From assembly GCA_031460175.1 (NCBI GenBank), contig JAVKGW010000001.1:469738-533737 (forward strand): a stretch of DNA of 64,000 nucleotides, read 5' to 3'. The DNA comes from Candidatus Sysuimicrobium tengchongense. GTDB lineage: Bacteria > Sysuimicrobiota > Sysuimicrobiia > Sysuimicrobiales > Sysuimicrobiaceae. Positions 1 through 64,000 of this stretch are shown one piece after another (positions within the stretch are counted from its first letter, which is position 1; every line of letters begins with the position of its first letter). A program made the position numbers and the translations under genes. Below the pieces are notes generated by a model. The model made no database searches. It saw nothing but the letters and a program-made list of their open reading frames with translations, and was not told where the DNA came from.

Positions 1-572
1 ACGAAGTAGCCCCGGTGCTCCCCGCGCTCGATCTCCGCGAGGTCGTTGGCCACCATCACGTCCGCGCGGTTGTGTACGAGGGATTCGTGGGCGATCCGCA
101 CGAGCTCCTCCGGGGTCTTGCCCACCTCCATCTTGAACCCCACGAGGAACGTGTGGGGGCTCAGCTCCTTCACGAGCCGGATGGCCTTCGGCGTGGGCAC
201 AAGCCGCACCACCCACTCCTCCTCCGAGGAGACCTTTTCGGAGCGCACCTCCGCGGGGGCGAAGTCCAGCACCGCCATGGGATGCACCACCGCGTCGTAG
301 CCTGTGGGCAGTTCTGCCTGGAACACCTGGATGAGGTCCTGCACGGTCTCGATGGGGATGAGCCGGAGGGAGTCCCGGGCCCGGGCCCGGGGCTGGGGGA
401 GCTGGGAGCCGCGGCCGTACACGTAGGTGACCCGGGCTCCCGCCTGCACCGCGAGCTCCGCGATCAGCGCCCCTGTGCGACCGCTTGCCTTGTTGCTGAT
501 GTACCGCACGGCATCCAGAGGTGCCCGGGTCGGCCCGGAGGTCACGAGGAGGCGTTTCCCGGAGAGTGGCAT
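1..572 (-). CDS. coaB: phosphopantothenate--cysteine ligase (CoaB-type); 3' end runs off the window
   Basis: Own translation of the minus strand from ATG (572-570): MPLSGKRLLVTSGPTRAPLDAVRYISNKASGRTGALIAELAVQAGARVTYVYG... This fits the CoaB motif (TSGxT..D.VR.IsN.sSG). Absent from the ORF track because no stop lies inside the window. Confidence 0.75.
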   Translation of the reverse strand, partial: MPLSGKRLLVTSGPTRAPLDAVRYISNKASGRTGALIAELAVQAGARVTYVYGRGSQLPQPRARARDSLRLIPIETVQDLIQVFQAELPTGYDAVVHPMAVLDFAPAEVRSEKVSSEEEWVVRLVPTPKAIRLVKELSPHTFLVGFKMEVGKTPEELVRIAHESLVHNRADVMVANDLAEIERGEHRGYF

Positions 573-608
573 CGGACGTTCCTCCTGGGGATTTTCACCA
601 CGACACCA

Positions 609-1763
609 TCATAGGATCCCCCGGAACCACGCGAGGGGGTAGAACGTCCCCCGCCACTCGATGCCGCCCCGGCGCAGGGCCCGCCACGCGGACCGGAGCA
701 GGGCGAGCGGGAGGGCAAGCGATGCCACGGGGTGGAGGAAGACTAGCCACCATGGGCCTCCTACGAGACCCCGCAGGGTCGCGTAGGCCACAGCTAGGCA
801 AGCCCACACCCAGGCCGCGCACGCCCGGGCCAGGGAGCGGGGCGAGAAGATCGCGAGGGGGGCCATGCTGTGGGCGGCCACGAGTCCCAAGGCCAAAAGC
901 AGGGCGCGCCCAGCTCGAAAATGAGCGGCTGCGAACGCGTTCTTTTCCAGGCCCTCCACAAACCCCCAGACTCCCTCCTGCCACCGTACCCGTACGCTTC
1001 CGCGGCTGAAGAGGAATCCCTGCCGGAGGCCCGCGGCCTTGATGAGCCGGCCAAGCTCCACGTCATCCACCACCGAAAGCCGCAGCCGCTCCACCCCACC
1101 GATGGCCTCCAGGGCCGTCCGGCGCACCAGGTTAAAGGCACCGATCCCGACGTGGCCCCGGGAACGGGGATCCGCCACCCCGCCGAGCTCCTGCCGCACC
1201 CCGAACAGCAACCCGAAGACCGCCACCACGGCCCGCTCGCCGATGCCGCGCAGCTCCAGGTGCGGGAAGACCGCGAGGTGGTCGAGCCCTTCCCGCTCCG
1301 CAGCGCCCACCGCCCGGGCCAGCACATCGGGCCCGAAGACCACATCGCCGTCCGTGAAGAGCACCCAGGCCTCCGTGGCGCCCTGGACCCCCGCGTGCAG
1401 GGCGTGGGGCTTTCCGAGCCATCCCGGAGGGAGCCCGGTGATGGGCACCACCTCTAACCGAGGATCTTCCGGACGGAGGCGCTCCAGGATCTGGGCCGTA
1501 CGGTCCGTGGACCGGTCGTCCACCGCCACCACCCGCAGATCGGGATACCGCTGCGCGAGAAGCGACCGGATCGTCCGTGCCACCCGGGCCTCTTCGTTCC
1601 GGGCCGGGACCACCACCCGCAACGGGGGAAGCGGTCCCTCCGGAATCGGTACGTCCTCCAGAAAGCGGGGCCGGTACGTACCCCGATATGCCCAGACCGC
1701 ATAGGCCCAGAACAAAGCCCCCGTCGGGGCGCACAGGTCCAGCAGCCTCCCGAGGGCCCTCAC
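609..1763 (-). CDS. family-2 glycosyltransferase, membrane-associated
   Basis: VVVPARNEE..VVAVDDRSTD..FTDGDV motifs typical of GT2, with a hydrophobic C-terminal half. The ORF-track ORF runs to 1892. I prefer the GTG at 1763-1761, which forms a GTGA overlap with the queG stop. Confidence 0.7.
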   Translation of the reverse strand: MRALGRLLDLCAPTGALFWAYAVWAYRGTYRPRFLEDVPIPEGPLPPLRVVVPARNEEARVARTIRSLLAQRYPDLRVVAVDDRSTDRTAQILERLRPEDPRLEVVPITGLPPGWLGKPHALHAGVQGATEAWVLFTDGDVVFGPDVLARAVGAAEREGLDHLAVFPHLELRGIGERAVVAVFGLLFGVRQELGGVADPRSRGHVGIGAFNLVRRTALEAIGGVERLRLSVVDDVELGRLIKAAGLRQGFLFSRGSVRVRWQEGVWGFVEGLEKNAFAAAHFRAGRALLLALGLVAAHSMAPLAIFSPRSLARACAAWVWACLAVAYATLRGLVGGPWWLVFLHPVASLALPLALLRSAWRALRRGGIEWRGTFYPLAWFRGIL

Positions 1764-2908
1764 GGTGCGGAGATCTCCGGGGTCTGCAGGGCTTCCAGGA
1801 GTTCTCCCCGTACCGCGGGGTCGGGTTCTACCGCGAGCCGTGCCCGCAGGGCCTGCTGGGCCTCCTCCCCGCCGATCCGGCCCAGGGCCCATGCCGCGTG
1901 TCCCCGGATGATGGGATCCTCGTCCGCCAGAGCCTTTGCGAGGGCCGGGATCGCGCGGGGGTCCTGCAGGTTCCCCAGGGCCACGGCAGCGTTGCGCCGC
2001 AGCCCCTGCCGCTTGGCCCGCTTCAGGGCGCTGTTCCGGAACCGCTCCCGGTAAGTCTCCTCATCGAGATGCAGGAGCTCCACGAGATCCGGGTAGGCCA
2101 CGTCCCGGCGGGGCGCGAACTCCGCATGGAGGCCCTTTTTCACGAGGACGTTGTGGGGACAGACCTCCTGGCAGACGTCGCACCCGAACACCCAGGTGCC
2201 GATGAGGGGGCGGAGGGAACGGGGGATCCAGCCCCGGTGCTCGATGGTGAGGTAGCTGATGCATCGCCGGGCATCCACCACGTACGGCGCCACGATGGCC
2301 CCCGTGGGACACCGATGGAGGCAGAGGGTGCAGGCCCCGCAGGAGCCCCGGACGGGCGGATCCGGCTCCAGCGGGAGGTCCGTGAAGACCTCGCCCAGGA
2401 ACACGTAGGACCCGTGCCCGGTGCGGGTGAGGATCATGGTATTCTTGCCGAACCAGCCGAGGCCCGCCCGCTGGGCCCACGCCCGGTCCAGGGTGGGACC
2501 CGTGTCCGCGTAGGGGCGGGCGAGGCGGGCACCGTGGCCGAGGAGATCCCTGCACAGCTGCTGCAGCTTGCGCTCCATCACCCGGTGGTAGTCCTCGCCC
2601 CAGGCGTAGCACGAGACGCGGCCGCGCGGACGGCCGTCCTCGGGTTCGGGCGCGTCCCACCGGTACGCGAGGCCCACCACGATCACGGACCGCACCCCGG
2701 GCCAGGCTCGCGTGGGGTCCAGGGCCCGTTCCGCGTGCTGTGCCACGTACCCCATACTTCCCTGCATCCCCTGAGCCAGCCAACTCCGCAGCCGCTCCGC
2801 GTGGTCAGCCAACGGTTCTGCCCGGGCGATCCCCACGAGGTCAAACCCAAGCTCCCGGGCCCGGGCCTTGACCCACTCGGAGGTCACGGATCGGGTGGCG
2901 GCGGACAT
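1760..2908 (-). CDS. queG: epoxyqueuosine reductase QueG (two 4Fe-4S motifs plus C-terminal HEAT-like repeats)
   Basis: CGACTLCLHRCPTGAI and CDVCQEVCP ferredoxin-type motifs, and a C-terminal ALGNL..AIPALAKAL..HAAWALGRIG HEAT/PBS-lyase repeat. Start taken at ATG 2908 (MSAATRSVTSEWVKARARELGFDLVGIA). The track ORF extends to 3040. Confidence 0.85.
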   Translation of the reverse strand: MSAATRSVTSEWVKARARELGFDLVGIARAEPLADHAERLRSWLAQGMQGSMGYVAQHAERALDPTRAWPGVRSVIVVGLAYRWDAPEPEDGRPRGRVSCYAWGEDYHRVMERKLQQLCRDLLGHGARLARPYADTGPTLDRAWAQRAGLGWFGKNTMILTRTGHGSYVFLGEVFTDLPLEPDPPVRGSCGACTLCLHRCPTGAIVAPYVVDARRCISYLTIEHRGWIPRSLRPLIGTWVFGCDVCQEVCPHNVLVKKGLHAEFAPRRDVAYPDLVELLHLDEETYRERFRNSALKRAKRQGLRRNAAVALGNLQDPRAIPALAKALADEDPIIRGHAAWALGRIGGEEAQQALRARLAVEPDPAVRGELLEALQTPEISAP

Positions 2909-3243
2909 GTTTCCGGAGCTTCCGGCCAAAGCGCCTGTCCGCTCTCGACGGCCTCTGCGACCACGCACAGTTCCTGCCGCTTGCGGACGAACTCCTCCGG
3001 GGTGTAGCACAGGGGTTGGAGGTCCACCTCGAGATCCCACAGGTCCATGATCTGCCGCAGGCGTTCGCGCCAGGTGAGTGCCCGGAACGCCTCGGAGACG
3101 AGGAGGAGGTCGTAGTCGCTCGTCTCCAGCTCATCGCCCCGGGCCCGGGACCCGAACAGCAGGACGCGCTCCAAGGGGAACCGCTCGTGGACCCGGTGCA
3201 GGAACCGCCTCAGCCGCTTCCAGTCAACGCCGAGGTGACCCAT
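2884..3243 (-). CDS. MNT-type nucleotidyltransferase (antitoxin partner of HEPN)
   Basis: LLFGSRARGDELETSDYDLLLV is the GS-x9-12-D.D minimal nucleotidyltransferase signature. Overlaps the HEPN gene by 34 nt and the queG start by 25 nt. Confidence 0.8.
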   Translation of the reverse strand: MGHLGVDWKRLRRFLHRVHERFPLERVLLFGSRARGDELETSDYDLLLVSEAFRALTWRERLRQIMDLWDLEVDLQPLCYTPEEFVRKRQELCVVAEAVESGQALWPEAPETCPPPPDP

Positions 3244-3599
3244 GTCCGGACCCGCTCCGTGGCCTCAAGGAGCATTCCCGCCTTGCGGGCGTCGTAGTTC
3301 TCCGCGGGTACCCCGTTGGCGGCATCGGGATACCGTGAGACCGCATACTCCGGATTCAGCAGGCGCAGGTCGCTCATCACCTCCTCCGGAGCCTCCAGCA
3401 GCCGTCCCAGCTCGACCAGGTTGTGGGTTTTCGGCGGCAGGGTGCGGCGCAGCTCGATGATGGCTCCCTTCAGCCACTTTTCCGCCGCCTGATGACAGCT
3501 GAAGGCCGCGGCGAAGTAAAAACCTGCCTGCGCACTGGCCCGGGCGTGTGCCAGATCCGCCTCCGCCTGCGCAAGCCACCGTCTTGCCTCTTCCCGCAT
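3210..3599 (-). CDS. HEPN domain protein (toxin partner of MNT)
   Basis: N-terminal WLAQAEADLAHA helix, HQAAEKWLKG, and a C-terminal R-x4-6-Y/H-like AVSRYPD motif. Classic HEPN-upstream-of-MNT arrangement. Confidence 0.8.
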   Translation of the reverse strand: MREEARRWLAQAEADLAHARASAQAGFYFAAAFSCHQAAEKWLKGAIIELRRTLPPKTHNLVELGRLLEAPEEVMSDLRLLNPEYAVSRYPDAANGVPAENYDARKAGMLLEATERVRTWVTSALTGSG

Positions 3600-3655
3600 G
3601 GCTTCCCATCATCCATGGTATCGCAGGACCCAGCCCGCGCAGGCCCACCGCCGGG

Positions 3656-4018
3656 CTAGACCTCCCCGAGCATGTACCGGCGGGCGAAGTTGACCACCAC
3701 GGGGATCTCAAACCGCTCTCCCCGGTAGGCCCGCACCGCGTAGACCACGGACAGCAGCCCCCACGCCACCAGGAAGGCCAGGCCTGCGAGGAAGCGGATG
3801 ACGATGCCGAGCAGGGGAACGATCGCCACAAGGGCCGTCGCCACGTTTAGGCCCACCCAGAGCACGAACCACCCGAGGCCCCAGAACAGGGCCTGCCACC
3901 CGTGGTAACGGAGAAAAGGATCTTTCTTCATCTCCGTGAGAACCACCACCAGGGCGACGATCCAGATGGGGTAGCCGAGGGCTGCGAGGAGCCGGTTTTC
4001 GGGCGCTTCCAGGTCCAT
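3656..4018 (-). CDS. small 3-4 TM membrane protein (DUF4870/Tic20-like)
   Basis: LAALGYPIWIVALVVVL..KDPFLRYHGWQALFWGL pattern typical of the DUF4870 family. Clean hydrophobic segments. Confidence 0.55.
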   Translation of the reverse strand: MDLEAPENRLLAALGYPIWIVALVVVLTEMKKDPFLRYHGWQALFWGLGWFVLWVGLNVATALVAIVPLLGIVIRFLAGLAFLVAWGLLSVVYAVRAYRGERFEIPVVVNFARRYMLGEV

Positions 4019-4078
4019 CTGCGACCTCCCTTCCCGCCGGGTTCTCCCTAACGGTTCGCCCCGAGTGCGCCCATCCCT

Positions 4079-4115
4079 GCAAAAACGCCGGGCGGGGCCA
4101 CGAGGCCCCGCCCGG
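4079..4115 (-). terminator. rho-independent terminator of hsp20
   Basis: 12-bp GC stem CCGGGCGGGGCC/GGCCCCGCCCGG (4088-4099 / 4104-4115), loop ACGA. On the minus strand it is followed by GCGTTTTTG (plus-strand A-run 4081-4085). Lies 28 nt after the hsp20 stop. Confidence 0.8.
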
Positions 4116-4142
4116 GACCCTCGAGGAGGTCCTGCGGGGTGT

Positions 4143-4595
4143 TTACTTCACCTCCACGGGCACCTTCCGCGGACGCGCGGCCTCCGCCACGGGCAGGGAG
4201 ATCTCCAGCACCCCGTGCTGGTAGCGGGCACTCACCTGGTCGGTCTTCACCTCCCCGGGCAGGTTCACCGTCCGCTCGAAGGGCCCGTAGGTCACCTCGC
4301 AGAAGAGGTAGTCCTCCTGGGGGATGTCCATCTCCAGCTTCCGCTCGCCCCGCACGGTCAGCACGTTCCCCGTGACGGAGACGTCCACGGTCTTGGGATC
4401 CACCCCGGGGAGGAAGAACCGCAGGATCAGGTGGTCCTTGTGGTAGAAGGCCTCCAGGGGCGGGACCCACGAGGCGGCTCGGCTCGCGGGGGCGAGCTGG
4501 GTGGAGCCGAAGAAGCGGTCGAAGAGATTGCTGATCTCGCGCTGGATGGCGCGGACCTCCTCAAAGGGATCCCACCGACCCCAACGGGTCAGCAT
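4143..4595 (-). CDS. hsp20: Hsp20/alpha-crystallin small heat-shock protein
   Basis: Alpha-crystallin domain sequence (PPLEAFYHKDHLILRFFLPGVDPKTVDVSVTGNVLTVRGERK..YGPFERTVNLP..V..ARYQHGVLEISLP). ATG at 4595 is preceded by GGGAGGTG. The track start at 4604 is a GTG inside the RBS. Confidence 0.9.
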   Translation of the reverse strand: MLTRWGRWDPFEEVRAIQREISNLFDRFFGSTQLAPASRAASWVPPLEAFYHKDHLILRFFLPGVDPKTVDVSVTGNVLTVRGERKLEMDIPQEDYLFCEVTYGPFERTVNLPGEVKTDQVSARYQHGVLEISLPVAEAARPRKVPVEVK

Positions 4596-4665
4596 CTCCA
4601 CCACCTCCCGAGCTGGAGTTTCGGACGCCCGACCTCTGTCTAGGAGGGTCGCAACGTCCAGCTCT

Positions 4666-4716
4666 ACCTATAGCGCGGCTTCCGTCGGCTTGTCAAGTAC
4701 TTTCACTTGACAAGCC
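4666..4716 (-). promoter_or_regulatory. candidate sigma-70-type hsp20 promoter with a palindromic operator over the -35
   Basis: Read on the minus strand: TTGACA (4696-4691), 18-nt spacer, TATAGG (4672-4667). A perfect 12-bp inverted repeat GGCTTGTCAAGT-N6-ACTTGACAAGCC (4687-4716) covers the -35. Confidence 0.5.
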
Positions 4717-5687
4717 TCAGGGCGCTCTGCCCACCGGAAGGCCACCACGTGAAAGGTCCCCAACCGCCGGTTGCCGCTGGGGAGCCACTCCACCTGGATG
4801 GGCTGGGCGAAGTCCGGCTGCATCCGGCCGTGCTGCAGCCAGTGCTGGGCGTGGGGGTCGCCGAGGATGGCGGGATTGGCCTTGGCCACGAGCACCACGG
4901 GCCGGTCTACCAGGTGGACTTCGTCCAGCTCCGGGATCTCCCGCAGGGCCAGGAGCACGCGGTCTGCCACCTCCCGGGGTGGCTGGGGCCGCAGGTTCAC
5001 GAGCCCGATGTTTCGGGAAAGTGGGCCGATGACCTTCACGTTCGCGAGCTCGGCTGGGAAGCCGCAGTCCCGCACCGCCTCCAGGATGACCTCGTTGGCC
5101 CGCGCCACGGCCCGGCCGTGGTAGTCGGGGTTGATGAGGGGCTTGAGGAGGTGCTTGAGCTTGCAGCCCTCCCGGCCCGGGTTCTCCCCGATCTTGGTCT
5201 GCGGGGGGTCGATGCCCAGTTCCTGCGCGAGCGCCCGGATCTGGGGCTTGTCGAGGTCCAGCAACGGCGCGTAGATCCCGTTGCAGAGCTTCAGGCCCAT
5301 CTTGCCCCAGGTGTCCGAGCGGTTGGCGCCCGTGAGCACAAGCCGGCCCCGGGATGCGGCCTTCACGAGCCCCAGCTTGATCTCCCGGGTGCAGCGGTTG
5401 CAGGCGGGGCCTGCGCTCATGATCCGGTCCTGCAGGGCTTGGCCCAGTAGGCACCGCTGCGGAAGGCCCAGCCGCTCCGCCATCTCCAGGACGATCTCGT
5501 TGCCCCGGCGGTAGGCGTACTGTCCCATGTTCACGGTGACGAGCAGCACCTTCTCGGGGCCCAGGGCCTCCTTCGCGAGGGCGGCCACCACGGTGCTGTC
5601 CAGTCCCCCGCTGAAGGCCACCACCACCGGCTGCCCCCCCGCGATCCGCCGGATCTCCTCGATGAGGGATTCCCGGAGTGTGGACAT
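4668..5687 (-). CDS. PP-loop superfamily ATPase (LarE/TIGR00268-like) with extra C-terminal domain
   Basis: VVVAFSGGLDSTVVA is the SGGxDS PP-loop, and CNRCTREIK is a CxxC. Start at ATG 5687 (MSTLRES) after AGGAAG. The track ORF extends to 5756. Confidence 0.65.
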   Translation of the reverse strand: MSTLRESLIEEIRRIAGGQPVVVAFSGGLDSTVVAALAKEALGPEKVLLVTVNMGQYAYRRGNEIVLEMAERLGLPQRCLLGQALQDRIMSAGPACNRCTREIKLGLVKAASRGRLVLTGANRSDTWGKMGLKLCNGIYAPLLDLDKPQIRALAQELGIDPPQTKIGENPGREGCKLKHLLKPLINPDYHGRAVARANEVILEAVRDCGFPAELANVKVIGPLSRNIGLVNLRPQPPREVADRVLLALREIPELDEVHLVDRPVVLVAKANPAILGDPHAQHWLQHGRMQPDFAQPIQVEWLPSGNRRLGTFHVVAFRWAERPEACQVKVLDKPTEAAL

Positions 5688-5737
5688 CCCGCTTCCTAAA
5701 TTCCACAGTACCATGTTAAGTAATTTTAGGAAAACGT

Positions 5738-7348
5738 GTGCATCGGTCGATATCAATGGGGGGATCGGCGGTGAATCGGATCCTGCTGGGTGTTGGGATT
5801 CTGGGATTGCTGGTTGCGCTCAGCCTCCCGGGGCAATCTGCCCCCAGAGGGCCCGAGCCGGGAGGGACCCTGATCATCGGGCGTGGGGTGGACTCCGTCA
5901 CTCTGAGCCCGTACGCCACCGCAGCGCCGGATGCGGAGGTGATCGCCCACCTGGTGGAGACCCTCTACGAGCTCACACCGGAGGGCCGTATCGTTCCCAA
6001 GCTCGCGGAATCCATGCCGCGGGTGAGCGCCGACGGCCGCACCATGACCATCCGGCTGCGCCGGGGCATCCGGTTCCACGACGGCACCCCGTTCGATGCC
6101 TACGCGGTGAAGTGGAACTTTGACTTCATCTTGAACCCCGAAAACCGCGTGCCCTTCCGGGGCATCCTCCTGGGGGAGGTGACCAGCGTGGAGGTGGTGG
6201 ACCGGTACACGGTGCGGCTGGTGCTGCGCCGGCCCTTCGTGCCGCTCCTCGCGCACCTCACCCACGACTTCCTCGCCATCCACAGCCCCGCCGCGGTGGA
6301 GCGGGCGGGCGGCATGCGTCCCCCGAACGGCGAGCCCTACGGCCGCCAGCCCGTGGGTACGGGGCCTTTCCGGTTCCGGGAGTGGGTGCGCGGGGACCGC
6401 ATCGTGCTGGAACGCAACCCGGACTACTGGGGTCCCCGCAAGCCTCTCTTGGATCAAGTGGTATTCCGCGCCATCCCCGACGACGGTGCCCGGGTTCTGG
6501 CCCTGGAAGGCGGGCAGGTGCATGTGGCGGTGCGGGTGCCGCCCCGGGAGACCACGCGTCTAGCGCTTAACCGGGCCCTGCGCATTGACCGCACGAACAG
6601 CGTGCGCACCATCTTCATCGCCTTCAACAACCAGAAGTTCACGGACGTCCGGGTGCGGCAGGCGTTTAACTATGCGGTGAACAAGCGGGCCATCGTGCAG
6701 ACGGTGCTGGGCGGGGCCGCCCGGGTCTCGGACGCTCCCATCTCGCCCGGAATCGTTGGGTACGCGCCCATCCAGCCCGGCGGGTGGCCCTACGATGTGA
6801 ACCGGGCCAGGCAGCTGCTGGCGGAGGCCGGGCACGGAGGCGGGCTTACGGTAACGATCCTGCACCCCACGGGCCGGTACGTGCAGGATGCGGCGGTGGC
6901 AGCCGCGATACAGGCCCAGCTGCGGGCCGCGGGGATCAACGCACGGCTTCAAACCATGGAGTGGGCCGCCTACCTCGCGTACACAAACCAGCCCGTGGAC
7001 CGCACCCCCGTGGAGATGTTCATGCTGGGGTGGGGGACGGTGACGGGGGACGCGGACTACGGGCTCTACAGTCTCTTCCACAGCAGCCAGTGGGCGCCCG
7101 CGGGATTTAACCGGGCCTTCTACCGGAACCCTCAGGTGGATCAGCTTCTGGATCAGGCCCGCACCGAAACGAACCCGGCCCGGCGGGCAGACCTCTACAG
7201 GCAGGCCATGATCCTGATCTGGCGGGATGCACCCTGGATCTTCCTGCACAGCGAGTCCCAGACCACTGGCGTACGCCGGGAGGTGCAGGACCTCGTGGTG
7301 CACCCCACGGAGCGGATCCTGGCGCACACGGCCTGGCTACGCCGGTAG
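5738..7348 (+). CDS. ABC transporter substrate-binding protein, family 5 (peptide/nickel, DppA/OppA-like)
   Basis: Signal/lipobox-like N-terminus and family-5 SBP texture (LVETLYELTPEGRIVPKLAES, RGIRFHDGTPFDA, VVLERNPDYWG, DPAKRAxLYxQA-like NPARRADLYRQAM). The true start may be ATG 5756. Confidence 0.85.
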   Translation: MHRSISMGGSAVNRILLGVGILGLLVALSLPGQSAPRGPEPGGTLIIGRGVDSVTLSPYATAAPDAEVIAHLVETLYELTPEGRIVPKLAESMPRVSADGRTMTIRLRRGIRFHDGTPFDAYAVKWNFDFILNPENRVPFRGILLGEVTSVEVVDRYTVRLVLRRPFVPLLAHLTHDFLAIHSPAAVERAGGMRPPNGEPYGRQPVGTGPFRFREWVRGDRIVLERNPDYWGPRKPLLDQVVFRAIPDDGARVLALEGGQVHVAVRVPPRETTRLALNRALRIDRTNSVRTIFIAFNNQKFTDVRVRQAFNYAVNKRAIVQTVLGGAARVSDAPISPGIVGYAPIQPGGWPYDVNRARQLLAEAGHGGGLTVTILHPTGRYVQDAAVAAAIQAQLRAAGINARLQTMEWAAYLAYTNQPVDRTPVEMFMLGWGTVTGDADYGLYSLFHSSQWAPAGFNRAFYRNPQVDQLLDQARTETNPARRADLYRQAMILIWRDAPWIFLHSESQTTGVRREVQDLVVHPTERILAHTAWLRR

Positions 7349-8268
7349 TGTGGCGGTACCTCGCGAAGCGGCTGCTGCTCGCGGTCCCGGTCCTGTTCGG
7401 GGTCTCCGTGGTGGTCTTCGCCGCCATCCGCCTGATCCCCGGAGATCCCGCCCAGATCATGGCGGGGCAGGCGGCCACGCAGGAGGTGGTGGAGGAGATC
7501 CGGAGGTCTCTCGGGCTTGATCAGCCTCTCCCTGTCCAGTACCTGTACTTCCTCCGCAATGTCCTCCACGGGGACCTGGGACGTTCCCTCTTCAACGGGG
7601 CGCCCGTGGTGGAGGAGCTCGCGCAACGGTTTCCCCGCACCGTGCGGCTGGCGTTCGCAAGCCTGTTGGTGGCCACCCTCATCGGCATCCCCGCCGGGAT
7701 CGCAGCGGCCACCCACCGCCTCTCGTGGGTGGACACCCTGGTGATGGTCCTGGCCCTTGCGGGGATCTCCGTCCCGGTGTTCTGGTTGGGGCTGAACCTG
7801 ATTCTGGTCTTCTCCGTGCGGCTGGGGTGGTTGCCGGCCTTCGGGTACGAGACCTGGCGGCACCTCATCCTCCCCTCCGTGACCCTGGGGACCGCCAGCG
7901 CCGCGGTCATCGCCCGCATGACCCGATCCAGCATGCTGGAGGTCTTGGGGCAGGACTACGTGCGCACCGCCCGGGCCAAAGGCCTCCCGGAGCGGGCGGT
8001 GGTGTACCGCCACGCCCTCCGCAACGCCCTCATCCCTGTGGTCACCGTCCTCGGCCTGCAGCTCGGGACGCTGCTCTCCGGGGCTGTGCTCACGGAGACC
8101 GTGTTCGCGTGGCCTGGAATCGGGCGGCTCCTGGTGGAGGCGGTGCTGGCCCGTGACTACCCCGTGGTCCAGGGCACCATCCTTCTCATCGCCACCACCT
8201 TTGTCGTGCTCAACGTGGTGGTAGACGTCCTGTATGCGCTACTCGATCCCCGGATCCGGTATACCTAG
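7348..8268 (+). CDS. ABC transporter permease (DppB/OppB-like)
   Basis: MWRYLAKRLLLAVPVLFGVSVVVFAAIRLIPGDPA is the canonical DppB N-terminus, and the EAA-loop sequence (DYVRTARAKGL) is present. The start overlaps the upstream stop (TAGTG). Confidence 0.9.
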   Translation: MWRYLAKRLLLAVPVLFGVSVVVFAAIRLIPGDPAQIMAGQAATQEVVEEIRRSLGLDQPLPVQYLYFLRNVLHGDLGRSLFNGAPVVEELAQRFPRTVRLAFASLLVATLIGIPAGIAAATHRLSWVDTLVMVLALAGISVPVFWLGLNLILVFSVRLGWLPAFGYETWRHLILPSVTLGTASAAVIARMTRSSMLEVLGQDYVRTARAKGLPERAVVYRHALRNALIPVVTVLGLQLGTLLSGAVLTETVFAWPGIGRLLVEAVLARDYPVVQGTILLIATTFVVLNVVVDVLYALLDPRIRYT

Positions 8269-8296
8269 GTCGTCCCAGGGAGAAGCGCTCACGCAG

Positions 8297-9175
8297 ATGG
8301 CGCCCGCGGTGGATATGCGACACCTCAGGCCCACATGGTCGGCATGGGGTATAGTATGGCGGCAGCTGCGGCGGAACCGCTCGGCCCAGCTTGGTCTTGG
8401 GATTCTCACGATCTTTGCCCTGTGCGGGCTGCTGGCGCCGGCGCTCGCGCCGCGCGATCCGTATGCCTCGGACCTAGACAAGAGCCTGCGGCCGCCCAGC
8501 CGGGAGCACTGGCTGGGCACGGACGAGCTCGGCCGGGACATCCTGAGCCGCATCCTCTACGGCGCGCGTCTGTCCATGGTGATTGGGGCCCTCGCGGTGG
8601 GCATCGGGGTGGTGTTGGGGGTCCCGGTGGGGCTGATTTCCGGGTACTTCGGGGGATGGGTGGATCTGCTAACGCAGCGGCTGATCGATGTGCTGCTGGC
8701 TTTTCCCAGCACCGTGCTCGCCATCCTCATGGTGGTGATCCTCGGTGTGGGGCTGCAGAACGTGATGGTCGCGGTGGGCGTGGTATCGGTGCCCACCTAC
8801 GCACGGCTTGTGCGGGCCCAGGTGCTCTCCCTCAAGGAGCAGACCTTCGTGGAGGCTGCGCGGGCCCTGGGCGCGGGGACGGCCCGGATTCTCTTTCGCC
8901 ACCTGCTCCCCAATACTGTGGCGGTGCTCATCGTGCAGACGACTCTCCAGGTCGCAAGCGCTATCCTCTCCGCGGCTGCCTTGGGGTTTCTGGGGCTCGG
9001 CGTCCAGCAGCCCACCGCGGAGTGGGGGGCCATGCTCTCCACGGCCCGGCAGTACATCCAGCTGGCTCCCCATACCCTGGTCTTCCCGGGGCTCGCCACG
9101 ATGCTCACGGTGCTGGGGTTCAACCTCTTCGGCGATGGCCTGAGGGATGCCCTGGATCCGCGTCTGCGGCTGTAA
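8297..9175 (+). CDS. ABC transporter permease (DppC/OppC-like)
   Basis: HWLGTDELGRDILSRILYGARLS is the DppC signature, and FVEAARALGA is the EAA loop. ATG 8297 is preferred over the track start 8234. Confidence 0.9.
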   Translation: MAPAVDMRHLRPTWSAWGIVWRQLRRNRSAQLGLGILTIFALCGLLAPALAPRDPYASDLDKSLRPPSREHWLGTDELGRDILSRILYGARLSMVIGALAVGIGVVLGVPVGLISGYFGGWVDLLTQRLIDVLLAFPSTVLAILMVVILGVGLQNVMVAVGVVSVPTYARLVRAQVLSLKEQTFVEAARALGAGTARILFRHLLPNTVAVLIVQTTLQVASAILSAAALGFLGLGVQQPTAEWGAMLSTARQYIQLAPHTLVFPGLATMLTVLGFNLFGDGLRDALDPRLRL

Positions 9176-9196
9176 ATGCACTACACGGTTGAATCT

Positions 9197-9239
9197 AGAG
9201 GGGTGCCGGGGTGGTTAACGGAGCGGTCTTGGAAACCAC
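9197..9239 (+). pseudogene. degenerate 5' half of a tRNA-Ser-like gene (no T-arm, no acceptor 3' strand)
   Basis: By hand alignment, about 35 of 44 positions match nt 1-44 of the tRNA-Ser at 10948 (AGAGGGGTGCCGGGGTGGTTAACGGAGCGGTCTTGGAAACCAC vs GGAGGGGTGCCAGAGTGGTTGAATGGGGCGGTCTTGAAAACCGC). No GGTTCGAATCC follows downstream. Confidence 0.5.
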
Positions 9240-9284
9240 GGAGCACCCGTCTGCCTCCGGGAGCTAGAGCCGCGCCCGCGGCGC

Positions 9285-10409
9285 TCATGACGATCGCTCC
9301 CCCGCACGCACCCACTCCCGCCGCACGGTCACCCGGTCCACCCGGTCCGCCCTCACGCGGGGCGCGATCCCCGCCTCCGTGGGCACGCGGATCGTCCCGT
9401 CGGGCTCCAGCACCACGGGCGGGTCGACGAGGTCCTCCTCGAAGTAGCGGTCGGACGCCGACAGGTCGCCCGGCAGGCGGAAGTTCGGCAGCGACGCCAG
9501 GCTCAGGTTCGCCAGCCGGCCGATCCCCGTCTCCAGCATACCCCCGCACCACACAGGGATCCCGTGGGCGGCGCACACGTCGTGGGTCTCCACCGCGGCC
9601 GTCAGGCCGCCCAGCCGGGCTGGCTTGACGTTCACCACCCGGCAGCTGCCGAGCTCCGCGGCCTTGCGGGCGTCGTGGGGGTGCACGATGGACTCGTCGA
9701 GGCAGAGGGGCGTCCGCAGCCGGGCCTGCAACTTTGCGTGGTCCACCAGATCGTCTTCGCCCAGCGGCTGCTCGATCAGCAGGAGGTTGAGGTCATCCAT
9801 GGCCTCGAAGACCGGGCTGTCCTCCAGGGTGTAGGCGGAGTTGGCGTCCACCTGTAGCGGCAGATCCGGGAAGTGCCTGCGGAGTTCCTCGACCACCTGC
9901 ACGTCCCAACCCGGCCGGATCTTCACCTTCACCCGGCGGTAGCCCCGGGCCACGAACGACTCCACCCGACCCAGCAGGTCCGCCACCGTGGGCTCGATCC
10001 CGAGGCTCACGCCCACCTCCACCCGGTCCCGCACCCCGCCCAATAGTTCCCGCAGGCTTTTGGCCTCCCGCTGCGCGTACAGGTCCCACACCGCCGCCTC
10101 CAGACCCGCCTTGGCCATGTGGTGACGTCGGACGAAGCGCAACCGGTCCCGGACTTCCCGCGGGTGCTGCAGGTCCACCCCCAACAGCGCGGGCGCGAGG
10201 AAGTCCCGGAGCACGTGCCAGGCGGTCTCCACCGTTTCCTCGCTGTGCAGGGGTGCGGCCCTTACGGGTACCTCGCCCCATCCCACGAGCCCGTCCGCGT
10301 GCGCGCAGACCAGGATCGCGCACTTTGTCTCTTCCCGGCCGAAGCGGGTCTCGAACGGGAAGCGGAGCGGCAGCTCGACGACCCGCAGCTCCACCGCCTC
10401 AAGCTTCAT
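9285..10409 (-). CDS. enolase-superfamily o-succinylbenzoate synthase / N-acylamino-acid racemase
   Basis: MKLEAVELRVVELPLRFPFETRFG N-terminus, KVKI..G, VDANSAYTL, IEQPL and LDES metal-ligand/catalytic motifs of the MenC/NAAAR subgroup. ATG at 10409. Confidence 0.8.
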   Translation of the reverse strand: MKLEAVELRVVELPLRFPFETRFGREETKCAILVCAHADGLVGWGEVPVRAAPLHSEETVETAWHVLRDFLAPALLGVDLQHPREVRDRLRFVRRHHMAKAGLEAAVWDLYAQREAKSLRELLGGVRDRVEVGVSLGIEPTVADLLGRVESFVARGYRRVKVKIRPGWDVQVVEELRRHFPDLPLQVDANSAYTLEDSPVFEAMDDLNLLLIEQPLGEDDLVDHAKLQARLRTPLCLDESIVHPHDARKAAELGSCRVVNVKPARLGGLTAAVETHDVCAAHGIPVWCGGMLETGIGRLANLSLASLPNFRLPGDLSASDRYFEEDLVDPPVVLEPDGTIRVPTEAGIAPRVRADRVDRVTVRREWVRAGERSS

Positions 10410-10573
10410 GGGACCGCTCCGGGGCATATGGGAACCCCACCGGCCGCCCCCTCCGAGGACGCGCCGGGCGCCAGGCCGCCAGGGGCTGGTGGGAGGGGAT
10501 CGCCTGGCGGGCGCGGCCGGTTTGGGCGGAGGTTGCCGCGGGAAAAACTGTCCGGAGCCGCACCTGAACTGGG

Positions 10574-10888
10574 TCAGCCGGTGCGGGTCCTGAGGGCTTC
10601 CTGGAGCATGCCGCGGATCTCACGGAGGTCCTCCCGGAGCTCCGCCAGGCGGGCGTCCACCTGGGCGAACCGGGCGTTCATGTCGGAGCGGAGATCGTCA
10701 ATGCGCCGGTGGACGTCATCGAAGCGTACGTTGACGTCGTCGAAGCGCCTGTTGGCATCGTCGAAGCGCCTGTTGACGTCGTCGAAGCGCCTGTGGATGT
10801 CGTCAAAGCGGCGGTTGTTGTACAGGACGGCCACCAGGACCGCGAGGACCACGGTCACCACGATGGTTGCCACCTGGTCCCAGCCCAT
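10574..10888 (-). CDS. small N-terminally anchored coiled-coil protein with heptad RRFDDxN repeats
   Basis: One TM helix (VATIVVTVVLAVLVAVLY) followed by RRFDDIH/RRFDDVN/RRFDDAN/RRFDDVN/VRFDDVH/RRIDDLR. ATG at 10888. Confidence 0.6.
   Translation of the reverse strand: MGWDQVATIVVTVVLAVLVAVLYNNRRFDDIHRRFDDVNRRFDDANRRFDDVNVRFDDVHRRIDDLRSDMNARFAQVDARLAELREDLREIRGMLQEALRTRTG
10694..10819. repeat. six tandem 21-bp (7-codon) repeats inside the coiled-coil gene
   Basis: Unit about GTCGTCGAAGCGCCTGTTGAC. Copies at 10694, 10715, 10736, 10757, 10778 and 10799. In frame, with no spacers. Confidence 0.85.
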
Positions 10889-10947
10889 GGCTCCATGGTA
10901 CCACGTGGGACCGGGCGTAGGCCCTGGGCAGTGGGTACAATCAGGTC

Positions 10948-11037
10948 GGAGGGGTGCCAGAGTGGTTGAATGGGGCGGTCTTGAAAACCGCTAGGACCGA
11001 GAGGTCCTCGGGGGTTCGAATCCCTCCCCCTCCGCCA
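10948..11037 (+). tRNA. tRNA-Ser(UGA): tRNA-Ser (anticodon UGA), class II with long variable arm, CCA encoded
   Basis: Hand-folded cloverleaf. Acceptor GGAGGGG/CCCCTCC, anticodon stem GCGGT/ACCGC with loop CTTGAAA, variable arm GGACC-GAGA-GGTCC, T-arm GGGGG-TTCGAAT-CCCTC, discriminator G plus CCA. Confidence 0.9.
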
Positions 11038-11039
11038 GA
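10985..11039 (+). repeat. attL-like 55-bp direct repeat (anticodon loop to 3' end of tRNA-Ser plus 2 nt)
   Basis: Identical to 26825-26879: AAACCGCTAGGACCGAGAGGTCCTCGGGGGTTCGAATCCCTCCCCCTCCGCCAGA. Confidence 0.9.
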
Positions 11040-11404
11040 AACCCGCTCCAGTACTGGGTCGTGGCGAGCCCCTTTTCCAGGAGGGCGTGGACTTACCCCG
11101 CTTTCGTGGAGAGTGTAGCGCTGAGAGATTCCTGTCCGCTCAACCACCTCCTCTTGAACTCCTCAGGGGATAGGTAACCTAGAGCTGAGTGTCGGCGCCG
11201 GCGGTTGTAGGAGGCTTCCAGGTAGCTGAACAGCACGGAACGGGCCTCCTCCCGGGTTTGGAACCGGTACCGGTCCAGGACCTCCCGGTCCAGGGTGGCG
11301 AAGAACGCCTCCGCACAGGGCGACCTCGTAGGCGTCCCCCTTGCGGCCCATGGACGGCAGGATCCCCGCCGCCCGCAGGCGAGCCCCGAACCGCAGGAGT
11401 GTCT

Positions 11405-11432
11405 CCCCACGAAGTCTTCGGACTTCGTGGGG
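11405..11432. repeat. perfect 12-bp-stem palindrome inside the IS3 remnant (copy 1)
   Basis: CCCCACGAAGTC-TTCG-GACTTCGTGGGG. Confidence 0.85.
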
Positions 11433-11899
11433 CCCCTGGTGTATTGCGCCCCACCACCCACAGCCGGTCCGGCTCGGAGGCCCGGAACTGCTCGGGCCAC
11501 CAGGTCCGGCGCCGGTGTAGCCTGCGGGTCCCGCGCCGTCAACCCGCGTCGCCGGCGCCGGTACGCCCCCGCTAGTCCCGCAGCCCGCATCAGCCGCGCT
11601 CAGTCGCTTGCGCCCGCACCGCACCCCACCGGCCCGCAGCTCCGAGGTCACCCGGGGTGCCCCGTACGTCCCCCGCTACCCTCCCAGATGGGTCGGATCC
11701 GCTCCAGCAGCTCCTGGTCCTCCTGCTTCCGCCGGCTTGGCCTGCGACTGCGCCACGCGTAGTACCCGCTGAGGGAGACCCTCATCTCCCGGCACATCCG
11801 CGCTACCCCGTGGTTCGCCCTCTCCCGCTCCTACCTGGCCAAACGCCTTTGCGGCTTGGACGGTCTTGGGAGCGAAGAAGGCGGCCGCTCCCCCGGGGT

Positions 11900-11926
11900 C
11901 CCCGTGAAGTCGGAGACTTCACGGGG
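11900..11926. repeat. perfect 12-bp-stem palindrome inside the IS3 remnant (copy 2)
   Basis: CCCCGTGAAGTC-GGA-GACTTCACGGGG. Differs from copy 1 by a compensated AC/GT swap in both arms. Confidence 0.85.
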
Positions 11927-12116
11927 TGGCTTCAGGATCTCCCGCTCCTCCCGCAGGATCCGCACTTCCCGCCGATACGGAGGTCTGCTCTTCGGCATCG
12001 TGGACTCCTTTCCTGAGGCTCTTGCCTCTCAGTCTTAGGGTGTCCACGAAATCGGGGCAAGCCTCACATCCGTGATGTGTGTACACCATACCGGACAGTC
12101 CAGGACCGCAGGCCTA

Positions 12117-12485
12117 TCACCGCAGCCGCTCGATCCGCTGCGCCTCGATCTCGTTGTAGAAGGTGTACCGGCCCACCCGCCGGACCTTCTGGAAGACCCC
12201 GGTCACCCGCACTCGTAGCCCGTCCTGCAACCTCTGACGGCCCCAGGCGAAGACCGCCACCGAACTTCCGCCCTCTTCCAGCCGGAAGGTGGTGTAGGGG
12301 TTCCCGGCCCTGGACACCCGCTCCCGGTACCCGGAGATCATCCCTACCACCGTTACCACCTGCCCGTCGTAGCGGTCGGGGTTGCCCAGCAGTGTTGCAA
12401 TGGAAACCAGCTGACCAAAAGCCGAAGAGACCACGAGAACCGCAATCAGCACAGGGATGGTGGGGATGAACCACGGAGCGCGCAT
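12117..12485 (-). CDS. membrane-anchored OB-fold protein
   Basis: N-terminal TM (WFIPTIPVLIAVLVVSSAF), then the pattern I..LL.NP..YDGQVVTVVG.I....E..S..G..YTTF.L.E.G.S.V..F.WG........G..V.V.G.F typical of bacterial OB-fold (BOF/tRNA_anti-like) domains. ATG 12485 is preceded by GAGGAGGTGAGG. Confidence 0.55.
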   Translation of the reverse strand: MRAPWFIPTIPVLIAVLVVSSAFGQLVSIATLLGNPDRYDGQVVTVVGMISGYRERVSRAGNPYTTFRLEEGGSSVAVFAWGRQRLQDGLRVRVTGVFQKVRRVGRYTFYNEIEAQRIERLR

Positions 12486-12520
12486 CGCCTCACCTCCTCT
12501 TACCCCGATCCCAGAATCCC

Positions 12521-13714
12521 TCAGAGCGTGATGCGGGCCCACGGCAGCCAGTCAACCCAGTAATAGCGGTCGCCGGGGCCACGGTACAGAGTTCCCACCT
12601 GGATCTCCCATTCGGCAGTCGCCGGCCGCAGCGCGCTCACCGGCAGGGCCATCCCGATCAGCGCCTCTCGAGCGATCACCGTGAGCCCTTCCACGTGAAC
12701 GGGTTCCACGTTCTCGATCCTGCGGGCTTCGTCCACCAGGACCACACGTCCGAACACGTATCTCCCGGTAGAGGGGAAATACCGTAACCGCCAGCGGGGG
12801 ACGCTCGATCCGGGTAGCCTCCAGCTCACCGATATCTCCGCATCGCCCATGGGTGTCTCATAGAGCGCGATGAACACGAACAGCGCGCCGCTCCTCACCA
12901 CATAATAGGCCTCGCGGATTGCCAGATTCACGGGCGTCCGGATCTCGCCGTTCTGCGGCGTAGGTCCCTTCCGGCCGATGAGTCTCAGCTCCCGCGGGTC
13001 CAGGCCCACGCCGGGTGTTGGCGTCGGAGCCGGCGTCGGAGGAGTCTGGACGACGGGCGGGGTGGTAAGCGCATACGGAGCCTGCAGAGCGAGCCGCGCC
13101 ACGTCCCGCGCGGCCTCGCTCATCACCGCGAATCCGATCCCTGCCGCGCCCCGAATCCTGCTCACCACGATCCCCACCGCCTCACCCCGGCTGTTCAACA
13201 CCGGGCCGCCGCTGTTGCCCGGGTTCACGGAGGCGTCGAACTGCAACAAGCCCTGATCCACCAGCACCCGGCTGACGATCCCCCGCGTGACCGTGAAGTC
13301 GTCAAACCCGATCACCTCCGCCAGGGGATACCCGAGCACCACCACTTCCTCGCCCACCCGGGGACGACCTGCCGCAAGCGGAATGAAGGGCAATCCCTCC
13401 TCCCCTACCCGCAAGGCTGTCACGCCCAGGGCTTGGCTGGTGTGCGCCACGACCGCCACCATGGGCCGGCGATTCGGGAGCCGCACGGTTACCTCGCTCG
13501 CCCCCTCCACCACGTGAGCGGCCGTCAGCAGAAGCCCTCGGGCGTCGTACACAAACACGGATCCCTGACTCAGGCCGCTCCCCGTTCGTGCCACCACGAT
13601 GGCCACCGCAGGCCTTGCCCGGTCCACCAGATCGGCGACTCCCTGCGCGGCAGCCAAACCTGCGAGGAGCACCGCCAAAAGACCTGCTGTCAAAGATCCC
13701 ACAGACCGCTTCAT
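12521..13714 (-). CDS. secreted trypsin-like (S1) serine protease with Pro-rich linker and unassigned C-terminal beta-rich domain
   Basis: Signal peptide. TAAHVV (His), catalytic Asp candidate not pinned (e.g. ...IGFDDF... in the LGYP block), NPGNSGGPV (Ser). A PTPAPTPTP linker is followed by about 170 aa with no motif I recognise. ATG 13714 follows GGAGGTG. Confidence 0.8.
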   Translation of the reverse strand: MKRSVGSLTAGLLAVLLAGLAAAQGVADLVDRARPAVAIVVARTGSGLSQGSVFVYDARGLLLTAAHVVEGASEVTVRLPNRRPMVAVVAHTSQALGVTALRVGEEGLPFIPLAAGRPRVGEEVVVLGYPLAEVIGFDDFTVTRGIVSRVLVDQGLLQFDASVNPGNSGGPVLNSRGEAVGIVVSRIRGAAGIGFAVMSEAARDVARLALQAPYALTTPPVVQTPPTPAPTPTPGVGLDPRELRLIGRKGPTPQNGEIRTPVNLAIREAYYVVRSGALFVFIALYETPMGDAEISVSWRLPGSSVPRWRLRYFPSTGRYVFGRVVLVDEARRIENVEPVHVEGLTVIAREALIGMALPVSALRPATAEWEIQVGTLYRGPGDRYYWVDWLPWARITL

Positions 13715-13726
13715 CTTCCCCACCTC

Positions 13727-14122
13727 CTACCCGACTTGCTCCTTCAGATCCCGTGGCTCCGAACCAGACAGGCGCCTTCCGCCTCGGCTCATGAGCCTTC
13801 CCCTCTGACTCCTGCGCAGGAGCCCCTTCTGCCGCAGCCCGGAGTCCCACTTCACGGTTCGCACCAACCCCTCCCGGCCTACCACCACTGTCAGACCCCG
13901 CAGCCGGTCTGCTTCCCGGGCCAGGCCGAGCCGGAGCAGAAGCCGGTCCGTGATCCGGTACACCAGGTCCCCCTGGTCGTAGGCAGGTTTGGCCTTCAGG
14001 GCCACTTCCAGGTCTTCGGGCCGCACGCCCCGCTGCTGACAACGCCGCCGGGCGTGCTCGCTGAGCGTTACCTCCCGCACAAAATCCACTTCTTCTCTGA
14101 TCTGCCGCCCAAGCCCCGCCAT
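13727..14122 (-). CDS. DUF4258-like small protein (possible toxin-fold)
   Basis: VTLSEHARRRCQQRGVRPEDLEVAL resembles the DUF4258 H-A-x2-R-x3-RGI core. ATG at 14122. Its stop lies 12 nt upstream of the protease ATG at 13714 and sits inside that gene's RBS. The 292-aa track ORF upstream of this ATG looks spurious. Confidence 0.4.
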   Translation of the reverse strand: MAGLGRQIREEVDFVREVTLSEHARRRCQQRGVRPEDLEVALKAKPAYDQGDLVYRITDRLLLRLGLAREADRLRGLTVVVGREGLVRTVKWDSGLRQKGLLRRSQRGRLMSRGGRRLSGSEPRDLKEQVG

Positions 14123-14237
14123 CGGATCCGTCAAAGTGCAGAAGCATGTCCCGGTGGGCTGTTCCTCTGACGGGCCTGCGCGTCTGGCTTCAAGGAACTC
14201 TTCTGCCCTCTGCCGAAGTAGACGCCCAAACCCCTCC

Positions 14238-14265
14238 GGCTCTTTACAGGCCGGGCCGGTTTCTC
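14238..14265 (+). promoter_or_regulatory. island-specific motif copy A (GGCTCTTTACAGGCC-N8-TTCTC) upstream of the sigma gene
   Basis: The same 15-mer plus N8 plus TTCTC is found on the minus strand at 16023-15996. It ends 10 nt before the sigma-factor GTG. Confidence 0.4.
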
Positions 14266-14275
14266 GGAGCGGGGT

Positions 14276-14821
14276 GTGGATCGGGAAGGGGGCCGGGAGG
14301 CCTTCGAACGGTACCGCAGGGGAGAGGCGGAGCCGGACGCACTTCTTGCCTGCCTGCAGGAGGAAGGCCGACACTGGCTGGCCGTCCACTTCCCCAACCT
14401 GCCCGAGGCCGACCGGGAAGACCTCCTCCAGCAGGCCCTGGTGGCCGCCTTCTATGCCCTCCCCCGTCTCCGCGGGGACTCCTACGACCACCTCCGCTCC
14501 TACTTCCTGACGACCCTCCGCTCGAAGGTCACGGATCACCACCGCCGGAGGTACAGGGAGGTGGTGGGACTCCCCGGGGCGTCCGATGGGCCTGCTGAAC
14601 TCCAACAGGAACTCCCGGCACAGGAGCCGTCCGGGTTCGAGGAAGTGGAGCTCCTGATAGACCTCGCCCGGGTGCTTTCTCCGGAGGAGTACCGGGTGGC
14701 CCGGCTCAAGATGGAGGGCTTCTCAGACCGGGACATCGCCCGCATCCTCAGGAAGGCCCCCGGTACCGTGGCCGCCCTCTGGCACCGGTCCCGTCGGAAG
14801 ATCCAGGGATTCGGCACGTGA
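14276..14821 (+). CDS. ECF-type sigma-70 family RNA polymerase sigma factor
   Basis: Region 2 (EDLLQQALVAAFYALPRLRGDSYDHLRSYFLTTLRSKVTDHHRR) and region 4 HTH (LSPEEYRVARLKMEGFSDRDIARILRKAPGTVAALWHRSRRKI). Confidence 0.75.
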   Translation: MDREGGREAFERYRRGEAEPDALLACLQEEGRHWLAVHFPNLPEADREDLLQQALVAAFYALPRLRGDSYDHLRSYFLTTLRSKVTDHHRRRYREVVGLPGASDGPAELQQELPAQEPSGFEEVELLIDLARVLSPEEYRVARLKMEGFSDRDIARILRKAPGTVAALWHRSRRKIQGFGT

Positions 14822-14849
14822 AGGCCTCGGCCTCGGAGGGTGCAGACCT

Positions 14850-15785
14850 CTACGGGGTCCCGAGCCCCCGGGGACTCCCACTACAGCCGGATCTCGGCCC
14901 GGGATCCCTGGGCACGTTCGGTCGTCCGAGAGCATGAGTCAGGGCCAACCGCGCCACTTCCAGATCCTCGGGATGCGGTCGAGCGGTGGTCAGGCGCTGG
15001 ACCCACAGCCCCGGCAGGAGGACGAACCGGATCCGGGGCTCCGCGAAAGCCGTGAGCCTGAGGATCTCCCCCCAGGCGAGGGCCCAAAGCTGGATCAGCC
15101 CCCTCGTTTGCCCTGTGACCACGTAGCCCGCGGCTAGGAACGGGAGGCTGGCGACCGCGAGAGTGGCCCCACACCGTGTGGAGATCGGCTCCGGCGGCTC
15201 GTCGGGGGCCAGTTCCGGTCCCACCACCACATGCTCGGCTCCGTGCAGCCGCCGCAACCGCTGTATTGCGGACCACGGGCCGGCCATCGCGCGTACAAGG
15301 CCGAGCAGCACAAGCCATCCCCCGACGGCGGGAAACAGCCACCACCGGAGTGAGAACGCCCTCGGCGGCCCCCACAACGTCCACGCACAGCCCACGCGCG
15401 GCCCCACCACCATGATTCCGGACGGGAAGCTCATGGCCCACCATACCCGGGGCTCCCATCCTTTTCGGTAGATGTGCCCGGCAGCGATCCCCGCGCCCCA
15501 GGCGCTCATGAACGCGTCCCACCACCCCGCCCCGGTCTCCGGCCATCCGTTAAGACCAGCCGCCAGCCCCCAGAGAACGCCAGCACCGCAGGCCAACCCG
15601 ATCCGAAAACGGCCCCACCAGAGCGTGGCCAACCAGACCGCGAGTGAGGCCAGGCCGACAGGCAGCGCCGCTGCGTTCGGGAGGAACCTCCCTACGCCCA
15701 ACGCCGCGAGGCAGGAGGCCGTGATACACGCGACCTTCCATGCTTCGCGTCCCGAAGCCCCGTGCCTCAGAGGTCGTCCGTCCAT
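14850..15785 (-). CDS. polytopic membrane protein with DUF1385-like C-terminal half
   Basis: LHGAEHVVV...STRCGATLAV...GLWVQRLTTARPHPEDLEVARLAL matches the DUF1385 HGAEHK / RCGT / LQ.LTT.EP..Q.EVA motifs. The N-terminal half is W/G-rich TM helices. Start assumed at ATG 15785; the track ORF extends to 16106. Confidence 0.5.
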   Translation of the reverse strand: MDGRPLRHGASGREAWKVACITASCLAALGVGRFLPNAAALPVGLASLAVWLATLWWGRFRIGLACGAGVLWGLAAGLNGWPETGAGWWDAFMSAWGAGIAAGHIYRKGWEPRVWWAMSFPSGIMVVGPRVGCAWTLWGPPRAFSLRWWLFPAVGGWLVLLGLVRAMAGPWSAIQRLRRLHGAEHVVVGPELAPDEPPEPISTRCGATLAVASLPFLAAGYVVTGQTRGLIQLWALAWGEILRLTAFAEPRIRFVLLPGLWVQRLTTARPHPEDLEVARLALTHALGRPNVPRDPGPRSGCSGSPRGLGTP

Positions 15786-15953
15786 GGTCCCAAAAGGACG
15801 CGCCTCCCGAAAAGCCGCACATCCCGTGGAGAACTTCCGGCCTCCTCCACCTGGCATGAGCCGCTCGGTCGCGAGGAGCAACCTCCCCGTCCTTCTTACC
15901 GGAAGGCCTTTGTCAGTAGCCTCTGTTTTTCGGAGACGTCCGGGCCGGCCGGG

Positions 15954-16023
15954 TTCTTTACAGGGCCCTGAAAAGTCGGTCCGGAAAGACCGGATGAGAA
16001 TTCCCCTGGGCCTGTAAAGAGCC
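15954..16023. promoter_or_regulatory. inverted pair of the CTTTACAGG(G)CC motif with nested TCCGG-AAAGA-CCGGA hairpin, in the divergent intergenic region
   Basis: TTCTTTACAGGGCC (15954-15967) faces GGCCTGTAAAGAGCC (16009-23). The latter, plus TTCTC at 15996-16000 (minus strand), is motif copy B. Confidence 0.4.
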
Positions 16024-16092
16024 CGACCCCCGACGGGCGTCTCCACATTCGGAGGGCACTGTGCAAAACCATCTGGTTCGGGGAGGCGCCAC

Positions 16093-19000
16093 ATGGGACA
16101 CGCCAACCTGCGGCTGGTGCGGGAGGTCGCTGCCCGGATCCCGGACCCGAAAACCCGTTCGCAGATCCTGGGAGAGGTTGCCGGGATCCTGGGCAGGGCC
16201 GGTGCGCCCCAGGAGTTCGAGCAGGCTTTCGCGGAGGCCCTTCAGGCCTTGCGGGAGGCCGTCACGTCGAAGTTCTCCAGGGCCCTGACAAGATCTCGAC
16301 ATGGCCCGGCTGAACCCTCCGGAGACCTCGCCCCTTCGCCTGCGGAAGACCGGGACGAGGCGGACGACCTGGCTGATGAGGACGCAGACATGGAGTCCGA
16401 AGAGCCAGCACCAGACCTCGACCCACTCCAACTGCTCCCTACCGTGACCCGCGAACGGCTGAAGGCCGTGGAGGAAGCCGCGAGGTCAGGGGACGCGCGA
16501 CACCTGCAGGAGGCCCTGGACCTGGCACTGGTCCCTGTGCTCGAGCGGGACGCCCACGAGCGCGCCGCGGCCCTGGGAACCCTCGCCGGGGTCCTTCTGC
16601 GACTCGGCCGCCCCCAGGAGGCCGAGCGGCTCTTTGACGAAGCCCTGCGGGCCTACCGGGACATCCGCGGTATCCCCGGCCCCTGGGGGATTTACGGACA
16701 CACACAACTCCAACGACAGCGCCAGGTCATCGCCGTCTGGCGCCAGGCACTCCGGGAGCTGCTGCACGAAGGCGAGGCGGAGCGTATCCTGCGGTGGGTG
16801 ATCAGGGGTTCCGACCCCGACTTCAACCCTCTGCTCAAGGAATGCGCTTACCCGTTGGCACGTGCCGGGAAGCTGCACCTCCTCCTCGAGCACCTCCCGG
16901 ACCTGGACACGTTCCGGGACACCATCGCGGCGCTCGCCCGTTCCGGCCATCTCCCCGAGATCTCCCTCGCGGTCAACGCTCTGTGTACCCGACCCCACGT
17001 GTTGTCCGGAACGCCTCTCAACAACCTCCTCCCGCGGCTCGCGCAACTGACATCCATACTCGCCGAACTGGGCCTCCACGAGGAAGCGGAGCGGCTTTCC
17101 CAGCTCGGCCAACGCCGGCTCCTGGCGGCCGCCCGAGCTTTCCTGTCGGAGCACGCCTCGAGCCGTCAACCTCCCTCCCTGCCCGAGTTCGCCCTCCTTG
17201 AGGAGGACCCGCCGCCTCCGCACAAACAGGAGGAGATGGAGCAACATGAGGCACAAGAGCCCGAGATGTGGTTCCAGAAGGCAGAAAGGGCCGTGGAAGT
17301 GCTGGAAGAGGCCTTCGACTTGACCGAGTGGCTCTGCGCCAGCGGGCTGTCCGGGGTGGCCGCAGCCATTCTCGATGCCGTCGAGGACTTTCTCCTCTTC
17401 CTGGAGGAGGAGATGGTGGAGGAGGATCTTGGCGACTCGGCAGAGCTGCTCGTCCGTGCCGTCGCCAACCTGGCGGCGGCCGGTCGCGTGAGAGACGCCG
17501 TGCGACTTCTGGACCACCTTTTCCAAACCGCCGAACACGTCTGGGAAGACTATCTCAAGTACGCCATCGCCGCGGACCCCGATGGCGGCTTCCACTCGTT
17601 CCTGGAAGTCCTGCAAAAGCGCTGTTCGGACGTCGTAAGGGCCTTCCTGGACGCGGGTGCACAAGAGGAAGCCCGGAGGTTCTTCCACGCCGTCAGCGCA
17701 GCCTGCGAGTTCGGCCCGGCAGAAGAACGCAAGGCCTTGGAGCCGGTTTTGCAGCAGCTGATGGAGAAAGGAGACCTGGAGGCGGCCCGGCAGGTCCTGT
17801 GGCTGGCCAGGCCCTCCGTGCGGCGCCAGCTGCTTTCCACCATCGCCGGCTTCGCCTCTTCAGGCACAGCGGAGTGGGCGATCCCGTTCGTGCAGGCCGC
17901 GATGCGGGCGGCCGTGAGAGCCGTGTTCGGGCCGGACAAGATTCTTCTTCCTCGATCGCCGCTCGATGTCGAGGAAGAACCCTGGGAGCGGCCAACCGGG
18001 CGGAAGCGCTCTAGCGTCTGGTTGCCGGCAGATCTCCGCTCGCACATCCGAGGGATCGCTTCAGGGTCGGGATCGGACTTGTGGGTCGAGGAGGCCGCGC
18101 TGGCAGCCACCGCCTGCTGGTCCGACGAGGCCCTCGCCGGGTGCGTCGAGGGGCTGGGAAGCCTCGGCCGCTTTGGGGAGGCCCTGGTCCTCTCGTCCGG
18201 CATCTCTGACGTGCCGACCCGTTTCCGGGTCCTGAACGGCCTTCTCTCCCGGATGGAGCAGGAAGGCTACCTGAGCGAGGTCGAGCAGCACGCGGAGTCG
18301 GAGTTCGACCCGGAAACCCGCGCCGTGCTCCTCGCGGCCATCGGGGATCGCCTCCGGGCGACCGGGCAGACCGAAGAGGCCCGGGCCAGATTCCGGGAAG
18401 CCCTCGAAGCTGCTGAGACGGCGGGCCGGTCTGCGGTGCTGGCCCAGGTCGTCCGCGCCGCGGCCGAGCTGCTCCCGGATGCCTCCGAACGGTGCCTGAG
18501 CTCCGTCAGGGGGATCCCGCGCCCCGAGGCCCGGTGCCAACGCCTTTTGGATCTCGCAGTTCCGTCCGCGCAACTCGGCCTGTGGGACATCGTGCGGGAG
18601 GCCATCGAGGTCGGAGTGGATGTCTACGATGAGGGATGGCCCGACTGGGGCGAGCTGGGGAGGAAGCTCGGGGCCGCTGTGGCCTGCACCGGTTCTGCGG
18701 ACGGGATCATCCAACTCCTCAAGACCGTAGCGGGCTGCCTCAGGTTCGTAGACTCCCCGGAGATCGGAGCGCACGAACTCGTCGTCGGTATCTCCGAGGC
18801 TGTGGCCTGGGAGGCCATCCGGGAAGGCGCCCCCGGGGACCTCGTCGAAGCCATGCTGGGGGAACTGAGCGCCTTCCCCCCTTACGCCTCGCTGATGGCC
18901 CTGGTGGGGCTGGCTTCCGTGTATACGCAGGCAGGGCGAGGGGAGGACGCGAACCGCATTCTCACCCAGATCACCGAGGTGGTGGACTCGGCGTTTGCCG

Positions 19001-19707
19001 AGGGCGTAGAAGAATGGGAGGAAGACGCGTGGCAGGGCGCGGTGGGTTACTTGCTCGACGTCGGGATGTTTGACCTCGCTGCCCGAATCGCGGAGACGCT
19101 GGGGGATCCCGACTCGGCCGGCGAGGCGCGAAACCTGGCGGAGTCCGCGCGTCTGCTGCGCTCCGGCGAGCCGGAAGAAGCTGCCCAAAGTCTGCAGAAC
19201 CTGGTTCGCCGGCAGCAGCGCCAAGTCATGACGGCGGTTTTGAGGGAAGGGGAGGCCGACCGGGTGCTGACCGTGGCGAGGCGGCTCGGGGGCGAGGCTC
19301 TGGCGGAAATCGCGGCCTCCGTCGCGCGCCGACTGGTAGGGGAAGGCCGGCTGCAGGAGGCCAGCGCTCTGGTCGGGGAGGTCGAGGACGGCCTGCGACG
19401 AGCAGAGCTCTGGTTGGAGATCGCACAAGCGGCCGCCCGGGATGGGAATCCCGCAGACGAGTACTTCCGGAGAGCCCTGCAGGAGGGACAGGGGGCGGGG
19501 CAGACCTCCCGCCAGCCGGGGCGCCGGAAGGCGGCGGAGCACACGGTTCTGCGGATAGTACAAGCCGCAGCCCGGTCCCTGGGGCCGGAACAGGCCGCAG
19601 GCCTCGCCGCCCTCGTCAAGAACAGGACGTTGCAGGCCAGAGCCCTGTGCTCCATCGCTTTGGCTTCCGCAGGATCCCTCCCACGCCGGGCCGGACGCCA
19701 AGCATGA
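16093..19707 (+). CDS. 1204-aa all-alpha helical-repeat (TPR/HEAT-like) protein, function unknown
   Basis: ATG 16093 lies 6 nt after GGGGAGG. No NTPase or catalytic motif visible. Acidic linker (PAEDRDEADDLADEDADMESEEPAPDLDP). Repeated A/L/E/R-rich helix-hairpin texture throughout. Confidence 0.7.
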   Translation: MGHANLRLVREVAARIPDPKTRSQILGEVAGILGRAGAPQEFEQAFAEALQALREAVTSKFSRALTRSRHGPAEPSGDLAPSPAEDRDEADDLADEDADMESEEPAPDLDPLQLLPTVTRERLKAVEEAARSGDARHLQEALDLALVPVLERDAHERAAALGTLAGVLLRLGRPQEAERLFDEALRAYRDIRGIPGPWGIYGHTQLQRQRQVIAVWRQALRELLHEGEAERILRWVIRGSDPDFNPLLKECAYPLARAGKLHLLLEHLPDLDTFRDTIAALARSGHLPEISLAVNALCTRPHVLSGTPLNNLLPRLAQLTSILAELGLHEEAERLSQLGQRRLLAAARAFLSEHASSRQPPSLPEFALLEEDPPPPHKQEEMEQHEAQEPEMWFQKAERAVEVLEEAFDLTEWLCASGLSGVAAAILDAVEDFLLFLEEEMVEEDLGDSAELLVRAVANLAAAGRVRDAVRLLDHLFQTAEHVWEDYLKYAIAADPDGGFHSFLEVLQKRCSDVVRAFLDAGAQEEARRFFHAVSAACEFGPAEERKALEPVLQQLMEKGDLEAARQVLWLARPSVRRQLLSTIAGFASSGTAEWAIPFVQAAMRAAVRAVFGPDKILLPRSPLDVEEEPWERPTGRKRSSVWLPADLRSHIRGIASGSGSDLWVEEAALAATACWSDEALAGCVEGLGSLGRFGEALVLSSGISDVPTRFRVLNGLLSRMEQEGYLSEVEQHAESEFDPETRAVLLAAIGDRLRATGQTEEARARFREALEAAETAGRSAVLAQVVRAAAELLPDASERCLSSVRGIPRPEARCQRLLDLAVPSAQLGLWDIVREAIEVGVDVYDEGWPDWGELGRKLGAAVACTGSADGIIQLLKTVAGCLRFVDSPEIGAHELVVGISEAVAWEAIREGAPGDLVEAMLGELSAFPPYASLMALVGLASVYTQAGRGEDANRILTQITEVVDSAFAEGVEEWEEDAWQGAVGYLLDVGMFDLAARIAETLGDPDSAGEARNLAESARLLRSGEPEEAAQSLQNLVRRQQRQVMTAVLREGEADRVLTVARRLGGEALAEIAASVARRLVGEGRLQEASALVGEVEDGLRRAELWLEIAQAAARDGNPADEYFRRALQEGQGAGQTSRQPGRRKAAEHTVLRIVQAAARSLGPEQAAGLAALVKNRTLQARALCSIALASAGSLPRRAGRQA

Positions 19708-20813
19708 AGGGGCGACAGAACGGAGACCAACTGAGGCAGGCCCTGTTGAGGTCCAAACCCGGCCCGGGCCCGGATTGTCCGGACGACCTTACCGTGTTCC
19801 ACGCGGCCGCGGGGCTGCTCTCCCATGCCGAGCAGCAGGCCTTCGAGCGCCACCTAGAGGGGTGTCTAGCCTGCCGGGACCGGGAACTCGAGACCCGCAA
19901 GCTCCTGCACTTCGAGCAGCACCGCATCCCCTACCGGATCGACCCTCAGACCGGCCGGATTCGGAGGGTTTCCCGGATCCGCCTCCTGCTCTCGGCCCTG
20001 CACCCTCAAGCGCTGCTCCGCGGGCTCACAGACCTGGCTCCCAAGCGCTTGGCCATCGCCCTCGCCTTTCTGCTCGTGGCCCTCCTGGCTTGGTCCCTGG
20101 CCTCCCCGGCCCTGGCCCGCTCGCCGGCGGTCCTGGCCGCAGCAAAACAGGTGCCCGTGGTCCGCTGGTTGCTCCCGGCCTCGGTGCGGGAGTACCTGGA
20201 GGCGAGCCTGCTCGCGGACCGGATGGGCAGGCTCCCCCTCGGAGGGAAGGAATGGCAGGACCTGGCCGCCCGGGCAGAGGGGCACCTCAAGAGGGCCCTC
20301 CGGATGGATCCCGCCTACGTGGACGCACACATCCTGCTGGGAGACCTGTACCTCGATCGCTCCTCCGTCAACCCGGCTTCCCCCGCTTCCCGCAGGTACC
20401 TGGACCTCGCCGAGGCCGCCTACAGACGGGCCCTCATCCACGATCCCCAGCACATCCAGGCCCGCTACGGTTTGGCGGAGGTCTACGCCACCAGGGGGGA
20501 ATTCGGCAAGGAACTGGAGCAGTACAACGCCATCCTGCGGCAGGACCCGAACGAGCACGATGCCCGACTGTTCCGGGGCTGGGTGTACCTGGAGCGGGGG
20601 GACTACGCGAGGGCCGCGGAGGATTTCCGGGAGCTCCTGAAGGAGGATCCCACGGACTGGGAGGCGGCGTGGGCGCTGGGGCTTGCGCGGGCCTTCGAAG
20701 GAAAGCCCCGGGAGGCCCTCCGGGAGGTGGAGCGCCTGAAGCCCCTCAACCCCGGCCGCGCGCGCCTGCTGCAGCACATCCTGCGGGCCCTGGAGAAGGC
20801 GGGCAGGAGGTAG
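19704..20813 (+). CDS. ZAS-type anti-sigma factor-like protein: zf-HC2, one TM helix, extracytoplasmic TPR repeats
   Basis: H-x3-C-x2-C (HLEGCLAC, 19851-19874), TM LAIALAFLLVALLAWSLA, and C-terminal TPR units (AYRRALIHDPQHIQARYGLAEVY, ILRQDPNEHDARLFRGWVYLERGDYARAAEDF). The ATG overlaps the upstream stop (ATGA at 19704-19707). Confidence 0.7.
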   Translation: MKGRQNGDQLRQALLRSKPGPGPDCPDDLTVFHAAAGLLSHAEQQAFERHLEGCLACRDRELETRKLLHFEQHRIPYRIDPQTGRIRRVSRIRLLLSALHPQALLRGLTDLAPKRLAIALAFLLVALLAWSLASPALARSPAVLAAAKQVPVVRWLLPASVREYLEASLLADRMGRLPLGGKEWQDLAARAEGHLKRALRMDPAYVDAHILLGDLYLDRSSVNPASPASRRYLDLAEAAYRRALIHDPQHIQARYGLAEVYATRGEFGKELEQYNAILRQDPNEHDARLFRGWVYLERGDYARAAEDFRELLKEDPTDWEAAWALGLARAFEGKPREALREVERLKPLNPGRARLLQHILRALEKAGRR

Positions 20814-20820
20814 CAGGACC

Positions 20821-21357
20821 ATGAAGGCCCACCACCGCACCGCTTCAGCTGCCTTGGCGCTTTTTCTCCTGTTCCTGGGAAGCGCCTCGCCCCTGCTGGC
20901 CGGAGGTCGCCTGCTCCTGTTCAGCGACGACGAGCACCGTCGGTTTCTAGGGTGCCTGAGCTGTGGCCGGTTCGACCCGGACTCCGTGCACAACCAGCTC
21001 AGTCGCTACGGGAGCCGCTATGCCCTCTACAGCATCTGGAACCCTGACGGCCCGTACAGATTCCCTTACTCCACCTACAGTGCCTGCAACCCATTCGTCA
21101 CGCGGCCTCCCGTCGTGCTGGGCGAGCACTGGACCTGCTACGGCCGTCTCACCCTCATCCTCTACCTTCCGGACGCCATCCGTGAGTCCGCGGCGGTCAC
21201 CTGGCTGCTTGGTGGCGTGCCGCAGTGGGTGAGGGACAGCGATGGACATCTGTGCAGCCCTTGGGTTGCCACGGCGACGGATGCGGGGATGTTCCAGGCA
21301 AGGAGGAGCGGATCGCTCCGAAAAGTGTTAATAAAAGTAAATAAAGTAAAAGGGTAG
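20821..21357 (+). CDS. secreted Cys-containing protein, function unknown
   Basis: Signal peptide (AALALFLLFLGSASPLLAG). The mature part has five Cys (FLGCLSCGRFDPDS...YSACNPF...WTCYG...HLCSPW). AT-rich K/V-rich tail. Confidence 0.6.
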   Translation: MKAHHRTASAALALFLLFLGSASPLLAGGRLLLFSDDEHRRFLGCLSCGRFDPDSVHNQLSRYGSRYALYSIWNPDGPYRFPYSTYSACNPFVTRPPVVLGEHWTCYGRLTLILYLPDAIRESAAVTWLLGGVPQWVRDSDGHLCSPWVATATDAGMFQARRSGSLRKVLIKVNKVKG

Positions 21358-21380
21358 GCGGAGGTGAGTCGTCTCGTACC

Positions 21381-24300
21381 ATGCGGACAGAAAGCGTACC
21401 GGCCCTCGCCGCTCTGACGTCCGACCAGCTCAGCCAGGTGACTCAATACCTCAACGCGTGGAAGCGCTCTCTCCTCGATCTCTCGGCTCGCAATCGGCTG
21501 CTTCATTTCCACAAAGGCCTGGCGACCCGTGTCCGCCTCGACCGCCCGGGGGTCCATGACCTCTACATGGCGCTCGCCGTCGGGGAGCGGTCGCTGGCTT
21601 TCCCCGGGCCACGAGGCATTGCCGTCGACGACCTTGAGCTCCAAGAGGCGGTCGACCCTTCGGATCGCGTCGCTCCAGGCGACCTGGAGACCGCTCCGCC
21701 GGTCAAGACCCTGAAGGACCTCAAGGACCTCTACCGAAAGCTCGAGCGCCTGCGCCGCGGAACGCGCACGATCTACGAAGAGCAGGGGGTCCACACGCTC
21801 TTCCTCGCGCTCGGTCTGCTGCAATGGCGAGAGGCGGACCACTCTGAAGAGACGATCGATAGCCCTCTTCTGCTCGTTCCGGTCCGTTTGGAGCGAACCG
21901 AGGAGCGCTACCTGCTCTGTCCGCACGAGGACGACGTCGAGGTCAACCCCGCTCTTGCTTACCGGTTGCAGCGCGATTTCGGCTTGACCCTGCCAGGGCT
22001 CGACGGCAATGCCGAGGAGCAGGCTCCCGCTGTGGCACTCGACCGGTTCTTCGGGGAAGTTCGAGATCTCGCGGCCCGCAAGGGCTGGACCGTCGTAGAC
22101 GAGGCATGGCTGGCGCAGTTCGCCTTCTACAAGCTCCCGATGTACCGGGACCTCGAGGCGCCCGGGGTGGCGGAAAGTGCGGCCACGCATCCCGTGGTGG
22201 CCGCACTGTGCGGCTTGCGGGAGCGGTCCGAGCCAGGGCCCGTCGACGTGCGAAGGGCCGAGGAGGAGTATGCCCGGCCGGAGCTATTCCCGGTCCTTGA
22301 CGCCGACTCAAGCCAGCTGGAAGTGATGGAGCAGGTCCGCCAGGGCAGGACCATTGTGGTGCAAGGGCCGCCTGGCACGGGAAAGAGCCAGACCATCGTC
22401 AACGTCATCGCCCAGGCCCTGCGCGAGGGGAAGAGAGTGCTGTTCGTGAGCGAGAAGAGGGCCGCTCTCGAGGTGGTCTACGAGCGATTGGAAAAGCTAG
22501 GTCTGGCCCGCCTGTGTCTCGACCTCCACAGCAGCCGGGCCAGCCGAAAGGCCGTCGTCGAAGACCTCATGGGCAGCCTGGACGACCTGAGGGCCTGGCA
22601 GGACCGAAGCGACCGGGCTGCTTTCGAGCAGTACCAGCGGCTGAGGAGTCAACTCGACGAGTATGTCCATGAATTGCACCGGCCCCGAGATCGTCAGGGA
22701 CGCAGCGCGTTCCAGGTCCATGGAACCCTGGCCCGCTTGCGGGACGTACCGCTGGTGACGGCACGACTTCCCTTCGAACGGATACTTGACGTCGAGCCTG
22801 ACCAAGAGGCTCGGGTCATCGAGTTGCTCGGACGGATCGCCAGGCTTGGTGTGTGGGACCACCAGCGAACCCACCCATGGAAGGACGCTGCACCGTCCGA
22901 CGATTTCGCGCCGATTCCCGACGCGATGGCGTCCCTTTGCAGCACGCTGAACCGAGTTTACGACAGCCTGCTGGCCCTTGCCGGCGAGATGGCCGAGTTG
23001 ACGGGGGTGCGGCCTGCCACGGCGCGGGAGGTGGAAGAACACCTCGATCTCGTGCGGCATCTGGCAAAAAGACCGTTGGTGACCATCCGGGAGTCATGGC
23101 TCAGCGCCGAGGCGGGGCAGCGAGCGTCGCTGGTACGATTCGCACGGGAGCTCGGCGAACGCATGGAACTGAGAAGGCAAGGCCTCGCATACCTTGAAAG
23201 CCTGGGCGTGGATCCGTCAGCCGACGCCGGCGAGTTCCGGTTGCTGTACGGGATGCTGGACCAGGCTGAGAAAGGCTCGTGGTACCGCCGGTTGGTCACC
23301 GAGTGGAAGGCGCAGCGGCGGCTGGGGCAGCTCTTGCGCAGGAAGCTGCGGCGCCGAGAGGCGGCAGCCGTGGTTCGGGCGCTGTTCGCCGTGCAGGATG
23401 CAGAGGCGTGGGTAACGGCCAACGGCGACCGCATCCGTACCGAACTGGGGCTGGAGCCTGCCCCGGATTGCCTGAACCGGACGGCCGATGCCACCGTGGA
23501 AGCCGTCGTGTGGACGGCCTCCACCGTGGAGGCGGCGGGAGGTCAGTTGCCTGAGGCACTTCGGCGAGCGATACTCGCCGATGACCCGGCGGCGATCCGG
23601 GCCAGGGCAGAGGCTCTGCTCGAACGGGCGTCATCCGCTCTCCTTGCGTTGGGGAGCGCGACCGCCGACGAGCACTTCGTCCGACTGTTCCCGAAGGGCG
23701 TCGGCGGGTACTCGTGGCACGATTGGCCTTTGGAGGAGGCCCGGGAAACCACTGTGACCTGGGAACGGGAAGCGGGCCGTTTGCCGGAGTGGCTCGAGCA
23801 CCTGCGGCAGATGCGGGCTGCGGAAGAAGCCGGGCTGTCCCCGTTTCTGACTGCTTGTCAGGCTGCGAGGGTTCCTGCGCGCCGTCTGCCCGATGCCTTT
23901 AAACGGGCCTACTTCACACAGTGGTTGCGGCGTGCGTACGAGAGTTCTGAGGTGTTGCGATCCTTCCAGGGGTACGAGTGGGAGGAGCTGCGCCGCAGGT
24001 TTCAAGAGCTGGATCGGCGCCTCCAGCAAGAGGCTGTAAAGGCGACCTTCGAGATGATAGCGTCGCGCCTGCCCGACCCCCTTCCGGCCGGCGAGTTGAC
24101 CGTCCTCTCTCGTGAGGCGAATAAGAAGCGAAGGCATCTGCCCCTTCGGAAGCTGTTCCCGCAGATCCCCAATCTGCTGTTGGCCGTCAAGCCGTGTCTC
24201 ATGATGAGTCCCCTCTCCGTGGCGACGTACTTACCCTGGCAGGTCTTCTCGTTCGACCTGGTCATCTTCGACGAGGCGTCGCAGCTGTTGCCGGGTGATG

Positions 24301-25466
24301 CCATCGGGGTGCTGTTGCGGGGCCAGCAGGCGGTGATCTTCGGGGACAAGAAGCAGATGCCGCCCACTGATTTCTTCCAGGCTCACGTGGAGGGCGACGA
24401 GGAAGAACCCGACGCGCAGGACTACGAGAGCATCCTCGACATCGCCAGCACCTATTTCCCTGGGCCGATGCTCAAGTGGCATTACCGAAGCCGCGACGAG
24501 CGACTGATCGCGTTCTCGAACAAGCATTTCTACGGGAGAACACTGGTGACGTTTCCGTCTCCCCGGCTGGACGGGGTTGACACAGGGATCTCCTTCGTCT
24601 ACGTCCCCGACGGCGTCTACGGGCGGGGAGGCTCGCGCACCAACGTGGTTGAAGCCAGACGGGTGGCCGAGCTTGTGCTGGAACACTGCCGCACCCGGCC
24701 GGACCTATCGCTCGGGGTCATCACCCTGAGCATCGAACAGCGGGATGCCGTCGAAGAGGCGCTGCGGCGGCTCATGAGGGAGCATCCGGAGCTGGTCTTG
24801 CCCCAAAAAGAGGAGTTCTTCGTCAAGAATCTGGAGACCGTGCAGGGAGACGAGCGCGACGTCGTCATCCTGGATATCGGATACGGCCCGTCGGAGCCCG
24901 GCGGGACCCCGTCGCTTCAGTTTGGGCCACTCAACCGAAGCGGAGGGGAACGGCGGTTAAACGTCGCCATCACCCGGGCCCGGTATCGGATGATTGTGGT
25001 CTCCTCGATGCAACCAGAGCAGTTGAAGGGCATCGTGCATCAGGCGCGCTGGGAAGGCCCCAAGTTGCTCGCGGAGTACCTCGAGTATGCCCAGCGTGGC
25101 GGTATGGGTGCCGGAGTGGATGGCACAGGGCAGCCGGAGAGCGAGTTCGAGGAAGCAGTCCGGGACGCGCTGGTCGCGCGGGGGTATCAGGTCGACTGCC
25201 AGGTTGGAGTCTCAGGCTACCGTATCGACCTGGCTGTGAGAGACCCGGATGCGCCGGGGCGTTACATCGTGGGGATCGAATGCGACGGGGCGACCTACCA
25301 TTCGGCGCGCACGGCCCGTGACCGTGACCGCATCCGGCAGATGGTGTTGGAATCCCTCGGGTGGCACATCGTCCGCGTGTGGTCCACGGACTGGATCCGT
25401 GACCCGGACAGGGTCACCGACCGGCTGGTGAAGTACGTTGAGGACGTTCGATGGAGAGACGGTTGA
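21381..25466 (+). CDS. DUF4011-type SF1 (Upf1/DNA2-like, AAA_11/AAA_12) helicase fused to a C-terminal Vsr/DUF559-like PD-(D/E)xK nuclease domain
   Basis: N-terminal LLDLSARNRLLHF / TLFLALGLLQW / SPLLLVPVRL (DUF4011). Walker A GPPGTGKS (22365-22388). FDLVIFDEASQ (Walker B/motif II). VGDKKQMPPT-like FGDKKQMPPTDFF. WHYRSRDERLI. GDERDVVI, LNVAITRAR (motif VI). C-terminus YRIDLAV...VGIECDGATYHS...GWHIVRVWSTDW (about 25146-25400). Confidence 0.85.
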   Translation: MRTESVPALAALTSDQLSQVTQYLNAWKRSLLDLSARNRLLHFHKGLATRVRLDRPGVHDLYMALAVGERSLAFPGPRGIAVDDLELQEAVDPSDRVAPGDLETAPPVKTLKDLKDLYRKLERLRRGTRTIYEEQGVHTLFLALGLLQWREADHSEETIDSPLLLVPVRLERTEERYLLCPHEDDVEVNPALAYRLQRDFGLTLPGLDGNAEEQAPAVALDRFFGEVRDLAARKGWTVVDEAWLAQFAFYKLPMYRDLEAPGVAESAATHPVVAALCGLRERSEPGPVDVRRAEEEYARPELFPVLDADSSQLEVMEQVRQGRTIVVQGPPGTGKSQTIVNVIAQALREGKRVLFVSEKRAALEVVYERLEKLGLARLCLDLHSSRASRKAVVEDLMGSLDDLRAWQDRSDRAAFEQYQRLRSQLDEYVHELHRPRDRQGRSAFQVHGTLARLRDVPLVTARLPFERILDVEPDQEARVIELLGRIARLGVWDHQRTHPWKDAAPSDDFAPIPDAMASLCSTLNRVYDSLLALAGEMAELTGVRPATAREVEEHLDLVRHLAKRPLVTIRESWLSAEAGQRASLVRFARELGERMELRRQGLAYLESLGVDPSADAGEFRLLYGMLDQAEKGSWYRRLVTEWKAQRRLGQLLRRKLRRREAAAVVRALFAVQDAEAWVTANGDRIRTELGLEPAPDCLNRTADATVEAVVWTASTVEAAGGQLPEALRRAILADDPAAIRARAEALLERASSALLALGSATADEHFVRLFPKGVGGYSWHDWPLEEARETTVTWEREAGRLPEWLEHLRQMRAAEEAGLSPFLTACQAARVPARRLPDAFKRAYFTQWLRRAYESSEVLRSFQGYEWEELRRRFQELDRRLQQEAVKATFEMIASRLPDPLPAGELTVLSREANKKRRHLPLRKLFPQIPNLLLAVKPCLMMSPLSVATYLPWQVFSFDLVIFDEASQLLPGDAIGVLLRGQQAVIFGDKKQMPPTDFFQAHVEGDEEEPDAQDYESILDIASTYFPGPMLKWHYRSRDERLIAFSNKHFYGRTLVTFPSPRLDGVDTGISFVYVPDGVYGRGGSRTNVVEARRVAELVLEHCRTRPDLSLGVITLSIEQRDAVEEALRRLMREHPELVLPQKEEFFVKNLETVQGDERDVVILDIGYGPSEPGGTPSLQFGPLNRSGGERRLNVAITRARYRMIVVSSMQPEQLKGIVHQARWEGPKLLAEYLEYAQRGGMGAGVDGTGQPESEFEEAVRDALVARGYQVDCQVGVSGYRIDLAVRDPDAPGRYIVGIECDGATYHSARTARDRDRIRQMVLESLGWHIVRVWSTDWIRDPDRVTDRLVKYVEDVRWRDG

Positions 25467-25933
25467 GGGACAGAACGGGCGTAGGACGGGAAAGGCCTGG
25501 GGGACCGGCTGCAACTGAACACCAGAGTGGCCAGTATCAGAAAGGTGTGCGCACCTCGGGCCTGGGCCCGGGCTATGACCCGCAGGCGCGTACACTGGCC
25601 TCGAGGGTCATCGGCGGTCCTCCCCGTCGCCCCATGGGGGGGTGTTGTCCAACGGGAAGGGTACGTCATACGACCCTCTTTCTTCACCGTAAACAGAACT
25701 CTGAAACGGTTCGCCCAAGTCCGTGGACCTCCACGACGCCGCCTTCCGGATGAAGGGCGCGGATCGCCCGCAGGGCTGTGTCCCGGTCCAAGGCAGGCTG
25801 GCTCACCGCCCGTACCTCCTCCACCAGGACCGTGATTTGCGTACTTGTCGGGAAGAGGAACTTTTGGTGCGATGCTTCACGGGATACACCTCCTTCTAAC
25901 TGGGTTGCGGTGCAGGCCGCGGCCTAATCTGTC

Positions 25934-26140
25934 TCAGGATCCGCGGCGCTGCGCCCCTTTCGAGGGCTTGCCTTCTTCTTTGCCCTCCAGCCAACGGAGG
26001 ACCGCCTGACGCCGGACGCGGATCGGCCGCCCCCACCGGACGACCCCGGGAACCAGCCCGCGCCGAATCGCGGCGTACAGGGCCTGGCGGCTGACGCCGA
26101 GGAGCGCCGCTAACGCACGAACCGTCATCAACTCGCCCAT
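25934..26140 (-). CDS. excisionase/AlpA-like helix-turn-helix DNA-binding protein
   Basis: MTVRALAALLGVSRQALYAAIRRGLVPGVVRWGRPIRVRRQAVLRWLE is the typical Xis/MerR-superfamily winged HTH. Located at the distal end of the island. Confidence 0.65.
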   Translation of the reverse strand: MGELMTVRALAALLGVSRQALYAAIRRGLVPGVVRWGRPIRVRRQAVLRWLEGKEEGKPSKGAQRRGS

Positions 26141-26258
26141 TGTTGACCTCCGCGCTGCATTCGCATCTGAGGGTATGAAAGCGCCTCGCCCCTGACGAAG
26201 GGAAGATCAGGGGGGCAGAGGGCCCCGATCTTCCAGACCAGAGAAGGAGGCGCGGCAG

Positions 26259-26760
26259 ATGCCGTATATCGCCTTTGACGTGCACAAGCACTACACGCTG
26301 GTACTGGGCGGTGGAGGAGGTGGAAGAGGCGGGCTGCGCCGGGAGTAGGGTTCATCCTGGCGGGGGTGATCCGCACGGAGGTCGGGGCCGTGAGCCGGTT
26401 CAGCCGGCCTGAGCACTAGAGCGGCCTACGCGGAAGTGGCCCTGCGGGTCCACGAGTCTGGGGGAAACGTCGGTATGAGGGTTGCGGATGGAGGCCAACC
26501 ACTGCCTGAAGTGGGCGTTCGTGGAGGCCGCCAACGTCTGCTGCCGTCTGCGGCAACGGTACCCCAACGACACACCAGTCGGCTGTACGAGCGCCTGCGC
26601 CCGGGCCGCCCGCCGGCGGGCGCGGTACTGGGCCCGACCCGGGGAATACCGGCGCAAGGCCCGAGAAAGGGTCCGACGGTCACGCCTCCGGCGGGCGGGG
26701 AGTTGGCACCAAATTGTCACCACTCGGCGCCACGCAGGGCCCAACACAGGACGACAGGAA
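26259..26760 (+). pseudogene. IS110-family transposase pseudogene (multiple frameshifts and an internal deletion)
   Basis: MPYIAFDVHKHYTL (N-terminal DEDD motif region) then a stop. Later fragments in other frames: VGFILAGVIRTEVGAVSRFSRPEH, VHESGGN, ANHCLKWAFVEAANVC, RLYERLR. Confidence 0.7.
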
Positions 26761-26824
26761 GCAACTATCGAACATCTAGGGTCCGCGCATGACTTAACTT
26801 CTGGCCACTACTATCGAACAGAGC

Positions 26825-26879
26825 AAACCGCTAGGACCGAGAGGTCCTCGGGGGTTCGAATCCCTCCCCCTCCGCCAGA
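26825..26879 (+). repeat. attR-like 55-bp direct repeat (orphan 3' part of tRNA-Ser)
   Basis: Perfect copy of 10985-11039. No tRNA 5' half upstream of it. Confidence 0.9.
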
Positions 26880-26925
26880 GATCCGCGCCACACCCGGCTC
26901 GTAGCTGCCACCACCTCGGGGGTTC

Positions 26926-28263
26926 TCATCTCCTCTGTGGCATCACCCCTCCGGGATGCCGGCTCCCGGTATGGCCCCGGGAAGGGATGGCAGGATGGAG
27001 GAGCATCCAGCTGCTCACCCCGAGCACCGGAAAGGTCAGCAACACCGCCGCCCCCCGGAGCCCCACGAGGGTCGCGAGGGCGCCGTCCGCCAGCGCGGCC
27101 ACCGGCCGGATCCCCAGAAAGGCCACGCTCCACAGCCCCATCAGGTGCCCTACCCGCTCCGGAGGAGCCGCGAGGAGCAGGAGGGTCTGAGTGCCCGCGT
27201 TCGCGTAGAGGAACCCGTATCCCGCAATGCCCGCGGCCGCGAGCCCCACCTCCCCGGAGGGAGCGAGGGCGAATCCCAGCCCGCCGATGCCCAGGACCAG
27301 CATGTGAAGGGCCATGGACCTCGGGGAGGGCATCCCGCCGGTACGCAGGGTCGCCGCGATGGCACCGATCCCGAAGGCCCCTACCAGGTACCCCGCCCAT
27401 GTGTCCGGCCGTCCGAACACCCGGGCGGCGAAGGCGGGGGAGAGGGTCATGATGGGATCCATGGCCACGGAGAGGGTTCCCGCCGCGATGAGGAGCAGGG
27501 GAACGGATGCCTGCGACGGGGTACCGGACGAGGGTTGCGGGGAAGCGGCCGGGTGCGTCTCCTGCCCCTGCGGTCGGATCCGGAGCAGGGCAAAGGCGAG
27601 GACGCAGAAAGAGACCGCGTTGATGAGGAACGCCCACCCGAACCCCGCGGTCTCCACGGTGAGGACCGCGAGCACCGGTCCTGCGGCCCGGGCCAGGTTG
27701 TAGGTGGCGGAGTTCATGACCAGGGCGGCGGCGAGGTCCTGGGGCCGCACGAGACAGGCGACCACCGTCTGCAGGATGGGGGTGGAGAAAGCGTTCGTCA
27801 GCCCCAGGAGGAACGCCCCGGCGATCAGCCGCCACGGGGTGAGATGCCTCAGGAAGTACAGGGCCGAGAGAAGGCCCGCGGTCCCCGCGGCCACCATCTG
27901 TGCGAGGATTCCTAGACGCCGCCGGTCGTACTGGTCCGCGAGCCGACCGCTGAGCGGTGCGAACACCGGCACGGCCGCGAACTGGGCGAAGTTCACCAAT
28001 CCCACGTAGAAGGGAGAACCCGTGAGCCGGAAGACCAGAAGGCCCTGAGCGATGTTCTGGAACCACGTGCCGAGGTTGGAGAGGAAGTTGCCCATGAAGA
28101 AGAGGGCGAAGCGGGTATCCCGCAGCAGCGCCCAGCCCGGCCGCTTGGACTGACCGCGCCCTTCTGGACGGTGCACGACGGAGAGATTCGCGGTCGGTTC
28201 GCCGCCTCCTCTTTGTGGTCGCCGCACGCTTCCGCATGCAGAACCGCGGCGCTCCCGATACAC
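26926..28263 (-). CDS. MFS transporter (MFS_3/EntS-like)
   Basis: 12-TM texture. FALFFMGNFLSNLGTWFQNIAQGLLVF and GRLADQYDRRR (the MFS motif A-like loop). True start uncertain. Confidence 0.8.
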   Translation of the reverse strand: MYRERRGSACGSVRRPQRGGGEPTANLSVVHRPEGRGQSKRPGWALLRDTRFALFFMGNFLSNLGTWFQNIAQGLLVFRLTGSPFYVGLVNFAQFAAVPVFAPLSGRLADQYDRRRLGILAQMVAAGTAGLLSALYFLRHLTPWRLIAGAFLLGLTNAFSTPILQTVVACLVRPQDLAAALVMNSATYNLARAAGPVLAVLTVETAGFGWAFLINAVSFCVLAFALLRIRPQGQETHPAASPQPSSGTPSQASVPLLLIAAGTLSVAMDPIMTLSPAFAARVFGRPDTWAGYLVGAFGIGAIAATLRTGGMPSPRSMALHMLVLGIGGLGFALAPSGEVGLAAAGIAGYGFLYANAGTQTLLLLAAPPERVGHLMGLWSVAFLGIRPVAALADGALATLVGLRGAAVLLTFPVLGVSSWMLLHPAIPSRGHTGSRHPGGVMPQRR

Positions 28264-28295
28264 TGGAGGGGTCAGGTCCCTGCGGAGGTGATGGA

Positions 28296-28670
28296 ATGCT
28301 GGCCCGGGACATCATGACCAAGGACGTGATCACCCTGGATCCCTCCTTGACCGTGGAGGAGGCCGCGGACGTCCTCATCCGCTACCGGATCCACGGGGCC
28401 CCCGTGGTGGACCAGGAGGAGCGGCTGGTGGGGATGGTGAGCCTCGTGGACCTCGTGGCGAAGGCGGGGAGCCGGGTTCGGGACATCATGACGCCGGATC
28501 CCGTGACCGCTTCGGAGGACACCCCGCTTGCCGAGCTGGCGCAGCTGATGCTGGATGAGATGGTCCGCCGGGTTCCCATCGTGCGCGGAAGTCGGGTGGT
28601 GGGGATCGTGAGCGCGAGTGACTTCCTCCGGGCGTACCTGGAGCTGGTGGGAGAAGGACGGGCGGAGTAG
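28296..28670 (+). CDS. CBS-pair protein (stand-alone)
   Basis: Two CBS motifs (ARDIMTKDVITL..., VRDIMTPDPVTA...VPIV..G.VVGIVS..D). ATG 28296 follows GGAGGTG. Confidence 0.85.
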   Translation: MLARDIMTKDVITLDPSLTVEEAADVLIRYRIHGAPVVDQEERLVGMVSLVDLVAKAGSRVRDIMTPDPVTASEDTPLAELAQLMLDEMVRRVPIVRGSRVVGIVSASDFLRAYLELVGEGRAE

Positions 28671-28796
28671 GGCGCCCATGGGTCCCTTGCGGCGGTGGGG
28701 ACCGATCCGCCATCCGGCTCCGGAAGGATCCCGGTCCGCTCCATGTCCGATCCCCTCCCACGTGCCCGCCTGGTACGCTTGAGGGGAGGTCACGGG

Positions 28797-29483
28797 ATGG
28801 AGGGGGCGGTGCGCAGGCTGCGGGCACGGGACGTGATGACGACGCCCGTCTACACCGTGGGGCCGGAGACCCCGGTGCCTGAAGTGGCGCGGCTGCTGGT
28901 GGAGCGGCACATCAGCGGGGCGCCCGTGGTGGACGAGACGGGCCGGCTCGTGGGGATCGTGACGGAGGCGGACCTGCTGCCCAAGGAGGCGGGGCCCGCG
29001 GGTCTTCCCCTCACCGCCCTGCTCGGCCCGGAAGCACCCCCAGAGGTTCGGGAGCACCTGCGCCGGTACCGGGGACGGGTGGTGCGGGAGGTGATGACCC
29101 GGGAGGTGGTGACGGCCACGGAGGACACCCCGGTGCAGCAGCTCGCGGCCCTCATGCTCCGCAAGCGGGTGAACCGGATCCCCATCGTGCGGGGGGAGCG
29201 CGTGGTGGGCATCGTCACCCGGAACGACGTGCTCCGGGCCTTCTTCCGGCGGGACGAGGATCTGGAGCGTGCGGCTCAGGAGACCCTGCGCGACCTCGAG
29301 CTGGATCCGGGGCGCCTCACGATCCGGGCCCGGGAAGGGGTGCTGGAGATCCGTGGAGAGGTGGATTCTCCGGAGCACGCCCGGCTCGTGGAGCTGGTGC
29401 TACGGGCCCTGGACGGGGTGGTGGATGTGGATGTCTCGGGAATCCGCATCGTCTCCGCCCCTCCGAGAGATGCTGCGCGTTAG
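28797..29483 (+). CDS. CBS-pair + BON domain protein
   Basis: Two CBS motifs, then LTIRAREGVLEIRGEVDSPEHARLVELVLRALDGVVDV (BON). ATG 28797 follows GAGGGGAGG. Confidence 0.85.
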   Translation: MEGAVRRLRARDVMTTPVYTVGPETPVPEVARLLVERHISGAPVVDETGRLVGIVTEADLLPKEAGPAGLPLTALLGPEAPPEVREHLRRYRGRVVREVMTREVVTATEDTPVQQLAALMLRKRVNRIPIVRGERVVGIVTRNDVLRAFFRRDEDLERAAQETLRDLELDPGRLTIRAREGVLEIRGEVDSPEHARLVELVLRALDGVVDVDVSGIRIVSAPPRDAAR

Positions 29484-32184
29484 CAAGTACCCCGCGCACC
29501 TGGAGACGGATCTCGTCCTGCGGGACGGGACCACGGTGCACGTGCGTCCGGCCCGACCGGAGGACCGGCCCCGGGTCCTGGAGTTCCTCCGTTCCCTCTC
29601 CGAGGAGTCGCGCCTGTACCGGTTCTTCGCGGCCTTGGGGGATGCGGCCCTGGCAGAAGAGGCCCAGCGCATGTGCGAGGTGGACTACGAGGACCGCATG
29701 GCCCTGGTGGCCACCGCGGGACCGGAGGAGCGGGTGGTGGCGCACGGGATGTACGCCCTGCGGGCGCCGGGCCGGGCGGAGGTGGCGGTGGTGGTGGCGG
29801 ATCCGTATCAGGGGAGGGGCCTCGGGACCCTGCTTTTGGGGCAGCTCGCGGAGATCGCCGCGGCAAAGGGAATCGAGGTGTTCGAGGCGGAAGTTCTCCC
29901 GGAAAACCACCGCATGATCCGGGTGCTGCGGGATCTCGGGTTCCCCGCGGAGGTGCGGGCGGGGGCGGGAGAGCTCCTGGTGACCTTCCCCACCCGGTTC
30001 ACCCCGGAGGCGGTGGAGCGGTTCGAGCGACGGGAGCGCATCGCGGCGGCCAATGCCCTGAAGGCCATCCTCCAACCGCGGAGCGTGGCGGTGATCGGGG
30101 CCTCCCGGGACCGACAGAGCATCCCTGGACAGCTGTTCTGGAACCTCCTGCGGTACGGGTTTTCGGGTGCCGTGTATCCGGTGAACCCCCGGGCGCGGGT
30201 GGTCCAGGGGGTGCAGAGTCATCCGTCCGTGGAGGCGATCCCGGAGACCGTGGACCTGGCGGTGATCGCGGTGCCCGCGGAGCACGTGGCGGAGGTGGCC
30301 CGGCAGTGCGCCCGGAAAGGGGTGCGGGCCTTGGTGGTGATCTCCGCGGGATTCGCGGAGGCGGGCCCGGAAGGGGCCCGGCGCCAGGAGGAGTTGCTGC
30401 GCATCTGCCGGGCAAGCGGCATGCGCCTGGTGGGGCCGAACTGCATGGGGGTGGTGAACACCCATCCAGAGGTCCGGCTGCTGGCCACCTTCGCGCCTCA
30501 TCCCCCGCCGCGGGGACACGTGGGGTTCATGTCCCAGAGCGGGGGGCTCGCGCTGGCGATCTTCGAGTACGCGGCGCGGGTGGGGCTGGGCCTCAGCAGC
30601 TTCGTGTCCGTGGGGAACAAGGCGGACATCTCCGGCAACGATCTCCTCCAGTACTGGGAGGAGGATCCGGACACCCGTGTCATCCTTCTCTACCTGGAGT
30701 CCTTCGGGAATCCCCGGAAGTTCGCCCGTATCGCGCGCCGGGTTGCCCGGCGAAAGCCCATCGTGGCCACGAAGAGCGGCCGCTCCCCCGCGGGGGCCCG
30801 GGCCGTGGCCTCCCACACGGGTGCCCTGGTGGCAGGATCGGACGCGGTGGTGGACGCCCTGTTCAGTCAAGCGGGGGTGATCCGCACGGACACCCTTGAG
30901 GAGATGTTTGACGTGGCCATGTTGCTGGCCCACCAGCCACCCCCGCGGGGCCGGAATGTGGCCATCCTCACCAACGTGGGCGGCCCCGGCATCCTCTGCG
31001 CGGACGCGTGCGAAGGGCAGGGCCTGCGGGTTCCACCCCTTCCGGAGGCCACCCAGAAGCGGCTGAGGGACCTGTTGCCGCCGCACGCGGCGGTCACCAA
31101 CCCCGTGGACATGACGGCCGCGGCCCGACCGGAGCACTACCGGGAAGCCCTGCGGCTCCTCGGGGAGGAGTCCGAAATCCACGCCCTCGTCGCCATCTTT
31201 ATCCCGCCCGCCACCATCCCCGCCGCGGAGGTGGCCCGGGCCATCCGGGAAGGGGCGGCGGGGGTGTGGGGCCGGAAGCCGGTCCTCGCGGTGTTCATGA
31301 CGCCGGACGGCGTTCCCCGGGAGCCGCGGGATGGAGAGATCCCGCTCTCTGTGTACGAGTTCCCGGAGCGGGCCGCCATCGCCCTGGCCCGGTCGGCCCG
31401 GTACGGGGAGTGGCTGGGCCGGCCCATCCCGGAGCCTCCGGAGCTACCCGGGATCCGGCGGGAGGAGGCCGTGGGCGAGGTGGCCCGGGCCCTCGCGGAG
31501 GGTGGAGGATGGCTGGACCCGGAGCGGACGCGCCGGGTGCTCTCCTGCTACGGGCTCCCGATCCTGGACCAGCGGGTGGCCACTACCCCGGAAGAGGCTG
31601 GGGAGCTGGCAGAAGCCTTCGGCGGGGAGGTGGCCCTCAAGGCCGTAGCCCCCGCCCTGGTGCACAAGAGCGAGGTAGGAGGGGTGCGGCTCGGGCTTCG
31701 GGGGCGGGAGGCGGTGCGGGCCGCCGCGGAGGAGATGCGGGCCCGGTTGCAGAACTCCGGGATCTCCCTCCGCGGCTTTCTCGTGCAGCCCATGGCCCCT
31801 CCGGGCGTGGAGATGATCGTGGGGGTGGTCCACGACCCCACCTTCGGTCCCGTGGTGGCGTGTGGGGCGGGTGGGGTCCTCACGGAGCTGCTGCGAGACG
31901 TGGCGGTTCGGCTCGTGCCCATCACGGAGCAGGATGCCCGGGAGATGCTGGCACAACTGCGCACCTCCCCCCTCCTCCACGGCTACCGCGGCATGCCCCC
32001 GCGGGACACGCGGGCCCTCGTGGACATCCTGGTGCGGGTGGGAGCCCTGGCGGACGACCTTCCGGAGGTCGCGGAGCTGGACCTCAACCCGGTCCTCGTG
32101 CACGAATCCGGAGCCACCATCGTGGATGCCCGGCTGCGGGTGGCTCCCTATGAGCGCATCCCCCGGATCACCCGCCGGCGGTAA
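29470..32184 (+). CDS. GNAT acetyltransferase fused to ADP-forming acyl-CoA synthetase-like domains (Pat-type protein acetyltransferase / acetate--CoA ligase [ADP-forming])
   Basis: N-terminal GNAT (VHVRPARPEDRPRVLEFL...YQGRGLGTLLL). CoA-binding (PRSVAVIGASRD...VYPVNP). Succinyl-CoA-synthetase-like flavodoxin domain. C-terminal ATP-grasp (VALKAVAP.LVHKSEVGGV). ATG 29470 overlaps the upstream gene end. Confidence 0.85.
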   Translation: MLRVSKYPAHLETDLVLRDGTTVHVRPARPEDRPRVLEFLRSLSEESRLYRFFAALGDAALAEEAQRMCEVDYEDRMALVATAGPEERVVAHGMYALRAPGRAEVAVVVADPYQGRGLGTLLLGQLAEIAAAKGIEVFEAEVLPENHRMIRVLRDLGFPAEVRAGAGELLVTFPTRFTPEAVERFERRERIAAANALKAILQPRSVAVIGASRDRQSIPGQLFWNLLRYGFSGAVYPVNPRARVVQGVQSHPSVEAIPETVDLAVIAVPAEHVAEVARQCARKGVRALVVISAGFAEAGPEGARRQEELLRICRASGMRLVGPNCMGVVNTHPEVRLLATFAPHPPPRGHVGFMSQSGGLALAIFEYAARVGLGLSSFVSVGNKADISGNDLLQYWEEDPDTRVILLYLESFGNPRKFARIARRVARRKPIVATKSGRSPAGARAVASHTGALVAGSDAVVDALFSQAGVIRTDTLEEMFDVAMLLAHQPPPRGRNVAILTNVGGPGILCADACEGQGLRVPPLPEATQKRLRDLLPPHAAVTNPVDMTAAARPEHYREALRLLGEESEIHALVAIFIPPATIPAAEVARAIREGAAGVWGRKPVLAVFMTPDGVPREPRDGEIPLSVYEFPERAAIALARSARYGEWLGRPIPEPPELPGIRREEAVGEVARALAEGGGWLDPERTRRVLSCYGLPILDQRVATTPEEAGELAEAFGGEVALKAVAPALVHKSEVGGVRLGLRGREAVRAAAEEMRARLQNSGISLRGFLVQPMAPPGVEMIVGVVHDPTFGPVVACGAGGVLTELLRDVAVRLVPITEQDAREMLAQLRTSPLLHGYRGMPPRDTRALVDILVRVGALADDLPEVAELDLNPVLVHESGATIVDARLRVAPYERIPRITRRR

Positions 32185-32265
32185 TCCCGCGTCTTCCCAG
32201 ATTCGGTCAGGGACCCGATGGTTCTGGGGCCCCTCTCCGGGAACACTGGGGATGGAGGGATCCCG

Positions 32266-32958
32266 ATGCGGACCTGGCTCGTGGCCAAGGACGTGATGAC
32301 CTCTCCCGTGATCACGCTCCGCCCGGAGACCACGCTCCGGGAGGCCGCGGAGCTGTTCCTGCGCCACCACATCAGCGGGGCGCCCGTGGTGGATCGGGAA
32401 GGAAGACTCGTGGGGATCGTGACGGAGGCAGATCTGCTCCGTCGGGAGGCCCAGCCCATGCCGGAAGCCAGGCGGGGCTTTCTCTCCTTCCTGTGGCGGG
32501 ACGTGCGGCTGCGGGCGGGCCGGACGGTGCGGGTGGAGGAGGTGATGACGCGGGAGGTGATCACGGCCACGGAGGACACCCCGGTGCGGGAGCTGGCCCG
32601 GCGCATGCTCCTCCGCAAGGTCAACCGGATCCCCATCGTGCGGGAAGGGAAGGTGGTGGGGATCGTGACCCGGGCGGACGTGCTGAAGGCCTTCGCGCGG
32701 CCGGATCCGGAGCTCGTGGAGGCAGTCCGGCGGGTCCTCGCGGAGGAGCTCGGAGTGGACCTTAGCCGGGTGGCGGTGGAGGCAGAGGGGGGAACGGTGC
32801 GCATCCGGGGGGAGGTGGAGCGCGCCAGCGACGTGGAGCTCGTGCACCGGTATGTGGCCATGGTAGACGGGGTAACGTCCGTGGACACCACGGAGCTCCG
32901 ATACCGGGTGGAGGACCTACGGCTGCACCCGCTCCCCGGAGACCATCCCCCTCCCTGA
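32266..32958 (+). CDS. CBS-pair + BON domain protein
   Basis: AKDVMTSPVITL..HHISGAPVVD / VEEVMTREVITA..RIPIV CBS motifs. C-terminal VRIRGEVERASDVELVHRYVAMVDGVTSV (BON). Confidence 0.85.
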   Translation: MRTWLVAKDVMTSPVITLRPETTLREAAELFLRHHISGAPVVDREGRLVGIVTEADLLRREAQPMPEARRGFLSFLWRDVRLRAGRTVRVEEVMTREVITATEDTPVRELARRMLLRKVNRIPIVREGKVVGIVTRADVLKAFARPDPELVEAVRRVLAEELGVDLSRVAVEAEGGTVRIRGEVERASDVELVHRYVAMVDGVTSVDTTELRYRVEDLRLHPLPGDHPPP

Positions 32959-32969
32959 ACCGGATCCCC

Positions 32970-33656
32970 TTAAGTGGCGCGGTCGTCGAAGCGGTAGGTG
33001 AGGCGGCTTTCCACGCGGACGACGCCGTCGATGGTGGCCACCCAGCGTTCGGCGAGTTCCTTATCGGAGCGGCGTTCCACCTCTCCCTCGAGGGTGACCA
33101 CGCCCTCATGGACCTCGATGCGGAGGCGGGTGGGGTCGATCCAGAGTTCTTCGAGGAAGGCTCTACGGACGGCCTCCAGGAGTTCGTGGTCGGGTCTGGT
33201 GAGGGCTTTGAGGACGTCTGCGCGGCTGAGGATGCCGACGACCTGGCCGTCTCGGACCACGGGGAGGCGGTTGATGCGGTGGCGGGTCATGAGGGCGGCG
33301 GCCTCGCGGAGGGGGGTATTTTCGGTGATGGTGATGACCGGGGAGGTCATGAGGTCGCGGGCCAGGAGGCCCTCGGACTTCCGCTCGGCGTGTGCGAGTT
33401 GGCCTCTGCGGAGGAGGCGGAGGAGGCCTCCTTCCTCTGGGGATTCGGGGAGCTCCTTGTAGAGGAGGTCGGCCTCGGTGAGGATGCCCACGAGCGTACC
33501 GTGTTCGTCCACCACGGGGACGCCGCTGATGTGGTGGGTGAGGAGGAGGCGGGCCACCTCCTTGATGGGGGTATCGGGCCGGACGGTGACCACGGGAGAG
33601 GTCATCACATCCCGGGCCACCAGGTGAACACGAGGGCGTGCGGTTCCCATAGGCAC
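32970..33656 (-). CDS. CBS-pair + BON domain protein (paralogue A of the duplicated pair)
   Basis: ARDVMTSPVVTV..HHISGVPVVD, ARDLMTSPVITI..RLPVV, VTLEGEVERRSDKELAERWVATIDGVVRV. Confidence 0.85.
   Translation of the reverse strand: MPMGTARPRVHLVARDVMTSPVVTVRPDTPIKEVARLLLTHHISGVPVVDEHGTLVGILTEADLLYKELPESPEEGGLLRLLRRGQLAHAERKSEGLLARDLMTSPVITITENTPLREAAALMTRHRINRLPVVRDGQVVGILSRADVLKALTRPDHELLEAVRRAFLEELWIDPTRLRIEVHEGVVTLEGEVERRSDKELAERWVATIDGVVRVESRLTYRFDDRAT
32980..33620. repeat. 641-bp direct repeat, copy 1
   Basis: Matches 36005-36645 at a constant offset of 3025 bp. I found only 2 mismatches (33039 C/T, 33165 A/G). Confidence 0.9.
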
Positions 33657-33720
33657 CTCCCGTCGGGTTTGGATGATGCTGCGGCAAGCCTACCATCCCT
33701 AGACGTCCGGAGAAGCGGGC

Positions 33721-34644
33721 TCAGCGCGAGCCCGCCTCAGCCCGGTGTCGCACGGTGAGGACGGGCACGGGGCTTGCGCGCACCACGTGCTCCGCCACAC
33801 TTCCGAACAGGATCCGCTCCACGCCCGTGCGGCCGTGGGTGCCCATCACCACGAGATCCGCGCCCACCTCCCGGGCCACCTCCGGGATGCGGTGGCGGGC
33901 GGTGGCGGTGCCGAAGGCGGTGTGGAGCAACACCTCCGCACCCTGCAGGCGCTCGGCCCGCGTCCGCAACTCCTCCCGGGCCCGTTCCTCCGCGGCCCGG
34001 AGCACCGCCTCCAGGAGGGGCTCTCCGCCCGCCCACTCCGAGAACGCGGACAGCTCCTCGTACGTGAGCTCCACCACGTGAAGCAGGACGATCCGGCCAC
34101 CGAAGGCGCGGGCCAGCAGTTCCGCCCAGGGAAGCGCAACATCGGAAGCCGGGGAGAAGTCCACGGGCACGAGCACCGTTCGCACCTGGGGGGTATCCGT
34201 CACCGTTGAGCGCACGGTGAGCACGGGGACGGGGCTATGGACCACCACGTGCTGGGCCACGCTTCCGAAGAGCAGACGCGGGATGCCGCTGCGACCGTGG
34301 GTCCCCATCACCACCAGGTCCGCCCCGGTCTCCGCGGTGGCCTGGAGGATGACCTCCCGGGCCGGACCTTCCCGGATCATGCTCCGGGCGCCGGGGAGGC
34401 GTTCTTCCAGCTGGCGCAGGAGCCGCTCCGCCTCCTGCCGTGCGTGCTCCACGAGGCGCGTGTAGAGGTCCACCGTGACCCCGGTGGGTCCCAGGAGCAG
34501 GGCGGGGTCCAGGGCGAGGGCGTGGAGGAGGACGAGGTCCGCCCCGAAGCGCTGGCTCAGGAGGGAGGCCCACCGCAGGGCACCTTCAGAGGCTGGGGAG
34601 AAGTCCGTGGCGGCGAGAATCCTGCGGATGGCCACGCGTTCCAT
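33721..34644 (-). CDS. tandem universal stress protein (UspA x2)
   Basis: Two USP domains, each ending in G.HGRSG/G.HGRTG ...LFGSVA..V...PVPVL.V. Confidence 0.85.
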   Translation of the reverse strand: MERVAIRRILAATDFSPASEGALRWASLLSQRFGADLVLLHALALDPALLLGPTGVTVDLYTRLVEHARQEAERLLRQLEERLPGARSMIREGPAREVILQATAETGADLVVMGTHGRSGIPRLLFGSVAQHVVVHSPVPVLTVRSTVTDTPQVRTVLVPVDFSPASDVALPWAELLARAFGGRIVLLHVVELTYEELSAFSEWAGGEPLLEAVLRAAEERAREELRTRAERLQGAEVLLHTAFGTATARHRIPEVAREVGADLVVMGTHGRTGVERILFGSVAEHVVRASPVPVLTVRHRAEAGSR

Positions 34645-34660
34645 GGTTCCTCCCGGATGC

Positions 34661-35971
34661 CTATGCTCCGCCCACGGGCAGGCGGGCGAGCACCGTGGTC
34701 CCGACCCCCGGTACGGAGAGGATCTGCACCGCCCCCCCCACCAGTTCCGCCCGCTCCCGCATCCCCGCGAGCCCGAAGCTGCGACGGTCTACCTCCTCGG
34801 GATCGAAGCCCACCCCGTCGTCCCGCACCATCACCAGGAGCATCTCTCCTCGCCGGTCCAGCCGCACCCGCACCTCCCGGGCCCGGGCGTGGCGGAGGAC
34901 GTTGGTGAGGGCCTCCTGCACGATGCGGAAGGCCACGGTCTCCACGTCCGGGGGAAGCCGGTTGTTCAGCCCATGGATCTCCACGTGGGCCGCAAGACCG
35001 GCGGGGATCACGTACGTGTCCACGTACCACCGGACCGCGGGCCCCAGGCCCAGGTCGTCCAGCACCGCGGGCCGCAGCTCGTGCACGAGCCGGCGCAGGT
35101 CGTCCAATCCCTCCTGGGCCACCTCGTGCAGGCGGTGGAGGGCCGGCGCGAGGGGGTTTTCGGTGGCCTCCGCCTGGGCCGCCAGCTGGCTGAGCTGGAT
35201 GATGAGGGCGGTCATGATCTGACCCGCGTGGTCGTGCAGGTCCCGGGCGATGCGGCGGCGCTCCTCCTCCTGAGCCACGAGCAACCGCTGCAGCAGTTCC
35301 CGCCGCACCCGTTCCTGTTCCCGCACCTGGTCGAACAGCTTCGCCCGCTGGATGGTGACCGCCAGCTCATGCCCGATGGCCTCCAGCATGTCGAGCTCCT
35401 GTTCGCTGAAGGTGCGCCCGGGTGGGAGCAGGAGGTTGAGGATCCCCACGGTCTCGTCCTGGGCCACGAGGGGGACGGAGGCATGACGATGGCGTTCAGG
35501 GGCATGAGGCAGGGCCTGCTCCAGGCGGAGGCACTCGATGACGCTCACGGGCTCCCGTAGCGTGCCCTCCCGCAGTTGCGTGAGGCACCGGCAGTCTCCG
35601 GTCATTCGGCGCTTGCCGGCCACCGCGAGGGGGGCGGGAAGGTTGACGTCCGCGGCCAGGTAGAACTCCCCGGGGTTGGGACCGTGGAGGAAGATCCAGC
35701 CCGCCTCCACGTCCAGGAGCTCCAGGATGCGGCGCAAGGCCGCGTCCAGGGCTTCCCGGAGCGTATAGGAACGGTTCAGGGTCTCCGCGATGCTGCGAAA
35801 AATGGCCACCTGACGGGCCGTCTCCACCCGGGCCTCCGGTCCGATCCTTCCCTCCCCATGATGGTACCGGAGAATGCCGCCCTGTGGGGAATCCCCAAGC
35901 CCCTGCCCGGGGTGGGACCGGGGGGTCGCCTCAGGAGAGCGACCGGGCGCTAGCGGGGAACGAACCGCCAC
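34661..35971 (-). CDS. GAF-sensor histidine kinase (HisKA_3 + HATPase_c, NarL-partner type)
   Basis: GAF region (LDVEAGWIFLH...VPLVAQDETVGILNL). H-box RRRIARDLHDHAGQ. N/G boxes (QEALTNVLRHA, DDGVGFD, GLAGMRERAELVGG). Confidence 0.85.
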   Translation of the reverse strand: MAVRSPLAPGRSPEATPRSHPGQGLGDSPQGGILRYHHGEGRIGPEARVETARQVAIFRSIAETLNRSYTLREALDAALRRILELLDVEAGWIFLHGPNPGEFYLAADVNLPAPLAVAGKRRMTGDCRCLTQLREGTLREPVSVIECLRLEQALPHAPERHRHASVPLVAQDETVGILNLLLPPGRTFSEQELDMLEAIGHELAVTIQRAKLFDQVREQERVRRELLQRLLVAQEEERRRIARDLHDHAGQIMTALIIQLSQLAAQAEATENPLAPALHRLHEVAQEGLDDLRRLVHELRPAVLDDLGLGPAVRWYVDTYVIPAGLAAHVEIHGLNNRLPPDVETVAFRIVQEALTNVLRHARAREVRVRLDRRGEMLLVMVRDDGVGFDPEEVDRRSFGLAGMRERAELVGGAVQILSVPGVGTTVLARLPVGGA

Positions 35972-36675
35972 GGGTCCCCTGGCCAGGACTCCATGCGGAC
36001 CTGCCGGTCGTCGAAGCGGTAGGTGAGGCGGCTTTCCACGCGGACGACGCCGTCGATGGTGGCTACCCAGCGTTCGGCGAGTTCCTTATCGGAGCGGCGT
36101 TCCACCTCTCCCTCGAGGGTGACCACGCCCTCATGGACCTCGATGCGGAGGCGGGTGGGGTCGATCCAGAGTTCTTCGAGGAAGGCTCTGCGGACGGCCT
36201 CCAGGAGTTCGTGGTCGGGTCTGGTGAGGGCTTTGAGGACGTCTGCGCGGCTGAGGATGCCGACGACCTGGCCGTCTCGGACCACGGGGAGGCGGTTGAT
36301 GCGGTGGCGGGTCATGAGGGCGGCGGCCTCGCGGAGGGGGGTATTTTCGGTGATGGTGATGACCGGGGAGGTCATGAGGTCGCGGGCCAGGAGGCCCTCG
36401 GACTTCCGCTCGGCGTGTGCGAGTTGGCCTCTGCGGAGGAGGCGGAGGAGGCCTCCTTCCTCTGGGGATTCGGGGAGCTCCTTGTAGAGGAGGTCGGCCT
36501 CGGTGAGGATGCCCACGAGCGTACCGTGTTCGTCCACCACGGGGACGCCGCTGATGTGGTGGGTGAGGAGGAGGCGGGCCACCTCCTTGATGGGGGTATC
36601 GGGCCGGACGGTGACCACGGGAGAGGTCATCACATCCCGGGCCACGAGCCGGATGGGCGGACGGGCGACCTTCAT
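35950..36675 (-). CDS. CBS-pair + BON domain protein (paralogue B of the duplicated pair)
   Basis: Identical to 32970-33656 over the repeat. Unique N-terminus (MKVARPPIR) and C-terminal extension (QVRMESWPGDPWRFVPR). Confidence 0.85.
   Translation of the reverse strand: MKVARPPIRLVARDVMTSPVVTVRPDTPIKEVARLLLTHHISGVPVVDEHGTLVGILTEADLLYKELPESPEEGGLLRLLRRGQLAHAERKSEGLLARDLMTSPVITITENTPLREAAALMTRHRINRLPVVRDGQVVGILSRADVLKALTRPDHELLEAVRRAFLEELWIDPTRLRIEVHEGVVTLEGEVERRSDKELAERWVATIDGVVRVESRLTYRFDDRQVRMESWPGDPWRFVPR
36005..36645. repeat. 641-bp direct repeat, copy 2
   Basis: See copy 1 (32980-33620). Confidence 0.9.
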
Positions 36676-36690
36676 GGCCTCACCTCCTCC

Positions 36691-37260
36691 CTAGCTCGTC
36701 TGCTCCGCAGGCCGGAACACGCGCCCGGGCCTCCACGGGGTCCCGAGGGCGGGCAGGAGCCAGTAGTCCAGGCCGTAATATCCGGCCACCTTCCACGCGA
36801 GGATGAGCAGGATGGAGACGAGGAACATCATGGGGTTGGTGCTGGCCGTCCCCGCCATCATGAAGTTCCAGTTCATGAAGGCCCCGAAGAAGGCCGCAAT
36901 TCCGGTGAACACGCCCAGCACGAGGGCGATGCCGACCACCAGTTCGCCATACGCGATGAGCTTGCCGAAGAAGCCCTCCGCACCGATGCTCAGCAGCCAC
37001 GCGAGGAAGTCCCGGTACCAGTCAAAAGCCACGGGCGGCCGGGCCGGCGGAGGAGGGATCTGGATGGCCCGCTCCCAGAACCCGCGCACCGCGGCTCCGG
37101 TCACCACCCAGTCCGGGTTCGTGATCTTGTGCAGGGAGGCCTCGATCCACTCATAGCCCAACCACAGCCGCAACAGCAGCCAAACCCACGCGAACCGGGT
37201 GCTGTTCAGGAGTGCCCGGACGAAGGGTGGATCCTCGAAGTACTGGGGATTCCGTGCCAT
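36691..37260 (-). CDS. DoxX/DoxD-like membrane protein
   Basis: RFAWVWLLLRLWLGYEWIEAS..., GELVVGIALVLGVFTGIAAFFGAFMNWNF is typical DoxX. ATG 37260 is spaced 6 nt from GGAGGTG. Confidence 0.65.
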   Translation of the reverse strand: MARNPQYFEDPPFVRALLNSTRFAWVWLLLRLWLGYEWIEASLHKITNPDWVVTGAAVRGFWERAIQIPPPPARPPVAFDWYRDFLAWLLSIGAEGFFGKLIAYGELVVGIALVLGVFTGIAAFFGAFMNWNFMMAGTASTNPMMFLVSILLILAWKVAGYYGLDYWLLPALGTPWRPGRVFRPAEQTS

Positions 37261-37502
37261 CTCCATCACCTCCGGCTCCAGCCTACTTCGGGCGGCGTCT
37301 CCGCGGGATCCGTCCGGGGTCCGATTTCCGGGTCGGGGGGCGACCGGAGGGAAGCGGGGTGGGGAGCGGGGGAAGAATCGAGGCCGTGCGATTCGCATCG
37401 GGCTCGGATCGGATCCCGCATCCGGCCTGGGCCCGATGGACCGCAGGACAACGCAGGCCTACGCTTTTGTTTGGGTCGCTCAGACGGCACACGGAGGGGA
37501 GA

Positions 37503-37916
37503 ATGGAAGCGCTTGACCGCGTCCTCATCCGCTACACCTGGTTTGTGGCGCTCCTCACCCTGGCCGGCGTGGTGGCGGTGGCGATACAGCTCGGTGCCCA
37601 GCGGACCACGGGGGGCGCTCTTCCCACCCCTGAGCCCGCCCCCGCGGTCCAGCGTGTGGAGGTGACCTTGCGGGAGTTCAAGTTCGAGCCCGCGCGGTTG
37701 GAGGTGCCCGCGGGCCGGATGGTGCTCGTGGTCCGCAACGAGGGCCTGATCCCCCATGATCTCTCCATCCCGGGCCTCGGGAAGAAGACGGAGTACATCG
37801 CGCCCAAGAAGGAGGCGACCCTGGAGCTCGAGCTGCGGCCGGGCACGTACCCCTTTGAGTGCACGGTGAGCGGGCACAGGGAGGCGGGGATGCACGGGAC
37901 GCTGGTGGTGCGGTAA
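37503..37916 (+). CDS. membrane-anchored cupredoxin (type-1 copper, plastocyanin/azurin-like)
   Basis: TM anchor, then a FKFEP..L.VPAG beta-sandwich. Ligand pattern H (IPHDL) ... C-x4-H-x4-M (CTVSGHREAGM). Confidence 0.7.
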   Translation: MEALDRVLIRYTWFVALLTLAGVVAVAIQLGAQRTTGGALPTPEPAPAVQRVEVTLREFKFEPARLEVPAGRMVLVVRNEGLIPHDLSIPGLGKKTEYIAPKKEATLELELRPGTYPFECTVSGHREAGMHGTLVVR

Positions 37917-37929
37917 TGAGGAGGAAACC

Positions 37930-39084
37930 ATGCAACGAGTGGTGATCCTGGGAGGGGGAAGCGGAGGGGTCGTGGCCGCCAAACGGCTCGCGGACTGGTC
38001 CCGGCCGGGGGAAGTAGAGGTGGTGCTCATAGACCGCAATCCTTGGCACGAGTACCGGCCCAGCTACCTGTGGGTGATGACCGGGAAGCGCGAGCCGGAC
38101 GCGGTGCGGCGCCCGTTGAAGCTGCTGGAGGCGCGGCACGGCACCCGGGTGGTCCAGGCCACGGTGACCCGCATCGACCCGGATGCCCGTTCGGTGGAGA
38201 CGGATGCGGGGAGCTTCACGTACGACTTCCTCATCGTGGCCCTGGGCGCGGTGCTGCGGGAGGACCCTCGCACGCAGGGGTCCGAAGGGCCATGGGAGCT
38301 GGAGCACGCGGTGCGGCTGCGGGAGCGACTGCGGAATTTCCGCGGCGGGCACGTGGTGGTGGGCCCTGTGGAGTGGCCCTACCGGTGTCCACCCGCGCCC
38401 TTCGAGGTGGCCTTCCTGCTGCGGTACCTCGCGGACCAGCGCCACATCTCCGACCGCACCCGCATCACCGTGATCCACCCCTGGCAGCAGCCCATGGAGG
38501 CCTTCGGTCCCCTGATGGTGGAGGGATTCTGTAGGTTTTTAGAGCAGTTCCGGGTGGAGTTCCAGGGTGGGTTCCAGCTCGCGGAGCACGATCCCGACAG
38601 CCGCGGGCTGCGTGCGTCGGACGGCCGGGCCCTGGAGTACGACCTGGCCATCCTGATTCCGCCGCATGCGCCGCCCGATCCCGTACGCACCTCTCCCCTC
38701 GCGGGTCCCGGGGGCTACATGGACGTCACGCTGCCGAGCATGGCCTCGCCGCGTTATCCTGAAGTATTCGGGATCGGCGATGTGGTGGCTCCCACCATCG
38801 GGCTGGGCATGGCCGGGGTGTTCGCCCACTTCCAGGCGGATCACGTGGCAAGCCAGATCCTCGACCGCATCCGGGGTGCCTACCTAGGCGAGCTGTACAA
38901 CATGGTGGGGGTGTGCGTGATGGACACGGGATACATGGGGGCTGCGGTGTGGTGTGACTTCACGGATAAGCTGTACGGTCGCTCCCCGTATCCGGACTGC
39001 CGGCTGCTGGGAGGGATGCGCCTATTTCGGGCGGTGAAGGTGGGGTTCGAGCGCATGTGGTTTGCGAGCCTGTTCGGCGCGTAG
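37930..39084 (+). CDS. FAD-dependent pyridine-nucleotide-disulfide oxidoreductase, sulfide:quinone oxidoreductase/NDH-2-like
   Basis: VVILGGGSGGVVAA dinucleotide fold. Length and context (DoxX, DUF1641, DUF2892) fit the SQR-like family. Confidence 0.7.
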   Translation: MQRVVILGGGSGGVVAAKRLADWSRPGEVEVVLIDRNPWHEYRPSYLWVMTGKREPDAVRRPLKLLEARHGTRVVQATVTRIDPDARSVETDAGSFTYDFLIVALGAVLREDPRTQGSEGPWELEHAVRLRERLRNFRGGHVVVGPVEWPYRCPPAPFEVAFLLRYLADQRHISDRTRITVIHPWQQPMEAFGPLMVEGFCRFLEQFRVEFQGGFQLAEHDPDSRGLRASDGRALEYDLAILIPPHAPPDPVRTSPLAGPGGYMDVTLPSMASPRYPEVFGIGDVVAPTIGLGMAGVFAHFQADHVASQILDRIRGAYLGELYNMVGVCVMDTGYMGAAVWCDFTDKLYGRSPYPDCRLLGGMRLFRAVKVGFERMWFASLFGA

Positions 39085-39094
39085 GAGGACTCGG

Positions 39095-39532
39095 ATGGAG
39101 GAATCTCGGGTGCAGGTTTTGGACCGGATGCTGGAGAAGCTCGGCGAGCACGCGGACGCGGTGGTGCAGTTTTTGGAGGTCCTCGGAAAACTTCACCGCA
39201 CGGGACTCTTGGCCGTGGTGGATGGAGTCCTGGAGGAGTTCGACGAGGTCTTCAACGCGGCCACCCGGCCCGAGCTCATGACCATGGTGGCCAACCTCAT
39301 GATGCTGCTGGGTGCGGTGGGGCAGGTGCGCTACGAGCCCTTCTTCCGGGCAGCCATGCACGCCCCGCAAGCGGTGAACGAGAAGCTGGACACGCTGGTG
39401 GGACGGTCCCGACCTCTGCGCCTGATGGAAGCCTGGGACCTGCTGCGCAGTCCCGAGGTGGCCGCGGCTTTGGAGGTCCTGGTGACGGCCCTGCGGGCCA
39501 TGCGGCCACCGGTTCAGGAAGGAGGGAGGTGA
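39095..39532 (+). CDS. DUF1641 protein
   Basis: LLAVVDGVLEEFDEVFNAATRPELMTMVANLMMLLGAVG is the characteristic DUF1641 core. Usual partner of SQR/NDH-like genes. Confidence 0.65.
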   Translation: MEESRVQVLDRMLEKLGEHADAVVQFLEVLGKLHRTGLLAVVDGVLEEFDEVFNAATRPELMTMVANLMMLLGAVGQVRYEPFFRAAMHAPQAVNEKLDTLVGRSRPLRLMEAWDLLRSPEVAAALEVLVTALRAMRPPVQEGGR

Positions 39533-39538
39533 ACGAGG

Positions 39539-39751
39539 ATGCGGAACGTGGGGCGTGTGGATCGGATCCTCCGAGCCGTCCTGGGCGTAGTCCTTGCGAT
39601 CCTGGCCTTCCGCACGACAGGCGTCTGGGTCTGGATCGCCGGGTTCGCGGCCGCGGTGGCGCTGCTCACCGCGGCGGTGGGCTACTGCCCCCTCTATGGA
39701 CTCCTGGGCATCCGGACCTGCCCGGCGGAGACACCTCGGGCCACGGGTTAG
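39539..39751 (+). CDS. DUF2892 (YgaP-like) small membrane protein
   Basis: N.GR.DR.LR...G..L and the C-terminal GYCPLYGLLGI motif. Confidence 0.7.
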   Translation: MRNVGRVDRILRAVLGVVLAILAFRTTGVWVWIAGFAAAVALLTAAVGYCPLYGLLGIRTCPAETPRATG

Positions 39752-39769
39752 GGATCGGGCACGGCGCCG

Positions 39770-40228
39770 CTATCCGAGGGGCGGTCCCACGATCTCGATC
39801 CCGAACCGGCGTGCGGTCTCCATGAGTGCCTCTGCGGCCTCCGGGGTGGGGGGCCCGGACGGAGGCGGCAGTTCAGGACGCGGGGCGGGCCGCGCCATCG
39901 CCCGCACGAAGTTCTCGAAGTCCCGCTGCGCGGTGACCGTGAGCCACCGCGCGCCGTCGGGCGACTCGACCCGGTAGGTGTGCGCGATGCCCTTGGGCGC
40001 GAGCAGAACCTGTCCGGCACCTACCGTCCGATCCTCCCCGCCCACGTGTAAGCGGAGGGCCCCTTCCAGGATGCAGAAGACCTCGTCCTCGGTGTGGTGC
40101 ACGTGCAGGGGTGGGGAGTCCCCTGCAGGGGCCCGGTGCTCAAGGACCGAGATGTGGTCGGCGTTCTCCGCCCAGCTGACCCGCACGGTAACCAGGGTGT
40201 CCAAAAACCACAGGGAGTCGGTTGTCAT
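39770..40228 (-). CDS. cupin domain protein
   Basis: PLHVHHTEDEVFCILEGAL...G..LLAPKGIAHTY is the two-motif cupin signature. ATG 40228 follows GGAGGT. Confidence 0.8.
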   Translation of the reverse strand: MTTDSLWFLDTLVTVRVSWAENADHISVLEHRAPAGDSPPLHVHHTEDEVFCILEGALRLHVGGEDRTVGAGQVLLAPKGIAHTYRVESPDGARWLTVTAQRDFENFVRAMARPAPRPELPPPSGPPTPEAAEALMETARRFGIEIVGPPLG

Positions 40229-40494
40229 CGGTGACCTCCACTGTCTTGTGTACAGCCAGAGGTGAAACTAAACCCACCGCCGCACCGGCCGAATCCCCAG
40301 GAATCAGTATTCGGGTGAGGATTTGACGGGCGGTCCCGGCGCCGGCGCGGTGAGGAGTCCCCAGGCCATCTACCGGTCGGATCGCCTCGGTGGTGGCGGG
40401 CGCCGGATCCGGGTGCGGCAGGAGCAGGAATCCCTGAGCGCAAGCCGGGGCGGCTGCCCGGATCCGGCGGGCTGGAAACGCCCCAGGGTACCGT

Positions 40495-40785
40495 TTGCGC
40501 CCGGTGACGGACGAGGAGCTGCTGCCGCTTTCGGAGCGCAACCCAGGCTACCAGCTCGAGCGCACCGCGGACGGGAGGCTGGTGGTGAGTCCCACGGCGT
40601 GCGTACCTCCGGAACGGCGCACGAATCGGGGTCCTGATCGATCCGTATGCCCGCACCGGGGAGGTGTACCGGCCCGCGGGGGAGCCCGAACGGTACGTGG
40701 CCCGCGTCCTGCTCCTCGCGGGCGACGGGGTCCCTCCGGCTGGCAGACCTATTGGGGTTGACGGGCTCCTACGCGCGAGGACGGG
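40495..40785 (+). pseudogene. Uma2-family (DUF820) endonuclease remnant
   Basis: N-terminus PVTDEELLPLSERNPGYQLERTADGRLVVSP. The C-terminal piece lies in another frame: GVLIDPYARTGEVYRPAGEPERY...LAGDGV. The middle (catalytic) part is missing. Confidence 0.5.
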
Positions 40786-41119
40786 ACGTCCAGATCCAGA
40801 CGACAAGCACCAGGTTGATTACGATGGGAGGCAGAACGGTGCGTGCCGTGTAGGCCCCCGTGAGCCAGAAATAGAGGAGGTCCACCGTCGTCAGCAGCAG
40901 TCCTCCCGCGAAGACCCAGGCCAGGCGGCCATACCGCTCGGTGTCCTGGGACGCCAGGAAGGCCAGCGTCCCGATCACGATCAGCGAGCTCCCCCAGCCG
41001 GAAGTGACGGCGGGGTCCTTGATCGGGTAGGCGAACACCGCGGCACCGATGGACGGGAAGAACAGTACGATGCCCGCCAGCGCGGTCCACACGCCGTTCA
41101 CCAGGAGTGCTGTACGCAC
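40769..41119 (-). CDS. small 4-TM membrane protein, unknown function
   Basis: Four clean hydrophobic helices. GTG 41119 lies 5 nt after GGAGGTG. Confidence 0.5.
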   Translation of the reverse strand: MRTALLVNGVWTALAGIVLFFPSIGAAVFAYPIKDPAVTSGWGSSLIVIGTLAFLASQDTERYGRLAWVFAGGLLLTTVDLLYFWLTGAYTARTVLPPIVINLVLVVWIWTSRPRA

Positions 41120-41397
41120 GGGTGCACCTCCTCATGACCCTCGTGCAATCTCAACCGAGATTGGTCTTGGCGCACTTCGCCCCGGCGTCGGCCACCAGGA
41201 ATGTGCCGTCCTCATAGTGACAGGCCGCTCCAACTGAGCCGTACCGCGCGCCTTCTAGCGGTGGCGTTGCCGGTTTCTCGGACTCGATGGCCACGAGGCT
41301 CCAGGCGTCGCTTTGTATCGTAAGGCTGCCGGGCCGCAGGCGGCATCACGAGGATTCAGTATTTGGCGGGTGTCCTGTGCCGCCCCGACCGGAACTC

Positions 41398-44004
41398 TCA
41401 CGCCGGCGGTTTGATCCCCTGCTGGACGGCCCAGGTGGCGATCTGGGCGCGGGAGGAGAAGTCCAGCTTGCCCAGGATGTGCTGGACGTGGGTGGCGGCG
41501 GTGTGCTCGCTGATAAAGAGGCGCCGGGCGATCTCGCGGTTCGACAGCCCCAGGGCCACGAGACTCGCCACCTCCAGCTCGCGGGGGGTGAGCGGTTCGG
41601 CCCGCGCCGGTCCGGCCTGCGGGACGGTCCGGCGGACGCGCACCCCCATGGCCTCGGCTGCCGCAACGCTCAGGGGAAGGACTGCCCCGGCGGCAGCCGC
41701 GCGCCTGAGGGCTTCGGGTCCGAGGTGCTCCTTTATGGTGGCACGGGCGTGCGCCAGTCGGTCGGGACGTACGTTTGCCGGGAACCAGCCGGGCCGCCGG
41801 ACGACGCCGACGCGGTCGAGCAGCGCCTCGGCAGCGCCGAAGAGCCGCGCGGCCTGCTCTGCCTGCTCGTTCTCTGCCGCCAGCACCGCCATCCCTTCCA
41901 GGCACCGCGCGACCCCGAGCCGGTCGCCGGCCCGCTCGAACAGCTCCAGGGATTGCCGGTAAAGGCCCAGGCTGCGCTGGTCTTCGTTCGCGTCCTGCGC
42001 GACTACGGCGAGTTCCCGCAGGGAGGAGGCGATCATCACCGGCTCCCCCAGCTGCCGGCGGAGGTGCAGGGCCTCGGCCTGCAGCCGCCCTGCCTGGGTG
42101 TGGTCGCGGTGCGCCAGGGCGACGCGGGCCAGGTGGACCAGCGCCTGGGCGATGCCGTCCCGTTCTGTGCGCGCTTCGAACGCCCGCAGGCACGCCTCGC
42201 CCAGGGCCGCGGCCTGGACGAGCTCGCCCTCGGCCAGGGCCACGGCGGCCAGGCCGTAGGCGGACCAGGCCGCTCCGCGGTCGTCGCCGAGTTGCCGGGA
42301 GAGGGCGAGGCTGCGTTCAAAGGGCTGTCGGGCGCTCGTGAAATCGTCCGCCTCGAGGGCCACCAGTCCCAGCAGCCGCGCCGCGGTGGCCGTCCCCTGT
42401 CGGTCCTGAAGCTCCTCGAAGAGCGCCAGGCTCTGGGCGGCCAGCTCCCGGGCCCGCGCCAGCTCGCGCCGGTCCCGGGCCACGAGGGCCAGGGTCCGCA
42501 GCGCGTGCGCCTCAGCCTGGCCGTCTTTCAGCCGCCTGGCGAGGACGATGGCCTCCTCGGCCAGGGCGGTCGCCTCCGCGTGTTCGCGGGCCCGCCAGGC
42601 AAGGACCGATGCGCCGTGCAGGACTTGCAGGCGCAGAGCCGTCGGGTCCGCGGGCACCAAGGGCAGCGCGGCCGCGGTCCAGGCGCGTCCTTCCATCCAG
42701 TAGCCCCGGACGTTCCAGAAGCGCCACAGCGCGGCGGCGAACCGGGGAAGCAGCGCAGTGTCTCTGGCCTGACGCGCCCGGTCCAGCGCCGCGCGGATGT
42801 TGGGATAATCGCGGTCCAGCCGGTCGAGCCACCGCCCCTGTTCCGGGCTGGTGAGCGCGGGCGCAGCCCGCTCCGCCAGGGTGAGGTAGAAGTCGGCGTG
42901 GCGCCGCCAGGCCGAGTCCAGTTCTCCGGTGGCCGCCAGCTGCTCCAGGGCGAACTCCCGCAGCGTCTCCAGCATGCGAAAGCGCGGGGTGTCCCCGAGG
43001 TCCTCCTCCCGCTGCAGCAGGCTCTTGTCCACGAGGGAGGCCAGCCCCTCCAGCACGTCCACCGCCAGGTCCGCGCACACGGCCGCGGCTGCCTCAAGAG
43101 GAAAGCTGCCCGTGAACACCGCGAGGCGCCGGAAGAGGGCCTGCTGGCCTGGTTCCAGCCGGGAGTAGCTCCACCCCACGGCGGCCCGCAACGTCCGATG
43201 TCGCGCCGGAAGGTCCCGCGCCGCCCGACGGAGCAGCGTCAGGCGGTGGTCCAGGCGCTCGCGGATCGTCTCCGGGGAGAGCACCTTCACCTGCGCGGCG
43301 GCCAGCTCCAGGGCCAGGGGCAGGCCGTCCAGGCCCACGCAGATCTCGGCGACCGCCCGGGCGTTGGCGGACGTCACCGCGAACGTCGGGTCCACCGCCT
43401 GGGCGCGGGCCACGAACAGCATGACCGCGGGCGACGAGATCACCGCCTTGGGGTCGGAGGCGCGGCTCAGGTCGGGGACCCGCAGCGGCGGAACCGCGAA
43501 CTGGCGCTCCCTGCGCAGGCAAAGGGGCTCCCGGCTGGTCACCAGGACCTTGAGGGCAGGCGCGGCGTCCACCAACGCGGCCACGTCTGACGCCGCCTCC
43601 AGCACGTGCTCGAAGTTGTCCAGCACCAGGAGGAGGTGGCGGTCAGCCAGCGCCTGGACGAGCAATCGGACGGTGGACGGACCGCCGCGCAGACGGACGT
43701 CCAGCTGGTGGGCGATGGCCCGGGTGACGTGTACGGGCTGGGTGACCGGTGCGAGGTCCACGAACACCACTCCGCCCGGGAACGCTCCTGCCACGTCTGA
43801 GGCGGCCTGAAGGGCGAGGCAGGTCTTCCCGGCTCCCGGGGCTCCGGTGAGGGTGAGAAGCCGGACGTCGTCTCGCAGCAGCAGGGACCGGATACAAGCC
43901 AGCTCCTCCTCCCGACCGATCAGCCGGTCAGGAGCCGGGGGCAGGCGGGCACCTGCCGCGGGAGTGAATCGAGCCCGCACCCAGCGCCTCACGGGCGGGA
44001 CCAA
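41398..44004 (-). CDS. STAND-type regulator: AAA/NB-ARC ATPase + TPR array + C-terminal LuxR HTH
   Basis: LTLTGAPGAGKT Walker A, LLVLDNFEH Walker B, a long TPR-like middle, and a C-terminal LTPRELEVASLVALGLSNREIARRLFISEHTAATHVQHILGKL. Confidence 0.85.
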   Translation of the reverse strand: MVPPVRRWVRARFTPAAGARLPPAPDRLIGREEELACIRSLLLRDDVRLLTLTGAPGAGKTCLALQAASDVAGAFPGGVVFVDLAPVTQPVHVTRAIAHQLDVRLRGGPSTVRLLVQALADRHLLLVLDNFEHVLEAASDVAALVDAAPALKVLVTSREPLCLRRERQFAVPPLRVPDLSRASDPKAVISSPAVMLFVARAQAVDPTFAVTSANARAVAEICVGLDGLPLALELAAAQVKVLSPETIRERLDHRLTLLRRAARDLPARHRTLRAAVGWSYSRLEPGQQALFRRLAVFTGSFPLEAAAAVCADLAVDVLEGLASLVDKSLLQREEDLGDTPRFRMLETLREFALEQLAATGELDSAWRRHADFYLTLAERAAPALTSPEQGRWLDRLDRDYPNIRAALDRARQARDTALLPRFAAALWRFWNVRGYWMEGRAWTAAALPLVPADPTALRLQVLHGASVLAWRAREHAEATALAEEAIVLARRLKDGQAEAHALRTLALVARDRRELARARELAAQSLALFEELQDRQGTATAARLLGLVALEADDFTSARQPFERSLALSRQLGDDRGAAWSAYGLAAVALAEGELVQAAALGEACLRAFEARTERDGIAQALVHLARVALAHRDHTQAGRLQAEALHLRRQLGEPVMIASSLRELAVVAQDANEDQRSLGLYRQSLELFERAGDRLGVARCLEGMAVLAAENEQAEQAARLFGAAEALLDRVGVVRRPGWFPANVRPDRLAHARATIKEHLGPEALRRAAAAGAVLPLSVAAAEAMGVRVRRTVPQAGPARAEPLTPRELEVASLVALGLSNREIARRLFISEHTAATHVQHILGKLDFSSRAQIATWAVQQGIKPPA

Positions 44005-44023
44005 GCCCGCTTCATTCTACCAT

Positions 44024-44506
44024 CTACACGGCCAGCTCCTGGGTGGCGTACCAGCGGCGCAGGACGAAGATCTGGGCCGCGTGGTAGGAGGTGTGGGTGG
44101 CGAGGTCCACCAGGGCTTCACGCCACGGGGCGGAGTCGTCGGGGGCCGGGGTGTCCAGGAGCGCGGGGTCGGCGCTACGGATCGCTTCGGCACAGTCCGC
44201 GTGCGCCTGCTCGACTTCCGCGCGGAGGCGCTCCCAGGCGTCCGGTGTCCGGGTCACCTCCGGCCAGTCCGACCCCGGGTGTGGGTACCGGTCGGGCCGG
44301 AGGTGGTGGGCGGTCCACCTGCACCAGTACGCCACGTGGGCCACCAGCTCCGCGATGGTGCGCTGGGCCGTGAGGGGGCGCCAGTGCGCTTCTACTGGGC
44401 TGACGCCGTCCAGGGCGGCGGCCAGGCCCCGGCCGGCCCAGTTCCCCTCCCGGTAGGTGCGTTCCAGGCGGTCCGCCAGCCAGCGAAGTTCGGAGCGAGG
44501 GTCCAT
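44024..44506 (-). CDS. DinB-family (DinB_2) four-helix-bundle protein
   Basis: His triad context (TIAELVAHVAYW..., THTSYHAAQI). ATG 44506 lies 4 nt after GGAGGTG. Confidence 0.7.
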   Translation of the reverse strand: MDPRSELRWLADRLERTYREGNWAGRGLAAALDGVSPVEAHWRPLTAQRTIAELVAHVAYWCRWTAHHLRPDRYPHPGSDWPEVTRTPDAWERLRAEVEQAHADCAEAIRSADPALLDTPAPDDSAPWREALVDLATHTSYHAAQIFVLRRWYATQELAV

Positions 44507-44597
44507 GACCACCTCCGCAAGCACGGCCGATCGATCTGGACGGTGCCGGTGGGTTTCTCGAAGCGTGAGGAGGGTTCCTGCCGCCGGGGAGGGGTGA

Positions 44598-46499
44598 TCA
44601 GCGCTCCCGGAGTCCGTGTCCCAGCCGTTCCCACCAGCGGTTCCAGACCTCGGGGTTGTCGGGGTCCACGAGGACCGTGAGACGGTCGCCCGCCTGCAGG
44701 ACGGTGTCCGCCTTGGGGAAGATCACCTCCCCGTCGCGGAGGATCGCCACCACCAGGACGCCCGGCGGAAGCCCGGCTTCCCGAAGGGTGTGCCCGACCA
44801 GGGGAGAGCCGGTGGGCACGGTGGCCTCCAGGGATCGGGATGGCCCGGGTGGAAAGGGGGTCATGCGGATCCCGGCTTGGGCGAGCTCCCGGTACACCCG
44901 CAGGACGTCCCGCGCGTGCAGAACGCCGACCACCCGTCCGTCGTCCACCACGGGCGCCTGCACCTGCTCCGCCTCCAGGAGCTGGGCCAGGGCCTCGTCG
45001 AGCGGCTGGTCCGGTCGCACGGCGACGTCCGTGGAGGTCCCACCGTGCGCGTTGGGCTGCATGGCGTCTTGGACTCGCAATGACGCCAGAAGGGGGAAGG
45101 CCAGGCGCACCCGGTGCAGGGGCGCGTGGGAGCGGTCCAGCAGCTGGCTGCGGTAGATGGTCCCATCGCCCACCAGGGCCGTGGCCACCGCCACCGCGAT
45201 CATGGCGGGTGCCAGCAGGGACAGGTTGCCCGTCATCTCGGCCACCATGAGCATCACGGCCAGCGGCGCGTGGGCGATGCCGCCGAACAGGGCCATCATG
45301 CCCGCGATCACGAAGGGCGCGGGGCTTGCCGGGACGTGCGGCAGCGCCCCGTGCAGGAGGCGCCACAGGGCCACGCCCACAAGCCCTCCCACCACGATGC
45401 CGGGGCCGAACACGCCGCCGGAGCCCCCCGAGCCGATGGACAGCGCCGTGGCCAGGATCTTCGCGAAGGGCAGGAGCAGGACGAGCCGCAGCGGTACGGA
45501 CACAAGCCCCCGGTCCATCGCCTCCTGCACCCAGCCGTAGCCCGTGTGGAGGGCCGCAGGGGCGACCAGGCCCAGCAGCCCCACCGCCACACCGCCCAAG
45601 GCGGGCTTGAGCATGGCGGGGATGCGGAGCTTCCGGAACCCGTCCGCCACGGCGTAGAAGGTCCGCGCGTACAGCACCCCGACCGCGCCGCAGAGGAGGC
45701 CGAGAAGGGCGTAGTACGGGAGCTCCAGAGGGGAACCGAGGCCGACCCTCAGGTGCGGGCCGAAGAGGGGTTCGAAGCCGGTGATGACGCCGTAGACCGT
45801 GTAGCCGACGATGGCGGAAATCAGGCTCGGCAGCAGGGCTTCCACCTCGAGGTCGTGGGTGTACAGGACCTCCGCGCCCATCACCGCGCCCCCGAGGGGA
45901 GCGCGGAAGATGGCCCCCACGCCCGCTCCGATGCCCGCCACCACCGCGATGCGGCGGTCCTGGGGGGAGAGCTTCAGCCAGCGGCCCAGCAGGGAGCCGA
46001 ACCCCGCGGAGATCTGGGCGGTGGGTCCTTCACGACCCCCGGACCCGCCGCTCCCGATGGTGATGGCGGAGGCCACGAGCTTCACGAGGGGGATCCGGGC
46101 GCGGATGCGCGCCCCACGGTGGTGGATGGCGTCGATGGCCGCGTCGGTCCCGTGTCCTTCCGCCTCCGGCGCGAGGCGGAACACGAGGATGCCCGACAGC
46201 AGACCGCCGAGGCCCGTAACGAGGGGCAGCAGCCACGGCCGGGCCATGGGCAGGAAGTCCGTGCGGCCCTCGCCCACCGGCGCGGGCGGGAGGTAGCCGA
46301 CCCACCGGCCCAGGAACAACTCGGTCACCCCCCGGATCCCGGCGCTGAGGGCCACCGCGCCGAGTCCCGCCACCACGCCGATGAGGCTACCGAGCACGAT
46401 CCACTTGGCCAGGTAGCGGGTGGCCTCGAACCCGCTCACCTGAGGAAGTGGCGCCCGCCACCACCGCGCGATGCGTTGCACCCGCCCAGTCACGTCCAC
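44598..46499 (-). CDS. ClC-family chloride channel/antiporter with C-terminal CBS and TrkA-C (RCK_C) domains
   Basis: GSGIPE-like GSGGSGGREGP, GIGAGVGAIFRAPLGG, GGVFGPG motifs. C-terminal LVGHTLREAGLPPGVLVVAILRDGEVIFPKADTVLQAGDRLTV. Start is one of the GTGs at 46499/46493/46481. The rest of the 1270-aa track ORF is an artefact overlapping norZ. Confidence 0.8.
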   Translation of the reverse strand: MDVTGRVQRIARWWRAPLPQVSGFEATRYLAKWIVLGSLIGVVAGLGAVALSAGIRGVTELFLGRWVGYLPPAPVGEGRTDFLPMARPWLLPLVTGLGGLLSGILVFRLAPEAEGHGTDAAIDAIHHRGARIRARIPLVKLVASAITIGSGGSGGREGPTAQISAGFGSLLGRWLKLSPQDRRIAVVAGIGAGVGAIFRAPLGGAVMGAEVLYTHDLEVEALLPSLISAIVGYTVYGVITGFEPLFGPHLRVGLGSPLELPYYALLGLLCGAVGVLYARTFYAVADGFRKLRIPAMLKPALGGVAVGLLGLVAPAALHTGYGWVQEAMDRGLVSVPLRLVLLLPFAKILATALSIGSGGSGGVFGPGIVVGGLVGVALWRLLHGALPHVPASPAPFVIAGMMALFGGIAHAPLAVMLMVAEMTGNLSLLAPAMIAVAVATALVGDGTIYRSQLLDRSHAPLHRVRLAFPLLASLRVQDAMQPNAHGGTSTDVAVRPDQPLDEALAQLLEAEQVQAPVVDDGRVVGVLHARDVLRVYRELAQAGIRMTPFPPGPSRSLEATVPTGSPLVGHTLREAGLPPGVLVVAILRDGEVIFPKADTVLQAGDRLTVLVDPDNPEVWNRWWERLGHGLRER

Positions 46500-46624
46500 A
46501 GGGGCGGACACTGGGAAGTCCGGACCGCGGTCGCCGGAAACCGCTGCGTACAACCTCAGTATACGTCGGAACGCACCGCGAAGAAAGGCCGGCGTTCGAA
46601 GGGACGCAGGCTGGAGCGACCGAC

Positions 46625-48922
46625 TCAAACGCGACGGGTCCGCCCGAGCCCCCGCACCGCGGGACGCGTCGCGACCAGCAGGAGGGCGCTTCCCAGGATC
46701 ACCAGGGCGTCCCCCGGCAGGCGCAGCTTGTTGAAAAGGCGCACGTCGGGTCGCTCGTAGAACGTCAGGGCGCGGGCCGCGGCGTAGTCGGCCTGGACGG
46801 CCTCGCGGAGCTGGAGGACGCCCACGGGCGTCACGCTGAGGAAGACCATGAGGGAGAGGCCCAGATTGAGGGCCCAGAAGGCCGCTCCGAGTGTGCGGTC
46901 GCTCCACCCCTCCGGGTAGGCATGCCGCAGGGCGTACAACCCCATGCCCACGGCCACGAATCCAAAGGCCCCCAGGAAAGACGCGTGTCCGTGGGCCACC
47001 GTGAGGAAGGTGCCGTGCTCGTAGTAGTTCACCACGGGCAAGTTGATGAGCAGGCCCAGAACCCCGGAGCCGACGAACTGCCAGAGAGCGCTGGCCACGA
47101 AGAACCGCAGCGGCCAGCGGAGGGAGGCGGGGACATGGATCCCCCGGCGCCAGGCCCGCAGGGCGGTGGCGAGCAGTAAGAACAGCGGAAGCACCTCCAG
47201 GGTGCTGAAGACGCTTCCGATTCCGAGCCACAGGGGCGGCTCCCCCACCCACCAGAAGTGGTGCCCGATGGCCAGGAAGCCCGCCAGCAGCACCAGGGCG
47301 CCCTCCAGATACAGGCTCTTCGTCACGTCCTCGCGGCTCACGAGCCCCAGCCCCGCGAAGAACCACCCGAGCACCAGGATCTGGAAGAAGGCGAAGATCC
47401 CCTCCACCCAGTGGTGGACGACCCACCACCGCCAGAAGTCCACCACCACCCAGTGGCTCGCGGGTCGGTAGGCGAAGCTGGCGTAGAAGGCCGCGGTGAT
47501 CCCGACCCCGTTCCAGACGAGCACGTGCAGCAGGGGTCTCCACCTCACTGCGGCGCCGCGCAGCGCGCTGGCGAGGATGGCCACCCACAGACTGAATCCC
47601 CCGGCGATCCCGACCCGCCACAGCCGGCCCATCTCCAGGTACTCCGTCCCCTCGCTGCCCAGGAGGGGAGACCGGACCCACCCTCGCACGCTGGCGTACA
47701 CGCCGAGCAGGGTGCCGGCCACGGAAAGGACGAGCACGGCCACGGACACGTACGTGGCCGTCCGGTGCCAGGGGCGCTCCCGACCTCCCAGCAGCAGGGC
47801 CACGTACAGACCGGCGGACATCCACAGGCCCACCACCCAGACCACCGCCATGGCGGTGTGGGCGGACCGGACCGCCTGGAAGGGCAGGACGGCCATCCGC
47901 TCGAGCCCCAGTCTCGAGAACAGCCCGTAGAAGTCCTCGCGGGAGGCGTAGGCGTTCGCCAGGTAGCCGCCCGCCAGGGTCTGCACGAAGAACACCGCCA
48001 GGCAGCCGCCCACGAGGAGCAGGCTCACGCGGGCCAAAAAGCCCGGCGGCTCCTGACGTTGCTCTTCCAGGGCGGGAAGCGCGGGGATGGGCGCCAGGTC
48101 CACGGCCCCGAAGGCCAGCACCACCAGGAGGGCCAGGACGAGGAACCACCCCACGGACCACGCGGTCCACAGGACGGTTTCGTGGGTGGGTACCAGGCCG
48201 AGGTCGGGCATGGGCGGGAAGTTGTTGGTGTACGAGCCGTCCGACCCGGGACGTGGCGCCAGCGAAACCCAGGCCGCCCACGCGACGAAGGCCGCCAGGG
48301 GCCTTACCTCTTCGGGCTGGAGGGTGCCGCGGGCGATTCCCCAAGCCCGGTCTCCGTCCACGAAGCGCTGCCGGTAGAACCGCTCGAAGGCGCGGTGCGC
48401 CTCGGCCCACTGCCGCGGCAGTAGGACGCGGTCGGCGTCGAGCCGCGCTGCCCGAAGGAGGGTGCGGACGCGGAGCAAAACCCGCTCCCGCTCCTCCCCC
48501 GCCAGATCCCGGAAGGGGCGCCCGAAGGCCTGTCGGGACAGGCGCTCGCCCAGGTGGTCCCGGAGAAACGCCAGGTACTCGGCCCCGTAGTCCGGCCCGA
48601 AGTAGCTCCCGTTCCCGAACAGGGTCCCGAAGCCCATGAGGTTCCGGCGCTGGAAGACCTGCTGCCCGACCCGGATGTCGGCGTCCGTGAAGAGCACCGT
48701 CCCGTCCGACCTAGTGAAGGCCCGAGGGAGGGGGGGCAGGTGTCGGTAGGTCTGCACCGTGCCCCAGGCAAGGGCCACGGCGCTCGCGAACACCACGGCG
48801 GCGAGGACGGCGTTCGCCCGGCGGAGGGTCAGCCGCACGCAGGAGCGGTTCGACGTCCGCGGACGCGGTCCTGCTCGCCTCATGTTTGTCGCAGGGCAAA
48901 GACGGAGCCCCGCGTACGTCAC
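46625..48922 (-). CDS. norZ: quinol-dependent nitric oxide reductase (qNOR, single-subunit NorB/NorZ type)
   Basis: About 760 aa. N-terminal TM plus a cytochrome-c-like-fold extension without CxxCH. Heme-copper oxidase core with His ligands ([30 protein letters not shown]). Start uncertain (48922 GTG, 48883 ATG or 48838 GTG). Confidence 0.85.
48886..48899. promoter_or_regulatory. degenerate FNR/CRP-type box TTGTC-N4-GGCAA between norZ and the divergent gene
   Basis: TTGTCGCAGGGCAA keeps the TTG-N8-CAA core. Its position relative to possible starts is ambiguous. Confidence 0.25.
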
Positions 48923-50187
48923 ATGCTGAACTCGGCATGGGCGTCCGGATCCAGGGAGCCTTTCGGCCGAGCCCTCTCCCGGAGGTCGAGCTGGGTCTCA
49001 CGAACCGCCACCTGCTTCCGAGAGTGGCGTTCGGAGTCCTGCTCGGGGTGTCGCTCGCGGGGACCGCCATCACCGTGGGCACGCACGGAGCCGGCTTTGC
49101 CGTGGTGCTGCTGCGGTGGGCGTACCTGGTGTCTGCCGCCGTGGTGGCGGGAGGGAGCTTGTGGTGGGCGGCGTTCGTGCGGGAGGAGCCCGAGGCCAGG
49201 GATCGGCAGGCCGTGGACCGCTTCGCGCGACGGGAGGCCGAGCGGTTCTTGCGGATCCTGCCGGCTGCCGCAGCCGGGCTGGTGGTCAGCTCTTTGCACC
49301 TCCTGTGGCTCACGCGCCCCGGGGTCAGCTGGCTTGTGGGACTCCTGGAAGTCCTCGTGGCGGCGGTAGCAGTCCTGACCGCCTCCTTGACGCTGTGCCC
49401 GCGGCACCGGACGCGCGGCTGGCGCGACGGCCGGCGCTGGGTTCTCCTGGTAAGCTCCGCGGGCTTGCTGGCGGGGACCGGGGCGCTGGACGCCGCCCTC
49501 CAGGTCCCGGGCAACGCGGCCGCGGCAGGCCTGCGGAGCGCGCACGTGGTGGCGTTCGGCCTGTGGCTGGGCGGAGCCGCGTGGAACCTGTGGGCGGCCA
49601 TCCCCGCGGCCCAGGAGGACCCCCGGGTGCCCGTGGTGGTGGCCGCGGCCCGGCAGCTGGAGCGGTTCCGGTGGACGGTCCGGGTAGCGCTCCCCACGCT
49701 GGCGGTCACCGGTGTACTGCAGGCCGTCCCGTACGCGGGAGGAAGCTTCGCCTACCTGGCGGGCACGTGGGTGGGTCGGGTGATCCTCGTGAAGGCCGGA
49801 GCGCTGGTGATCCTGATCGGGATTTTCATCACGTGTCCGCTGTGGCGGGCTTGCTCGCCGGTGCGGGGCATGTGCAACCTGCGGGACTTGGAGGACGCCC
49901 TGCCGAGACCCGCGCGCACCCTGGACAACCGGGGCAAACCGTGTGCGGGCTTCGTGCACGTGCAGCGTGCCCTGAGGGCGCTGGAGCCGGGGCAGGTGCT
50001 GGAGCTGCTCAGCACCGACCCCATGTCGTGGTGGGAGCTGCCCGCGTGGGCGCGGCAGAACGGCTACGAGGTGCTGGACCAGCGGGTGGTGGGCCGGTAC
50101 CGACTCCTCTGGCGGACCTACCGGTTCTTCCTGCGCCGGGCAGTACCGGCCGCCCCACCGGAGGAACGCACGGCGCTGCGGGTGTGA
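48886..50187 (+). CDS. CopD-like polytopic membrane domain fused to a C-terminal TusA/SirA-like domain
   Basis: Eight or more hydrophobic helices. C-terminus [52 protein letters not shown] resembles TusA (CPxP replaced by CAGF). The true start may be ATG 48937. Confidence 0.55.
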
Positions 50188-50887
50188 GGGTCGAGCTGCG
50201 GATCCGCCGGTTCAACCCGGAGCGCGATAGCCGCCCGTGGTGGGCCGGGTACAAGTTGGAGGCGGCGCCCTTTGACCGGGTGCTGGACCTGCTCCGGCGG
50301 GTCCGGGAGGAGTACGACGGCACCCTGGCGTTCCGAAGCTCCTGCGGCCACGGGATGTGCGGGAGCGACGCCATGCTCATCAACGGCCGCAACCGCCTGG
50401 CTTGCCAGACCCTGGTGCGGGAGCTGGGCCGTCGCATCGCGGTGGCCCCGCTTCCCGCCTTCCGGGTGATCAAGGACCTCGTGGTGGACCTGGAGCCCTT
50501 CTTCGCCCAGTACTCGTCCGTGATGCCGTACCTGGTGAACCCCGAGCCGCCGCCGGCGCGGGAGCGGCTCCAGACGCCCGCAGAGCGGGCCCGGTACGAG
50601 GACACCACGAAGTGCATCCTGTGTGCCGCGTGCACGTCCAGTTGCCCCATCTTCTGGGGCAACGGGGCCTTCGTGGGACCTGGCGCCATCGTGGCGGCGC
50701 ACCGGTTCCTGTTCGACAGCCGGGACCGGGCCACGGACGCGCGCCTGGCGCGGCTGGACCGGCTGTGGGGGTGTGGAGCTGTCGGACGATCCAGAACTGC
50801 ACGCAGGCGTGCCCGCGGGGGATCGACGTGGCCCGGGCCATCCTCGAGGTGAAGCACTTGGCCCTGCGGCGGCGCCTGTCCCGGTAG
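50184..50887 (+). pseudogene. sdhB: succinate dehydrogenase/fumarate reductase Fe-S subunit (SdhB/FrdB-like) with an apparent frameshift near 50763-50768
   Basis: 2Fe-2S (SCGHGMCGSDAMLINGRNRLAC) and 4Fe-4S (CILCAACTSSCP) motifs in frame 0. The last cluster motif (CRTIQNCTQACPRGI) lies in another frame. GTG 50184 overlaps the upstream stop (GTGA). Confidence 0.65.
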
Positions 50888-51051
50888 AAGGAGGCAGCCC
50901 GTGGTGGACCACGCTCAGCCCGTGGTCACCGCGTACCGGGAACACGTCCGCTTCCAGCAGGAGGGATTCGTGGCCGTGCCTGTGGCGGGGACAGGACCGC
51001 GGGAAGGTGGTCCCCAAGTTGCGGGAGGGACGGTGGCGGTAGCGCGTCCTT

Positions 51052-52200
51052 TCAGCGGCGCCCGTGGGCCGCTGGGGAGCTCGGGCGGCTGGCCACCGCG
51101 GTGTTCACCAGGAAGATCACGATGGCGACGGTGTTCAGCACCACCGCCCACCGGCGGCCATCCTCCCACCCCGCGAGGTCCGCGCCGACCCGCATGAGCA
51201 GGGACAGGTGCAGCAGGCCCAGGTGCGCGTAGAAGCGGCGGAAGAAGCGGATCTCTCCGCCCAGCACCGAGGGCCAGATGATGGGCGCGTGGGCGAACAC
51301 CATGGAGAACACGAAGCCGAGGAAGAGCGCGTGCATCTGTGCGTCGTAGCGCAGCCCCGCGGGCAGGGTCGGCCCAGCAGCCCACAGCAGCCCCGCCACC
51401 AGCAGCCACCCGTAGCCGGTCAGCAGGCCCACCGCGGCAAACCGCGGGAGGCCAGGAGTCCGCACCGTGCGGCGGGCCACGTCGTGGCGGGCCAGCCACA
51501 CCGCCCAGCCCACGAACACCAGACCGGCCAGCCGGAACCCCCAGGAGGGCTCGAAAACGGACAGCCCCACCGCCGCACCGTGCGCGGCCACGAGGAGCGA
51601 GAAGGCGGTCCAGGCGGCGCGCGGAAGCCTGGTGAGGCGGCTCAGCTCCAGCCGTTCCCCCACGATGGTCAGCACAAGGAAGGCCGCCCAGCCCGTGGTC
51701 CACGTGGCCGCAGGGAGCCCTCCGCCCCAGGCAAGGGTCCCCAGAAGCCACGCCCCGGCTCCCGCCGCCATGGCGGTTGTGAAGGTGGCGGGCTGCAGGC
51801 GGAGGACGTACAGGTACCCGAGCGTGAGCACTCCGCCGGCGAGGGCGAACAGCAAAACGGAGAACGCGCGGGGAAGGCCGAGCAGCAGCCCCACGCCCGC
51901 AAGGCCAGACAGGGCCGGGGCGAGGAAGGTCCACGGGAGGCGCAACGCCACGGCCCGCTCCAGGGCGATGAGCGTCCCCAAAAACCCGCTCACCATCAGC
52001 GCCGCGTGGTCCGCGAGATCCATGCCGAAGGCGAGCGGCACGTCCCATCCGGCCCGACGGAGTCCCGCCCACATGCCCGCCAGGAGGGAGACGGCGCCGG
52101 CTGCAAGGAGGGGAGCCCGGGCCAGCTTCCGGGCCGGGGCGTCCCGGGCCCCCCTTCGCGCGGCAGCAGCCTCAGACCGCGGGCTTGCCGATGCGGACAC
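51052..52200 (-). CDS. polytopic membrane protein, NnrS-like candidate
   Basis: About 10-12 TM. Two H-x3-M/L-x2-GF-type segments (DHAALMVSGFLG; MHALFLGFVFSM) recall the NnrS heme/copper membrane family. Context is NO-related genes. Family call is tentative. Confidence 0.4.
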   Translation of the reverse strand: MSASASPRSEAAAARRGARDAPARKLARAPLLAAGAVSLLAGMWAGLRRAGWDVPLAFGMDLADHAALMVSGFLGTLIALERAVALRLPWTFLAPALSGLAGVGLLLGLPRAFSVLLFALAGGVLTLGYLYVLRLQPATFTTAMAAGAGAWLLGTLAWGGGLPAATWTTGWAAFLVLTIVGERLELSRLTRLPRAAWTAFSLLVAAHGAAVGLSVFEPSWGFRLAGLVFVGWAVWLARHDVARRTVRTPGLPRFAAVGLLTGYGWLLVAGLLWAAGPTLPAGLRYDAQMHALFLGFVFSMVFAHAPIIWPSVLGGEIRFFRRFYAHLGLLHLSLLMRVGADLAGWEDGRRWAVVLNTVAIVIFLVNTAVASRPSSPAAHGRR

Positions 52201-52882
52201 GCCACACCTCCGGCCCCTGCTCCAGGTACTCCCAGGTGAACTGCCCGGGCAGCTCCGCGGCGAACTGGTAGTACAGGGGCTTGGGGTCGTGGTCGTTTAC
52301 GAGTTCGAAGGCCTCCCCGGCCCGAAGGGCGTGGAAGGTCTGGAAGATGAGCGGGTGACGCTGCGGAGGCGGCAGCCGCCGCACGTCCACCACGCGGCCC
52401 AGGGCGGCTTCCGCGGAGGCCGAGGGCTGCTCGTGCATGGCGTCGAGCAGGGCGTCCTGCTCCGACTCGGACAGGTGGGCCTCCACCAGGGGCAGGTATA
52501 CCCGCTCCTCCTTCTCCAGGTGGGCCTGGAACAGGGCCGCAAGCCCCAGGACCTCCCGCCGCAGCCGGTCGGGCCAGTGGAACGCGCCCCGCTGGGCCTC
52601 CGCCGCAGCCGCCTCCACCTGCCGCACGTGCTCCTCGATGAAGGTGTGGTCCATCCGCATGGTGGCGGTCGGGTCCCCGTACAATCGGAGGAGCGGGGCC
52701 ACCGCGGGGTACAGATGCTGTTCCTCCGCACGGGCGTGGGGGAGCAGCTCTTCCCGCAGGAACCGAACTAGGCCATCGAGGTCCGCCCGCTGCGGGTCAC
52801 GGGCCACGTCCTGAGCTAGGCGGTCGAGGCGGTCCCGGAGCTGGCGGTGGTGGGTGCGGAACGCTTCACCGAGACGGCTCAT
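52172..52882 (-). CDS. hemerythrin (HHE cation-binding) domain + DUF2249 fusion
   Basis: HHRQLRDRL, HARAEEQHLYP, MDHTFIEEH, LEKEERVYLP (hemerythrin). C-terminus VDVRRLPPPQRHPLIFQTFHALRAGEAFELVNDHDPKPLYYQF...WEYLEQGPEVWRVRI (DUF2249). ATG 52882 follows GGAGGTG. Confidence 0.8.
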   Translation of the reverse strand: MSRLGEAFRTHHRQLRDRLDRLAQDVARDPQRADLDGLVRFLREELLPHARAEEQHLYPAVAPLLRLYGDPTATMRMDHTFIEEHVRQVEAAAAEAQRGAFHWPDRLRREVLGLAALFQAHLEKEERVYLPLVEAHLSESEQDALLDAMHEQPSASAEAALGRVVDVRRLPPPQRHPLIFQTFHALRAGEAFELVNDHDPKPLYYQFAAELPGQFTWEYLEQGPEVWRVRIGKPAV

Positions 52883-52895
52883 GGATTTCACCTCC

Positions 52896-53948
52896 TCACG
52901 CGTGGACGGTGCTGACACGGACTTCCTGCGGACGCACTCGGCGTGCAAGGTCCCGGAACACCGCCGATACCTCAAGCTCCGGCCGGGCCCACACCACAGG
53001 CTCTCCCCGGTCCGCGCACTCCCGGACCGCGGGGTCCAGGGGCAGTTCCGCCAGGAGCGGTACGCCCAGCCGCTGGGCCGCCTCCCGACCTCCGCCGCGG
53101 CCGAAGGGGTGCACGACGGGCCCGTCCGGGAGGGGCCGGTACCACGAGAGGTTCTCCACCACCCCCAGCACCCGGAGGTTCACCTTCTCGGCCATCCGCG
53201 CGGCCCGCAGCGCCACCTCCACGGCTGCGGGCTGCGGGGTGGTGACCACTAGCCACTCCGCGTACAGGAGCTCCTGCGCGATGGTCAGGGCCACATCCCC
53301 GGTCCCGGGCGGCAGGTCCAGGAGGAGGACATCCAGGTCCTCCCAGGCCACCTCGTGCAGGAAGGTCCGCAGGGCCTTGTGCAGCATGGGGCCCCGCCAG
53401 ATCACCGCTTCTCCGGCGTCCACCAGCATCCCCATGGTCACGACCTGGATCCCGCGGCGTTGGATGGGGACGATCCGGCCACCACGCACCTCCGGACGAT
53501 CCGTGACGCCCAGCATGCGGGCGATGCTGAACCCGTACACGTCCGCGTCCAGGACGCCCACCCGGAGTCCTTCAAGGGCGAGGGCCGCCGCCAGGTTGGT
53601 GGTGACCGTGGACTTGCCTACCCCGCCCTTGCCGCTGGCCACCGCCACCGCCCGGCGCGCGAGGGGTACCTCAGGCGAAGAGCGAGGGGCGTTCTGTCGA
53701 CCCCCGGCGGGGGCGACCCGCACCACCTCCACCACCCGCACCCCGGGCAGGCCCAGGACGGCGCGGCGCACCTCCCGCTCCAGCGCCTCCTGCACTTCCG
53801 GCGCCAGGTGTGCCACCGCCAGCGCCACCCCCACCACGTCGCGTTGCGCGGTCACCCGGCGGACGAGTCCGAACGACACGATGTCCCGGGTGTAGCCTGG
53901 ATACCGGACTCCGCGCAGGACTTCCCACACCTGGTCCTTGAGTTCCAC
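52896..53948 (-). CDS. mrp: Mrp/NBP35/ApbC-family Fe-S cluster carrier ATPase with N-terminal DUF59
   Basis: VASGKGGVGKSTVTTNLA deviant Walker A. DLPPGTGD. N-terminus VRYPGYTRDIVSFGLV. Confidence 0.9.
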   Translation of the reverse strand: MELKDQVWEVLRGVRYPGYTRDIVSFGLVRRVTAQRDVVGVALAVAHLAPEVQEALEREVRRAVLGLPGVRVVEVVRVAPAGGRQNAPRSSPEVPLARRAVAVASGKGGVGKSTVTTNLAAALALEGLRVGVLDADVYGFSIARMLGVTDRPEVRGGRIVPIQRRGIQVVTMGMLVDAGEAVIWRGPMLHKALRTFLHEVAWEDLDVLLLDLPPGTGDVALTIAQELLYAEWLVVTTPQPAAVEVALRAARMAEKVNLRVLGVVENLSWYRPLPDGPVVHPFGRGGGREAAQRLGVPLLAELPLDPAVRECADRGEPVVWARPELEVSAVFRDLARRVRPQEVRVSTVHA

Positions 53949-53949
53949 C

Positions 53950-54315
53950 TCACCCCTCCCAGCCGAGCTGCCGCTTGGCCTCCGGAGACATCATGTCCGG
54001 GTGCCAGGGCGGGTCCCACACGAGCCGCACGTCCACCTCCCTGACCCAGGGGACGTCCCGACGCAGGAAGAAGTGGATGGCGTCCAGCACGTAGCTGTGC
54101 AGGGGACAGGCGGGCGTGGTCATGGTCACCGCCACGCGCACCGTCTCGTCCTCTACCGTCACGTCGTACACGAGCCCCAGGTCTACGATGTTGATCCCGA
54201 GCTCAGGGTCCACCACTTCGCGCAGAGTCTCCCATACCTGGCGCTGCAGCGCCCCGGCCGCTTCTCCCGGGCCTCCGGCGACTTGCGGCAGAGACTCCTG
54301 AGGCGACTCAGACAT
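53950..54315 (-). CDS. DUF59 (MIP18/PaaD-like) Fe-S assembly protein
   Basis: VWETLREVVDPELGINIVDLGLVYDV...VAVTMTTPACPL is the canonical DUF59. ATG at 54315. The rest of the 262-aa track ORF is spurious. Confidence 0.85.
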   Translation of the reverse strand: MSESPQESLPQVAGGPGEAAGALQRQVWETLREVVDPELGINIVDLGLVYDVTVEDETVRVAVTMTTPACPLHSYVLDAIHFFLRRDVPWVREVDVRLVWDPPWHPDMMSPEAKRQLGWEG

Positions 54316-54766
54316 GGCTCCCCATCCCCAGCAGCCCGCGGCGCTGCAGGTAGTCGCGGCCCAGTCCCTCCAGGGCAGAGGCGGGCAGCTCCTGCTCGGC
54401 CATCGGGAAGACCGCCTCCTCTTCTGCGAAGAAGTGCTGTTTGGCCAGCCCGGCCACGTTGAGGAGTTGCTGGCGGGCGCGTTGGAGGTCGCCCGTGCGG
54501 CCGAGTTCGTCCAGGGCGCCGTCGATGTCGTCGTGCATGGTCCGCATCCCGCGCACCGCGGCCTCCGCCCGGGGAGTTTCCCGCTCCAGCGGCTCGAAGA
54601 GCAGTTCGTCCTCCACCTGCGCGTGCGACCGGATCGCCTCCGCCAGCAGGTCCCGGTAGGCCCGCAGCTCCTCGAGGCCCGCGTGGGGCGCCAGCTCCTC
54701 GGCCCGGTCCAGCAGGGCGTACAGCACGCCGTGCTCACCCAGCAGGTAGGTCACGATGGACATCAT
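54308..54766 (-). CDS. hemerythrin-domain protein (RIC/ScdA C-terminal-like)
   Basis: LLGEHGVLYALLD, SHAQVEDELLFEPL, MHDDIDGAL, KQHFFAEEEAVFP. ATGATG at 54766-54761. Confidence 0.75.
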   Translation of the reverse strand: MMSIVTYLLGEHGVLYALLDRAEELAPHAGLEELRAYRDLLAEAIRSHAQVEDELLFEPLERETPRAEAAVRGMRTMHDDIDGALDELGRTGDLQRARQQLLNVAGLAKQHFFAEEEAVFPMAEQELPASALEGLGRDYLQRRGLLGMGSHV

Positions 54767-54956
54767 TTCCCTCCTGTGCGAGTTCCCGGAGGAAGATCTC
54801 CAGGGGCAGCCGGTACACCCGGGCCACCTCTTCCAGGGTCTCGAAGGGGGCGAGGTCGCATCCCGGGCAGGCCATGCGGTGGCGCAAGAACACCCGCACC
54901 GCCTGCGGCCTTCGCCGGAGGAACGTCTCCACGATCTCGTCCTTGCGCACCTCCAT
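54735..54956 (-). CDS. DUF1858 / ScdA_N-like domain protein
   Basis: IVETFLRRRPQAVRVFLRHRMACPGCDLAPFETLEEVARVYRLPLEIFLREL is the ScdA N-terminal-type domain. Overlaps the hemerythrin ORF by 32 nt in another frame. Confidence 0.7.
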   Translation of the reverse strand: MEVRKDEIVETFLRRRPQAVRVFLRHRMACPGCDLAPFETLEEVARVYRLPLEIFLRELAQEGNDVHRDLPAG

Positions 54957-54993
54957 GTCGTCTTCAGTTCAGCGGATTTCTTAGGCTTTGTCT

Positions 54994-55007
54994 TTGCGCT
55001 CGCGCAA
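54994..55007. promoter_or_regulatory. perfect NnrR/Dnr-type FNR-family box TTGCG-N4-CGCAA in a divergent promoter region
   Basis: TTGCGCTCGCGCAA, centre 55000.5. About 44 nt from the DUF1858 ATG (54956) and about 48-54 nt from the crp/fnr start (55049/55055). Confidence 0.6.
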
Positions 55008-55048
55008 ACGCATTGCCCTGAAAAGGTCACCGGCCCCACCATGAGGGT

Positions 55049-55771
55049 GTGAGCGTGGAGGTCCTGGCCCGCTGCCCGGTCTTTCACGGGCTAACCCCGG
55101 AGGAGCTGAGGAGCGTCCGGACCTCGGCCCGGTCGAGGATGCTGCGCCGGGGCGAGGTGCTGTTCTCCCAAGGAGATCCGGCCACGCACGCCTACGTGCT
55201 GGAGGCGGGGCGGATGCGCCTGGTGCAGGTATTCCCGGATGGCCGGGCAGTGATCCACCGGATCCTCACACCGGGAGAGTTCTTCGGCGGGATCGCGGCC
55301 CTGGGGGAAGCCCGCTATCCCGTCTCCGCGGAGGCCCTGGAGGACAGCATGGTGCTCGGGTGGTCCGGGGAGGCGATGCAGCGACTCCTCCTCCGACACC
55401 CGCGAGTTGCCCTTAACCTCCTCCGGCTGCAGGCCCGGCGGATCGAGGAGCTGCAGGAGCGCGTCCAGGAGCTCATCTCCGAGCGGGTGGAGCGGCGGGT
55501 GGCGCGGGCGGTGCTGCGGTTGGCGCGGCAGGCAGGGCGCCGGACGGAGGAGGGGATCCTCATCGACCTTCCGCTTTCTCGGGAAGACCTGGCGAACTTA
55601 ACGGGCACCACCCTCTTCACCACGAGCCGAATCCTGAGCCGGTGGGAGCGGCAGGGGATCGTCTTCGCCGGACGGCAGCGGCTGGTGATTCGCATTCCCC
55701 ACGCGCTGGTGGAGATCGCGGAGGACCTCTCCTTGACGGGGGACAAAGAGCCCTCCGGAGAGGGCGGATAG
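55049..55771 (+). CDS. Crp/Fnr-family transcriptional regulator (no FNR-type N-terminal Cys cluster)
   Basis: cNMP-binding-like beta-roll (LRRGEVLFSQGDPATHAYVLEAGRMRL...GEFFG). C-terminal HTH (SREDLANLTGTTLFTTSRILSRWERQG). Confidence 0.85.
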   Translation: MSVEVLARCPVFHGLTPEELRSVRTSARSRMLRRGEVLFSQGDPATHAYVLEAGRMRLVQVFPDGRAVIHRILTPGEFFGGIAALGEARYPVSAEALEDSMVLGWSGEAMQRLLLRHPRVALNLLRLQARRIEELQERVQELISERVERRVARAVLRLARQAGRRTEEGILIDLPLSREDLANLTGTTLFTTSRILSRWERQGIVFAGRQRLVIRIPHALVEIAEDLSLTGDKEPSGEGG

Positions 55772-55783
55772 AATGCTTTCGGG

Positions 55784-56284
55784 ATGTACCACCTGAGCGT
55801 GTACGTGCACCTCCTGAGCGCGGTGGTGTGGGTGGGCGGGATGTTGTTCCTGGCCCTGGTGGCCATCCCCGTGCTGCGAGACCTCGAGGATCGGCACCGG
55901 GCGGAGCTGGTGGCCCGGGTGGGGGAGCGGTTCCGACCGGTGGCGTGGACGTGCATCGTGCTCCTGGTGGTCACGGGTGTGGTGAACCTGGCGTACCGGG
56001 GGGTCACCTGGGAGAGCGTGGTCACGGGACGGCTGTGGCAAAGCCCTTTCGGGCAGGTGCTCGCGTGGAAGCTGGGATTCGTGCTGGCCGCTGTCCTGCT
56101 CAGCGCCGTCCACGACTTCTACCTGGGGCCTCAGAGCACGCGTCTGATGCGGAACGGGAACCCGGATGTGCGAAAGGCCCTTGCCCTGCGACGAAGAGCC
56201 GCCTGGCTCGGCCGCCTCAACGCCGTATTCGTTCTCGCGATCCTGGCCCTCGCGGTCATGCTGGTCCGGGGAATTCCGCGGTAG
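55784..56284 (+). CDS. 4-TM membrane protein (CopD/DUF4149-like)
   Basis: YVHLLSAVVWVGGMLFLALV..., WKLGFVLAAVLLSAVHDFYLGP. Family tentative. Confidence 0.5.
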   Translation: MYHLSVYVHLLSAVVWVGGMLFLALVAIPVLRDLEDRHRAELVARVGERFRPVAWTCIVLLVVTGVVNLAYRGVTWESVVTGRLWQSPFGQVLAWKLGFVLAAVLLSAVHDFYLGPQSTRLMRNGNPDVRKALALRRRAAWLGRLNAVFVLAILALAVMLVRGIPR

Positions 56285-56299
56285 AAGGAAGGAGACGCC

Positions 56300-56556
56300 A
56301 TGACGACACGGGTGGATGTCCAACAGGTGGCTCCCGGGCCCTGGAGGCCATCCGGAACCTGGAGCGCGGTGTAGCCCCGCCATCGCTGGATCGGAGGCTC
56401 GTGGAACGTGTGAGGTGCGGCGGGGGGTTCGACGAGCGGGCGCTGGTGGAGCTGACCATGGCGGTGATCACCATCAACGCCTGGAACCGCCTGAGCATCG
56501 CGTTTCGAATCCCCCGAGTCTGTAGCGCGGGGCCCTCTCGCGTACCCGCGTTCTGA
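56300..56556 (+). pseudogene. AhpD-like carboxymuconolactone decarboxylase-family remnant
   Basis: A good RBS plus MTTRVDVQQVAPG, then a frameshift. ALEAIRNLERGV..SLDRRLVERVRC then jumps to the family C-terminus FDERALVELTMAVITINAWNRLSIAF. The CxxC-containing core is missing. Confidence 0.55.
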
Positions 56557-56630
56557 TCGCCGGAGGATCCGGCCGGGTAGATCCCGAAGGTACTAGGGGC
56601 GGGGCTGTACCTACCTGCGGTGGAGAGGGA

Positions 56631-56987
56631 ATGATCCGGGTGAAACGTGTGTACGATCCCGCAGAACCCGAGGACGGGAAGCGGTACCTGGTGGACCGAC
56701 TGTGGCCTCGGGGGATGCGGAAGGGGGACCTGCGGGTGGAGGGGTGGCTGCGGGAGGTGGCGCCCAGCGACGGCCTGCGGCGGTGGTTCGGGCACGATCC
56801 GCGGAAGTGGGAGGCGTTCAAGCGGCGGTACTTCGCGGAGCTGGAGGCCCGCCCGGAGGCCTGGCGGCCGCTCTGGGAGGCCGCGCGGAGCGGGAACGTG
56901 ACGCTCTTGTACAGCGCCCGGGACCCCGCCCACAACAACGCGGTGGCCCTCAAGGAGTTCTTGGAGCGCAAGCAGAAAACCCCATAA
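56631..56987 (+). CDS. DUF488 protein
   Basis: RVYDPAEPEDGKRYLVDRLWPRG..K......W..E.APS..LR.WF.HDP..W..F...Y..EL matches the DUF488 consensus closely. Confidence 0.85.
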   Translation: MIRVKRVYDPAEPEDGKRYLVDRLWPRGMRKGDLRVEGWLREVAPSDGLRRWFGHDPRKWEAFKRRYFAELEARPEAWRPLWEAARSGNVTLLYSARDPAHNNAVALKEFLERKQKTP

Positions 56988-57008
56988 ACCCCGTAGACGA
57001 GGCTGAGG

Positions 57009-58271
57009 ATGCAGATCACCCTCCGACCCCAGCAGGATCCCTGGGAGATGGCCCTGGAGCAGTTCCAGCGGGCAGCTCGACACGTGCCCCTCAAGCGGGG
57101 CATCCGGGAGTTCCTCATGCATCCCCGACGGGAGCTCACCGTGAACTTCCCCGTGAAGATGGACGACGGATCCGTGCAGATCTTCACCGGTTACCGGGTG
57201 CACCACAGCACGGTCCTGGGTCCCACCAAGGGCGGCATCCGCTACCACCCGGACGTCACCCTGAACGAGGTGCGGGCGTTGGCCATGTGGATGACGTGGA
57301 AGTGCGCGGTGGCGGGGCTGCCGTACGGGGGAGCCAAGGGTGGGGTGGTGTGCGACCCCAAGCGGCTCTCCCCGGGGGAACTGGAGCGCCTCACGCGTCG
57401 GTACGCCACGGAGATCAGCGTGCTCATGGGCCCGGAGAGCGACATCCCTGCCCCGGACGTGGGGACGAACCCGCAGGTGATGGCGTGGATCATGGACACC
57501 TACAGCATGCACCGGGGCTACTCCGTCCCTGCCGTGGTGACCGGAAAGCCCCTCTCCGTAGGCGGGACCGCGGGGCGGGAGGAGGCCACGGGGCGGGGGT
57601 GCGCGCTCGTGGCCCGGGAGGCCGCGAAGGCGGTGGGGCTTCGGCTGGAAGGAGCTCGGGTCGCGGTGCAGGGGTTCGGGAACGTGGGATACCACGCGGC
57701 CCGGCTCCTCCACGGGATGGGAGCCCGGGTGGTGGCGGTGAGCGATTCCCGGGGCGGGATCTACAACCCGGAGGGGCTGGATCCGGAGGCGGTACAGGGA
57801 CACAAGCGGGAAACCGGGAGCGTGGCGGGCTTTCCAGGAGCCCACCCGGTGAGCAACGCGGAGCTCCTGGAACTCCCCTGCGAGATCCTGGTGCCCGCGG
57901 CCCTGGAGGGTCAGATCCACCGGGAGAACGCCGCCCGCGTCCGGGCGCGGGTGGTGGTGGAGGGCGCGAACGGTCCCACCACTCCGGAGGCGGACGACAT
58001 CCTCCGGGAGCGCGGGGTGCTGGTGGTGCCGGACATCGTGGCCAACGCGGGCGGGGTCATCGTCTCGTACTTCGAGTGGGTGCAGGACCTCCAATCCTTC
58101 TTCTGGGAGGAGGCGGAGATCCACCAGCGCTTGGAGCGGATGCTGGTGCGCAGCTTCCACCGGGTGATGGAGGTGGCGAAGGCCCACGGGGTGGACCTGC
58201 GCACCGCCGCCCTCATCTGGGCCATCCAGCGGGTCAGCGACGCCCTGTTCACCATGGGGATCTACCCCTGA
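57009..58271 (+). CDS. gdhA: glutamate dehydrogenase (Glu/Leu/Phe/Val dehydrogenase family)
   Basis: [26 protein letters not shown] (catalytic Lys box), [14 protein letters not shown] (NAD(P) fold), [10 protein letters not shown]. Confidence 0.92.
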
Positions 58272-58373
58272 CGGGGAGCGCTCAAGGATCGCCTCCGGGA
58301 CGACCCCGGTCTTTCGCCCGGGCAACGCGCCCTGAACCCCGGCCGGAAACCCACGGTCAGCCGGGGGTAACCC

Positions 58374-58814
58374 CTACGGCGCCACCCGGATGAGGCCGCG
58401 CATGCCCAGATCCCGGTGGAGACGACCTCCTTCCAGCACGCTGCACCAGAACTCGAAGGTCCCCGCGCGCTTCGGCAGCATCCGGATCACCGCCTCCGCC
58501 CCTGGCTCGAGTTCCACCTCCTCGATCTCGCCCTCCACGGTGACCCCCGCCGCGGTCACCTCCGCCTCCCCGGAACGCAGCAGGGACGAGAGGAAATCGT
58601 GCTTCTGCTTGCCCACGTTCCGGATGCGGAGCACCAAGGGGGAGCCCCGACGTGCCGTGATCCGCGAGGGGACGAACGCGAATTCCCTCGCCTCCACCAC
58701 CACCCCCTTCGAGGAGGTCCCCCGGGCCGCATGTTGACCTCCTCCGAGCGCCGCCACGAGAACCCCGAGCCCGACCGCGAGACCCGTCCAGGGGAAGGTA
58801 CGCCCGCTCCGCAC
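58374..58814 (-). CDS. secreted/anchored cupredoxin-like protein
   Basis: FAFVPSRITARRGSPLVLRIRNVGKQKHDF ... FWCSVLEGGRLHRDLGM gives an H...C-x8-H-x4-M pattern on a plastocyanin-like fold. Confidence 0.6.
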   Translation of the reverse strand: MRSGRTFPWTGLAVGLGVLVAALGGGQHAARGTSSKGVVVEAREFAFVPSRITARRGSPLVLRIRNVGKQKHDFLSSLLRSGEAEVTAAGVTVEGEIEEVELEPGAEAVIRMLPKRAGTFEFWCSVLEGGRLHRDLGMRGLIRVAP

Positions 58815-59034
58815 TCCCCTCCCTCCTTCAGTGTTGTTGGATTGCCGGACTCATTGAGATCGGATCTTCAAACTATTTTCATTAGGTAACCCTTAACAAT
58901 TCTAAACTAATGCGCTCAGGAATTGGCGTCAAGGGGGAGAGCAAGAGAAACCGCGCGATCCTGCTCTCTTGCGGGGCGCGGGTTCGGGGCTCCCGATTGC
59001 CGGGCCCGCACCGCAAGCGGAGAGATCGGGTTGG

Positions 59035-59062
59035 GGGAGGGGTGGACGGCCACCCCTCCCCG
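59035..59062 (-). terminator. GC-rich hairpin just downstream of the dioxygenase gene
   Basis: GGGGAGGGGTGG-ACGG-CCACCCCTCCCC, a 12-bp perfect stem. No clear U-tract, so the terminator role is tentative. Confidence 0.4.
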
Positions 59063-59065
59063 TCC

Positions 59066-60025
59066 TCACCCCTCCACCGGGGGAGTGCCGTAGGTGTAGA
59101 AGGTCTCCGGGAGGCGCCCACCGAACCAGATGGTGCTCTTCTCCAGATCGCTCTCGTTCGACACGTCCCACACCACGGTCTTCCAGTCCGGGTCGAAGAT
59201 GAGGTATCCGGTGTCCCCGAACAGCTCCACCCGGGTTCCTCCCGGCTCGAACACGTACATGAAGTAGGCCTGGGTGGTCCCGTGCTTCCCCGGTCCCGCC
59301 TCGATGCGGATTCCGTAGTCCGAGCAGGCATCCGCCAGGTCAGAGAGGTGCTGGGGATAACCATACCAGAAGGCCACGTGGTGGAACCGGCCCCGGGAAC
59401 CGGTGGCGTCCCGCATGAGCCCGATCTCGTGCACGAGGGGGCTCACGCTGAGCCACGCGCCTACCTCCACGCCCCGCTCCCCGATTTTCTGCTCCCGGAG
59501 CTTGAACCCGAGCTGCTCCATCATGAACCGGCGGTTGGGCGCCACCTCCGCGCACAGACAGTTCACGTGGTCCAGCCGGCGCACGGGGATGCCGCGCAGG
59601 GGCCTGCGGGAGGGGCGGCTCTTGAGGGGGCTGCGCTTTGCCGGGGGAGCCTGGTAGTACTCCACCTCCCACAGGAGCTCCATCACGTGCCCGTCCGGAG
59701 TGGTGAACCGGTACGCGGGGCCATGCCCCAGGTCCCCATCCTGCCAGCCCTGGCCCGCCCCGCTGGACTGGAGGACCTTCACCCGCCGCTCGAGGGCTTC
59801 CGGGGAGGCCGCGCGCCACGCGATGTGCCCCAGCCCGGGTTTGGGGGCCTCCGTGATCTTCAGGGAGTGATGGTAGAAGTCCTCGTACCCCCGGAGGTAC
59901 ACGGACTGCCCTTCCCGGGTGGTCTCCTCCATGCCCAACAGGTCATGGAAGAACCAGTACGTCTCCTCGGGTTTCGGGGTGTAGATCTCCACGTGCGCGA
60001 GCTGCACCACGTCGAATCCTTCCAT
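59066..60025 (-). CDS. extradiol ring-cleavage dioxygenase (catechol 2,3-dioxygenase type, two VOC modules)
   Basis: [38 protein letters not shown]..., FHHVAFW, GPGKHG..Q..Y.YVFEPGG.RVEL fit type I.2 extradiol dioxygenases. Confidence 0.85.
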
Positions 60026-60103
60026 CGGATCTCACCTCCCGGTCGCGCTGGAATTCGGAGGAGACGGTACCGAGCCCCGGGCCACAGGGGGATCCGGCAG
60101 AGG

Positions 60104-60129
60104 CCTGATTTTTGTCAGCAAAAATCGGG
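60104..60129. promoter_or_regulatory. AT-rich palindrome upstream of the dioxygenase gene / downstream of DUF3795
   Basis: CCTGATTTTTG-TCAG-CAAAAATCGGG, an 11-bp stem with one G.U. Conspicuous in GC-rich DNA. Could be an operator or a terminator hairpin. Confidence 0.35.
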
Positions 60130-60158
60130 CGCAGACCCGATGCCCGGGGCGGGACCCC

Positions 60159-60536
60159 TCATGTCCGGGCCAGGTGAGGCGTGTGCGCGGAGGCGTGGTC
60201 CCGGAGGGGGCAGTAGCTGAGCCACAGTTTCTGCGTCCGCGCCCACTCCGCCCATGCCGGATCGCCCAGTCGGGCCCGGAGCGCCGCGGACTCGATCCGC
60301 CGGTCCTCCGGGCCGCCCAGGGCCGCCAGGTTCGTGAGGAGGGCGCAGGGGAATTCCGGGCAGACCCCGCAGTGGGCCACCCCCCGGGTCTTCGCGCACG
60401 CGTACACGGGACAGAGGTTCACGAGCTGCGCCTCCCCCTGGGTCCCGCAGGTGGCCTCGAAGACCTCGTACCACGCGCTCCCGATCCAGTAGAGGCCGCA
60501 TACCCCCGCGTAGTCCTGAGGTTCCCGCTTTTCCAT
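60159..60536 (-). CDS. DUF3795 (Cys-rich, zinc-ribbon-like) protein
   Basis: YAGVCGLYW...C.G......C.V..C......V..CG.CPEFPC pattern. ATG 60536 follows GGAGGTG. Confidence 0.75.
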   Translation of the reverse strand: MEKREPQDYAGVCGLYWIGSAWYEVFEATCGTQGEAQLVNLCPVYACAKTRGVAHCGVCPEFPCALLTNLAALGGPEDRRIESAALRARLGDPAWAEWARTQKLWLSYCPLRDHASAHTPHLART

Positions 60537-60639
60537 GGAGCCCACCTCCGTTCCCAGGGTGACTCGAAAATCCTCGGGCCGGGATCGGGTGGATGCCCGA
60601 TTTCCGCCAGGGCACCGGGAGGGCTACGGTGGGGACGAG

Positions 60640-61008
60640 ATGAGGAAGATGCGCGTGGCGGTGGTGGACCGAGTCCCCCTCGTCCGGGAGGCGATCCGGG
60701 CGGTGTTGGCGGACCATGCCCAGGTGGTCCTCCAGGCGGACTCCCTGGAAGACCTCCTGGGTTGGGAGGGGGAGGTGGACGTGGTGGTGGCGGACTTCGG
60801 AGCGTGCAGCGGCCCCCACCGCGCGATCCTGCAGGACTTGCGGCAGCGGTGGCCTCAGGTGCGGCTCGTGGTGGCCACGGCAGGGGACGAGGGGCCCTAT
60901 GCGGAGGCTGCCCATGCCCTGGCCGCGGACGCCTGGGTGCCCAAGCACCGGCTCGGAACCCTGCTTCCCAGCCTTCTGGAGCGGCTGGTGGCGGCTACGG
61001 CTCGATGA
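60640..61008 (+). CDS. stand-alone receiver (CheY-like REC) domain protein
   Basis: VAVVDR..., DVVVADF (phospho-Asp candidate), LVVATAG (T), VPKH (K). Confidence 0.6.
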   Translation: MRKMRVAVVDRVPLVREAIRAVLADHAQVVLQADSLEDLLGWEGEVDVVVADFGACSGPHRAILQDLRQRWPQVRLVVATAGDEGPYAEAAHALAADAWVPKHRLGTLLPSLLERLVAATAR

Positions 61009-61654
61009 GCCCCTTGCGGATGGCGAACCGCACCAGCTCCGTCCGGTCGTGGAGGTTCAGCTTTTCCATGATGTGGGCGCGGTGGGTCTGCACGGTCTTC
61101 ACGCTGATGTACAGGCGCTGCGCGATCTCCTGATTCGTGAGGCCCTCCGCGATGAGGCTCAAGATCTCCTTCTCCCGGGGTGTGAGGGTCTCCAGGGAGG
61201 CGTCGTCCTCCTGATGCCGGGCCCGTTCCAGGTAGTCCCGGACCACCAGCTTCGCCACAGAGGGGTACAGGAACACCTCCCCCCGGGCCGCGGCGCGCAC
61301 CGCGGCCACCAGGTCCTCCGCCGCGGCCCGCTTGAGAACGTAGCCCGCGCCGCCCGCCCGGAGCATCTGGAAGACGTAGTTCTCCTCCTCGTGCATGGTG
61401 AGCCCCAACACCTGCACGGAGGGCATCTCCTCCCGGATCCGCCGGGTGGCCTCGATGCCGTTCAGGTCCGGCATGCTGATGTCCATGAGCACCACGTCCG
61501 GCTGCATCCTCCGGGCCAGCTCCACCGCCTCCCGTCCGGTGCCCGCCTCCCCCACCACCTCGATGTCCTCCTGGGCCGCGAGGATCATGCGGATGCCCTC
61601 CCGCACAATTCCGTGGTCGTCCGCGATGAGGACGCGGATTTTCTGCCCCGGCAT
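60995..61654 (-). CDS. NarL/FixJ-family response regulator (REC + LuxR HTH)
   Basis: VLIADDH, DVVLMDISMPDLNG, LGLTMH, KRAAAEDL. C-terminus LTPREKEILSLIAEGLTNQEIAQRLYISVKTVQTHRAHIMEKL. Confidence 0.9.
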   Translation of the reverse strand: MPGQKIRVLIADDHGIVREGIRMILAAQEDIEVVGEAGTGREAVELARRMQPDVVLMDISMPDLNGIEATRRIREEMPSVQVLGLTMHEEENYVFQMLRAGGAGYVLKRAAAEDLVAAVRAAARGEVFLYPSVAKLVVRDYLERARHQEDDASLETLTPREKEILSLIAEGLTNQEIAQRLYISVKTVQTHRAHIMEKLNLHDRTELVRFAIRKGLIEP

Positions 61655-61784
61655 GGAAGTCCGGCCTCCCGGCTTGATTTTTCTTTTTTATTTTATCCGT
61701 TCAAAGCCCGACCCGCATCGGTCCCCCGTCCGATCGCGCGAAGTCCAGAAGGGTTCCACGCTGAGGATGGGAGAGGTTTGGAAG

Positions 61785-62396
61785 ATGGAGCGGATCGTGG
61801 GAGTCCTTCCGGTTCTGAACATCCGATGGCACGGGCGGGGTGGGTTCGGGGCCAAGACCGCGGCGTTGCTGCTGGCGGAGGCGGTGATCGAGGCGGGAGG
61901 CCACGCCCAGGCTGCCCCGGAGTTCGGACCCGAGCGGCGGGGGGCACCTGTACAGGCCTACACCCGCATCGCTCCCCATCCGATCCGGCGTCGGGGTCCT
62001 GTGGAGGAGCCGGATGTGGTGGTGGTGCTGGATCACCGGTTGCTGAGGGTGCCGGAGGTGTTGCGGGGGACCCGGCCGAGCACGTGGGTGGTGGTGAACG
62101 CGCCGCGGCCCGTGCGGGTACCCGGGGTTCCCGCGGAGCAGATGCTGACCGTGGACGCTTCGGGGATCGCCCGGCGCGTCCTGGGTCGGGATCTGCCGAA
62201 CATGGCCATGCTGGCCGCGGTGGCGGTGGACCTGGTGGGCCTTCCCGGGGAGGCGTTCTGCCGGTGGCTGTTGGAGCGGCTGCGCCGGGAGTTTCCGGAG
62301 GAGCTGGCCCAGGCCAACGTCCGGATCGCCCGGGAGGCCATCGAGGAGGGAAGGAAGTGGCGGCCCGTTGGCAGGCCCTTGAGCGCGGCCCGGTGA
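61785..62396 (+). CDS. porC: 2-oxoacid (pyruvate):ferredoxin oxidoreductase gamma subunit
   Basis: IRWHGRGGFGAKTAALLLAEAVIEAGGHAQAAPEFGPERRGAPV is the POR gamma signature. An alternative ATG lies at 61767. Confidence 0.85.
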   Translation: MERIVGVLPVLNIRWHGRGGFGAKTAALLLAEAVIEAGGHAQAAPEFGPERRGAPVQAYTRIAPHPIRRRGPVEEPDVVVVLDHRLLRVPEVLRGTRPSTWVVVNAPRPVRVPGVPAEQMLTVDASGIARRVLGRDLPNMAMLAAVAVDLVGLPGEAFCRWLLERLRREFPEELAQANVRIAREAIEEGRKWRPVGRPLSAAR

Positions 62397-62641
62397 TCCC
62401 CGGCGGGAGCAGCGTGGCCTACCGGACCGGCGACTGGCGGCAGGAGCGGCCCGTGCTGGATCTGGAGCGGTGTGTCCATTGCCTGTTCTGCTGGCTCTAT
62501 TGCCCGGACTCCGCGGTCCTCGTGCGGGACGGACGGGTGGTGGGCATCGACTACGATCACTGCAAGGGGTGCGGGATCTGCGCCGCGGTCTGCCCGCCGA
62601 AGGCAGGGGCCATCCACATGGTACCGGAGGGAGAGCCATGA
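62357..62641 (+). CDS. porD: 2-oxoacid:ferredoxin oxidoreductase delta subunit (2x[4Fe-4S] ferredoxin)
   Basis: CVHCLFCWLYCP and CKGCGICAAVCP motifs. GTG 62357 overlaps the porC end. Read from the frame of track ORF 60716-62641. Confidence 0.8.
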   Translation: MAARWQALERGPVIPGGSSVAYRTGDWRQERPVLDLERCVHCLFCWLYCPDSAVLVRDGRVVGIDYDHCKGCGICAAVCPPKAGAIHMVPEGEP

Positions 62642-63828
62642 AGACGGTGGCGACGCGGAGGGTGGCCCTCACGGGCAACGAGGCGGTGGCCCTGGCGTGG
62701 AAGCAGATCCGCCCGCATGTGGTGGCCGCCTACCCCATCACGCCGGCCACCCAGATCGTGGAGCGCTTCAGCCAGTACGTGGCGGACGGGGAGGTGGACA
62801 CGGAGTTCATCCCTGTGGAGAGCGAGCACTCCGCCCTCTCCGCGTGCGTGGGCGCCGCGGCCGCGGGTGCCCGGGTGCTCACGGCCACCGCATCCCAGGG
62901 GCTTGCCCTCATGCACGAGATCCTGTACGTGGCCAGCGGCCTGCGGCTTCCCATCGTCATGAACGTGGGCACCCGGGCGCTCTCCGCTCCCATCAACATC
63001 CACGGCGACCACTCGGACGTCATGGGCTCCCGGGATGCGGGCTGGGTGCAGATGTTCGCCCGCACCGTGCAGGAGGCCTACGACCGGACGATCCTCGCGG
63101 TACGGGTGGCGGAGCGGGCGCGGCTCCCGGTGATGGTGTGCCTCGATGGCTTCACCCTCACCCACAGCCTGGAGCCCGTGGAGGTGTACCCCGACGAGGC
63201 GGTGCAGGCCTTTTTGGGCGAGGGCCCCCGAGACGGTTCCTCCCTGCTCGGGGAAGAGCCGATCACCGTCGGGCCCCTTGCCCTCCCGGATTCGTACATG
63301 GAGTTCCGGAGGGCCCTGGCGGAAGCACACGCGCGGGCCCTCCGCATCCTGGAGGAGGAGACCGAGGCCTTCCACGTCCACTTCGGTCGCGATCTCCCGG
63401 CCCTCCTGGAGCCCTTCGGGATGGAGGACGCGGAGGAGTCCGTGGTGATCCTGGGGGCGTATGCGGATGTGGTGGAGGAGGCGGTCCGGCGGTGGCGCGA
63501 GCGCGGCAGGCGGCTCGGCATGGTGCGGCTGGTGGTCTTCCGCCCCTTCCCCGCGGAGGAACTCCGGAGGGTCCTGGCCCGGACTTCGGAGGTGGTGGTG
63601 CTGGAGCGGGCGGACACCCTGAGCGGGCTGGGAGGGCCGCTGGCGGTGGAGGTCCGGGCGGCCCTGTACGACCTGGCCGAGCGGCCGCGTCTGACGGACG
63701 CCATCTTCGGACTGGGCGGCCGGGAGTTGCGGGATGCGGAGCTCGATGCGTTCCTGGAGGCGGGTCCGCGAGGGAGGGTGGTGTACCTGGGGTTGAAGGA
63801 GGCAGGAGATGTCCCTGAACCTGCGTGA
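62638..63828 (+). CDS. porA: 2-oxoacid:ferredoxin oxidoreductase alpha subunit
   Basis: LTGNEAVALAWKQIRPHVVAAYPITPATQIVE, ESEHSALSACVGAAAAGARV. ATGA overlap with porD (62638-62641). Confidence 0.9.
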   Translation: MKTVATRRVALTGNEAVALAWKQIRPHVVAAYPITPATQIVERFSQYVADGEVDTEFIPVESEHSALSACVGAAAAGARVLTATASQGLALMHEILYVASGLRLPIVMNVGTRALSAPINIHGDHSDVMGSRDAGWVQMFARTVQEAYDRTILAVRVAERARLPVMVCLDGFTLTHSLEPVEVYPDEAVQAFLGEGPRDGSSLLGEEPITVGPLALPDSYMEFRRALAEAHARALRILEEETEAFHVHFGRDLPALLEPFGMEDAEESVVILGAYADVVEEAVRRWRERGRRLGMVRLVVFRPFPAEELRRVLARTSEVVVLERADTLSGLGGPLAVEVRAALYDLAERPRLTDAIFGLGGRELRDAELDAFLEAGPRGRVVYLGLKEAGDVPEPA

Positions 63829-64000
63829 GCTCTCCCAGCGGACCCAGGGCCTCGCGCCCGGGCACCGGGCGTGTGCAGGGTGCGGCTTTCCGCCCGTGGT
63901 GCGGCTGTTGCTGGCGGTGGCGGAGCGGCCGGTGGTGGTGGTGAACGCCACGGGGTGCATGGAGGTGGTGACCACCATCTACCCGTACTCCGCGTGGCCC
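63809..64000 (+). CDS. porB: 2-oxoacid:ferredoxin oxidoreductase beta subunit (TPP-binding), 5' part only
   Basis: Own translation: MSLNLRELSQRTQGLAPGHRACAGCGFPPVVRLLL...ATGCMEV is the typical PorB N-terminus. Runs off the window. Confidence 0.8.
   Translation, partial: MSLNLRELSQRTQGLAPGHRACAGCGFPPVVRLLLAVAERPVVVVNATGCMEVVTTIYPYSAWP

What the first reader, a model, noticed from the sequence alone, without database searches (positions are those of the whole stretch)
10948..26879. 15.8-kb genomic island integrated in the anticodon loop of tRNA-Ser(UGA), now apparently immobilised
Seen in the sequence: the last 53 nt of the tRNA plus 2 flanking nt (10985-11039) recur perfectly at 26825-26879, with no tRNA 5' half at the second site. 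This is the classic attL/attR signature of tyrosine-integrase insertion that regenerates the tRNA. The repeat starts within the anticodon loop (tRNA nt 38), a known crossover sublocation for tRNA-targeting integrases. I find no integrase ORF inside. The tRNA-proximal end, where int normally sits, is occupied by a gutted IS3 element (11088-12066). The distal end carries an Xis/AlpA-like gene (25934-26140) followed by an IS110 pseudogene (26259-26760). Inference: the island was captured and then lost its integrase to IS activity, fixing the cargo. The perfect 55-bp repeat suggests integration was fairly recent or that the repeats are maintained.
Basis: partly seen in the sequence, partly recalled or inferred. 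Interest (0 to 1): 0.7.

Follow-up and report, generated by a model that had tools for sequence, protein, structure and literature searches.

The report
Integrase-less island at tRNA-Ser gene
About 15.8 kb of foreign-looking DNA lies between a serine tRNA gene and a perfect 55-base copy of that gene's tail, which is the usual scar of a site-specific mobile element, but the DNA no longer encodes an integration enzyme, so it is an ordinary, decayed genomic island.

Summary
tRNA-Ser(UGA) is at 10948-11037. Its last 53 nt plus 2 flanking nt (10985-11039) recur perfectly at 26825-26879, and that second site has no tRNA 5' half. The 15.8 kb between the copies is compositionally foreign: GC 66.8% against 70.0%, GC3 0.81 against 0.88, tetranucleotide z up to 6. 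It holds an IS3 relic, an excisionase-family HTH gene, an IS110 relic, a ProA/Hhe-like helicase-nuclease (a candidate anti-phage gene), an ECF sigma/anti-sigma/TPR/protease cluster, and a 1204-aa ORFan. No recombinase or relic of one was detected in the island, and no recombinase gene is called elsewhere in the 64 kb. No empty site was found. However, a relative about 91% identical in the flank carries a different 4.3-kb insert between the same tRNA and a degenerate fragment. Another metagenome contig shows a primase-type element integrated next to an orthologous IS3 relic, a tandem accretion. A 21-nt arm-like motif shared by these att sites survives beside attR but has been deleted beside attL. 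Best reading: a decayed integrative element, CIME-like, a known kind. The claim that IS activity removed the integrase is unproven. "Recent integration" conflicts with an IS3 relic that predates about 17-20% divergence.

The parts
10948..11037 (+). Intact tRNA-Ser(UGA) gene. By the integration model, its 3' part from 10985 onwards is island-derived.
   Evidence: ARAGORN; Rfam RF00005 at 55.6 bits
10985..11039 (+). attL copy of the 55-bp perfect direct repeat, running from the anticodon loop to 2 nt past the CCA end
11040..11087 (.). 48-nt residue of the island's tRNA-proximal (P') arm. Relative to L048 and L034, about 250 nt are missing, including the arm-like motif.
   Evidence: alignments; motif search
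11088..12066 (-). IS3-family relic about 980 bp long. Both inverted repeats are kept, the DDE core is largely deleted, and there are stops and frameshifts.
   Evidence: rve_2, rve_3 and HTH_21 in frames -2 and -1; inverted repeats read; orthologous copy in L048
12117..12485 (-). 122-aa protein with a signal-peptide-like N-terminus and a weak OB-fold match
   Evidence: Pfam tRNA_anti-codon, E 3e-4, below cutoff; sequence
12521..13714 (-). 397-aa secreted trypsin-like (HtrA-type) serine protease
   Evidence: Trypsin_2, E 2.5e-26; NCBIfam HtrA-type partial hits
13727..14080 (-). 117-aa protein with no family match
   Evidence: gene called in the MAG; no Pfam or NCBIfam hit
14276..14821 (+). ECF-type sigma-70 family sigma factor
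   Evidence: Sigma70_r2 and r4_2; TIGR02937 at 49.7 bits against a cutoff of 42.9
14850..15881 (-). Multi-pass membrane protein with a partial DUF1385 match. The start codon is uncertain.
16093..19707 (+). 1204-aa protein with one TPR region. It is otherwise an ORFan.
   Evidence: TPR_12 only; no PDB relative. In 1.84 billion representative proteins the only strong hit is its own cluster.
19704..20813 (+). 369-aa anti-sigma-like protein: zf-HC2, one TM segment, C-terminal TPRs
20821..21357 (+). 178-aa protein with a signal-peptide-like N-terminus and no family match
21381..25466 (+). 1361-aa protein with DUF4011, an Upf1-like SF1 helicase and an MTES_1575/DUF559 nuclease. It is a candidate anti-phage protein of the ProA/Hhe kind.
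   Evidence: Pfam; PADLOC PDC-S37 at 1223 bits and Hhe at 640 bits; NCBIfam ProA at 1177 bits (cutoff 1500) and Hhe at 861 bits (cutoff 2000); PDB Upf1/SMUBP-2 helicase hits
25934..26140 (-). 68-aa excisionase-family (HTH_17 / AlpA-like) DNA-binding protein
   Evidence: HTH_17, E 3.6e-11; TIGR01764 above cutoff; 49% identical to the HTH_17 protein of element X in L048
26259..26690 (+). IS110-family transposase relic: an N-terminal 'MPYIAFDVHKHY' stretch, then C-terminal pieces spread over three frames. The end coordinate is approximate.
   Evidence: six-frame reading; hand-joined composite hits Transposase_20 at 28.9 bits against a cutoff of 21.3
26702..26722 (+). Arm-like 21-nt motif GTTGGCACCAAATTGTCACCA. 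It matches 17 of 21 positions of the motif found in the att arms of L048 and L034.
26764..26820 (+). Two exact copies of ACTATCGAACA (26764-26774 and 26810-26820) just upstream of attR. They are possible recombinase or Xis binding sites.
   Evidence: 2 found, 0.24 expected, 4 of 100 shuffles reach 2
26825..26879 (+). attR: displaced 3' fragment of the tRNA, 55/55 identical to attL, with no 5' half
26926..28176 (-). Chromosomal right flank: MFS transporter gene, conserved next to a tRNA fragment in relative L034

Best explanation
The segment 11040-26824 is the decayed remnant of a site-specific integrative element. It entered tRNA-Ser(UGA) by recombination in or near the anticodon loop. The element brought its own copy of the tRNA's 3' part, so the gene stayed intact at attL. 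The original 3' part was displaced 15.8 kb away, next to the MFS gene, at attR. The element has since lost every recombination, replication and transfer gene it had. What remains is the two core repeats, one degenerate arm region beside attR, an excisionase-family HTH gene, two dead insertion sequences, and cargo. The cargo is a ProA/Hhe-like helicase-nuclease that probably acts against phage, an ECF sigma/anti-sigma module with secreted protease and TPR proteins, and a 1204-aa ORFan.

In the terms of the literature this is a CIME-like island: att sites kept, integration and transfer genes gone. It cannot move by itself. Any movement would need an integrase supplied by another element that targets the same tRNA. 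Loss of the arm sequence next to attL probably cripples even that.

Shown: the repeat, the tRNA, the gene content, the absence of a detectable recombinase, the foreign composition, different inserts at the same site in relatives, and the tandem arrangement in L048.
Inferred: that a tyrosine integrase made the insertion, that the crossover was in the anticodon loop, that the 21-nt motif is an arm binding site, and that the helicase-nuclease defends against phage.
For: - The tRNA and a perfect 55-bp co-oriented 3' fragment are confirmed. This is the defining signature of tDNA islands (Islander, PMC4383910).
- The identity block starts in the anticodon loop. The same boundary class is seen in L048 (block starts at the first loop base) and in L051 (tRNA-Val-like fragment next to a Phage_integrase gene). 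The anticodon loop is a known sublocation (bioRxiv 10.1101/2020.11.02.365908, citing Williams 2002).
- Foreign composition: GC 66.8% against 70.0%. Tetranucleotide distance reaches z = 6.1 over 14-26 kb and returns to background at both ends. GC3 is 0.81 against 0.88, Mann-Whitney p = 1e-4.
- Mobile-element relics sit at both ends: IS3, excisionase-family HTH, IS110.
- No recombinase was found. There is none in the ten main ORFs. There is none in six-frame translations of the four stretches that lack a confident gene, at E <= 0.1. tblastn with the L051 integrase gives no hit below E = 0.8 anywhere in the 64 kb. No such gene appears in the precomputed annotation of window 574-64000.
- Site variability: L034 has the same tRNA, a 4.28-kb different cargo (Uma2, DUF5615/DUF433, an FAD oxidoreductase), an 88%-identical fragment and the same MFS flank. 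L048 has element X (HTH_17, DUF3854 primase-like), a 59-nt perfect fragment and then an orthologous IS3 relic. L049 has the intact tRNA followed by the flank that follows the fragment in L048.
- The 21-nt motif, allowing up to 4 mismatches, occurs only in att arms: window 26702, L048 655 and 306, L034 10333. It is missing beside the window's attL, where only 48 nt separate the tRNA from the IS3 end.
Against: - No empty site (tRNA directly followed by the MFS flank) was found. All assemblies of this species are about 100% identical and all carry the island. Insertion is therefore inferred from the signature, from composition and from a different insert in a relative, not from presence/absence.
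- No integrase relic exists, so the recombinase type is inferred.
- The perfect 55-bp repeat does not fit a long-dead element. The IS3 relic and its insertion site are shared with a copy only 80-83% identical. Neutral drift over that time should have changed roughly 5 of the 55 bases at attR. This figure is my estimate: half the pairwise divergence times 55.
- The arm-site reading of the motif rests on four occurrences in three sequences. Two of them have 4 mismatches.
- The helicase-nuclease scores below both NCBIfam trusted cutoffs and lacks the first ~350 positions of the ProA profile.
Confidence: 0.8

Rival explanations
1. The island is not fossilised. It is a cis-mobilisable element that arrived, or last recombined, recently. 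Another element that targets the same tRNA-Ser, such as the primase-type element X seen in L048, supplied the integrase. The two elements travelled together as a tandem, and the helper then left, leaving fresh and identical att cores around old cargo and old IS relics.
For: - The 55/55 repeat is perfect even though the IS3 relic predates 17-20% divergence.
- L048 shows exactly the tandem intermediate: element X, then a perfect fragment, then the IS3-bearing island end. L049 shows the same flank without X.
- The island's HTH_17 protein is 49% identical to that of X.
- The IS3-bearing island end occurs in the window lineage and in the L048 lineage but not in the closer relative L034, which fits horizontal movement.
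- Accretion and cis-mobilisation are documented for CIMEs (PMC5704250, PMC6323972).
Against: - The arm-like motif beside attL is deleted. If the motif is needed, this blocks further excision, although the deletion could postdate arrival.
- No helper element or integrase lies in the 64 kb.
- No circular or empty-site sequence was found in the one metagenome scan.
- The integrase of X was not seen either. L048 and L052 are 5-kb contigs.
Confidence: 0.3
2. The island is old and vertically inherited. The attR fragment stays identical to the tRNA because of occasional gene conversion from the selected tRNA copy, or simply by chance in a slowly mutating lineage.
For: - Both IS relics are heavily decayed.
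- The IS3 insertion is shared with a diverged copy.
- All sampled genomes of the species carry the island.
Against: - In relative L034 the equivalent fragment has drifted to 88% identity and was not homogenised.
- 55 bp is a short substrate for conversion across 15.8 kb.
- Identity stops exactly inside the anticodon loop, where a site-specific crossover would put it. Conversion would give a ragged boundary.
- Foreign composition persists.
Confidence: 0.15
3. The 15.8 kb is not one element. It is the fused product of two or more successive insertions at this tRNA, whose internal att site was later deleted. The older left part starts with the IS3 relic. The right part ends with the HTH_17 gene.
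For: - Tandem arrays at this very site exist (L048).
- The tetranucleotide deviation is uneven: z = 0.8-1.7 at 10-16 kb and 3-6 at 14-26 kb.
- GC drops to 62-66% only in 21-26 kb.
- The only traces of a mobility module sit at the right end.
Against: - No third copy or degenerate copy of the tRNA 3' part lies inside the island, allowing up to 3 mismatches in 25 nt.
- No internal arm motif is present.
- The evidence is compatible with one element of mixed cargo.
Confidence: 0.25
4. There was no site-specific integration. The second copy arose by a local duplication or rearrangement of the tRNA gene's 3' half, and the DNA between the copies is native.
For: No empty site and no integrase were found.
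Against: - The copy is co-oriented and begins inside the anticodon loop.
- The intervening DNA is compositionally foreign and carries IS relics and an excisionase-family gene.
- Relatives have other inserts bounded the same way.
- A related element with a tyrosine integrase abuts a tRNA fragment that begins at the same loop position.
Confidence: 0.03

Closest known systems
tDNA-integrated genomic islands as defined by Islander (Hudson, Lau and Williams 2015, PMC4383910; Williams 2002)
   Same: An intact tRNA gene and a co-oriented displaced 3' fragment mark the two ends. The island restores the gene. The size is typical. [quoted passage not shown]
   Different: No integrase gene lies inside, so Islander's own filter would reject it. 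It is a decayed rather than a 'putatively active' island.
Cis-mobilisable elements (CIMEs) derived from ICEs and IMEs, e.g. the ICESt1-related CIMEs of Streptococcus thermophilus (Pavlovic 2004 and Bellanger 2011, as reviewed in PMC5704250; definition in PMC6323972)
   Same: Identical attL and attR cores are kept while the integration and transfer genes are gone. A tandem accretion with an incoming element at the same target is seen in a related population (L048).
   Different: Mobilisation is untested. The parent element is unknown. One arm region appears to be deleted. The host is an uncultured high-GC lineage, not a Firmicute.
Hhe (Gao et al. 2020, from my own knowledge; NCBIfam NF042953), 'anti-phage protein ProA' (NF058533) and PADLOC candidate PDC-S37
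   Same: The architecture is the same: DUF4011, an Upf1-like SF1 helicase and a Vsr/DUF559-type nuclease (MTES_1575). The match to PDC-S37 is full-length.
   Different: It scores below the trusted cutoffs of both NCBIfam models and lacks the N-terminal ~350 positions of the ProA profile. No activity is known. It sits at the end of a co-oriented four-gene run, and whether that run is an operon is unknown.
AlpA/Xis-primase type integrative mobilisable elements: HTH_17 followed by a DUF3854-DUF3631 primase/helicase-like protein, as in L048, L051 and L052
   Same: The island's HTH_17 protein is 49% identical to that of element X. Both lie at the tRNA-distal end of an insert in the same tRNA-Ser, and both are followed by a similar arm motif.
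   Different: The island has no DUF3854 gene, no 355-aa zinc-ribbon gene and no integrase. Only the HTH gene and the arm survive.

Membership tests
tDNA-integrated genomic island (Islander definition) | Intact tRNA gene plus a co-oriented fragment of its 3' part elsewhere in the replicon | tested here: met
   55/55 identity, same strand, 15,840 nt apart, with no tRNA called at the second site
tDNA-integrated genomic island (Islander definition) | Tyrosine integrase gene inside the interval | tested here: not met
   There is no Phage_integrase, Resolvase or Recombinase hit in the main ORFs. There is none in the six-frame translation of the four stretches without a confident gene. None appears in precomputed gene calls. 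tblastn with the L051 integrase is negative.
tDNA-integrated genomic island (Islander definition) | Absent from, or different in, related genomes | tested here: inconclusive
   No empty site was found. The same-species assemblies are identical. L034, about 91% identical in the flank, has a different 4.3-kb insert between the tRNA and a degenerate fragment.
tDNA-integrated genomic island (Islander definition) | Composition differs from the host | tested here: met
   GC 66.8% against 70.0%, tetranucleotide z up to 6.1, GC3 0.81 against 0.88 (p = 1e-4)
Anticodon-loop sublocation class of tRNA-targeting integrases | attL/attR identity block begins in the anticodon loop and runs to the tRNA 3' end | tested here: met
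   the block starts at 10985, the base after anticodon 10982-10984. The L048 block starts at the first loop base.
Anticodon-loop sublocation class of tRNA-targeting integrases | Strand exchange takes place within the loop | not testable with these tools
   This needs the cognate integrase and in vitro or in vivo recombination mapping.
CIME (cis-mobilisable element) | Retains attL and attR | tested here: inconclusive
   The cores are intact and identical. The arm-like motif is present beside attR (17/21) but deleted beside attL. Whether the arms are required is unknown.
CIME (cis-mobilisable element) | [quoted passage not shown] | tested here: met
   no recombinase, relaxase, T4SS or primase gene. 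Only an excisionase-family HTH gene remains.
CIME (cis-mobilisable element) | Can be excised and transferred after accretion with a functional element | not testable with these tools
   A tandem arrangement is seen in L048, but no excision or transfer data exist.
Hhe / ProA anti-phage helicase-nucleases | DUF4011 + SF1 helicase + Vsr-like nuclease in one protein | tested here: met
   DUF4011 at 31-196, AAA_11 and AAA_12, MTES_1575 at 1256-1351.: PDC-S37 at 1223 bits.
Hhe / ProA anti-phage helicase-nucleases | Score above the curated NCBIfam cutoff | tested here: not met
   ProA 1177.5 against a cutoff of 1500; Hhe 861 against a cutoff of 2000
Hhe / ProA anti-phage helicase-nucleases | Protects against phage | not testable with these tools
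   This needs expression in a host and phage challenge.
IS3 family | HTH and rve (DDE) transposase between terminal inverted repeats that start with TG | tested here: met
   The element is a relic. It has rve_2, rve_3 and HTH_21 hits. The inverted repeats TGGACTTACCCCGCTTTCGTGGA and TGAGGCTTGCCCCGATTTCGTGGA can be read. The reading frame is broken and the core is deleted.
IS110 family | DEDD N-terminal domain and Transposase_20 C-terminal domain | tested here: inconclusive
   Single frames give no hit. A hand-joined composite hits Transposase_20 at 28.9 bits. The N-terminal domain was recognised only by eye.
Excisionase (Xis) family | Winged-helix 'excise' domain | tested here: met
   TIGR01764 at 34.9 bits against a cutoff of 28.8. 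Whether it acts as an excisionase or as an AlpA-like regulator is not testable here.

The most novel reading that the evidence does not exclude
The island is a living cis-mobilisable defence cassette. It has no integrase of its own but rides with primase-type elements that target the same tRNA-Ser anticodon loop. That would explain why its att cores are perfect while its IS relics are ancient. In addition, its co-oriented block (1204-aa ORFan, anti-sigma-like TPR protein, 178-aa secreted protein, ProA/Hhe-like helicase-nuclease) would work together with the nearby ECF sigma factor as a new sigma-regulated, multi-gene anti-phage system.
Probability: 0.12. Interest if true: 0.5.

Novelty: new member of a known kind. 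Interest (0 to 1): 0.22.

Why it matters
This is a clean, precisely bounded example of how integrative elements decay into fixed cargo at a tRNA hot spot, in a poorly known uncultured high-GC lineage. The comparison set may be of modest use to people who study defence islands and element decay. That set holds a different insert at the same site in a close relative, a tandem accretion in another population, and a shared arm motif. The perfect repeats around old relics raise a small testable question: were they renewed by trans-mobilisation or by gene conversion? None of this changes current understanding. tRNA-linked islands, integrase loss, IS accumulation and defence cargo are all well documented.

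Tried and rejected
- Empty site. One scan of species-representative genomes with the MFS flank protein found no close relative; the best match was 46% identical. Exact-protein look-ups found only assemblies about 100% identical to the window, all with the island. The metagenome scan for the species-specific tRNA 3' half gave three contigs, none of them an empty tRNA-MFS junction. L050 has the tRNA followed by an unrelated oxidoreductase-like gene (my reading of its translation, not scanned), so it cannot serve as an empty site.\n- Tandem-island idea. I tested whether the ORF just right of attR is an integrase, which would have made this a tandem array. It is an MFS transporter.\n- Relatives of the island's HTH_17 protein. 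The search found only its own cluster.\n- Viral contigs. Scans for the tRNA 3' end, the arm motif and the DUF3854 protein gave only jumbo-phage tRNA arrays, one unrelated hit, or nothing.\n- Integrase position. L051 has the integrase next to the distal fragment. L048 and L052, which are closer, have a 355-aa zinc-ribbon protein there and no integrase. No conclusion was drawn.\n- Organism and MAG accessions. A literature search gave no paper.\n- 'ProA'. A literature search found nothing relevant.\n- Four look-ups failed because my ORF starts differed from the called genes or because the paper is not held.


Full report
**1. The observation**

ARAGORN finds a single tRNA in the 64-kb window: tRNA-Ser, anticodon TGA, at 10948-11037 on the + strand. 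Rfam's tRNA model matches the same place at 55.6 bits and matches nothing else in the window.

Direct reading and the repeat finder show that 10985-11039 is identical to 26825-26879 at 55 of 55 bases, in the same orientation. The neighbouring bases differ on both sides. A 25-nt core of the repeat occurs exactly twice in the window, and none of 100 shuffles gives even one match.

The anticodon is 10982-10984, so the repeat begins at the next base, inside the 7-nt loop CTTGAAA. It runs through the variable arm, T arm, acceptor strand and CCA to 2 nt beyond the gene. The second copy has no 5' half and is not called as a tRNA.

**2. What lies between the repeats**

Frame-specific GC, Pfam, PADLOC, NCBIfam and the gene calls of public assemblies give the same map:

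- 48 nt after the tRNA comes an IS3-family relic, 11088-12066 on the - strand. It has rve_2/rve_3 and HTH_21 matches in two different frames. Both terminal inverted repeats are still readable. It is only about 980 bp long and most of the catalytic core is gone.
- A leftward set follows: a small signal-peptide protein with a weak OB-fold match, a secreted trypsin/HtrA-like protease, and a 117-aa protein.
- Next are an ECF sigma factor and a membrane protein with a partial DUF1385 match.
- A rightward run of four tightly spaced genes follows: a 1204-aa protein, a zf-HC2/TM/TPR anti-sigma-like protein, a 178-aa secreted protein, and a 1361-aa protein.
- The 1204-aa protein has one TPR stretch and otherwise no relative. 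A HMMER search of 1.84 billion representative proteins found only its own cluster at a strong score. The 14 other hits (E 9e-15 to 8e-4) are weak and mostly match the short TPR stretch. No PDB relative was found.
- The 1361-aa protein combines DUF4011, an Upf1-like SF1 helicase and an MTES_1575/DUF559 nuclease. It matches the PADLOC candidate PDC-S37 over its full length (1223 bits). It also matches the NCBIfam models 'anti-phage protein ProA' (1177 bits) and Hhe (861 bits), both below their trusted cutoffs.
- At the right end lies a 68-aa excisionase-family HTH gene, 25934-26140 on the - strand (TIGR01764 above cutoff).
- After it comes a badly broken IS110-type relic. Pfam recognises it only after three frames are joined by hand.

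**3. No recombinase**

- None of the ten main ORFs has a recombinase domain.
- Six-frame translations of the four stretches without a confident gene (11040-12120, 13700-14300, 14800-16100, 25440-26830) give no Phage_integrase, Resolvase, Recombinase or other recombinase hit at E <= 0.1.
- tblastn with a tyrosine integrase from a related element (L051) finds nothing better than E = 0.8 anywhere in the window.
- The precomputed domain annotation of window 574 to beyond 64000 lists no integrase.
- The ORF immediately right of attR, which would have been an integrase if this were a tandem array, is an MFS transporter.

**4. Foreign composition**

The island has 66.8% GC against 70.0% for the rest of the window. 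The tetranucleotide distance from the background rises to z = 3-6 across 14-26 kb and falls back to background on both sides. Third-position GC of the ten island genes averages 0.81, against 0.88 for sixteen flanking genes (Mann-Whitney p = 1e-4).

**5. Relatives**

No empty site was found. The species-representative genome collection holds no close relative. Every assembly that encodes identical flank or island proteins is about 100% identical to the window and carries the island. These assemblies are four NCBI MAGs and several Logan contigs.

The informative sequences come from other populations:

- **L034**, a JGI contig, is 90-92% identical to the window across about 6 kb of the right flank. 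It has tRNA-Ser(UGA), then 4.28 kb of entirely different genes (Uma2, a DUF5615/DUF433 pair, an FAD oxidoreductase). A degenerate 57-nt copy of the tRNA's 3' part (88% identical) and the same MFS gene follow. It has no integrase either.
- **L048**, another JGI contig, has no intact tRNA. It has a perfect 59-nt fragment that begins at the first base of the anticodon loop.
  - On the fragment's upstream side lies part of a different element, which I call X. X has a DUF3854 primase-like gene and an HTH_17 gene whose product is 49% identical to the island's. It also has a 355-aa zinc-ribbon protein.
  - On the fragment's downstream side, after about 300 nt, lies the end of an IS3 relic. This relic is 80-83% identical to the window's and has a recognisably homologous flank outside the inverted repeat. 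The IS3 insertion is therefore the same historical event in both.
  - L048 thus shows a tandem: tRNA, X, fragment, IS3-bearing island.
- **L049** has the intact tRNA followed by the flank that follows the fragment in L048. This is the state without X.
- **L051** carries a DUF3854 protein 82% identical to that of X. It has a 374-aa Phage_integrase gene abutting a tRNA-Val-like 3' fragment that also begins at the anticodon loop.

The site and the loop boundary are therefore used repeatedly by a family of integrative elements, at least one of which has a tyrosine integrase.

**6. An arm-like motif**

The 21-mer GTTGCCGCCAAATTGCCGCCA, allowing up to four mismatches, occurs in these sequences only at four places:

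- 103 nt upstream of the window's attR (17 of 21 positions);
- about 120 nt upstream of the fragment in L048, inside X (by definition the exact query sequence);
- about 155-175 nt downstream of the fragment in L048;
- about 155-175 nt downstream of the tRNA in L034 (20 of 21 positions).

The alignments show that the regions around these sites are homologous at a modest level. I read the motif as an arm-type binding site of the cognate recombination system, and this is an inference. In the window only 48 nt separate the tRNA from the IS3 end, and the stretch that holds the motif in L048 and L034 is missing. Two exact copies of ACTATCGAACA lie 15 and 61 nt upstream of attR and nowhere else in the window.

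**7. Interpretation**

The best-supported reading is a decayed integrative element fixed at tRNA-Ser(UGA), with att cores kept and the integration, replication and transfer functions gone. The literature calls such an element a CIME when the att sites remain usable (PMC6323972, PMC5704250). The tRNA-plus-fragment signature and its meaning are as in Islander (PMC4383910). The anticodon loop is one of three known sublocations (bioRxiv 10.1101/2020.11.02.365908, citing Williams 2002).

I differ on three inferences:

- Nothing shows that IS activity removed the integrase. The IS3 relic keeps both ends and I see no target duplication. That allows an IS-mediated rearrangement but does not prove one.
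- The original position of the integrase cannot be told. It is distal in L051 and absent from the distal end in X.
- 'Recent integration' is not straightforward. The IS3 relic inside the island predates 17-20% sequence divergence. Over that time a neutral 55-nt copy should have picked up about five changes (my estimate), as the L034 fragment indeed has. Yet the window's copy has none.

Three explanations remain for the perfect copy. The island may have moved recently as an already decayed unit, using an integrase in trans; the L048 tandem is the expected intermediate. The copy may be kept identical by gene conversion from the tRNA. Or it may be chance. I favour the first of these three, at modest confidence. 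The later loss of the attL arm would then have finished the immobilisation.

**8. Function of the cargo**

The helicase-nuclease is most likely an anti-phage protein of the Hhe/ProA kind. This follows from its architecture and its family matches only. The sigma/anti-sigma pair, the secreted protease and the TPR proteins look like an envelope-signalling module. Whether that module is linked to the helicase-nuclease is unknown.

**9. Verdict**

The feature is real, precisely bounded and correctly recognised. It is an ordinary kind of thing: a new member of the class of decayed tRNA-linked islands. Interest is low to moderate. The only slightly unusual points are the conflict between perfect repeats and old relics, the tandem seen in a related population, and a large ORFan among the cargo.

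Noticed in passing
window 16093-19707 (+): The 1204-aa island protein is an ORFan. HMMER against 1.84 billion representative proteins finds only its own cluster at a strong score, and the few other hits are weak and mostly match the short TPR stretch. It has no PDB relative. Its coding signal looks genuine (GC3 0.80).
   Followed up: partly
window 11630-11693: The only six differences between the window and MAG GCA_031458615.1 over 23.6 kb are clustered in 64 bp inside the IS3 relic. This suggests other IS3 copies in the genome, and either assembly mixing or conversion.
   Followed up: no
window 10695-10820: A 21-nt unit is repeated about six times in tandem inside the 104-aa gene (10574-10888, - strand) just upstream of the tRNA. 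L034 keeps only a truncated version of this gene.
   Followed up: no
window 32980-33620 and 36005-36645: A 641-bp direct repeat, 99.7% identical, lies inside two paralogous CBS+BON genes that bracket a Usp gene and a GAF-HisKA_3 kinase gene. It is a recent duplication or a gene conversion.
   Followed up: no
L034:10508-10597 compared with L049:36-125: The two relatives have identical sequence upstream of the tRNA and an identical 5' half. Their variable arms and T stems differ in the 3' half. This pattern is expected if integrating elements replace the 3' half. The L034 fragment is itself a mosaic of the two types.
   Followed up: partly
L048:538-4156 and L052: Element X has a 355-aa zinc-ribbon protein, one or two HTH_17 genes, and a DUF3854-DUF3631 primase/helicase-like protein. 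A 250-aa protein and a weak NikA-like protein follow. It is an IME-like element that targets tRNA-Ser. Its integrase was not seen.
   Followed up: partly
window ~2884-3599 (-): An adjacent HEPN and nucleotidyltransferase (MNT-type) gene pair, a likely toxin-antitoxin pair.
   Followed up: no
window ~41398-43980 (-): An 860-aa STAND-type regulator with NB-ARC/AAA_22, TPR and a LuxR-type HTH. It lies beside a nitric-oxide reductase (NorB), hemerythrin/DUF2249 and Crp genes, which suggests a nitrosative-stress region.
   Followed up: no

What the first reader, a model, noticed from the sequence alone, without database searches (positions are those of the whole stretch)
14276..25466. Candidate undescribed system: ECF sigma + giant helical-repeat protein + ZAS/TPR anti-sigma + secreted Cys protein + DUF4011 helicase-nuclease
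Seen in the sequence: four plus-strand genes are packed as one likely transcript. There is an ATGA start/stop overlap at 19704-19707, a 7-nt gap (20814-20820) and a 23-nt gap (21358-21380). The genes are as follows. (i) A 1204-aa all-alpha TPR/HEAT-like protein with an acidic linker and no NTPase or catalytic motif I can recognise. (ii) A protein with an N-terminal H-x3-C-x2-C zinc anti-sigma motif (19851-19874), one TM helix and periplasmic-side TPRs. (iii) A signal-peptide protein with five Cys. (iv) A 1361-aa SF1 helicase with a PD-(D/E)xK nuclease. An ECF-type sigma factor lies 5 kb upstream (14276-14821). Sigma and anti-sigma are normally adjacent and co-transcribed. Here they are separated by a divergent DUF1385-like membrane protein and the giant gene, and the anti-sigma is translationally coupled to the giant protein. 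Inference: this could be an envelope-sensing sigma/anti-sigma switch wired to a nucleic-acid-degrading effector, on a mobile island. That fits an anti-phage or anti-plasmid defence cassette, or a novel ECF signalling module. I know of no named defence system (Nhi, Mokosh, Hachiman, Gabija, Zorya, Druantia, Avs and others) with this gene set.
Basis: inference. Interest (0 to 1): 0.85.

Follow-up and report, generated by a model that had tools for sequence, protein, structure and literature searches.

The report
Sigma/anti-sigma sensor heading swappable defence genes
The five genes are not one fixed new defence system but a patchwork: a conserved envelope-sensing sigma/anti-sigma module, split here by a species-specific insertion, sits in front of a slot that holds a different known anti-phage system in each related genome, which suggests, but does not prove, a portable sensor that switches on whatever defence gene is plugged in behind it.

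Summary
The proposed five-gene system is not conserved. The region is a mosaic on a 15.8-kb island at a tRNA-Ser gene.

1. In ten related lineages the ECF sigma and the ZAS-TM-TPR anti-sigma are adjacent. They usually face a divergent small protein and a secreted DegS/HtrA-like protease.
2. Here 4.9 kb (14808-19731) was inserted between them. It carries a weak DUF1385-like gene and the 1204-aa all-alpha protein. That protein has no homologue among 1.84 billion cluster representatives.
3. The helicase-nuclease belongs to a known single-gene anti-phage family (PADLOC PDC-S37; ProA/Hhe-like) and stands alone elsewhere.

A bipartite ECF-type motif (TGTAAAGAR-N15/16-CGTCT) occurs three times in the 64-kb window, with none expected by chance. 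The copies point at the protease operon, the DUF1385-like gene and the giant gene. Also, the position downstream of the anti-sigma holds a different defence cargo in each relative: Hma, BREX, DruE/DpdE-like helicases and other SF1 helicase-nucleases, always on the same strand. The closest precedent is DdvS/DdvA of Myxococcus. A regulatory link to the cargo is inferred, not shown.

The parts
10948..11037 (+). tRNA-Ser(UGA). Its 3' part (10985-11039) is the left copy of the island's direct repeat (attL-like).
   Evidence: ARAGORN, Rfam tRNA 55.6 bits, direct repeat D2
11088..11975 (-). IS3-family element remnant (rve fragment at 11093-11590), next to the tRNA
   Evidence: Pfam rve_2/rve_3. 78-91% DNA identity to copies in L008 and L009
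12117..12542 (-). Signal-anchored OB-fold protein, the last gene of the divergent operon
   Evidence: Weak Pfam OB-fold hit, hydrophobic segment 19-53, 80% identical homologue in L004
12521..13723 (-). Secreted trypsin-like (S1C, DegS/HtrA-like) serine protease. It has no PDZ domain and carries a roughly 185-aa C-terminal domain of unknown fold. It is the candidate site-1 protease for the anti-sigma.
   Evidence: Pfam Trypsin_2 93.6 bits. NCBIfam HhoA/HtrA 102.7 bits and DegS 70 bits, both below their equivalog cut-offs. Signal-like segment 7-34 and a GNSGGP motif. Conserved in L004, L006 and L022, with a remnant in L013
13727..14080 (-). Small 117-aa cytoplasmic protein (weakly DUF4258-like). 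It is the first gene of the divergent operon and the most constant partner of sigma and anti-sigma.
   Evidence: Homologues at 52-86% identity in L004, L006, L008, L016, L019, L021/L025 and L022. DUF4258 E 0.0087, and 6e-4 for the paralogue, both below cut-off
14220..14252 (-). Promoter-like motif copy 1 (GGCC-TGTAAAGAG-N15-CGTCT), pointing at the small-protein/protease operon
   Evidence: Conserved in the alignment of sigma upstream regions
14276..14821 (+). ECF-type sigma factor. Its last few codons were replaced at the insertion breakpoint (about 14807).
   Evidence: TIGR02937 49.7 bits against 42.9, Pfam Sigma70_r2, 47-81% identical orthologues directly upstream of the anti-sigma in relatives, breakpoint
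14808..19731 (.). Lineage-specific DNA of 4924 nt that replaces about 98 nt of the sigma/anti-sigma spacer seen in L004. It contains the DUF1385-like gene, two motif copies, the giant gene and the first 9 codons of the anti-sigma.
   Evidence: blastn homology to L004 ends at 14807 and resumes at 19732. Junction alignment
14850..15788 (-). DUF1385-like membrane protein ORF. MAG annotations call only 194-219 aa of it. The coding signal is weak and it may be decaying.
   Evidence: Pfam DUF1385 E 1.8e-8, partial. Codon score 0.08-0.15. Absent from all relatives
15934..15966 (-). Promoter-like motif copy 2 (TGTAAAGAA-N15-CGTCT), pointing at the DUF1385-like gene
   Evidence: Forms inverted repeat I2 with copy 3
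16009..16042 (+). Promoter-like motif copy 3 (GGCC-TGTAAAGAG-N16-CGTCT), 50 nt upstream of the giant gene's ATG. In relatives the equivalent copy lies directly before the anti-sigma gene.
16093..19707 (+). Orphan 1204-aa cytoplasmic all-alpha repeat protein with an acidic disordered linker at about 62-110
   Evidence: Only itself is found among 5.8e9 and 1.84e9 proteins. Pfam TPR_12 only. AF2 shows about 60 helices at pLDDT 52.7. Best codon score in every window. GGGGAGG Shine-Dalgarno before the ATG
19704..20813 (+). Zinc-binding (ZAS) anti-sigma factor with one TM helix and an extracytoplasmic TPR sensor. Its start overlaps the giant gene's stop (ATGA) and it has lost the GGAGAG Shine-Dalgarno seen in relatives.
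20821..21357 (+). Secreted CxxC protein. Its first ~137 residues are conserved with a homologue that follows an anti-sigma remnant in L009/L010. Its C-terminus is different DNA from 21233 on.
21346..21374 (+). Weak partial match to the promoter motif (GTAAAAGG-N16-CGTCT), ending 6 nt before the helicase ATG. It lies in an AT-rich junction.
   Evidence: The relaxed pattern gives 4 hits against 0.05 expected and no spurious hit in 22 loci. It was noticed post hoc, and a PWM trained on relatives scores it below 8 bits
21381..25466 (+). DUF4011 / SF1 helicase / MTES_1575 nuclease. It is a member of the single-gene anti-phage family PDC-S37 (ProA/Hhe-like) and is the cargo in this island.
   Evidence: PADLOC PDC-S37 1223 bits full length, Hhe 640 bits. 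NCBIfam ProA 1177.5 bits and Hhe 861.4 bits, both below their equivalog cut-offs. Pfam domains. Stand-alone homologues
25934..26140 (-). HTH_17 (excisionase/AlpA-like) small DNA-binding protein
   Evidence: Pfam HTH_17 43.6 bits
26825..26879 (+). Right copy of the tRNA-Ser 3'-end direct repeat (attR-like), marking the end of the island. IS110-like remnants lie just before it (about 26260-26750).
   Evidence: Direct repeat D2. Sequence read

Best explanation
The region is a mosaic of three layers on a degenerate 15.8-kb island at tRNA-Ser.

Layer 1 is a conserved sensory module. An ECF sigma factor and its cognate membrane anti-sigma are transcribed divergently from a small DUF4258-like protein, a secreted DegS/HtrA-like protease and an OB-fold protein. 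The anti-sigma has a cytoplasmic zinc-binding sigma-trapping domain, one TM helix, a very conserved juxtamembrane segment and a fast-diverging extracytoplasmic TPR sensor.

Layer 2 is a lineage-specific 4.9-kb insertion carrying the DUF1385-like gene and the orphan 1204-aa helical-repeat gene. It split sigma from anti-sigma. The insert keeps copies of the module's own ECF-type promoter. The giant gene now sits between that promoter and the anti-sigma gene. The anti-sigma lost its own ribosome-binding site and is translated by coupling to the giant gene.

Layer 3 is a stand-alone anti-phage helicase-nuclease (PDC-S37/ProA/Hhe-like). It occupies the variable cargo position downstream of the anti-sigma.

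Proposed mechanism (inferred):
1. An extracytoplasmic signal is sensed by the TPR domain.
2. The co-encoded protease cuts the anti-sigma near the conserved juxtamembrane segment.
3. Intramembrane proteolysis then frees the sigma.
4. The sigma transcribes from the GTAAAG-N17-CGTCT promoters. This raises expression of the protease operon and of the giant/anti-sigma/Cys-protein unit.
5. Transcription reads through into whatever defence cargo lies behind, here the helicase-nuclease, possibly helped by a weak promoter copy of its own.

Shown: the gene content, the insertion, the motif and its placement, and the variable defence cargo. Inferred: that the motif is this sigma's promoter, that the protease cuts the anti-sigma, and that the cargo is under sigma control.
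For: Sigma and anti-sigma are partners:
- They are adjacent in L004, L006, L008, L016, L019, L020, L022 and L026 (gap of about 40-50 nt where measured).
- They overlap in L021 and L025.

The insertion:
- Homology to L004 breaks at 14807 and 19732.
- The giant protein is an orphan but has host-like codon usage.

The promoter motif:
- TGTAAAGAR-N15/16-CGTCT gives 3 hits in 64 kb, with 0 in 100 shuffles.
- Each copy points at a downstream gene. Relatives have two copies each, one toward the small-protein operon and one directly before the anti-sigma.
- Between copies within a genome the -35 block is 91% identical, the -10 block 84% and the spacer only 42%. That is the pattern of a bipartite promoter.
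- The shape matches ECF promoters with an AAc -35 and a cGT -10, as used for DdvS (PMC6061681).

Anti-sigma anatomy:
- The ZAS residues are invariant.
- The juxtamembrane segment 134-170 is 73-100% conserved, while the TPR part falls to 40-48% identity. This holds even for the paralogue in the same MAG.
- The AF2 model has pLDDT 84.

The protease has an S1C domain, DegS/HtrA-like, with a signal-like segment.

Variable cargo downstream of the anti-sigma, same strand:
- HmaA/B/C in L004.
- DruE-like plus DpdE-like in L013.
- SF1 helicase with MTES_1575 nuclease in L019 and in L021/L025.
- HmaC plus a GajA/Old-like gene in L022.
- BrxE/A/B and a further large gene in L026.
- PDC-S37 in the window.
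- Gaps to the cargo are as small as 4-34 nt (L004) and 7-23 nt (window).
- No terminator signal above chance was found.

Precedent: DdvS/DdvA control a CBASS plus CRISPR island (PMC6061681, PMC11506125).
Against: - No copy of the strong motif lies upstream of the cargo in any relative, so control of the cargo would need read-through.
- Gaps of 220-390 nt with GC-rich hairpins exist in L013, L019 and L022 and could terminate transcription.
- The helicase-proximal motif match is weak and was found post hoc.
- L006/L012 has housekeeping genes downstream.
- Defence genes cluster on islands anyway, so adjacency alone is weak evidence.
- The lineages are related, all come from one narrow clade of uncultured thermophiles, and are not independent samples.
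- The sigma gene itself is not preceded by the motif in the sense direction, unlike most autoregulated ECF sigmas.
- The distant lineage L021 has a housekeeping-type TTGACA/TAAAAT promoter and no module motif.
- The protease is missing from the stretches held for several loci (L008, L019, L021/L025).
- The function of the giant protein is unknown.
- There are no expression or phenotype data at all.
Confidence: 0.6

Rival explanations
1. Hotspot only. The sigma/anti-sigma/protease module is an ordinary envelope-stress or element-maintenance module carried on an island. Defence genes accumulate next to it because that position is a permissive integration hotspot. The cargo uses its own promoters and has no regulatory link to the sigma.
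For: - No strong motif lies upstream of cargo in relatives.
- Intergenic gaps of 220-390 nt with GC-rich hairpins occur in L013, L019 and L022.
- L006/L012 has housekeeping genes downstream.
- Conserved genes flanking variable defence hotspots are well known, for example cDHS1 of P. aeruginosa, which is flanked by a DUF4011 gene (PMC10250203).
- Helicase homologues work in unrelated contexts.
Against: - The first downstream gene is on the same strand in all lineages examined.
- Gaps are very tight in the window (7 and 23 nt) and in L004 (4 and 34 nt).
- Nuclease-type genes (PLD, Endonuc_Holl, SbcCD-like) also sit inside the divergent, motif-driven operon in L004, L022 and L021/L025.
- The inserted giant gene acquired or kept the module promoter.
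- A DdvS/DdvA precedent exists.
Confidence: 0.3
2. Sigma, giant protein, anti-sigma, Cys protein and helicase-nuclease form one dedicated, undescribed defence system whose parts need each other.
For: - The four genes are tightly packed on one strand, with an ATGA overlap and short gaps.
- The module promoter motif lies upstream of the giant gene, and a weak copy lies before the helicase.
Against: - The giant protein has no homologue in 1.84e9 representatives.
- Ten related anti-sigma loci lack the giant gene, the DUF1385-like gene and this helicase.
- The Cys protein co-occurs with the anti-sigma only once, and without a helicase.
- The helicase family is a single-gene system and is found alone elsewhere.
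- DNA homology breakpoints at 14807, 19732, 20839 and 21232 show separate origins for the pieces.
Confidence: 0.05
3. The repeated motif is not a promoter. It could be an operator for another regulator, or inverted-repeat recombination sites flanking the sigma gene (an invertible or mobile cassette). The latter could also explain insertions at that spot.
For: - In relatives the two copies flank the sigma gene in inverted orientation.
- L020 has two direct copies about 215 nt apart.
- The window insertion sits exactly at this site.
Against: - Only two short blocks at a fixed distance are conserved, while the spacer has diverged to 42% identity. That is typical of -35/-10 elements and not of recombination sites.
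- Every copy points toward a gene start 16-140 nt away.
- No invertase or integrase gene is present in any locus.
Confidence: 0.05

Closest known systems
[quoted passage not shown]
   Same: - An ECF sigma paired with a single-pass anti-sigma.
- The anti-sigma's small cytoplasmic domain is a zinc-binding (ZAS) three-helix bundle.
- The extracytoplasmic part contains TPRs.
- It sits next to anti-phage systems.
- The promoters are of the AAc/cGT ECF type.
- The proposed activation is by site-1 cleavage near the TM helix followed by RseP-type cleavage.
   Different: - DdvA has a roughly 900-residue periplasmic TPR-CHAT domain, which may be its own site-1 protease. Here the anti-sigma has only about 230 extracytoplasmic residues (TPR, no CHAT), and a separate secreted S1C serine protease is co-encoded.
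- DdvS has dedicated promoters in front of each defence operon. Here the strong motif is found only in front of module genes, and the cargo would depend on read-through.
- The cargo here is swappable between lineages.
- The phylum is different (CSP1-3/Sysuimicrobiota-like MAGs, labelled Armatimonadota at NCBI).
- No experimental data exist.
PDC-S37 (PADLOC candidate single-gene system), ProA (NCBIfam NF058533) and Hhe (NF042953; HheA in DefenseFinder): DUF4011 helicase-nuclease anti-phage proteins
   Same: - The window helicase matches the PDC-S37 model over its full length (1223 bits).
- It has the DUF4011, SF1 (AAA_11/AAA_12) and MTES_1575 nuclease architecture.
   Different: - It scores below the NCBIfam equivalog cut-offs for ProA (1177.5 against 1500) and Hhe (861.4 against 2000).
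- It is shorter than those models (1361 aa against about 1800-1900 positions).
- It is therefore a relative in the same family, not an equivalog.
Sigma-E/RseA/DegS/RseP regulated proteolysis in E. coli. This comparison draws on established knowledge and on NCBIfam DegS hits.
   Same: A membrane anti-sigma whose extracytoplasmic part is presumed to be cut by a trypsin-fold S1C protease, which releases an ECF sigma.
   Different: - The protease here has no PDZ domain and has an unknown C-terminal domain.
- It is encoded next to the sigma under the module's own promoter motif.
- The anti-sigma is ZAS-type with TPRs, unlike RseA.
Defence-associated transcriptional regulators that precede many different systems: BrxR/CapW-type WYL regulators and CapH/CapP. 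This comparison is from my own knowledge and was not tested here.
   Same: A conserved regulatory gene set is found upstream of diverse, swappable defence systems.
   Different: Those are cytoplasmic DNA-binding repressors that sense DNA damage or similar signals. This module would sense outside the cytoplasm and act through an alternative sigma factor.

Membership tests
ECF (group 4) sigma-70 family | Only sigma-2 and sigma-4 regions are present, and the protein matches the ECF superfamily model above its cut-off | tested here: met
   TIGR02937 49.7 bits against a cut-off of 42.9. Pfam Sigma70_r2 29.9 against 24. Sigma70_r4_2 18.8, below 25.7. Length 181 aa
ECF (group 4) sigma-70 family | A cognate anti-sigma is encoded next to it | tested here: met
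   Not adjacent in the window, where it is 4.9 kb away. Adjacent or overlapping in the ten related loci that hold a sigma homologue
ZAS (zinc-binding) anti-sigma factors | An H-x3-C-x2-C motif with an upstream Cys/His ligand in a small N-terminal helical domain | tested here: met
   H50, C54 and C57, plus C25 and H33, are invariant in 12 homologues. zf-HC2 24.1 bits against 22.2. AF2 helices 28-35, 41-53 and 55-72
ZAS (zinc-binding) anti-sigma factors | Binds zinc and sequesters its sigma | not testable with these tools
   Needs biochemistry or a complex prediction. No multimer tool was available
DdvA-type anti-sigma (TPR-CHAT) | A large periplasmic TPR-CHAT (caspase-like) domain with a His-Cys dyad | tested here: not met
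   Only TPR families match residues 189-355. The protein is 369 aa. The AF2 model is all-helical after the TM helix. Foldseek returns only TPR proteins
DdvS/DdvA-type regulated defence island | Sigma-dependent promoters in front of the defence operons | tested here: inconclusive
   The strong motif lies only before module genes and the giant gene. A weak post-hoc match lies before the helicase. No such match was found before cargo in relatives
DdvS/DdvA-type regulated defence island | Defence systems adjacent to the sigma/anti-sigma pair | tested here: met
   PDC-S37, Hma, BREX, DruE/DpdE-like, SF1 helicase-nucleases and GajA/Old-like genes lie downstream in 8 or more of 11 lineages
PDC-S37 / ProA / Hhe single-gene anti-phage helicase-nucleases | Full-length match to the family model | tested here: met
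   PADLOC PDC-S37 1223.4 bits, residues 18-1357 against model positions 4-1342 of 1550
PDC-S37 / ProA / Hhe single-gene anti-phage helicase-nucleases | Reaches the NCBIfam equivalog cut-off for ProA or Hhe | tested here: not met
   ProA 1177.5 bits against 1500. Hhe 861.4 bits against 2000
PDC-S37 / ProA / Hhe single-gene anti-phage helicase-nucleases | Protects against phage | not testable with these tools
   Needs a phage challenge experiment
DegS/HtrA (S1C) site-1 proteases | A trypsin-fold protease domain with the GNSGG serine motif, and export from the cytoplasm | tested here: met
   Trypsin_2 93.6 bits. HtrA and DegS models match residues 52-210. GNSGGP motif and N-terminal hydrophobic segment
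DegS/HtrA (S1C) site-1 proteases | C-terminal PDZ domain or domains | tested here: not met
   No PDZ hit. The C-terminal 185 aa match no Pfam family even at E up to 5
tRNA-integrated genomic island | A direct repeat of the tRNA 3' end at the far border | tested here: met
   10985-11039 and 26825-26879 are identical over about 55 nt
tRNA-integrated genomic island | An integrase gene | tested here: not met
   No integrase family among the called genes of the island in L001-L003 or in my Pfam scans. Only HTH_17 and IS remnants were found

The most novel reading that the evidence does not exclude
A portable sensory cassette acts as an extracytoplasmic phage or envelope-damage sensor. It consists of a small protein, an ECF sigma and a ZAS-TM-TPR anti-sigma, often with a secreted DegS-like protease. 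It would transcriptionally gate whichever defence system is inserted behind the anti-sigma gene: BREX, Hma, Druantia/Dpd-like helicases or helicase-nucleases. That would make it a plug-in, sigma-controlled defence slot. It would be the second and architecturally distinct example after DdvS/DdvA. In this genome it would additionally have captured an orphan 1204-aa helical-repeat protein that is now translationally coupled to the anti-sigma.
Probability: 0.35. Interest if true: 0.75.

Novelty: new variant of a known kind. Interest (0 to 1): 0.55.

Why it matters
How bacteria decide when to switch on costly defence systems, and whether they can sense phage attack at the cell envelope, is largely open. 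[quoted passage not shown]

A second, unrelated-looking module in a different, uncultured phylum would suggest that envelope-level sensing through alternative sigma factors is a recurring way to regulate defence islands. This module has a separate protease and a swappable cargo slot holding BREX, Hma, helicase-nucleases and other systems.

It also gives concrete testable parts: a defined promoter motif, a conserved juxtamembrane segment as a candidate cleavage site, and a fast-evolving TPR sensor.

If the link is not real, the result is still useful. [quoted passage not shown]

Tried and rejected
- **Homologues of the giant protein.** The word-based search and the exhaustive phmmer search on residues 1-1200 found only the protein itself and single-repeat TPR hits.
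- **Structure of the giant protein.** Single-sequence AF2 gave pLDDT 52.7. That is too poor for a fold search, so none was run.
- **Foldseek and PDB profile search with the anti-sigma.** Both returned only generic TPR proteins, so no structural link to DdvA or other anti-sigma domains could be shown.
- **A first promoter idea.** GGAAC-N16-GAAGTAGAC upstream of sigma turned out to be mostly the reverse complement of the real conserved motif.
- **PWM scan for the motif upstream of cargo.** Nothing above 8 bits beyond the module sites was found in the loci scanned. The helicase-proximal site rests only on a relaxed pattern chosen after seeing it.
- **Terminator scans.** Counts equal chance and no hairpin plus T-run lies between the anti-sigma and cargo. 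This is uninformative for a GC-rich organism.
- **Recombination site at the cargo breakpoint after the anti-sigma stop.** No conserved sequence was found.
- **Wider collections.** The genome-contig scan returned only one locus, metagenome contigs six and viral contigs none.
- **Antisense ORFs inside the giant gene** (400 and 546 aa). Rejected on codon usage and because the plus-strand ORF is unbroken.
- **Literature on 'PDC-S37'.** No paper was found.

Full report
**1. Checking the observation**

- sigma 14276-14821(+)
- a minus-strand DUF1385-like ORF 14850-15788
- the 1204-aa ORF 16093-19707(+)
- the 369-aa anti-sigma 19704-20813(+)
- the 178-aa protein 20821-21357(+)
- the 1361-aa helicase 21381-25466(+)

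The ATGA overlap and the 7-nt and 23-nt gaps are read directly from the sequence.

Pfam and NCBIfam confirm the domain calls:
- The sigma passes the ECF superfamily model (TIGR02937, 49.7 bits against 42.9).
- The anti-sigma passes zf-HC2 (24.1 against 22.2) and has TPRs at 189-355.
- The helicase carries DUF4011, AAA_11/AAA_12 and the MTES_1575 PD-(D/E)xK nuclease domain.

Hydrophobicity gives one TM segment in the anti-sigma (110-139) and signal-like N-termini in the 178-aa protein and the protease.

The giant ORF has the best host-like codon usage in every 300-nt window. Its mean score is 0.35, against 0.33 for the helicase. It is preceded by a GGGGAGG Shine-Dalgarno sequence. A single-sequence AF2 model is poor (pLDDT 52.7). 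It predicts about 60 helices and a disordered acidic stretch at 62-110.

The 'mobile island' is real. tRNA-Ser(UGA) lies at 10948-11037, and about 55 nt of its 3' end (10985-11039) is repeated at 26825-26879. This delimits a 15.8-kb island. The island holds an IS3 remnant, an HTH_17 gene and IS110-like debris. No integrase was found.

**2. What the parts are**

*The helicase.* It matches the PADLOC model PDC-S37, a single-gene candidate system, over its full length (1223 bits), and matches Hhe over its C-terminal part. NCBIfam names the nearest families as anti-phage protein ProA (1177.5 bits, below the 1500 cut-off) and DUF4011 anti-phage protein Hhe (861.4 bits, below 2000). None of the other five proteins hits any PADLOC defence model at a meaningful level. 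Homologues of the helicase on archaeal and proteobacterial plasmids stand among unrelated genes.

*The giant protein.* It is an orphan. A word-indexed search of 5.8 billion clusters and an exhaustive phmmer search of 1.84 billion cluster representatives both return only the protein itself and weak single-repeat TPR hits.

*The source.* The exact helicase is found only on contigs of two MAGs (GCA_031458615.1 and GCA_031458735.1) and one Logan assembly, all with the same gene order. The only relative in the GTDB representative set is 'Candidatus Sysuimicrobium calidum'. The source is therefore a CSP1-3/Sysuimicrobiota-like organism, labelled Armatimonadota at NCBI.

**3. Comparative genomics dissolves the five-gene system**

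The anti-sigma has full-length homologues at 41-86% identity. I fetched their neighbourhoods and mapped the window's proteins onto them.

- In every lineage that holds a sigma homologue, the sigma gene lies immediately upstream of the anti-sigma. The gap is about 40-50 nt where measured, and the two genes overlap in L021 and L025.
- Upstream and divergent lies a small protein homologous to window 13727-14080. It is usually followed by the secreted trypsin-like protease.
- None of these loci has the DUF1385-like gene, the giant gene or this helicase.

DNA alignment places the breaks precisely. Homology to L004 runs over 12129-14807 and 19732-20839. So 4924 nt in the window replace about 98 nt in L004. 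The insertion changed only the last few codons of sigma and the first nine codons of the anti-sigma.

The 178-aa protein has just three homologues. One follows a frameshifted anti-sigma remnant in L009/L010. The homology there ends at window 21232, so the C-terminus of the 178-aa protein and the helicase are yet another piece of DNA.

A second, undisrupted copy of the module sits on another contig of the same MAG (L022). Its sigma is 80% identical to the window's and its anti-sigma 63%.

**4. A module-specific promoter-like motif**

Aligning the regions upstream of sigma revealed a conserved block. Read on the opposite strand, this block recurs between sigma and anti-sigma in the relatives.

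The motif is GGCC-TGTAAAGAG-N15/16-(G)CGTCT. In the 64-kb window, TGTAAAGAR-N15/16-CGTCT has exactly three matches, with none in 100 shuffles:
- 14220-14248(-), pointing at the small-protein/protease operon
- 15934-15962(-), pointing at the DUF1385-like gene
- 16013-16042(+), 50 nt before the giant gene's ATG

Most relatives have two copies, one toward the small-protein operon and one directly before the anti-sigma. The remnant loci L013-L015 keep one copy, and the distant L021 and L025 have none.

Between copies within a genome, the two blocks are 91% and 84% identical while the spacer is only 42% identical. That is the signature of -35 and -10 elements, not of a recombination site.

The shape (AAG-N17/18-CGT) fits the AAc/cGT ECF consensus that was used to find DdvS promoters with the query GTAAn16CGT (PMC6061681).

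Two consequences follow:
- The giant gene sits between the promoter that normally serves the anti-sigma and the anti-sigma itself.
- The anti-sigma has lost the GGAGAG ribosome-binding site seen in relatives and now starts inside the giant gene's stop codon.

A relaxed pattern, GTAAA-N18-20-CGTCT, finds a fourth site at 21346-21374, ending 6 nt before the helicase ATG. The expectation is 0.05 per window, and the pattern gives no spurious hit in 22 loci. However, I chose that pattern after seeing the site. The site lies in an AT-rich junction. A PWM trained on the relatives scores it below 8 bits. I treat it as suggestive only.

**5. The slot behind the anti-sigma holds different defence systems**

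| Lineage | Genes downstream of the anti-sigma, same strand |
|---|---|
| Window | PDC-S37 helicase-nuclease |
| L004 | HmaA/HmaB/HmaC |
| L013 | 1719-aa DruE-like and 938-aa DpdE-like helicases |
| L019 | 976-aa SF1 helicase with MTES_1575 nuclease |
| L021/L025 | 1743-aa SF1 helicase with MTES_1575 nuclease |
| L022 | HmaC, a GajA/Old-like gene, DUF1156 |
| L026 | BrxE, BrxA, BrxB and a further large gene |
| L008 | IS fragments, SNase, Dcm+Vsr, PLD, a helicase |
| L006/L012 | housekeeping genes only |

The three helicase-nucleases are only 28-31% identical to one another. They are separate acquisitions of a similar kind of cargo.

Nuclease-type genes also sit inside the divergent, motif-headed operon:
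- PLD and Endonuc_Holl in L004 and L022
- an SbcCD-like set in L021/L025

No intrinsic-terminator signal above chance separates the anti-sigma from its cargo. This is weak evidence in a GC-rich organism, and GC-rich hairpins do exist in the longer gaps.

**6. Anatomy of the sensor**

- The ZAS ligands (C25 or H33, with H50, C54 and C57) are invariant.
- The AF2 model built with 12 homologues has pLDDT 84.4.
- Its elements are a three-helix N-terminal domain, a TM helix at 113-131 and a TPR superhelix at 182-365.
- The most conserved part of the whole protein is the extracytoplasmic juxtamembrane segment 134-170, at 73-100% identity.
- The TPR domain falls to 40-48% identity, even in the same-MAG paralogue whose sigma-binding domain is 86% identical.

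This is what one expects of a constant cleavage or docking site combined with a fast-evolving sensor.

The co-encoded protease has an S1C (HtrA/DegS-like) domain with a GNSGGP motif and a signal-like segment. It has no PDZ domain and carries an unassigned 185-aa C-terminal domain.

**7. Most likely mechanism and rivals**

Best explanation (confidence about 0.6 overall):
- About 0.9 that the region is a mosaic and that sigma and anti-sigma are a split cognate pair.
- About 0.65 that the motif is this sigma's promoter.
- About 0.4-0.45 that the cargo is under its control.

In this model an extracytoplasmic signal leads the protease to clip the anti-sigma. Intramembrane proteolysis then frees the sigma. 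The sigma fires the GTAAAG/CGTCT promoters, and transcription runs through the anti-sigma into the defence cargo.

Rivals:
- The module merely flanks a defence hotspot, with no regulatory link to the cargo (0.3).
- The motif is an operator or a recombination site (0.05).

The role of the orphan giant protein is unknown. Its placement makes anti-sigma synthesis depend on its translation. Beyond that I can only speculate that it acts as a scaffold or modulator.

**8. Comparison with what is known**

The concept has a published precedent. DdvS/DdvA of Myxococcus xanthus is an ECF sigma with a ZAS transmembrane anti-sigma. Its periplasmic TPR-CHAT domain may self-cleave. [quoted passage not shown] My literature searches found no other characterised ECF-controlled defence island.

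The present module is not a DdvA family member, because it has no CHAT domain (tested, not met). It may work like one, with the protease supplied by a separate gene and a swappable cargo slot.

I therefore rate it a new variant of a known kind, with moderate interest (0.55). The five-gene system as proposed is not real. What lies underneath it is a testable second example of envelope-level sigma control of defence islands.

Noticed in passing
L022 (GCA_031458615.1 contig JAVKKC010000033.1), 4780-21104: The same MAG carries a second, undisrupted copy of the module. Its sigma is 80% identical and its anti-sigma 63% identical overall (sigma-binding domain 86%, TPR 48%), with near-identical promoter motifs. 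It is followed by HmaC, DUF7680, a GajA/Old-like gene and DUF1156. Cross-talk between the two sigma/anti-sigma pairs is likely.
   Followed up: partly
window 20103-20213 (anti-sigma residues 134-170): The extracytoplasmic juxtamembrane segment SPALARSPAVLAAAKQVPVVRWLLPASVREYLEA is the most conserved part of the anti-sigma family (73-100% identity). It is more conserved than the zinc-binding domain and is a candidate cleavage or docking site.
   Followed up: partly
L025 9414-11093 (protein P0012): A distant homologue of the anti-sigma carries an extra N-terminal domain of about 190 aa that matches MshEN (PF05157, T2SSE_N-like), a family I recall as c-di-GMP-binding. It is fused in front of the ZAS domain.
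   Followed up: no
L021 159-8071 and L025 838-8701, minus strand: In the most distant lineage the divergent arm has no protease. It instead encodes a small-protein homologue followed by 328-aa and 564-aa unknown proteins, DUF6717, SbcD and an SbcC-like ATPase (weak PADLOC mad3/mad8/LmuB hits). This looks like an uncharacterised defence-like operon.
   Followed up: partly
L020 438-466 and 653-680: Two direct copies of the promoter-like motif lie about 215 nt apart between sigma and anti-sigma. This is a small-scale parallel to the window's insertion at the same spot and suggests the site is prone to rearrangement.
   Followed up: no
window 10695-10820, inside ORF 10574-10888(-): Five tandem 21-nt units encode a 7-residue repeat in a small coiled-coil-like protein next to the tRNA-Ser. 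A homologue (60% identity) flanks the anti-sigma remnant in L009/L010.
   Followed up: no
L009 1-5376 and 9116-11997: The homologue of the 178-aa Cys protein sits after a frameshifted anti-sigma remnant. It lies before a Trypsin_2 protease fused to helical repeats that weakly resemble the giant protein's N-terminus (39% over 59 aa). A type III CRISPR-Cas locus (Cas10, Csm2, RAMP, Cas6, CARF) lies a few kb away.
   Followed up: partly
window 21320-21352: A strikingly AT-rich stretch (gttaataaaagtaaataaagtaaaag) in a 69% G+C genome lies at the junction between the Cys-protein gene and the helicase. It probably marks the edge of the imported helicase cassette.
   Followed up: partly
window 11088-11975 and about 26260-26750: An IS3-family remnant next to attL has 89-91% identical copies in L009. 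IS110-like fragments (the peptide MPYIAFDVHKHYTL and a Transposase_20-like piece) lie next to attR. No integrase is left in the island.
   Followed up: partly
window 14185-14200: A conserved AAGGAAC element lies upstream of the sigma gene on the sense strand. It overlaps the divergent promoter region. It might be sigma's own promoter, but the matching -10 is unclear.
   Followed up: no

Follow-up and report, generated by a model that had tools for sequence, protein, structure and literature searches.

Hhe (HheA) is reportedly a single-gene defence system, attributed to Gao et al. in 2020. It is the experimentally validated member of a family of proteins built from a DUF4011 domain, a Upf1-like SF1 helicase, a Vsr-fold REase domain and a wHTH region, in which ProA and PDC-S37 are the nearer named relatives of the locus described here. 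It has been shown that Hhe of E. coli protects against lambda, T3, T7 and PhiV-1 and that the substitution E1731A, in its putative nuclease active site, abolishes this defence (10.1101/2022.06.16.496414). Class II DNA-metabolism genes of T7 have been put forward as candidate triggers of Hhe, and g40 of Bas63 is toxic only in the presence of hhe (10.1101/2024.10.10.617714). With regard to the domains involved, the Vsr-type REase fold has been assigned to MTES_1575, and DUF3320 is described as a wHTH region (PMC3710099). In the literature, no paper was found behind the name ProA ('anti-phage protein ProA'), nor any that mentions PDC-S37.

The window analysed, a stretch of 64,000 nucleotides from Candidatus Sysuimicrobium tengchongense, carries a gene which, judged by its sequence, is an ordinary member of this described family, and which is probably a defence cassette that stands alone and has moved horizontally, of the DUF4011/Upf1-like SF1/Vsr-fold nuclease/(wHTH) type. 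The gene and its parts are the following.

21381-25466, + strand: helicase-nuclease gene, 1361 aa, ATG start, zero internal stops
21471-21968, + strand: DUF4011 N-terminal domain (aa 31-196; Pfam E 1.1e-30)
from aa 309: AAA_11 (Pfam E 9.6e-16)
22365-22388, + strand: Walker A GPPGTGKS (K335), family-invariant
22731-24080, + strand: ~450-aa insertion separating motif II from the Walker A part, with no Pfam domain
24270-24284, + strand: motif II DEASQ
24468-25010, + strand: AAA_12, the RecA2 half of the SF1 core (aa 1030-1210; E 8.1e-14)
24957-24983, + strand: motif VI LNVAITRAR, inside AAA_12
25146-25433, + strand: MTES_1575, Vsr-fold PD-(D/E)xK nuclease domain (aa 1256-1351; E 1.3e-38)
25218-25238: nuclease motif YRIDLAV
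25275-25304: nuclease motif IECDGATYHS
25377-25394: nuclease motif VWSTDW
25464-25466: TGA stop codon

The original prediction of a helicase fused to a Vsr-fold nuclease, the motif coordinates of which were all exact on re-checking, was borne out by the Pfam scan that it had proposed: DUF4011, AAA_11, AAA_12 and MTES_1575 are present, DUF559 gave a weak match (E 9e-6), and neither DUF3320 nor a PLD domain was detected in the 1361-aa protein. The SF1 motif set (Walker A, the DEAxQ motif II, motif VI and others) is complete and Upf1-like, and the sequence matches of the helicase core in the PDB are IGHMBP2, Upf1, NAM7 and Sen1; the insertion in this core shows the highest dN/dS of the protein (~0.28). 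A nuclease fold at the C-terminus, the lack of which had been named as an argument against the fusion, is indicated both by MTES_1575 and by an AF2 model of the last 157 aa (pLDDT 80), the best matches of which are Vsr-like/DUF559-type PD-(D/E)xK nucleases; Foldseek returned I-Bth0305I (3r3p; TM 0.74-0.81 on the target), 3hrl (TM 0.69) and also RAP domains, with Vsr itself absent among the best 50 matches. Nucleases of the Vsr/DUF559/I-Bth0305I type share the fold of this domain and occur as stand-alone or homing-endonuclease domains, whereas here the fold closes a motor protein of 1361 aa as its C-terminal module. By comparison, a confident model of the DUF4011 region (aa 14-300; pLDDT 84) found no fold match in the PDB, its best Foldseek hit having an E of 0.12. 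In an alignment of 32 family sequences K335, D1283, E1300, C1301, D1302 and G1303 show no variation and H1307 almost none (at least 90%), and the window protein retains them all; D1283, E1300, D1302 and H1307 are putative nuclease active-site residues.

Among the available models, PDC-S37 (PADLOC PDLC05009), a computational candidate, is the best match and the sole one to span nearly the whole window protein, aa 18-1357 aligning with profile positions 4-1342 of 1550 at 1223 bits, with no cut-off given for the model. The last ~200 positions of this profile, corresponding to the DUF3320 tail, are missing from the window protein, whereas two close relatives of full length, P0001 and P0004, span the whole of it. 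ProA (NF058533) is the top NCBIfam match, at 1177.5 bits against an equivalog cut-off of 1500, and aligns collinearly over profile positions 351-1707 of 1903, the window protein being without the first ~350 and the last ~200; P0001 (1245 bits) and P0004 (1251 bits) likewise fall under this cut-off. The Hhe models gave 861.4 bits (NCBIfam NF042953, equivalog cut-off 2000) and 640 bits (PADLOC PDLC02194). Because these scores lie under the curated equivalog cut-offs, the window protein is not an orthologue of either Hhe or ProA.

A PGAP-named Hhe encoded on a Klebsiella plasmid has DUF4011, AAA_11, AAA_12 and MTES_1575 in the identical order, the same Upf1-like SF1 core, the nuclease motif IECDG..YHS..RDRDR..W and, like the window protein, no Pfam match to DUF3320; when aligned, the two are 43% identical in a C-terminal block of 573 positions and 34% identical in an N-terminal block of 351. 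The differences lie in length (1911 aa against 1361 aa), in the extent of the DUF4011 match (aa 30-308 against aa 31-196), in an AAA_12 that begins ~425 residues later in Hhe and in a tail of ~130 aa beyond the Hhe nuclease. As in a single-gene system such as Hhe, no recurrent neighbour family was found across 84 loci. The earlier suggestion of a logic merely analogous to known effectors, with a different nuclease module, therefore does not hold, since Hhe has this very Pfam architecture, DUF4011 plus Upf1-like SF1 plus MTES_1575; nor is the module new, the PDC-S37, ProA and Hhe models already matching this protein.

Mokosh and Nhi, with which the protein had originally been compared, resemble it in their helicase-plus-nuclease logic, the nuclease of Mokosh type II being, according to the original prediction, a PLD enzyme. 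Mokosh helicases have a Upf1-like SF1 core, as has the window protein, and in a published grouping Hhe and MkoA/C fall in the SF1_Upf1 clade and Nhi in SF1_UvrD (PMC10925250). The Mokosh systems differ in being without DUF4011 and without a Vsr domain and in having a nuclease of another kind. The PADLOC matches to MkoA (97 bits) and MkoC (84 bits) cover helicase parts only, and type II was rejected as an assignment, with the helicase core alone matching and no PLD domain found by Pfam. Kinship with Nhi was likewise discarded, the PADLOC match being negligible (E 0.0088, ~40 P-loop residues) and the helicase belonging to another SF1 clade.

The surroundings of the gene, with the borders of the homology that it shares with its relatives, comprise the following features.

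10948-11037, + strand: tRNA-Ser(TGA)
10985-11039: left att-like repeat copy, 55 nt, the 3' part of tRNA-Ser
11096-11590, - strand: IS3-type transposase relic, a C-terminal fragment with rve_2/rve_3, at the island's left end
14276-14821, + strand: ECF-type sigma factor
16093-19707, + strand: 1204-aa TPR ORFan
19704-20813, + strand: zf-HC2 anti-sigma plus TPR ORF, the zf-HC2 being seen in a 388-aa reading from 19647
20821-21357, + strand: 178-aa protein, the N-terminal stretch of which reads as a signal peptide
21320-21352: AT-rich tract just upstream of the gene
21320-21366: 5' breakpoint of the cassette, homology starting at 21366 (relative L002) or 21416 (L001)
21360-21364: RBS-like GGAGG
25462-25480: 3' breakpoint, where DNA homology with the full-length relatives L001 and L002 stops
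25934-26140, - strand: HTH_17 gene resembling an excisionase, 68 aa, at the island's right end
26825-26879, + strand: right repeat copy, a tRNA-Ser 3' fragment, the right border of the 15.84-kb island

The predicted island location was confirmed by an exact direct repeat of 55 nt, derived from the 3' end of tRNA-Ser, which is present at both borders in copies 15,840 nt apart, and the G+C content over the gene is 0.63-0.66, compared with ~0.69-0.72 in the flanks. No integrase gene was found on the 15.8-kb island, indicating that this tRNA-Ser island is degraded. An apparent gene fragment of ~50 codons (25690-25842, opposite strand), read by eye and with no Pfam support, was also observed.

The original prediction was also right that the protein lacks the DUF3320 tail, of which no tblastn or HMM match was found anywhere in the 64-kb window. 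This DNA-binding tail consists of tandem winged-helix domains and is detectable just 3' of the nuclease in 68 of the 80 other loci; it is carried by the nearest relatives (89-91% identity) and by every close relative with enough sequence, including one locus (L090) that retains it as an ORF of its own. What is absent from the window copy is a linker plus DUF3320, ~255 aa in the relatives, and the absence is a secondary, lineage-specific loss and not a design feature. Since most other loci have the domain, the copy could be crippled, and the want of the winged-helix tail may have altered or abolished its targeting or regulation. Expression was likewise not in evidence: in the only metatranscriptome, sampled at 3%, one read mapped.

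It is accordingly possible, albeit doubtful, that this member of the family is a dead or dying relic, inactivated by the tail deletion and with an ORF still intact only because the event is recent. Consistent with such decay are the tail in all close relatives, the abrupt end of homology at ~25462-25480 with the apparent gene fragment beyond it, an island that has lost its integrase and bears an IS3 relic, and a nuclease-domain dN that is slightly raised in comparisons involving the window (0.057-0.068 versus 0.045). On the other hand, the 1361 codons contain neither stop nor frameshift, the invariant helicase and nuclease residues are all kept, and the dN/dS of the gene against full-length relatives (0.21-0.23) is equal to, and not above, the value among those relatives. 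The same allele was moreover recovered in runs dated 2022, 2023 and 2024, in at least six samples from three studies; the identical protein is encoded on 6 contigs, two MAGs among them, and the junction region is entire in 7 hot-spring runs. The PGAP-named Hhe, in which DUF3320 is also not detectable by Pfam, further suggests that defence can be possible with no more than this set of domains.

It had also been proposed that the gene forms an operon with sensor-like proteins, and a new kind of effector, with an unprecedented nuclease module on a helicase and the upstream TPR proteins as its 'sensors', might be envisaged. In some defence systems the sensor is indeed a TPR protein, and the genes lie on the same strand with tight spacing, the ORFs at 16093-19707 and 19704-20813 overlapping by 4 nt, after which intervals of 7 nt and 23 nt lead up to the helicase start. 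However, this is now very improbable and already largely refuted: the architecture is that of Hhe, the 84 other family loci contain no homologue of any of the TPR, anti-sigma, 178-aa, sigma and protease genes, and a search of 5.8 billion proteins yielded none for the 1204-aa TPR protein. Relatives at 90-92% DNA identity have the helicase gene alone in common with the window, over 21366-25462 only, and the sigma, anti-sigma, TPR and signal-peptide-like proteins, going by their sequences, look like an envelope-signalling module and not like partners of the helicase. Homology that begins 15 nt ahead of the start codon, together with upstream genes found beside none of the 84 loci, points to a stand-alone cassette.

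The wider family numbers 5858 proteins or more (E <= 1e-20), shows a patchy spread over bacterial phyla and archaea and is found in 465 plasmid records, of which 212 are conjugative. The contexts of relatives are variable and rich in defence and toxin-antitoxin genes, examples being HepT/PIN; GmrSD, NERD-UvrD and IS elements; and SNF2-NOV_C with an integrase fragment. In the closest relatives they are not syntenic. In P. aeruginosa one large DUF4011 gene belongs to the core genes (PMC10250203), and thus not every member of the family need be accessory. A housekeeping DNA-repair or RNA-surveillance helicase-nuclease of the Upf1/DNA2-like kind, uninvolved in any conflict with phages or mobile elements, would fit that core gene and the resemblance of the helicase core, among solved structures, to IGHMBP2, Upf1 and Sen1, but is most unlikely here given the tRNA-bounded island of lower G+C, the non-syntenic contexts, the conjugative plasmids, the patchy spread into archaea and the named family members being anti-phage proteins. 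The conflict function originally favoured is thus supported, with an anti-phage role as the best reading.

As regards mechanism, the family and the Upf1-like SF1B helicases (Upf1, IGHMBP2, Sen1), from which a 5'->3' polarity can be inferred, suggest that the protein would load on nucleic acid arising during phage infection and translocate along it in the 5'->3' direction, driven by ATP through K335. The Vsr-type nuclease (D1283, E1300, D1302, H1307) would then cut or nick, and phage replication would stop; the candidate triggers would be phage DNA-metabolism functions rather than a single protein.

The value of the probable defence cassette described here is mainly one of annotation, adding a hot-spring, high-G+C member to a large and already modelled family. 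Its borders, at ~21366 and ~25462-25480, are those of a gene that moves as one unit. Since the mechanism of Hhe and ProA is poorly known and DUF4011 is without a fold match in the PDB, any tractable member is of some value, and the tail-less copy represents a natural domain-deletion variant useful for probing the role of DUF3320. Two further readings, that defence activity survives in the tail-less protein or that the cassette was captured downstream of the ECF-sigma/anti-sigma module, are together rather improbable. If the former is true, the winged-helix module DUF3320, which most family members have kept, would be dispensable or purely regulatory; if the latter, an envelope signal would govern expression of a cytoplasmic anti-phage nuclease.

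The open reading frame (ORF) at 21381-25466 on the forward strand runs uninterrupted for 1361 codons, and every motif coordinate in the original prediction proved exact, that of K335 as the Walker A lysine included. Pfam recognizes the following domains in the encoded helicase-nuclease:

aa 31-196, DUF4011 (E 1.1e-30)
from aa 309, AAA_11
aa 1030-1210, AAA_12
aa 1256-1351 (nt 25146-25433), MTES_1575 (E 1.3e-38)
a weak match to DUF559

The last 157 residues were modelled by AlphaFold2 (pLDDT 80), and its best structural matches are the catalytic domain of I-Bth0305I (3r3p, TM 0.74-0.81 on target), the DUF559 protein 3hrl (TM 0.69) and RAP domains. The C-terminus is thus predicted to be a Vsr-type PD-(D/E)xK nuclease, as had been proposed, in line with how MTES_1575 was first defined ('novel Vsr-REase', PMC3710099). 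In an alignment with 31 homologues, D1283, E1300, C1301, D1302, G1303 and the helicase motifs are invariant and H1307 almost so; the window protein keeps all of them, and at the sequence level both its Upf1-like motor motifs and its putative Vsr-type active-site constellation are intact. A sequence search of the PDB returned no solved Hhe- or ProA-type protein, and although the model of the DUF4011 domain is confident (pLDDT 84), a fold search found no PDB analogue for it.

It had been suggested that the protein combines the logic of known helicase-nuclease effectors with a different nuclease module, a view that did not hold. Hhe has been described as a single-gene system of a helicase and a Vsr endonuclease that protects against lambda, T3, T7 and PhiV-1, and whose defence is abolished by the substitution E1731A in the putative nuclease active site (10.1101/2022.06.16.496414). 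An Hhe so named by PGAP (L093, 1911 aa), encoded on a conjugative Klebsiella plasmid, agrees with the window protein in the set and order of its Pfam domains, shares the IECDG..YHS nuclease motif and likewise lacks a DUF3320 match; the two proteins are identical at 43% of the last 573 aligned positions and at 34% of 351 positions in the N-terminal part. The nuclease module is therefore a known module of a known family. The glutamate of IECDG has number 1727 in the Klebsiella protein, where position 1731 is an Ala, and the published E1731 of E. coli Hhe likely corresponds to window E1300. The Hhe helicase has been placed in the SF1_Upf1 clade together with MkoA and MkoC, whereas that of Nhi belongs to SF1_UvrD (PMC10925250). 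The PADLOC candidate model PDC-S37 matches end to end (aa 18-1357, 1223 bits) and PADLOC Hhe only the C-terminal half (640 bits), while the NCBIfam models 'anti-phage protein ProA' (1177.5 bits, cut-off 1500) and 'DUF4011 domain-containing anti-phage protein Hhe' (861 bits, cut-off 2000) both stay below their cut-offs. By these curated thresholds the window protein does not qualify as an orthologue of either Hhe or ProA; it probably belongs to a sister clade of PDC-S37 type. Literature searches returned no paper on PDC-S37, nothing relevant on the origin of the NCBIfam name ProA and, for DUF3320, only a 2013 HEPN paper.

The family is large (at least 5858 homologues at E <= 1e-20) and spans many bacterial phyla as well as archaea, with Methanosarcina, Methanobrevibacter and haloarchaea among the matches listed. 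It occurs on 465 plasmid records, 212 of them conjugative and 117 mobilizable, and is essentially absent from phage genomes; a caveat to this picture of mobility comes from P. aeruginosa, in whose core genome a large DUF4011 gene borders a defence hotspot (PMC10250203).

The window copy lacks a C-terminal tail, a region (DUF3320) that overlaps tandem winged-helix domains (PMC3710099) and is present in its closest relatives:

P0001, 91% identity, 1635 aa, tail present
P0002, 89% identity, 1618 aa, tail present
P0004 (Geochorda subterranea), 68% identity, 1645 aa, tail present

Pfam finds no DUF3320 in the 1361-aa protein, and neither tblastn with the relatives' tails nor a hidden Markov model (HMM) built from them detects one anywhere in the 64-kb window, which bears out the absence noted in the original prediction; with the same HMM, 68 of 80 other family loci show DUF3320 directly behind the nuclease. 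DNA identity to the P0002/P0001 contigs (90-92%) is restricted to 21416/21366 through 25462, with no similarity left past about 25480, and a search of Rfam gave nothing credible downstream of the gene. The truncation is real and not an assembly artefact, since the identical protein occurs on six contigs (two MAGs, GCA_031458615.1 and GCA_031458735.1, among them), seven hot-spring metagenome runs (2022, 2023 and 2024; at least six samples, three studies) contain the junction region 25000-26000 in full, and a 14.8-kb contig of depth 20 spans 14000-26875 with zero differences. Nei-Gojobori dN/dS is 0.21-0.23 between the window gene and full-length relatives and 0.24 among the relatives, so that no relaxed selection is visible in a figure that does not isolate the time since the deletion. 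In a 3% sample of the only metatranscriptome a single read was found, which is uninformative either way. In P0007, a seemingly tail-less relative, the tail is a separate ORF 22 nt downstream; in this split gene, at locus L090 (9253-9963; PSLM01000044.1, a Chloroflexota MAG), a 1368-aa helicase-nuclease ORF is followed after 22 nt by a 236-aa DUF3320 ORF and then by an integrase fragment. The winged-helix module might therefore function in trans. Five further homologues of about 1610-1630 aa (P0028, P0029, P0031, P0033 and P0034) carry a DksA/TraR-type zinc finger (PF01258) with no DUF3320 match recorded, and domain content therefore varies within the family.

The predicted island location was upheld by an exact 55-nt repeat, 10985-11039 (the last bases of tRNA-Ser plus two more) and 26825-26879, enclosing an insertion of 15.84 kb, but the island is a degraded one in which no integrase was found. 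G+C over the helicase gene is 0.63-0.66 against about 69% for the window, and the genes to the right of the second repeat look like core genes (an MFS transporter and CBS/BON/Usp proteins). The border and the other island features are as follows:

10948-11037, tRNA-Ser(TGA), left border
11096-11590, reverse strand, IS3-type transposase relic (rve_2/rve_3 fragment)
left half, trypsin-like protease (Trypsin_2), N-terminus reading as a signal peptide
14276-14821, ECF-type sigma factor
12521-14821 (left half), protease, small unknown ORFs and sigma factor together
16093-19707, forward strand, 1204-aa TPR protein
19704-20813, TPR protein; when read from 19647 (388 aa) it includes a zf-HC2 anti-sigma domain
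178-aa protein, N-terminus reading as a signal peptide
also on the island, an OB-fold protein, a DUF1385 fragment and an HTH_17 excisionase-like gene

An IS110 transposase relic suspected by eye at 26260-26700 was dropped, as Pfam gave no support. The IS3-type relic belongs to a degraded IS3-family element that directly follows tRNA-Ser (11040-12030). In hot-spring metagenomes the word depth of this stretch rises to about 1000-3000, while the remainder of the island stands at about 10, which means that copies of related IS elements abound in the community. Just downstream of the truncated gene, 25584-25680 recurs in many short contigs of several runs at depths of up to about 2400 (island about 10); it has no Rfam match and is some abundant repeat or shared element. 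Contigs joining 11042, the base just past the left att copy, to 26698 reach depths of 147 (run X4) and 19 (run X3), where the island itself stands at about 10 and 7; the match on the shorter side is just 28 nt long, and the join may represent a commoner island-free relative or an IS-related junction. Directly upstream of tRNA-Ser, within or beside ORF 10119-10994, 10695-10820 holds five 42-nt copies that overlap at a spacing of 21 nt, which gives a periodicity of 21 nt with TCGTCGAAGCGCCTGTTGACG-like units.

The upstream genes share the strand of the helicase-nuclease gene at tight spacing, and it had been proposed that these sensor-like genes form an operon with it as partners. However, when 84 other family loci were searched by tblastn, each with at most 10 kb of flank, no homologue of the island proteins was recovered save one generic TPR match, 5 kb off in a Methanosarcina MAG, and clustering of all flanking ORFs gave no real neighbour family in more than five loci. 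Upstream ORF clusters that seemed conserved, in 14 and 10 loci, were read not as partner genes but as ORFs antisense to the longer N-terminal regions of ProA-type relatives. The 1204-aa protein, whose family matches are TPR-type repeats only (TPR_12, aa 136-189, E 7e-9), has no homologue other than itself at E <= 1e-10 among 5.8 billion proteins, and is thus a very large lineage-specific gene. Contexts, taken from the contigs that encode the close relatives, differ as well: one relative sits between HepT and PIN toxin genes, another adjoins an SNF2-NOV_C helicase and an integrase fragment, and the island of the Geochorda relative also carries GmrSD, a NERD-UvrD helicase, toxin-antitoxin genes and transposases. 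Taken together, these results count against the upstream genes as partners. They look like an envelope sigma/anti-sigma module, the protease, the ECF-type sigma factor and the zf-HC2 anti-sigma/TPR gene having the appearance of a self-contained envelope-signalling unit of the island, and the helicase-nuclease gene is a single-gene cassette. On the 5' side the homology breakpoint falls at an AT-rich tract, 21320-21352 (AAAAGTGTTAATAAAAGTAAATAAAGTAAAAGG, in a 69% G+C genome), which is formed by the last codons of the 178-aa ORF and may serve as the cassette's own promoter region; a promoter/terminator scan stayed at background level. The original prediction is thus confirmed as an observation, while its interpretation is borne out in part only.

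By analogy with Hhe and the Upf1-like clade, the protein would translocate 5'->3' in an ATP-driven manner on nucleic acid made during infection, and cutting by the Vsr domain would be coupled to this movement. For Hhe, the candidate triggers indicated by PhageMaP are T7 class II DNA-metabolism genes, and Bas63 g40 is toxic only in hhe cells (10.1101/2024.10.10.617714), which suggests that what Hhe senses is an effect of phage DNA metabolism and not one particular protein; phage counter-genes are also known. Loss of the winged-helix tail would perhaps have removed DNA targeting or autoregulation, and the remaining domain set may be sufficient for activity, because a named Hhe has no Pfam-detectable DUF3320 either. 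In conclusion, the window gene is a further, truncated member of the already known single-protein defence systems, carried on a decayed tRNA-Ser island.
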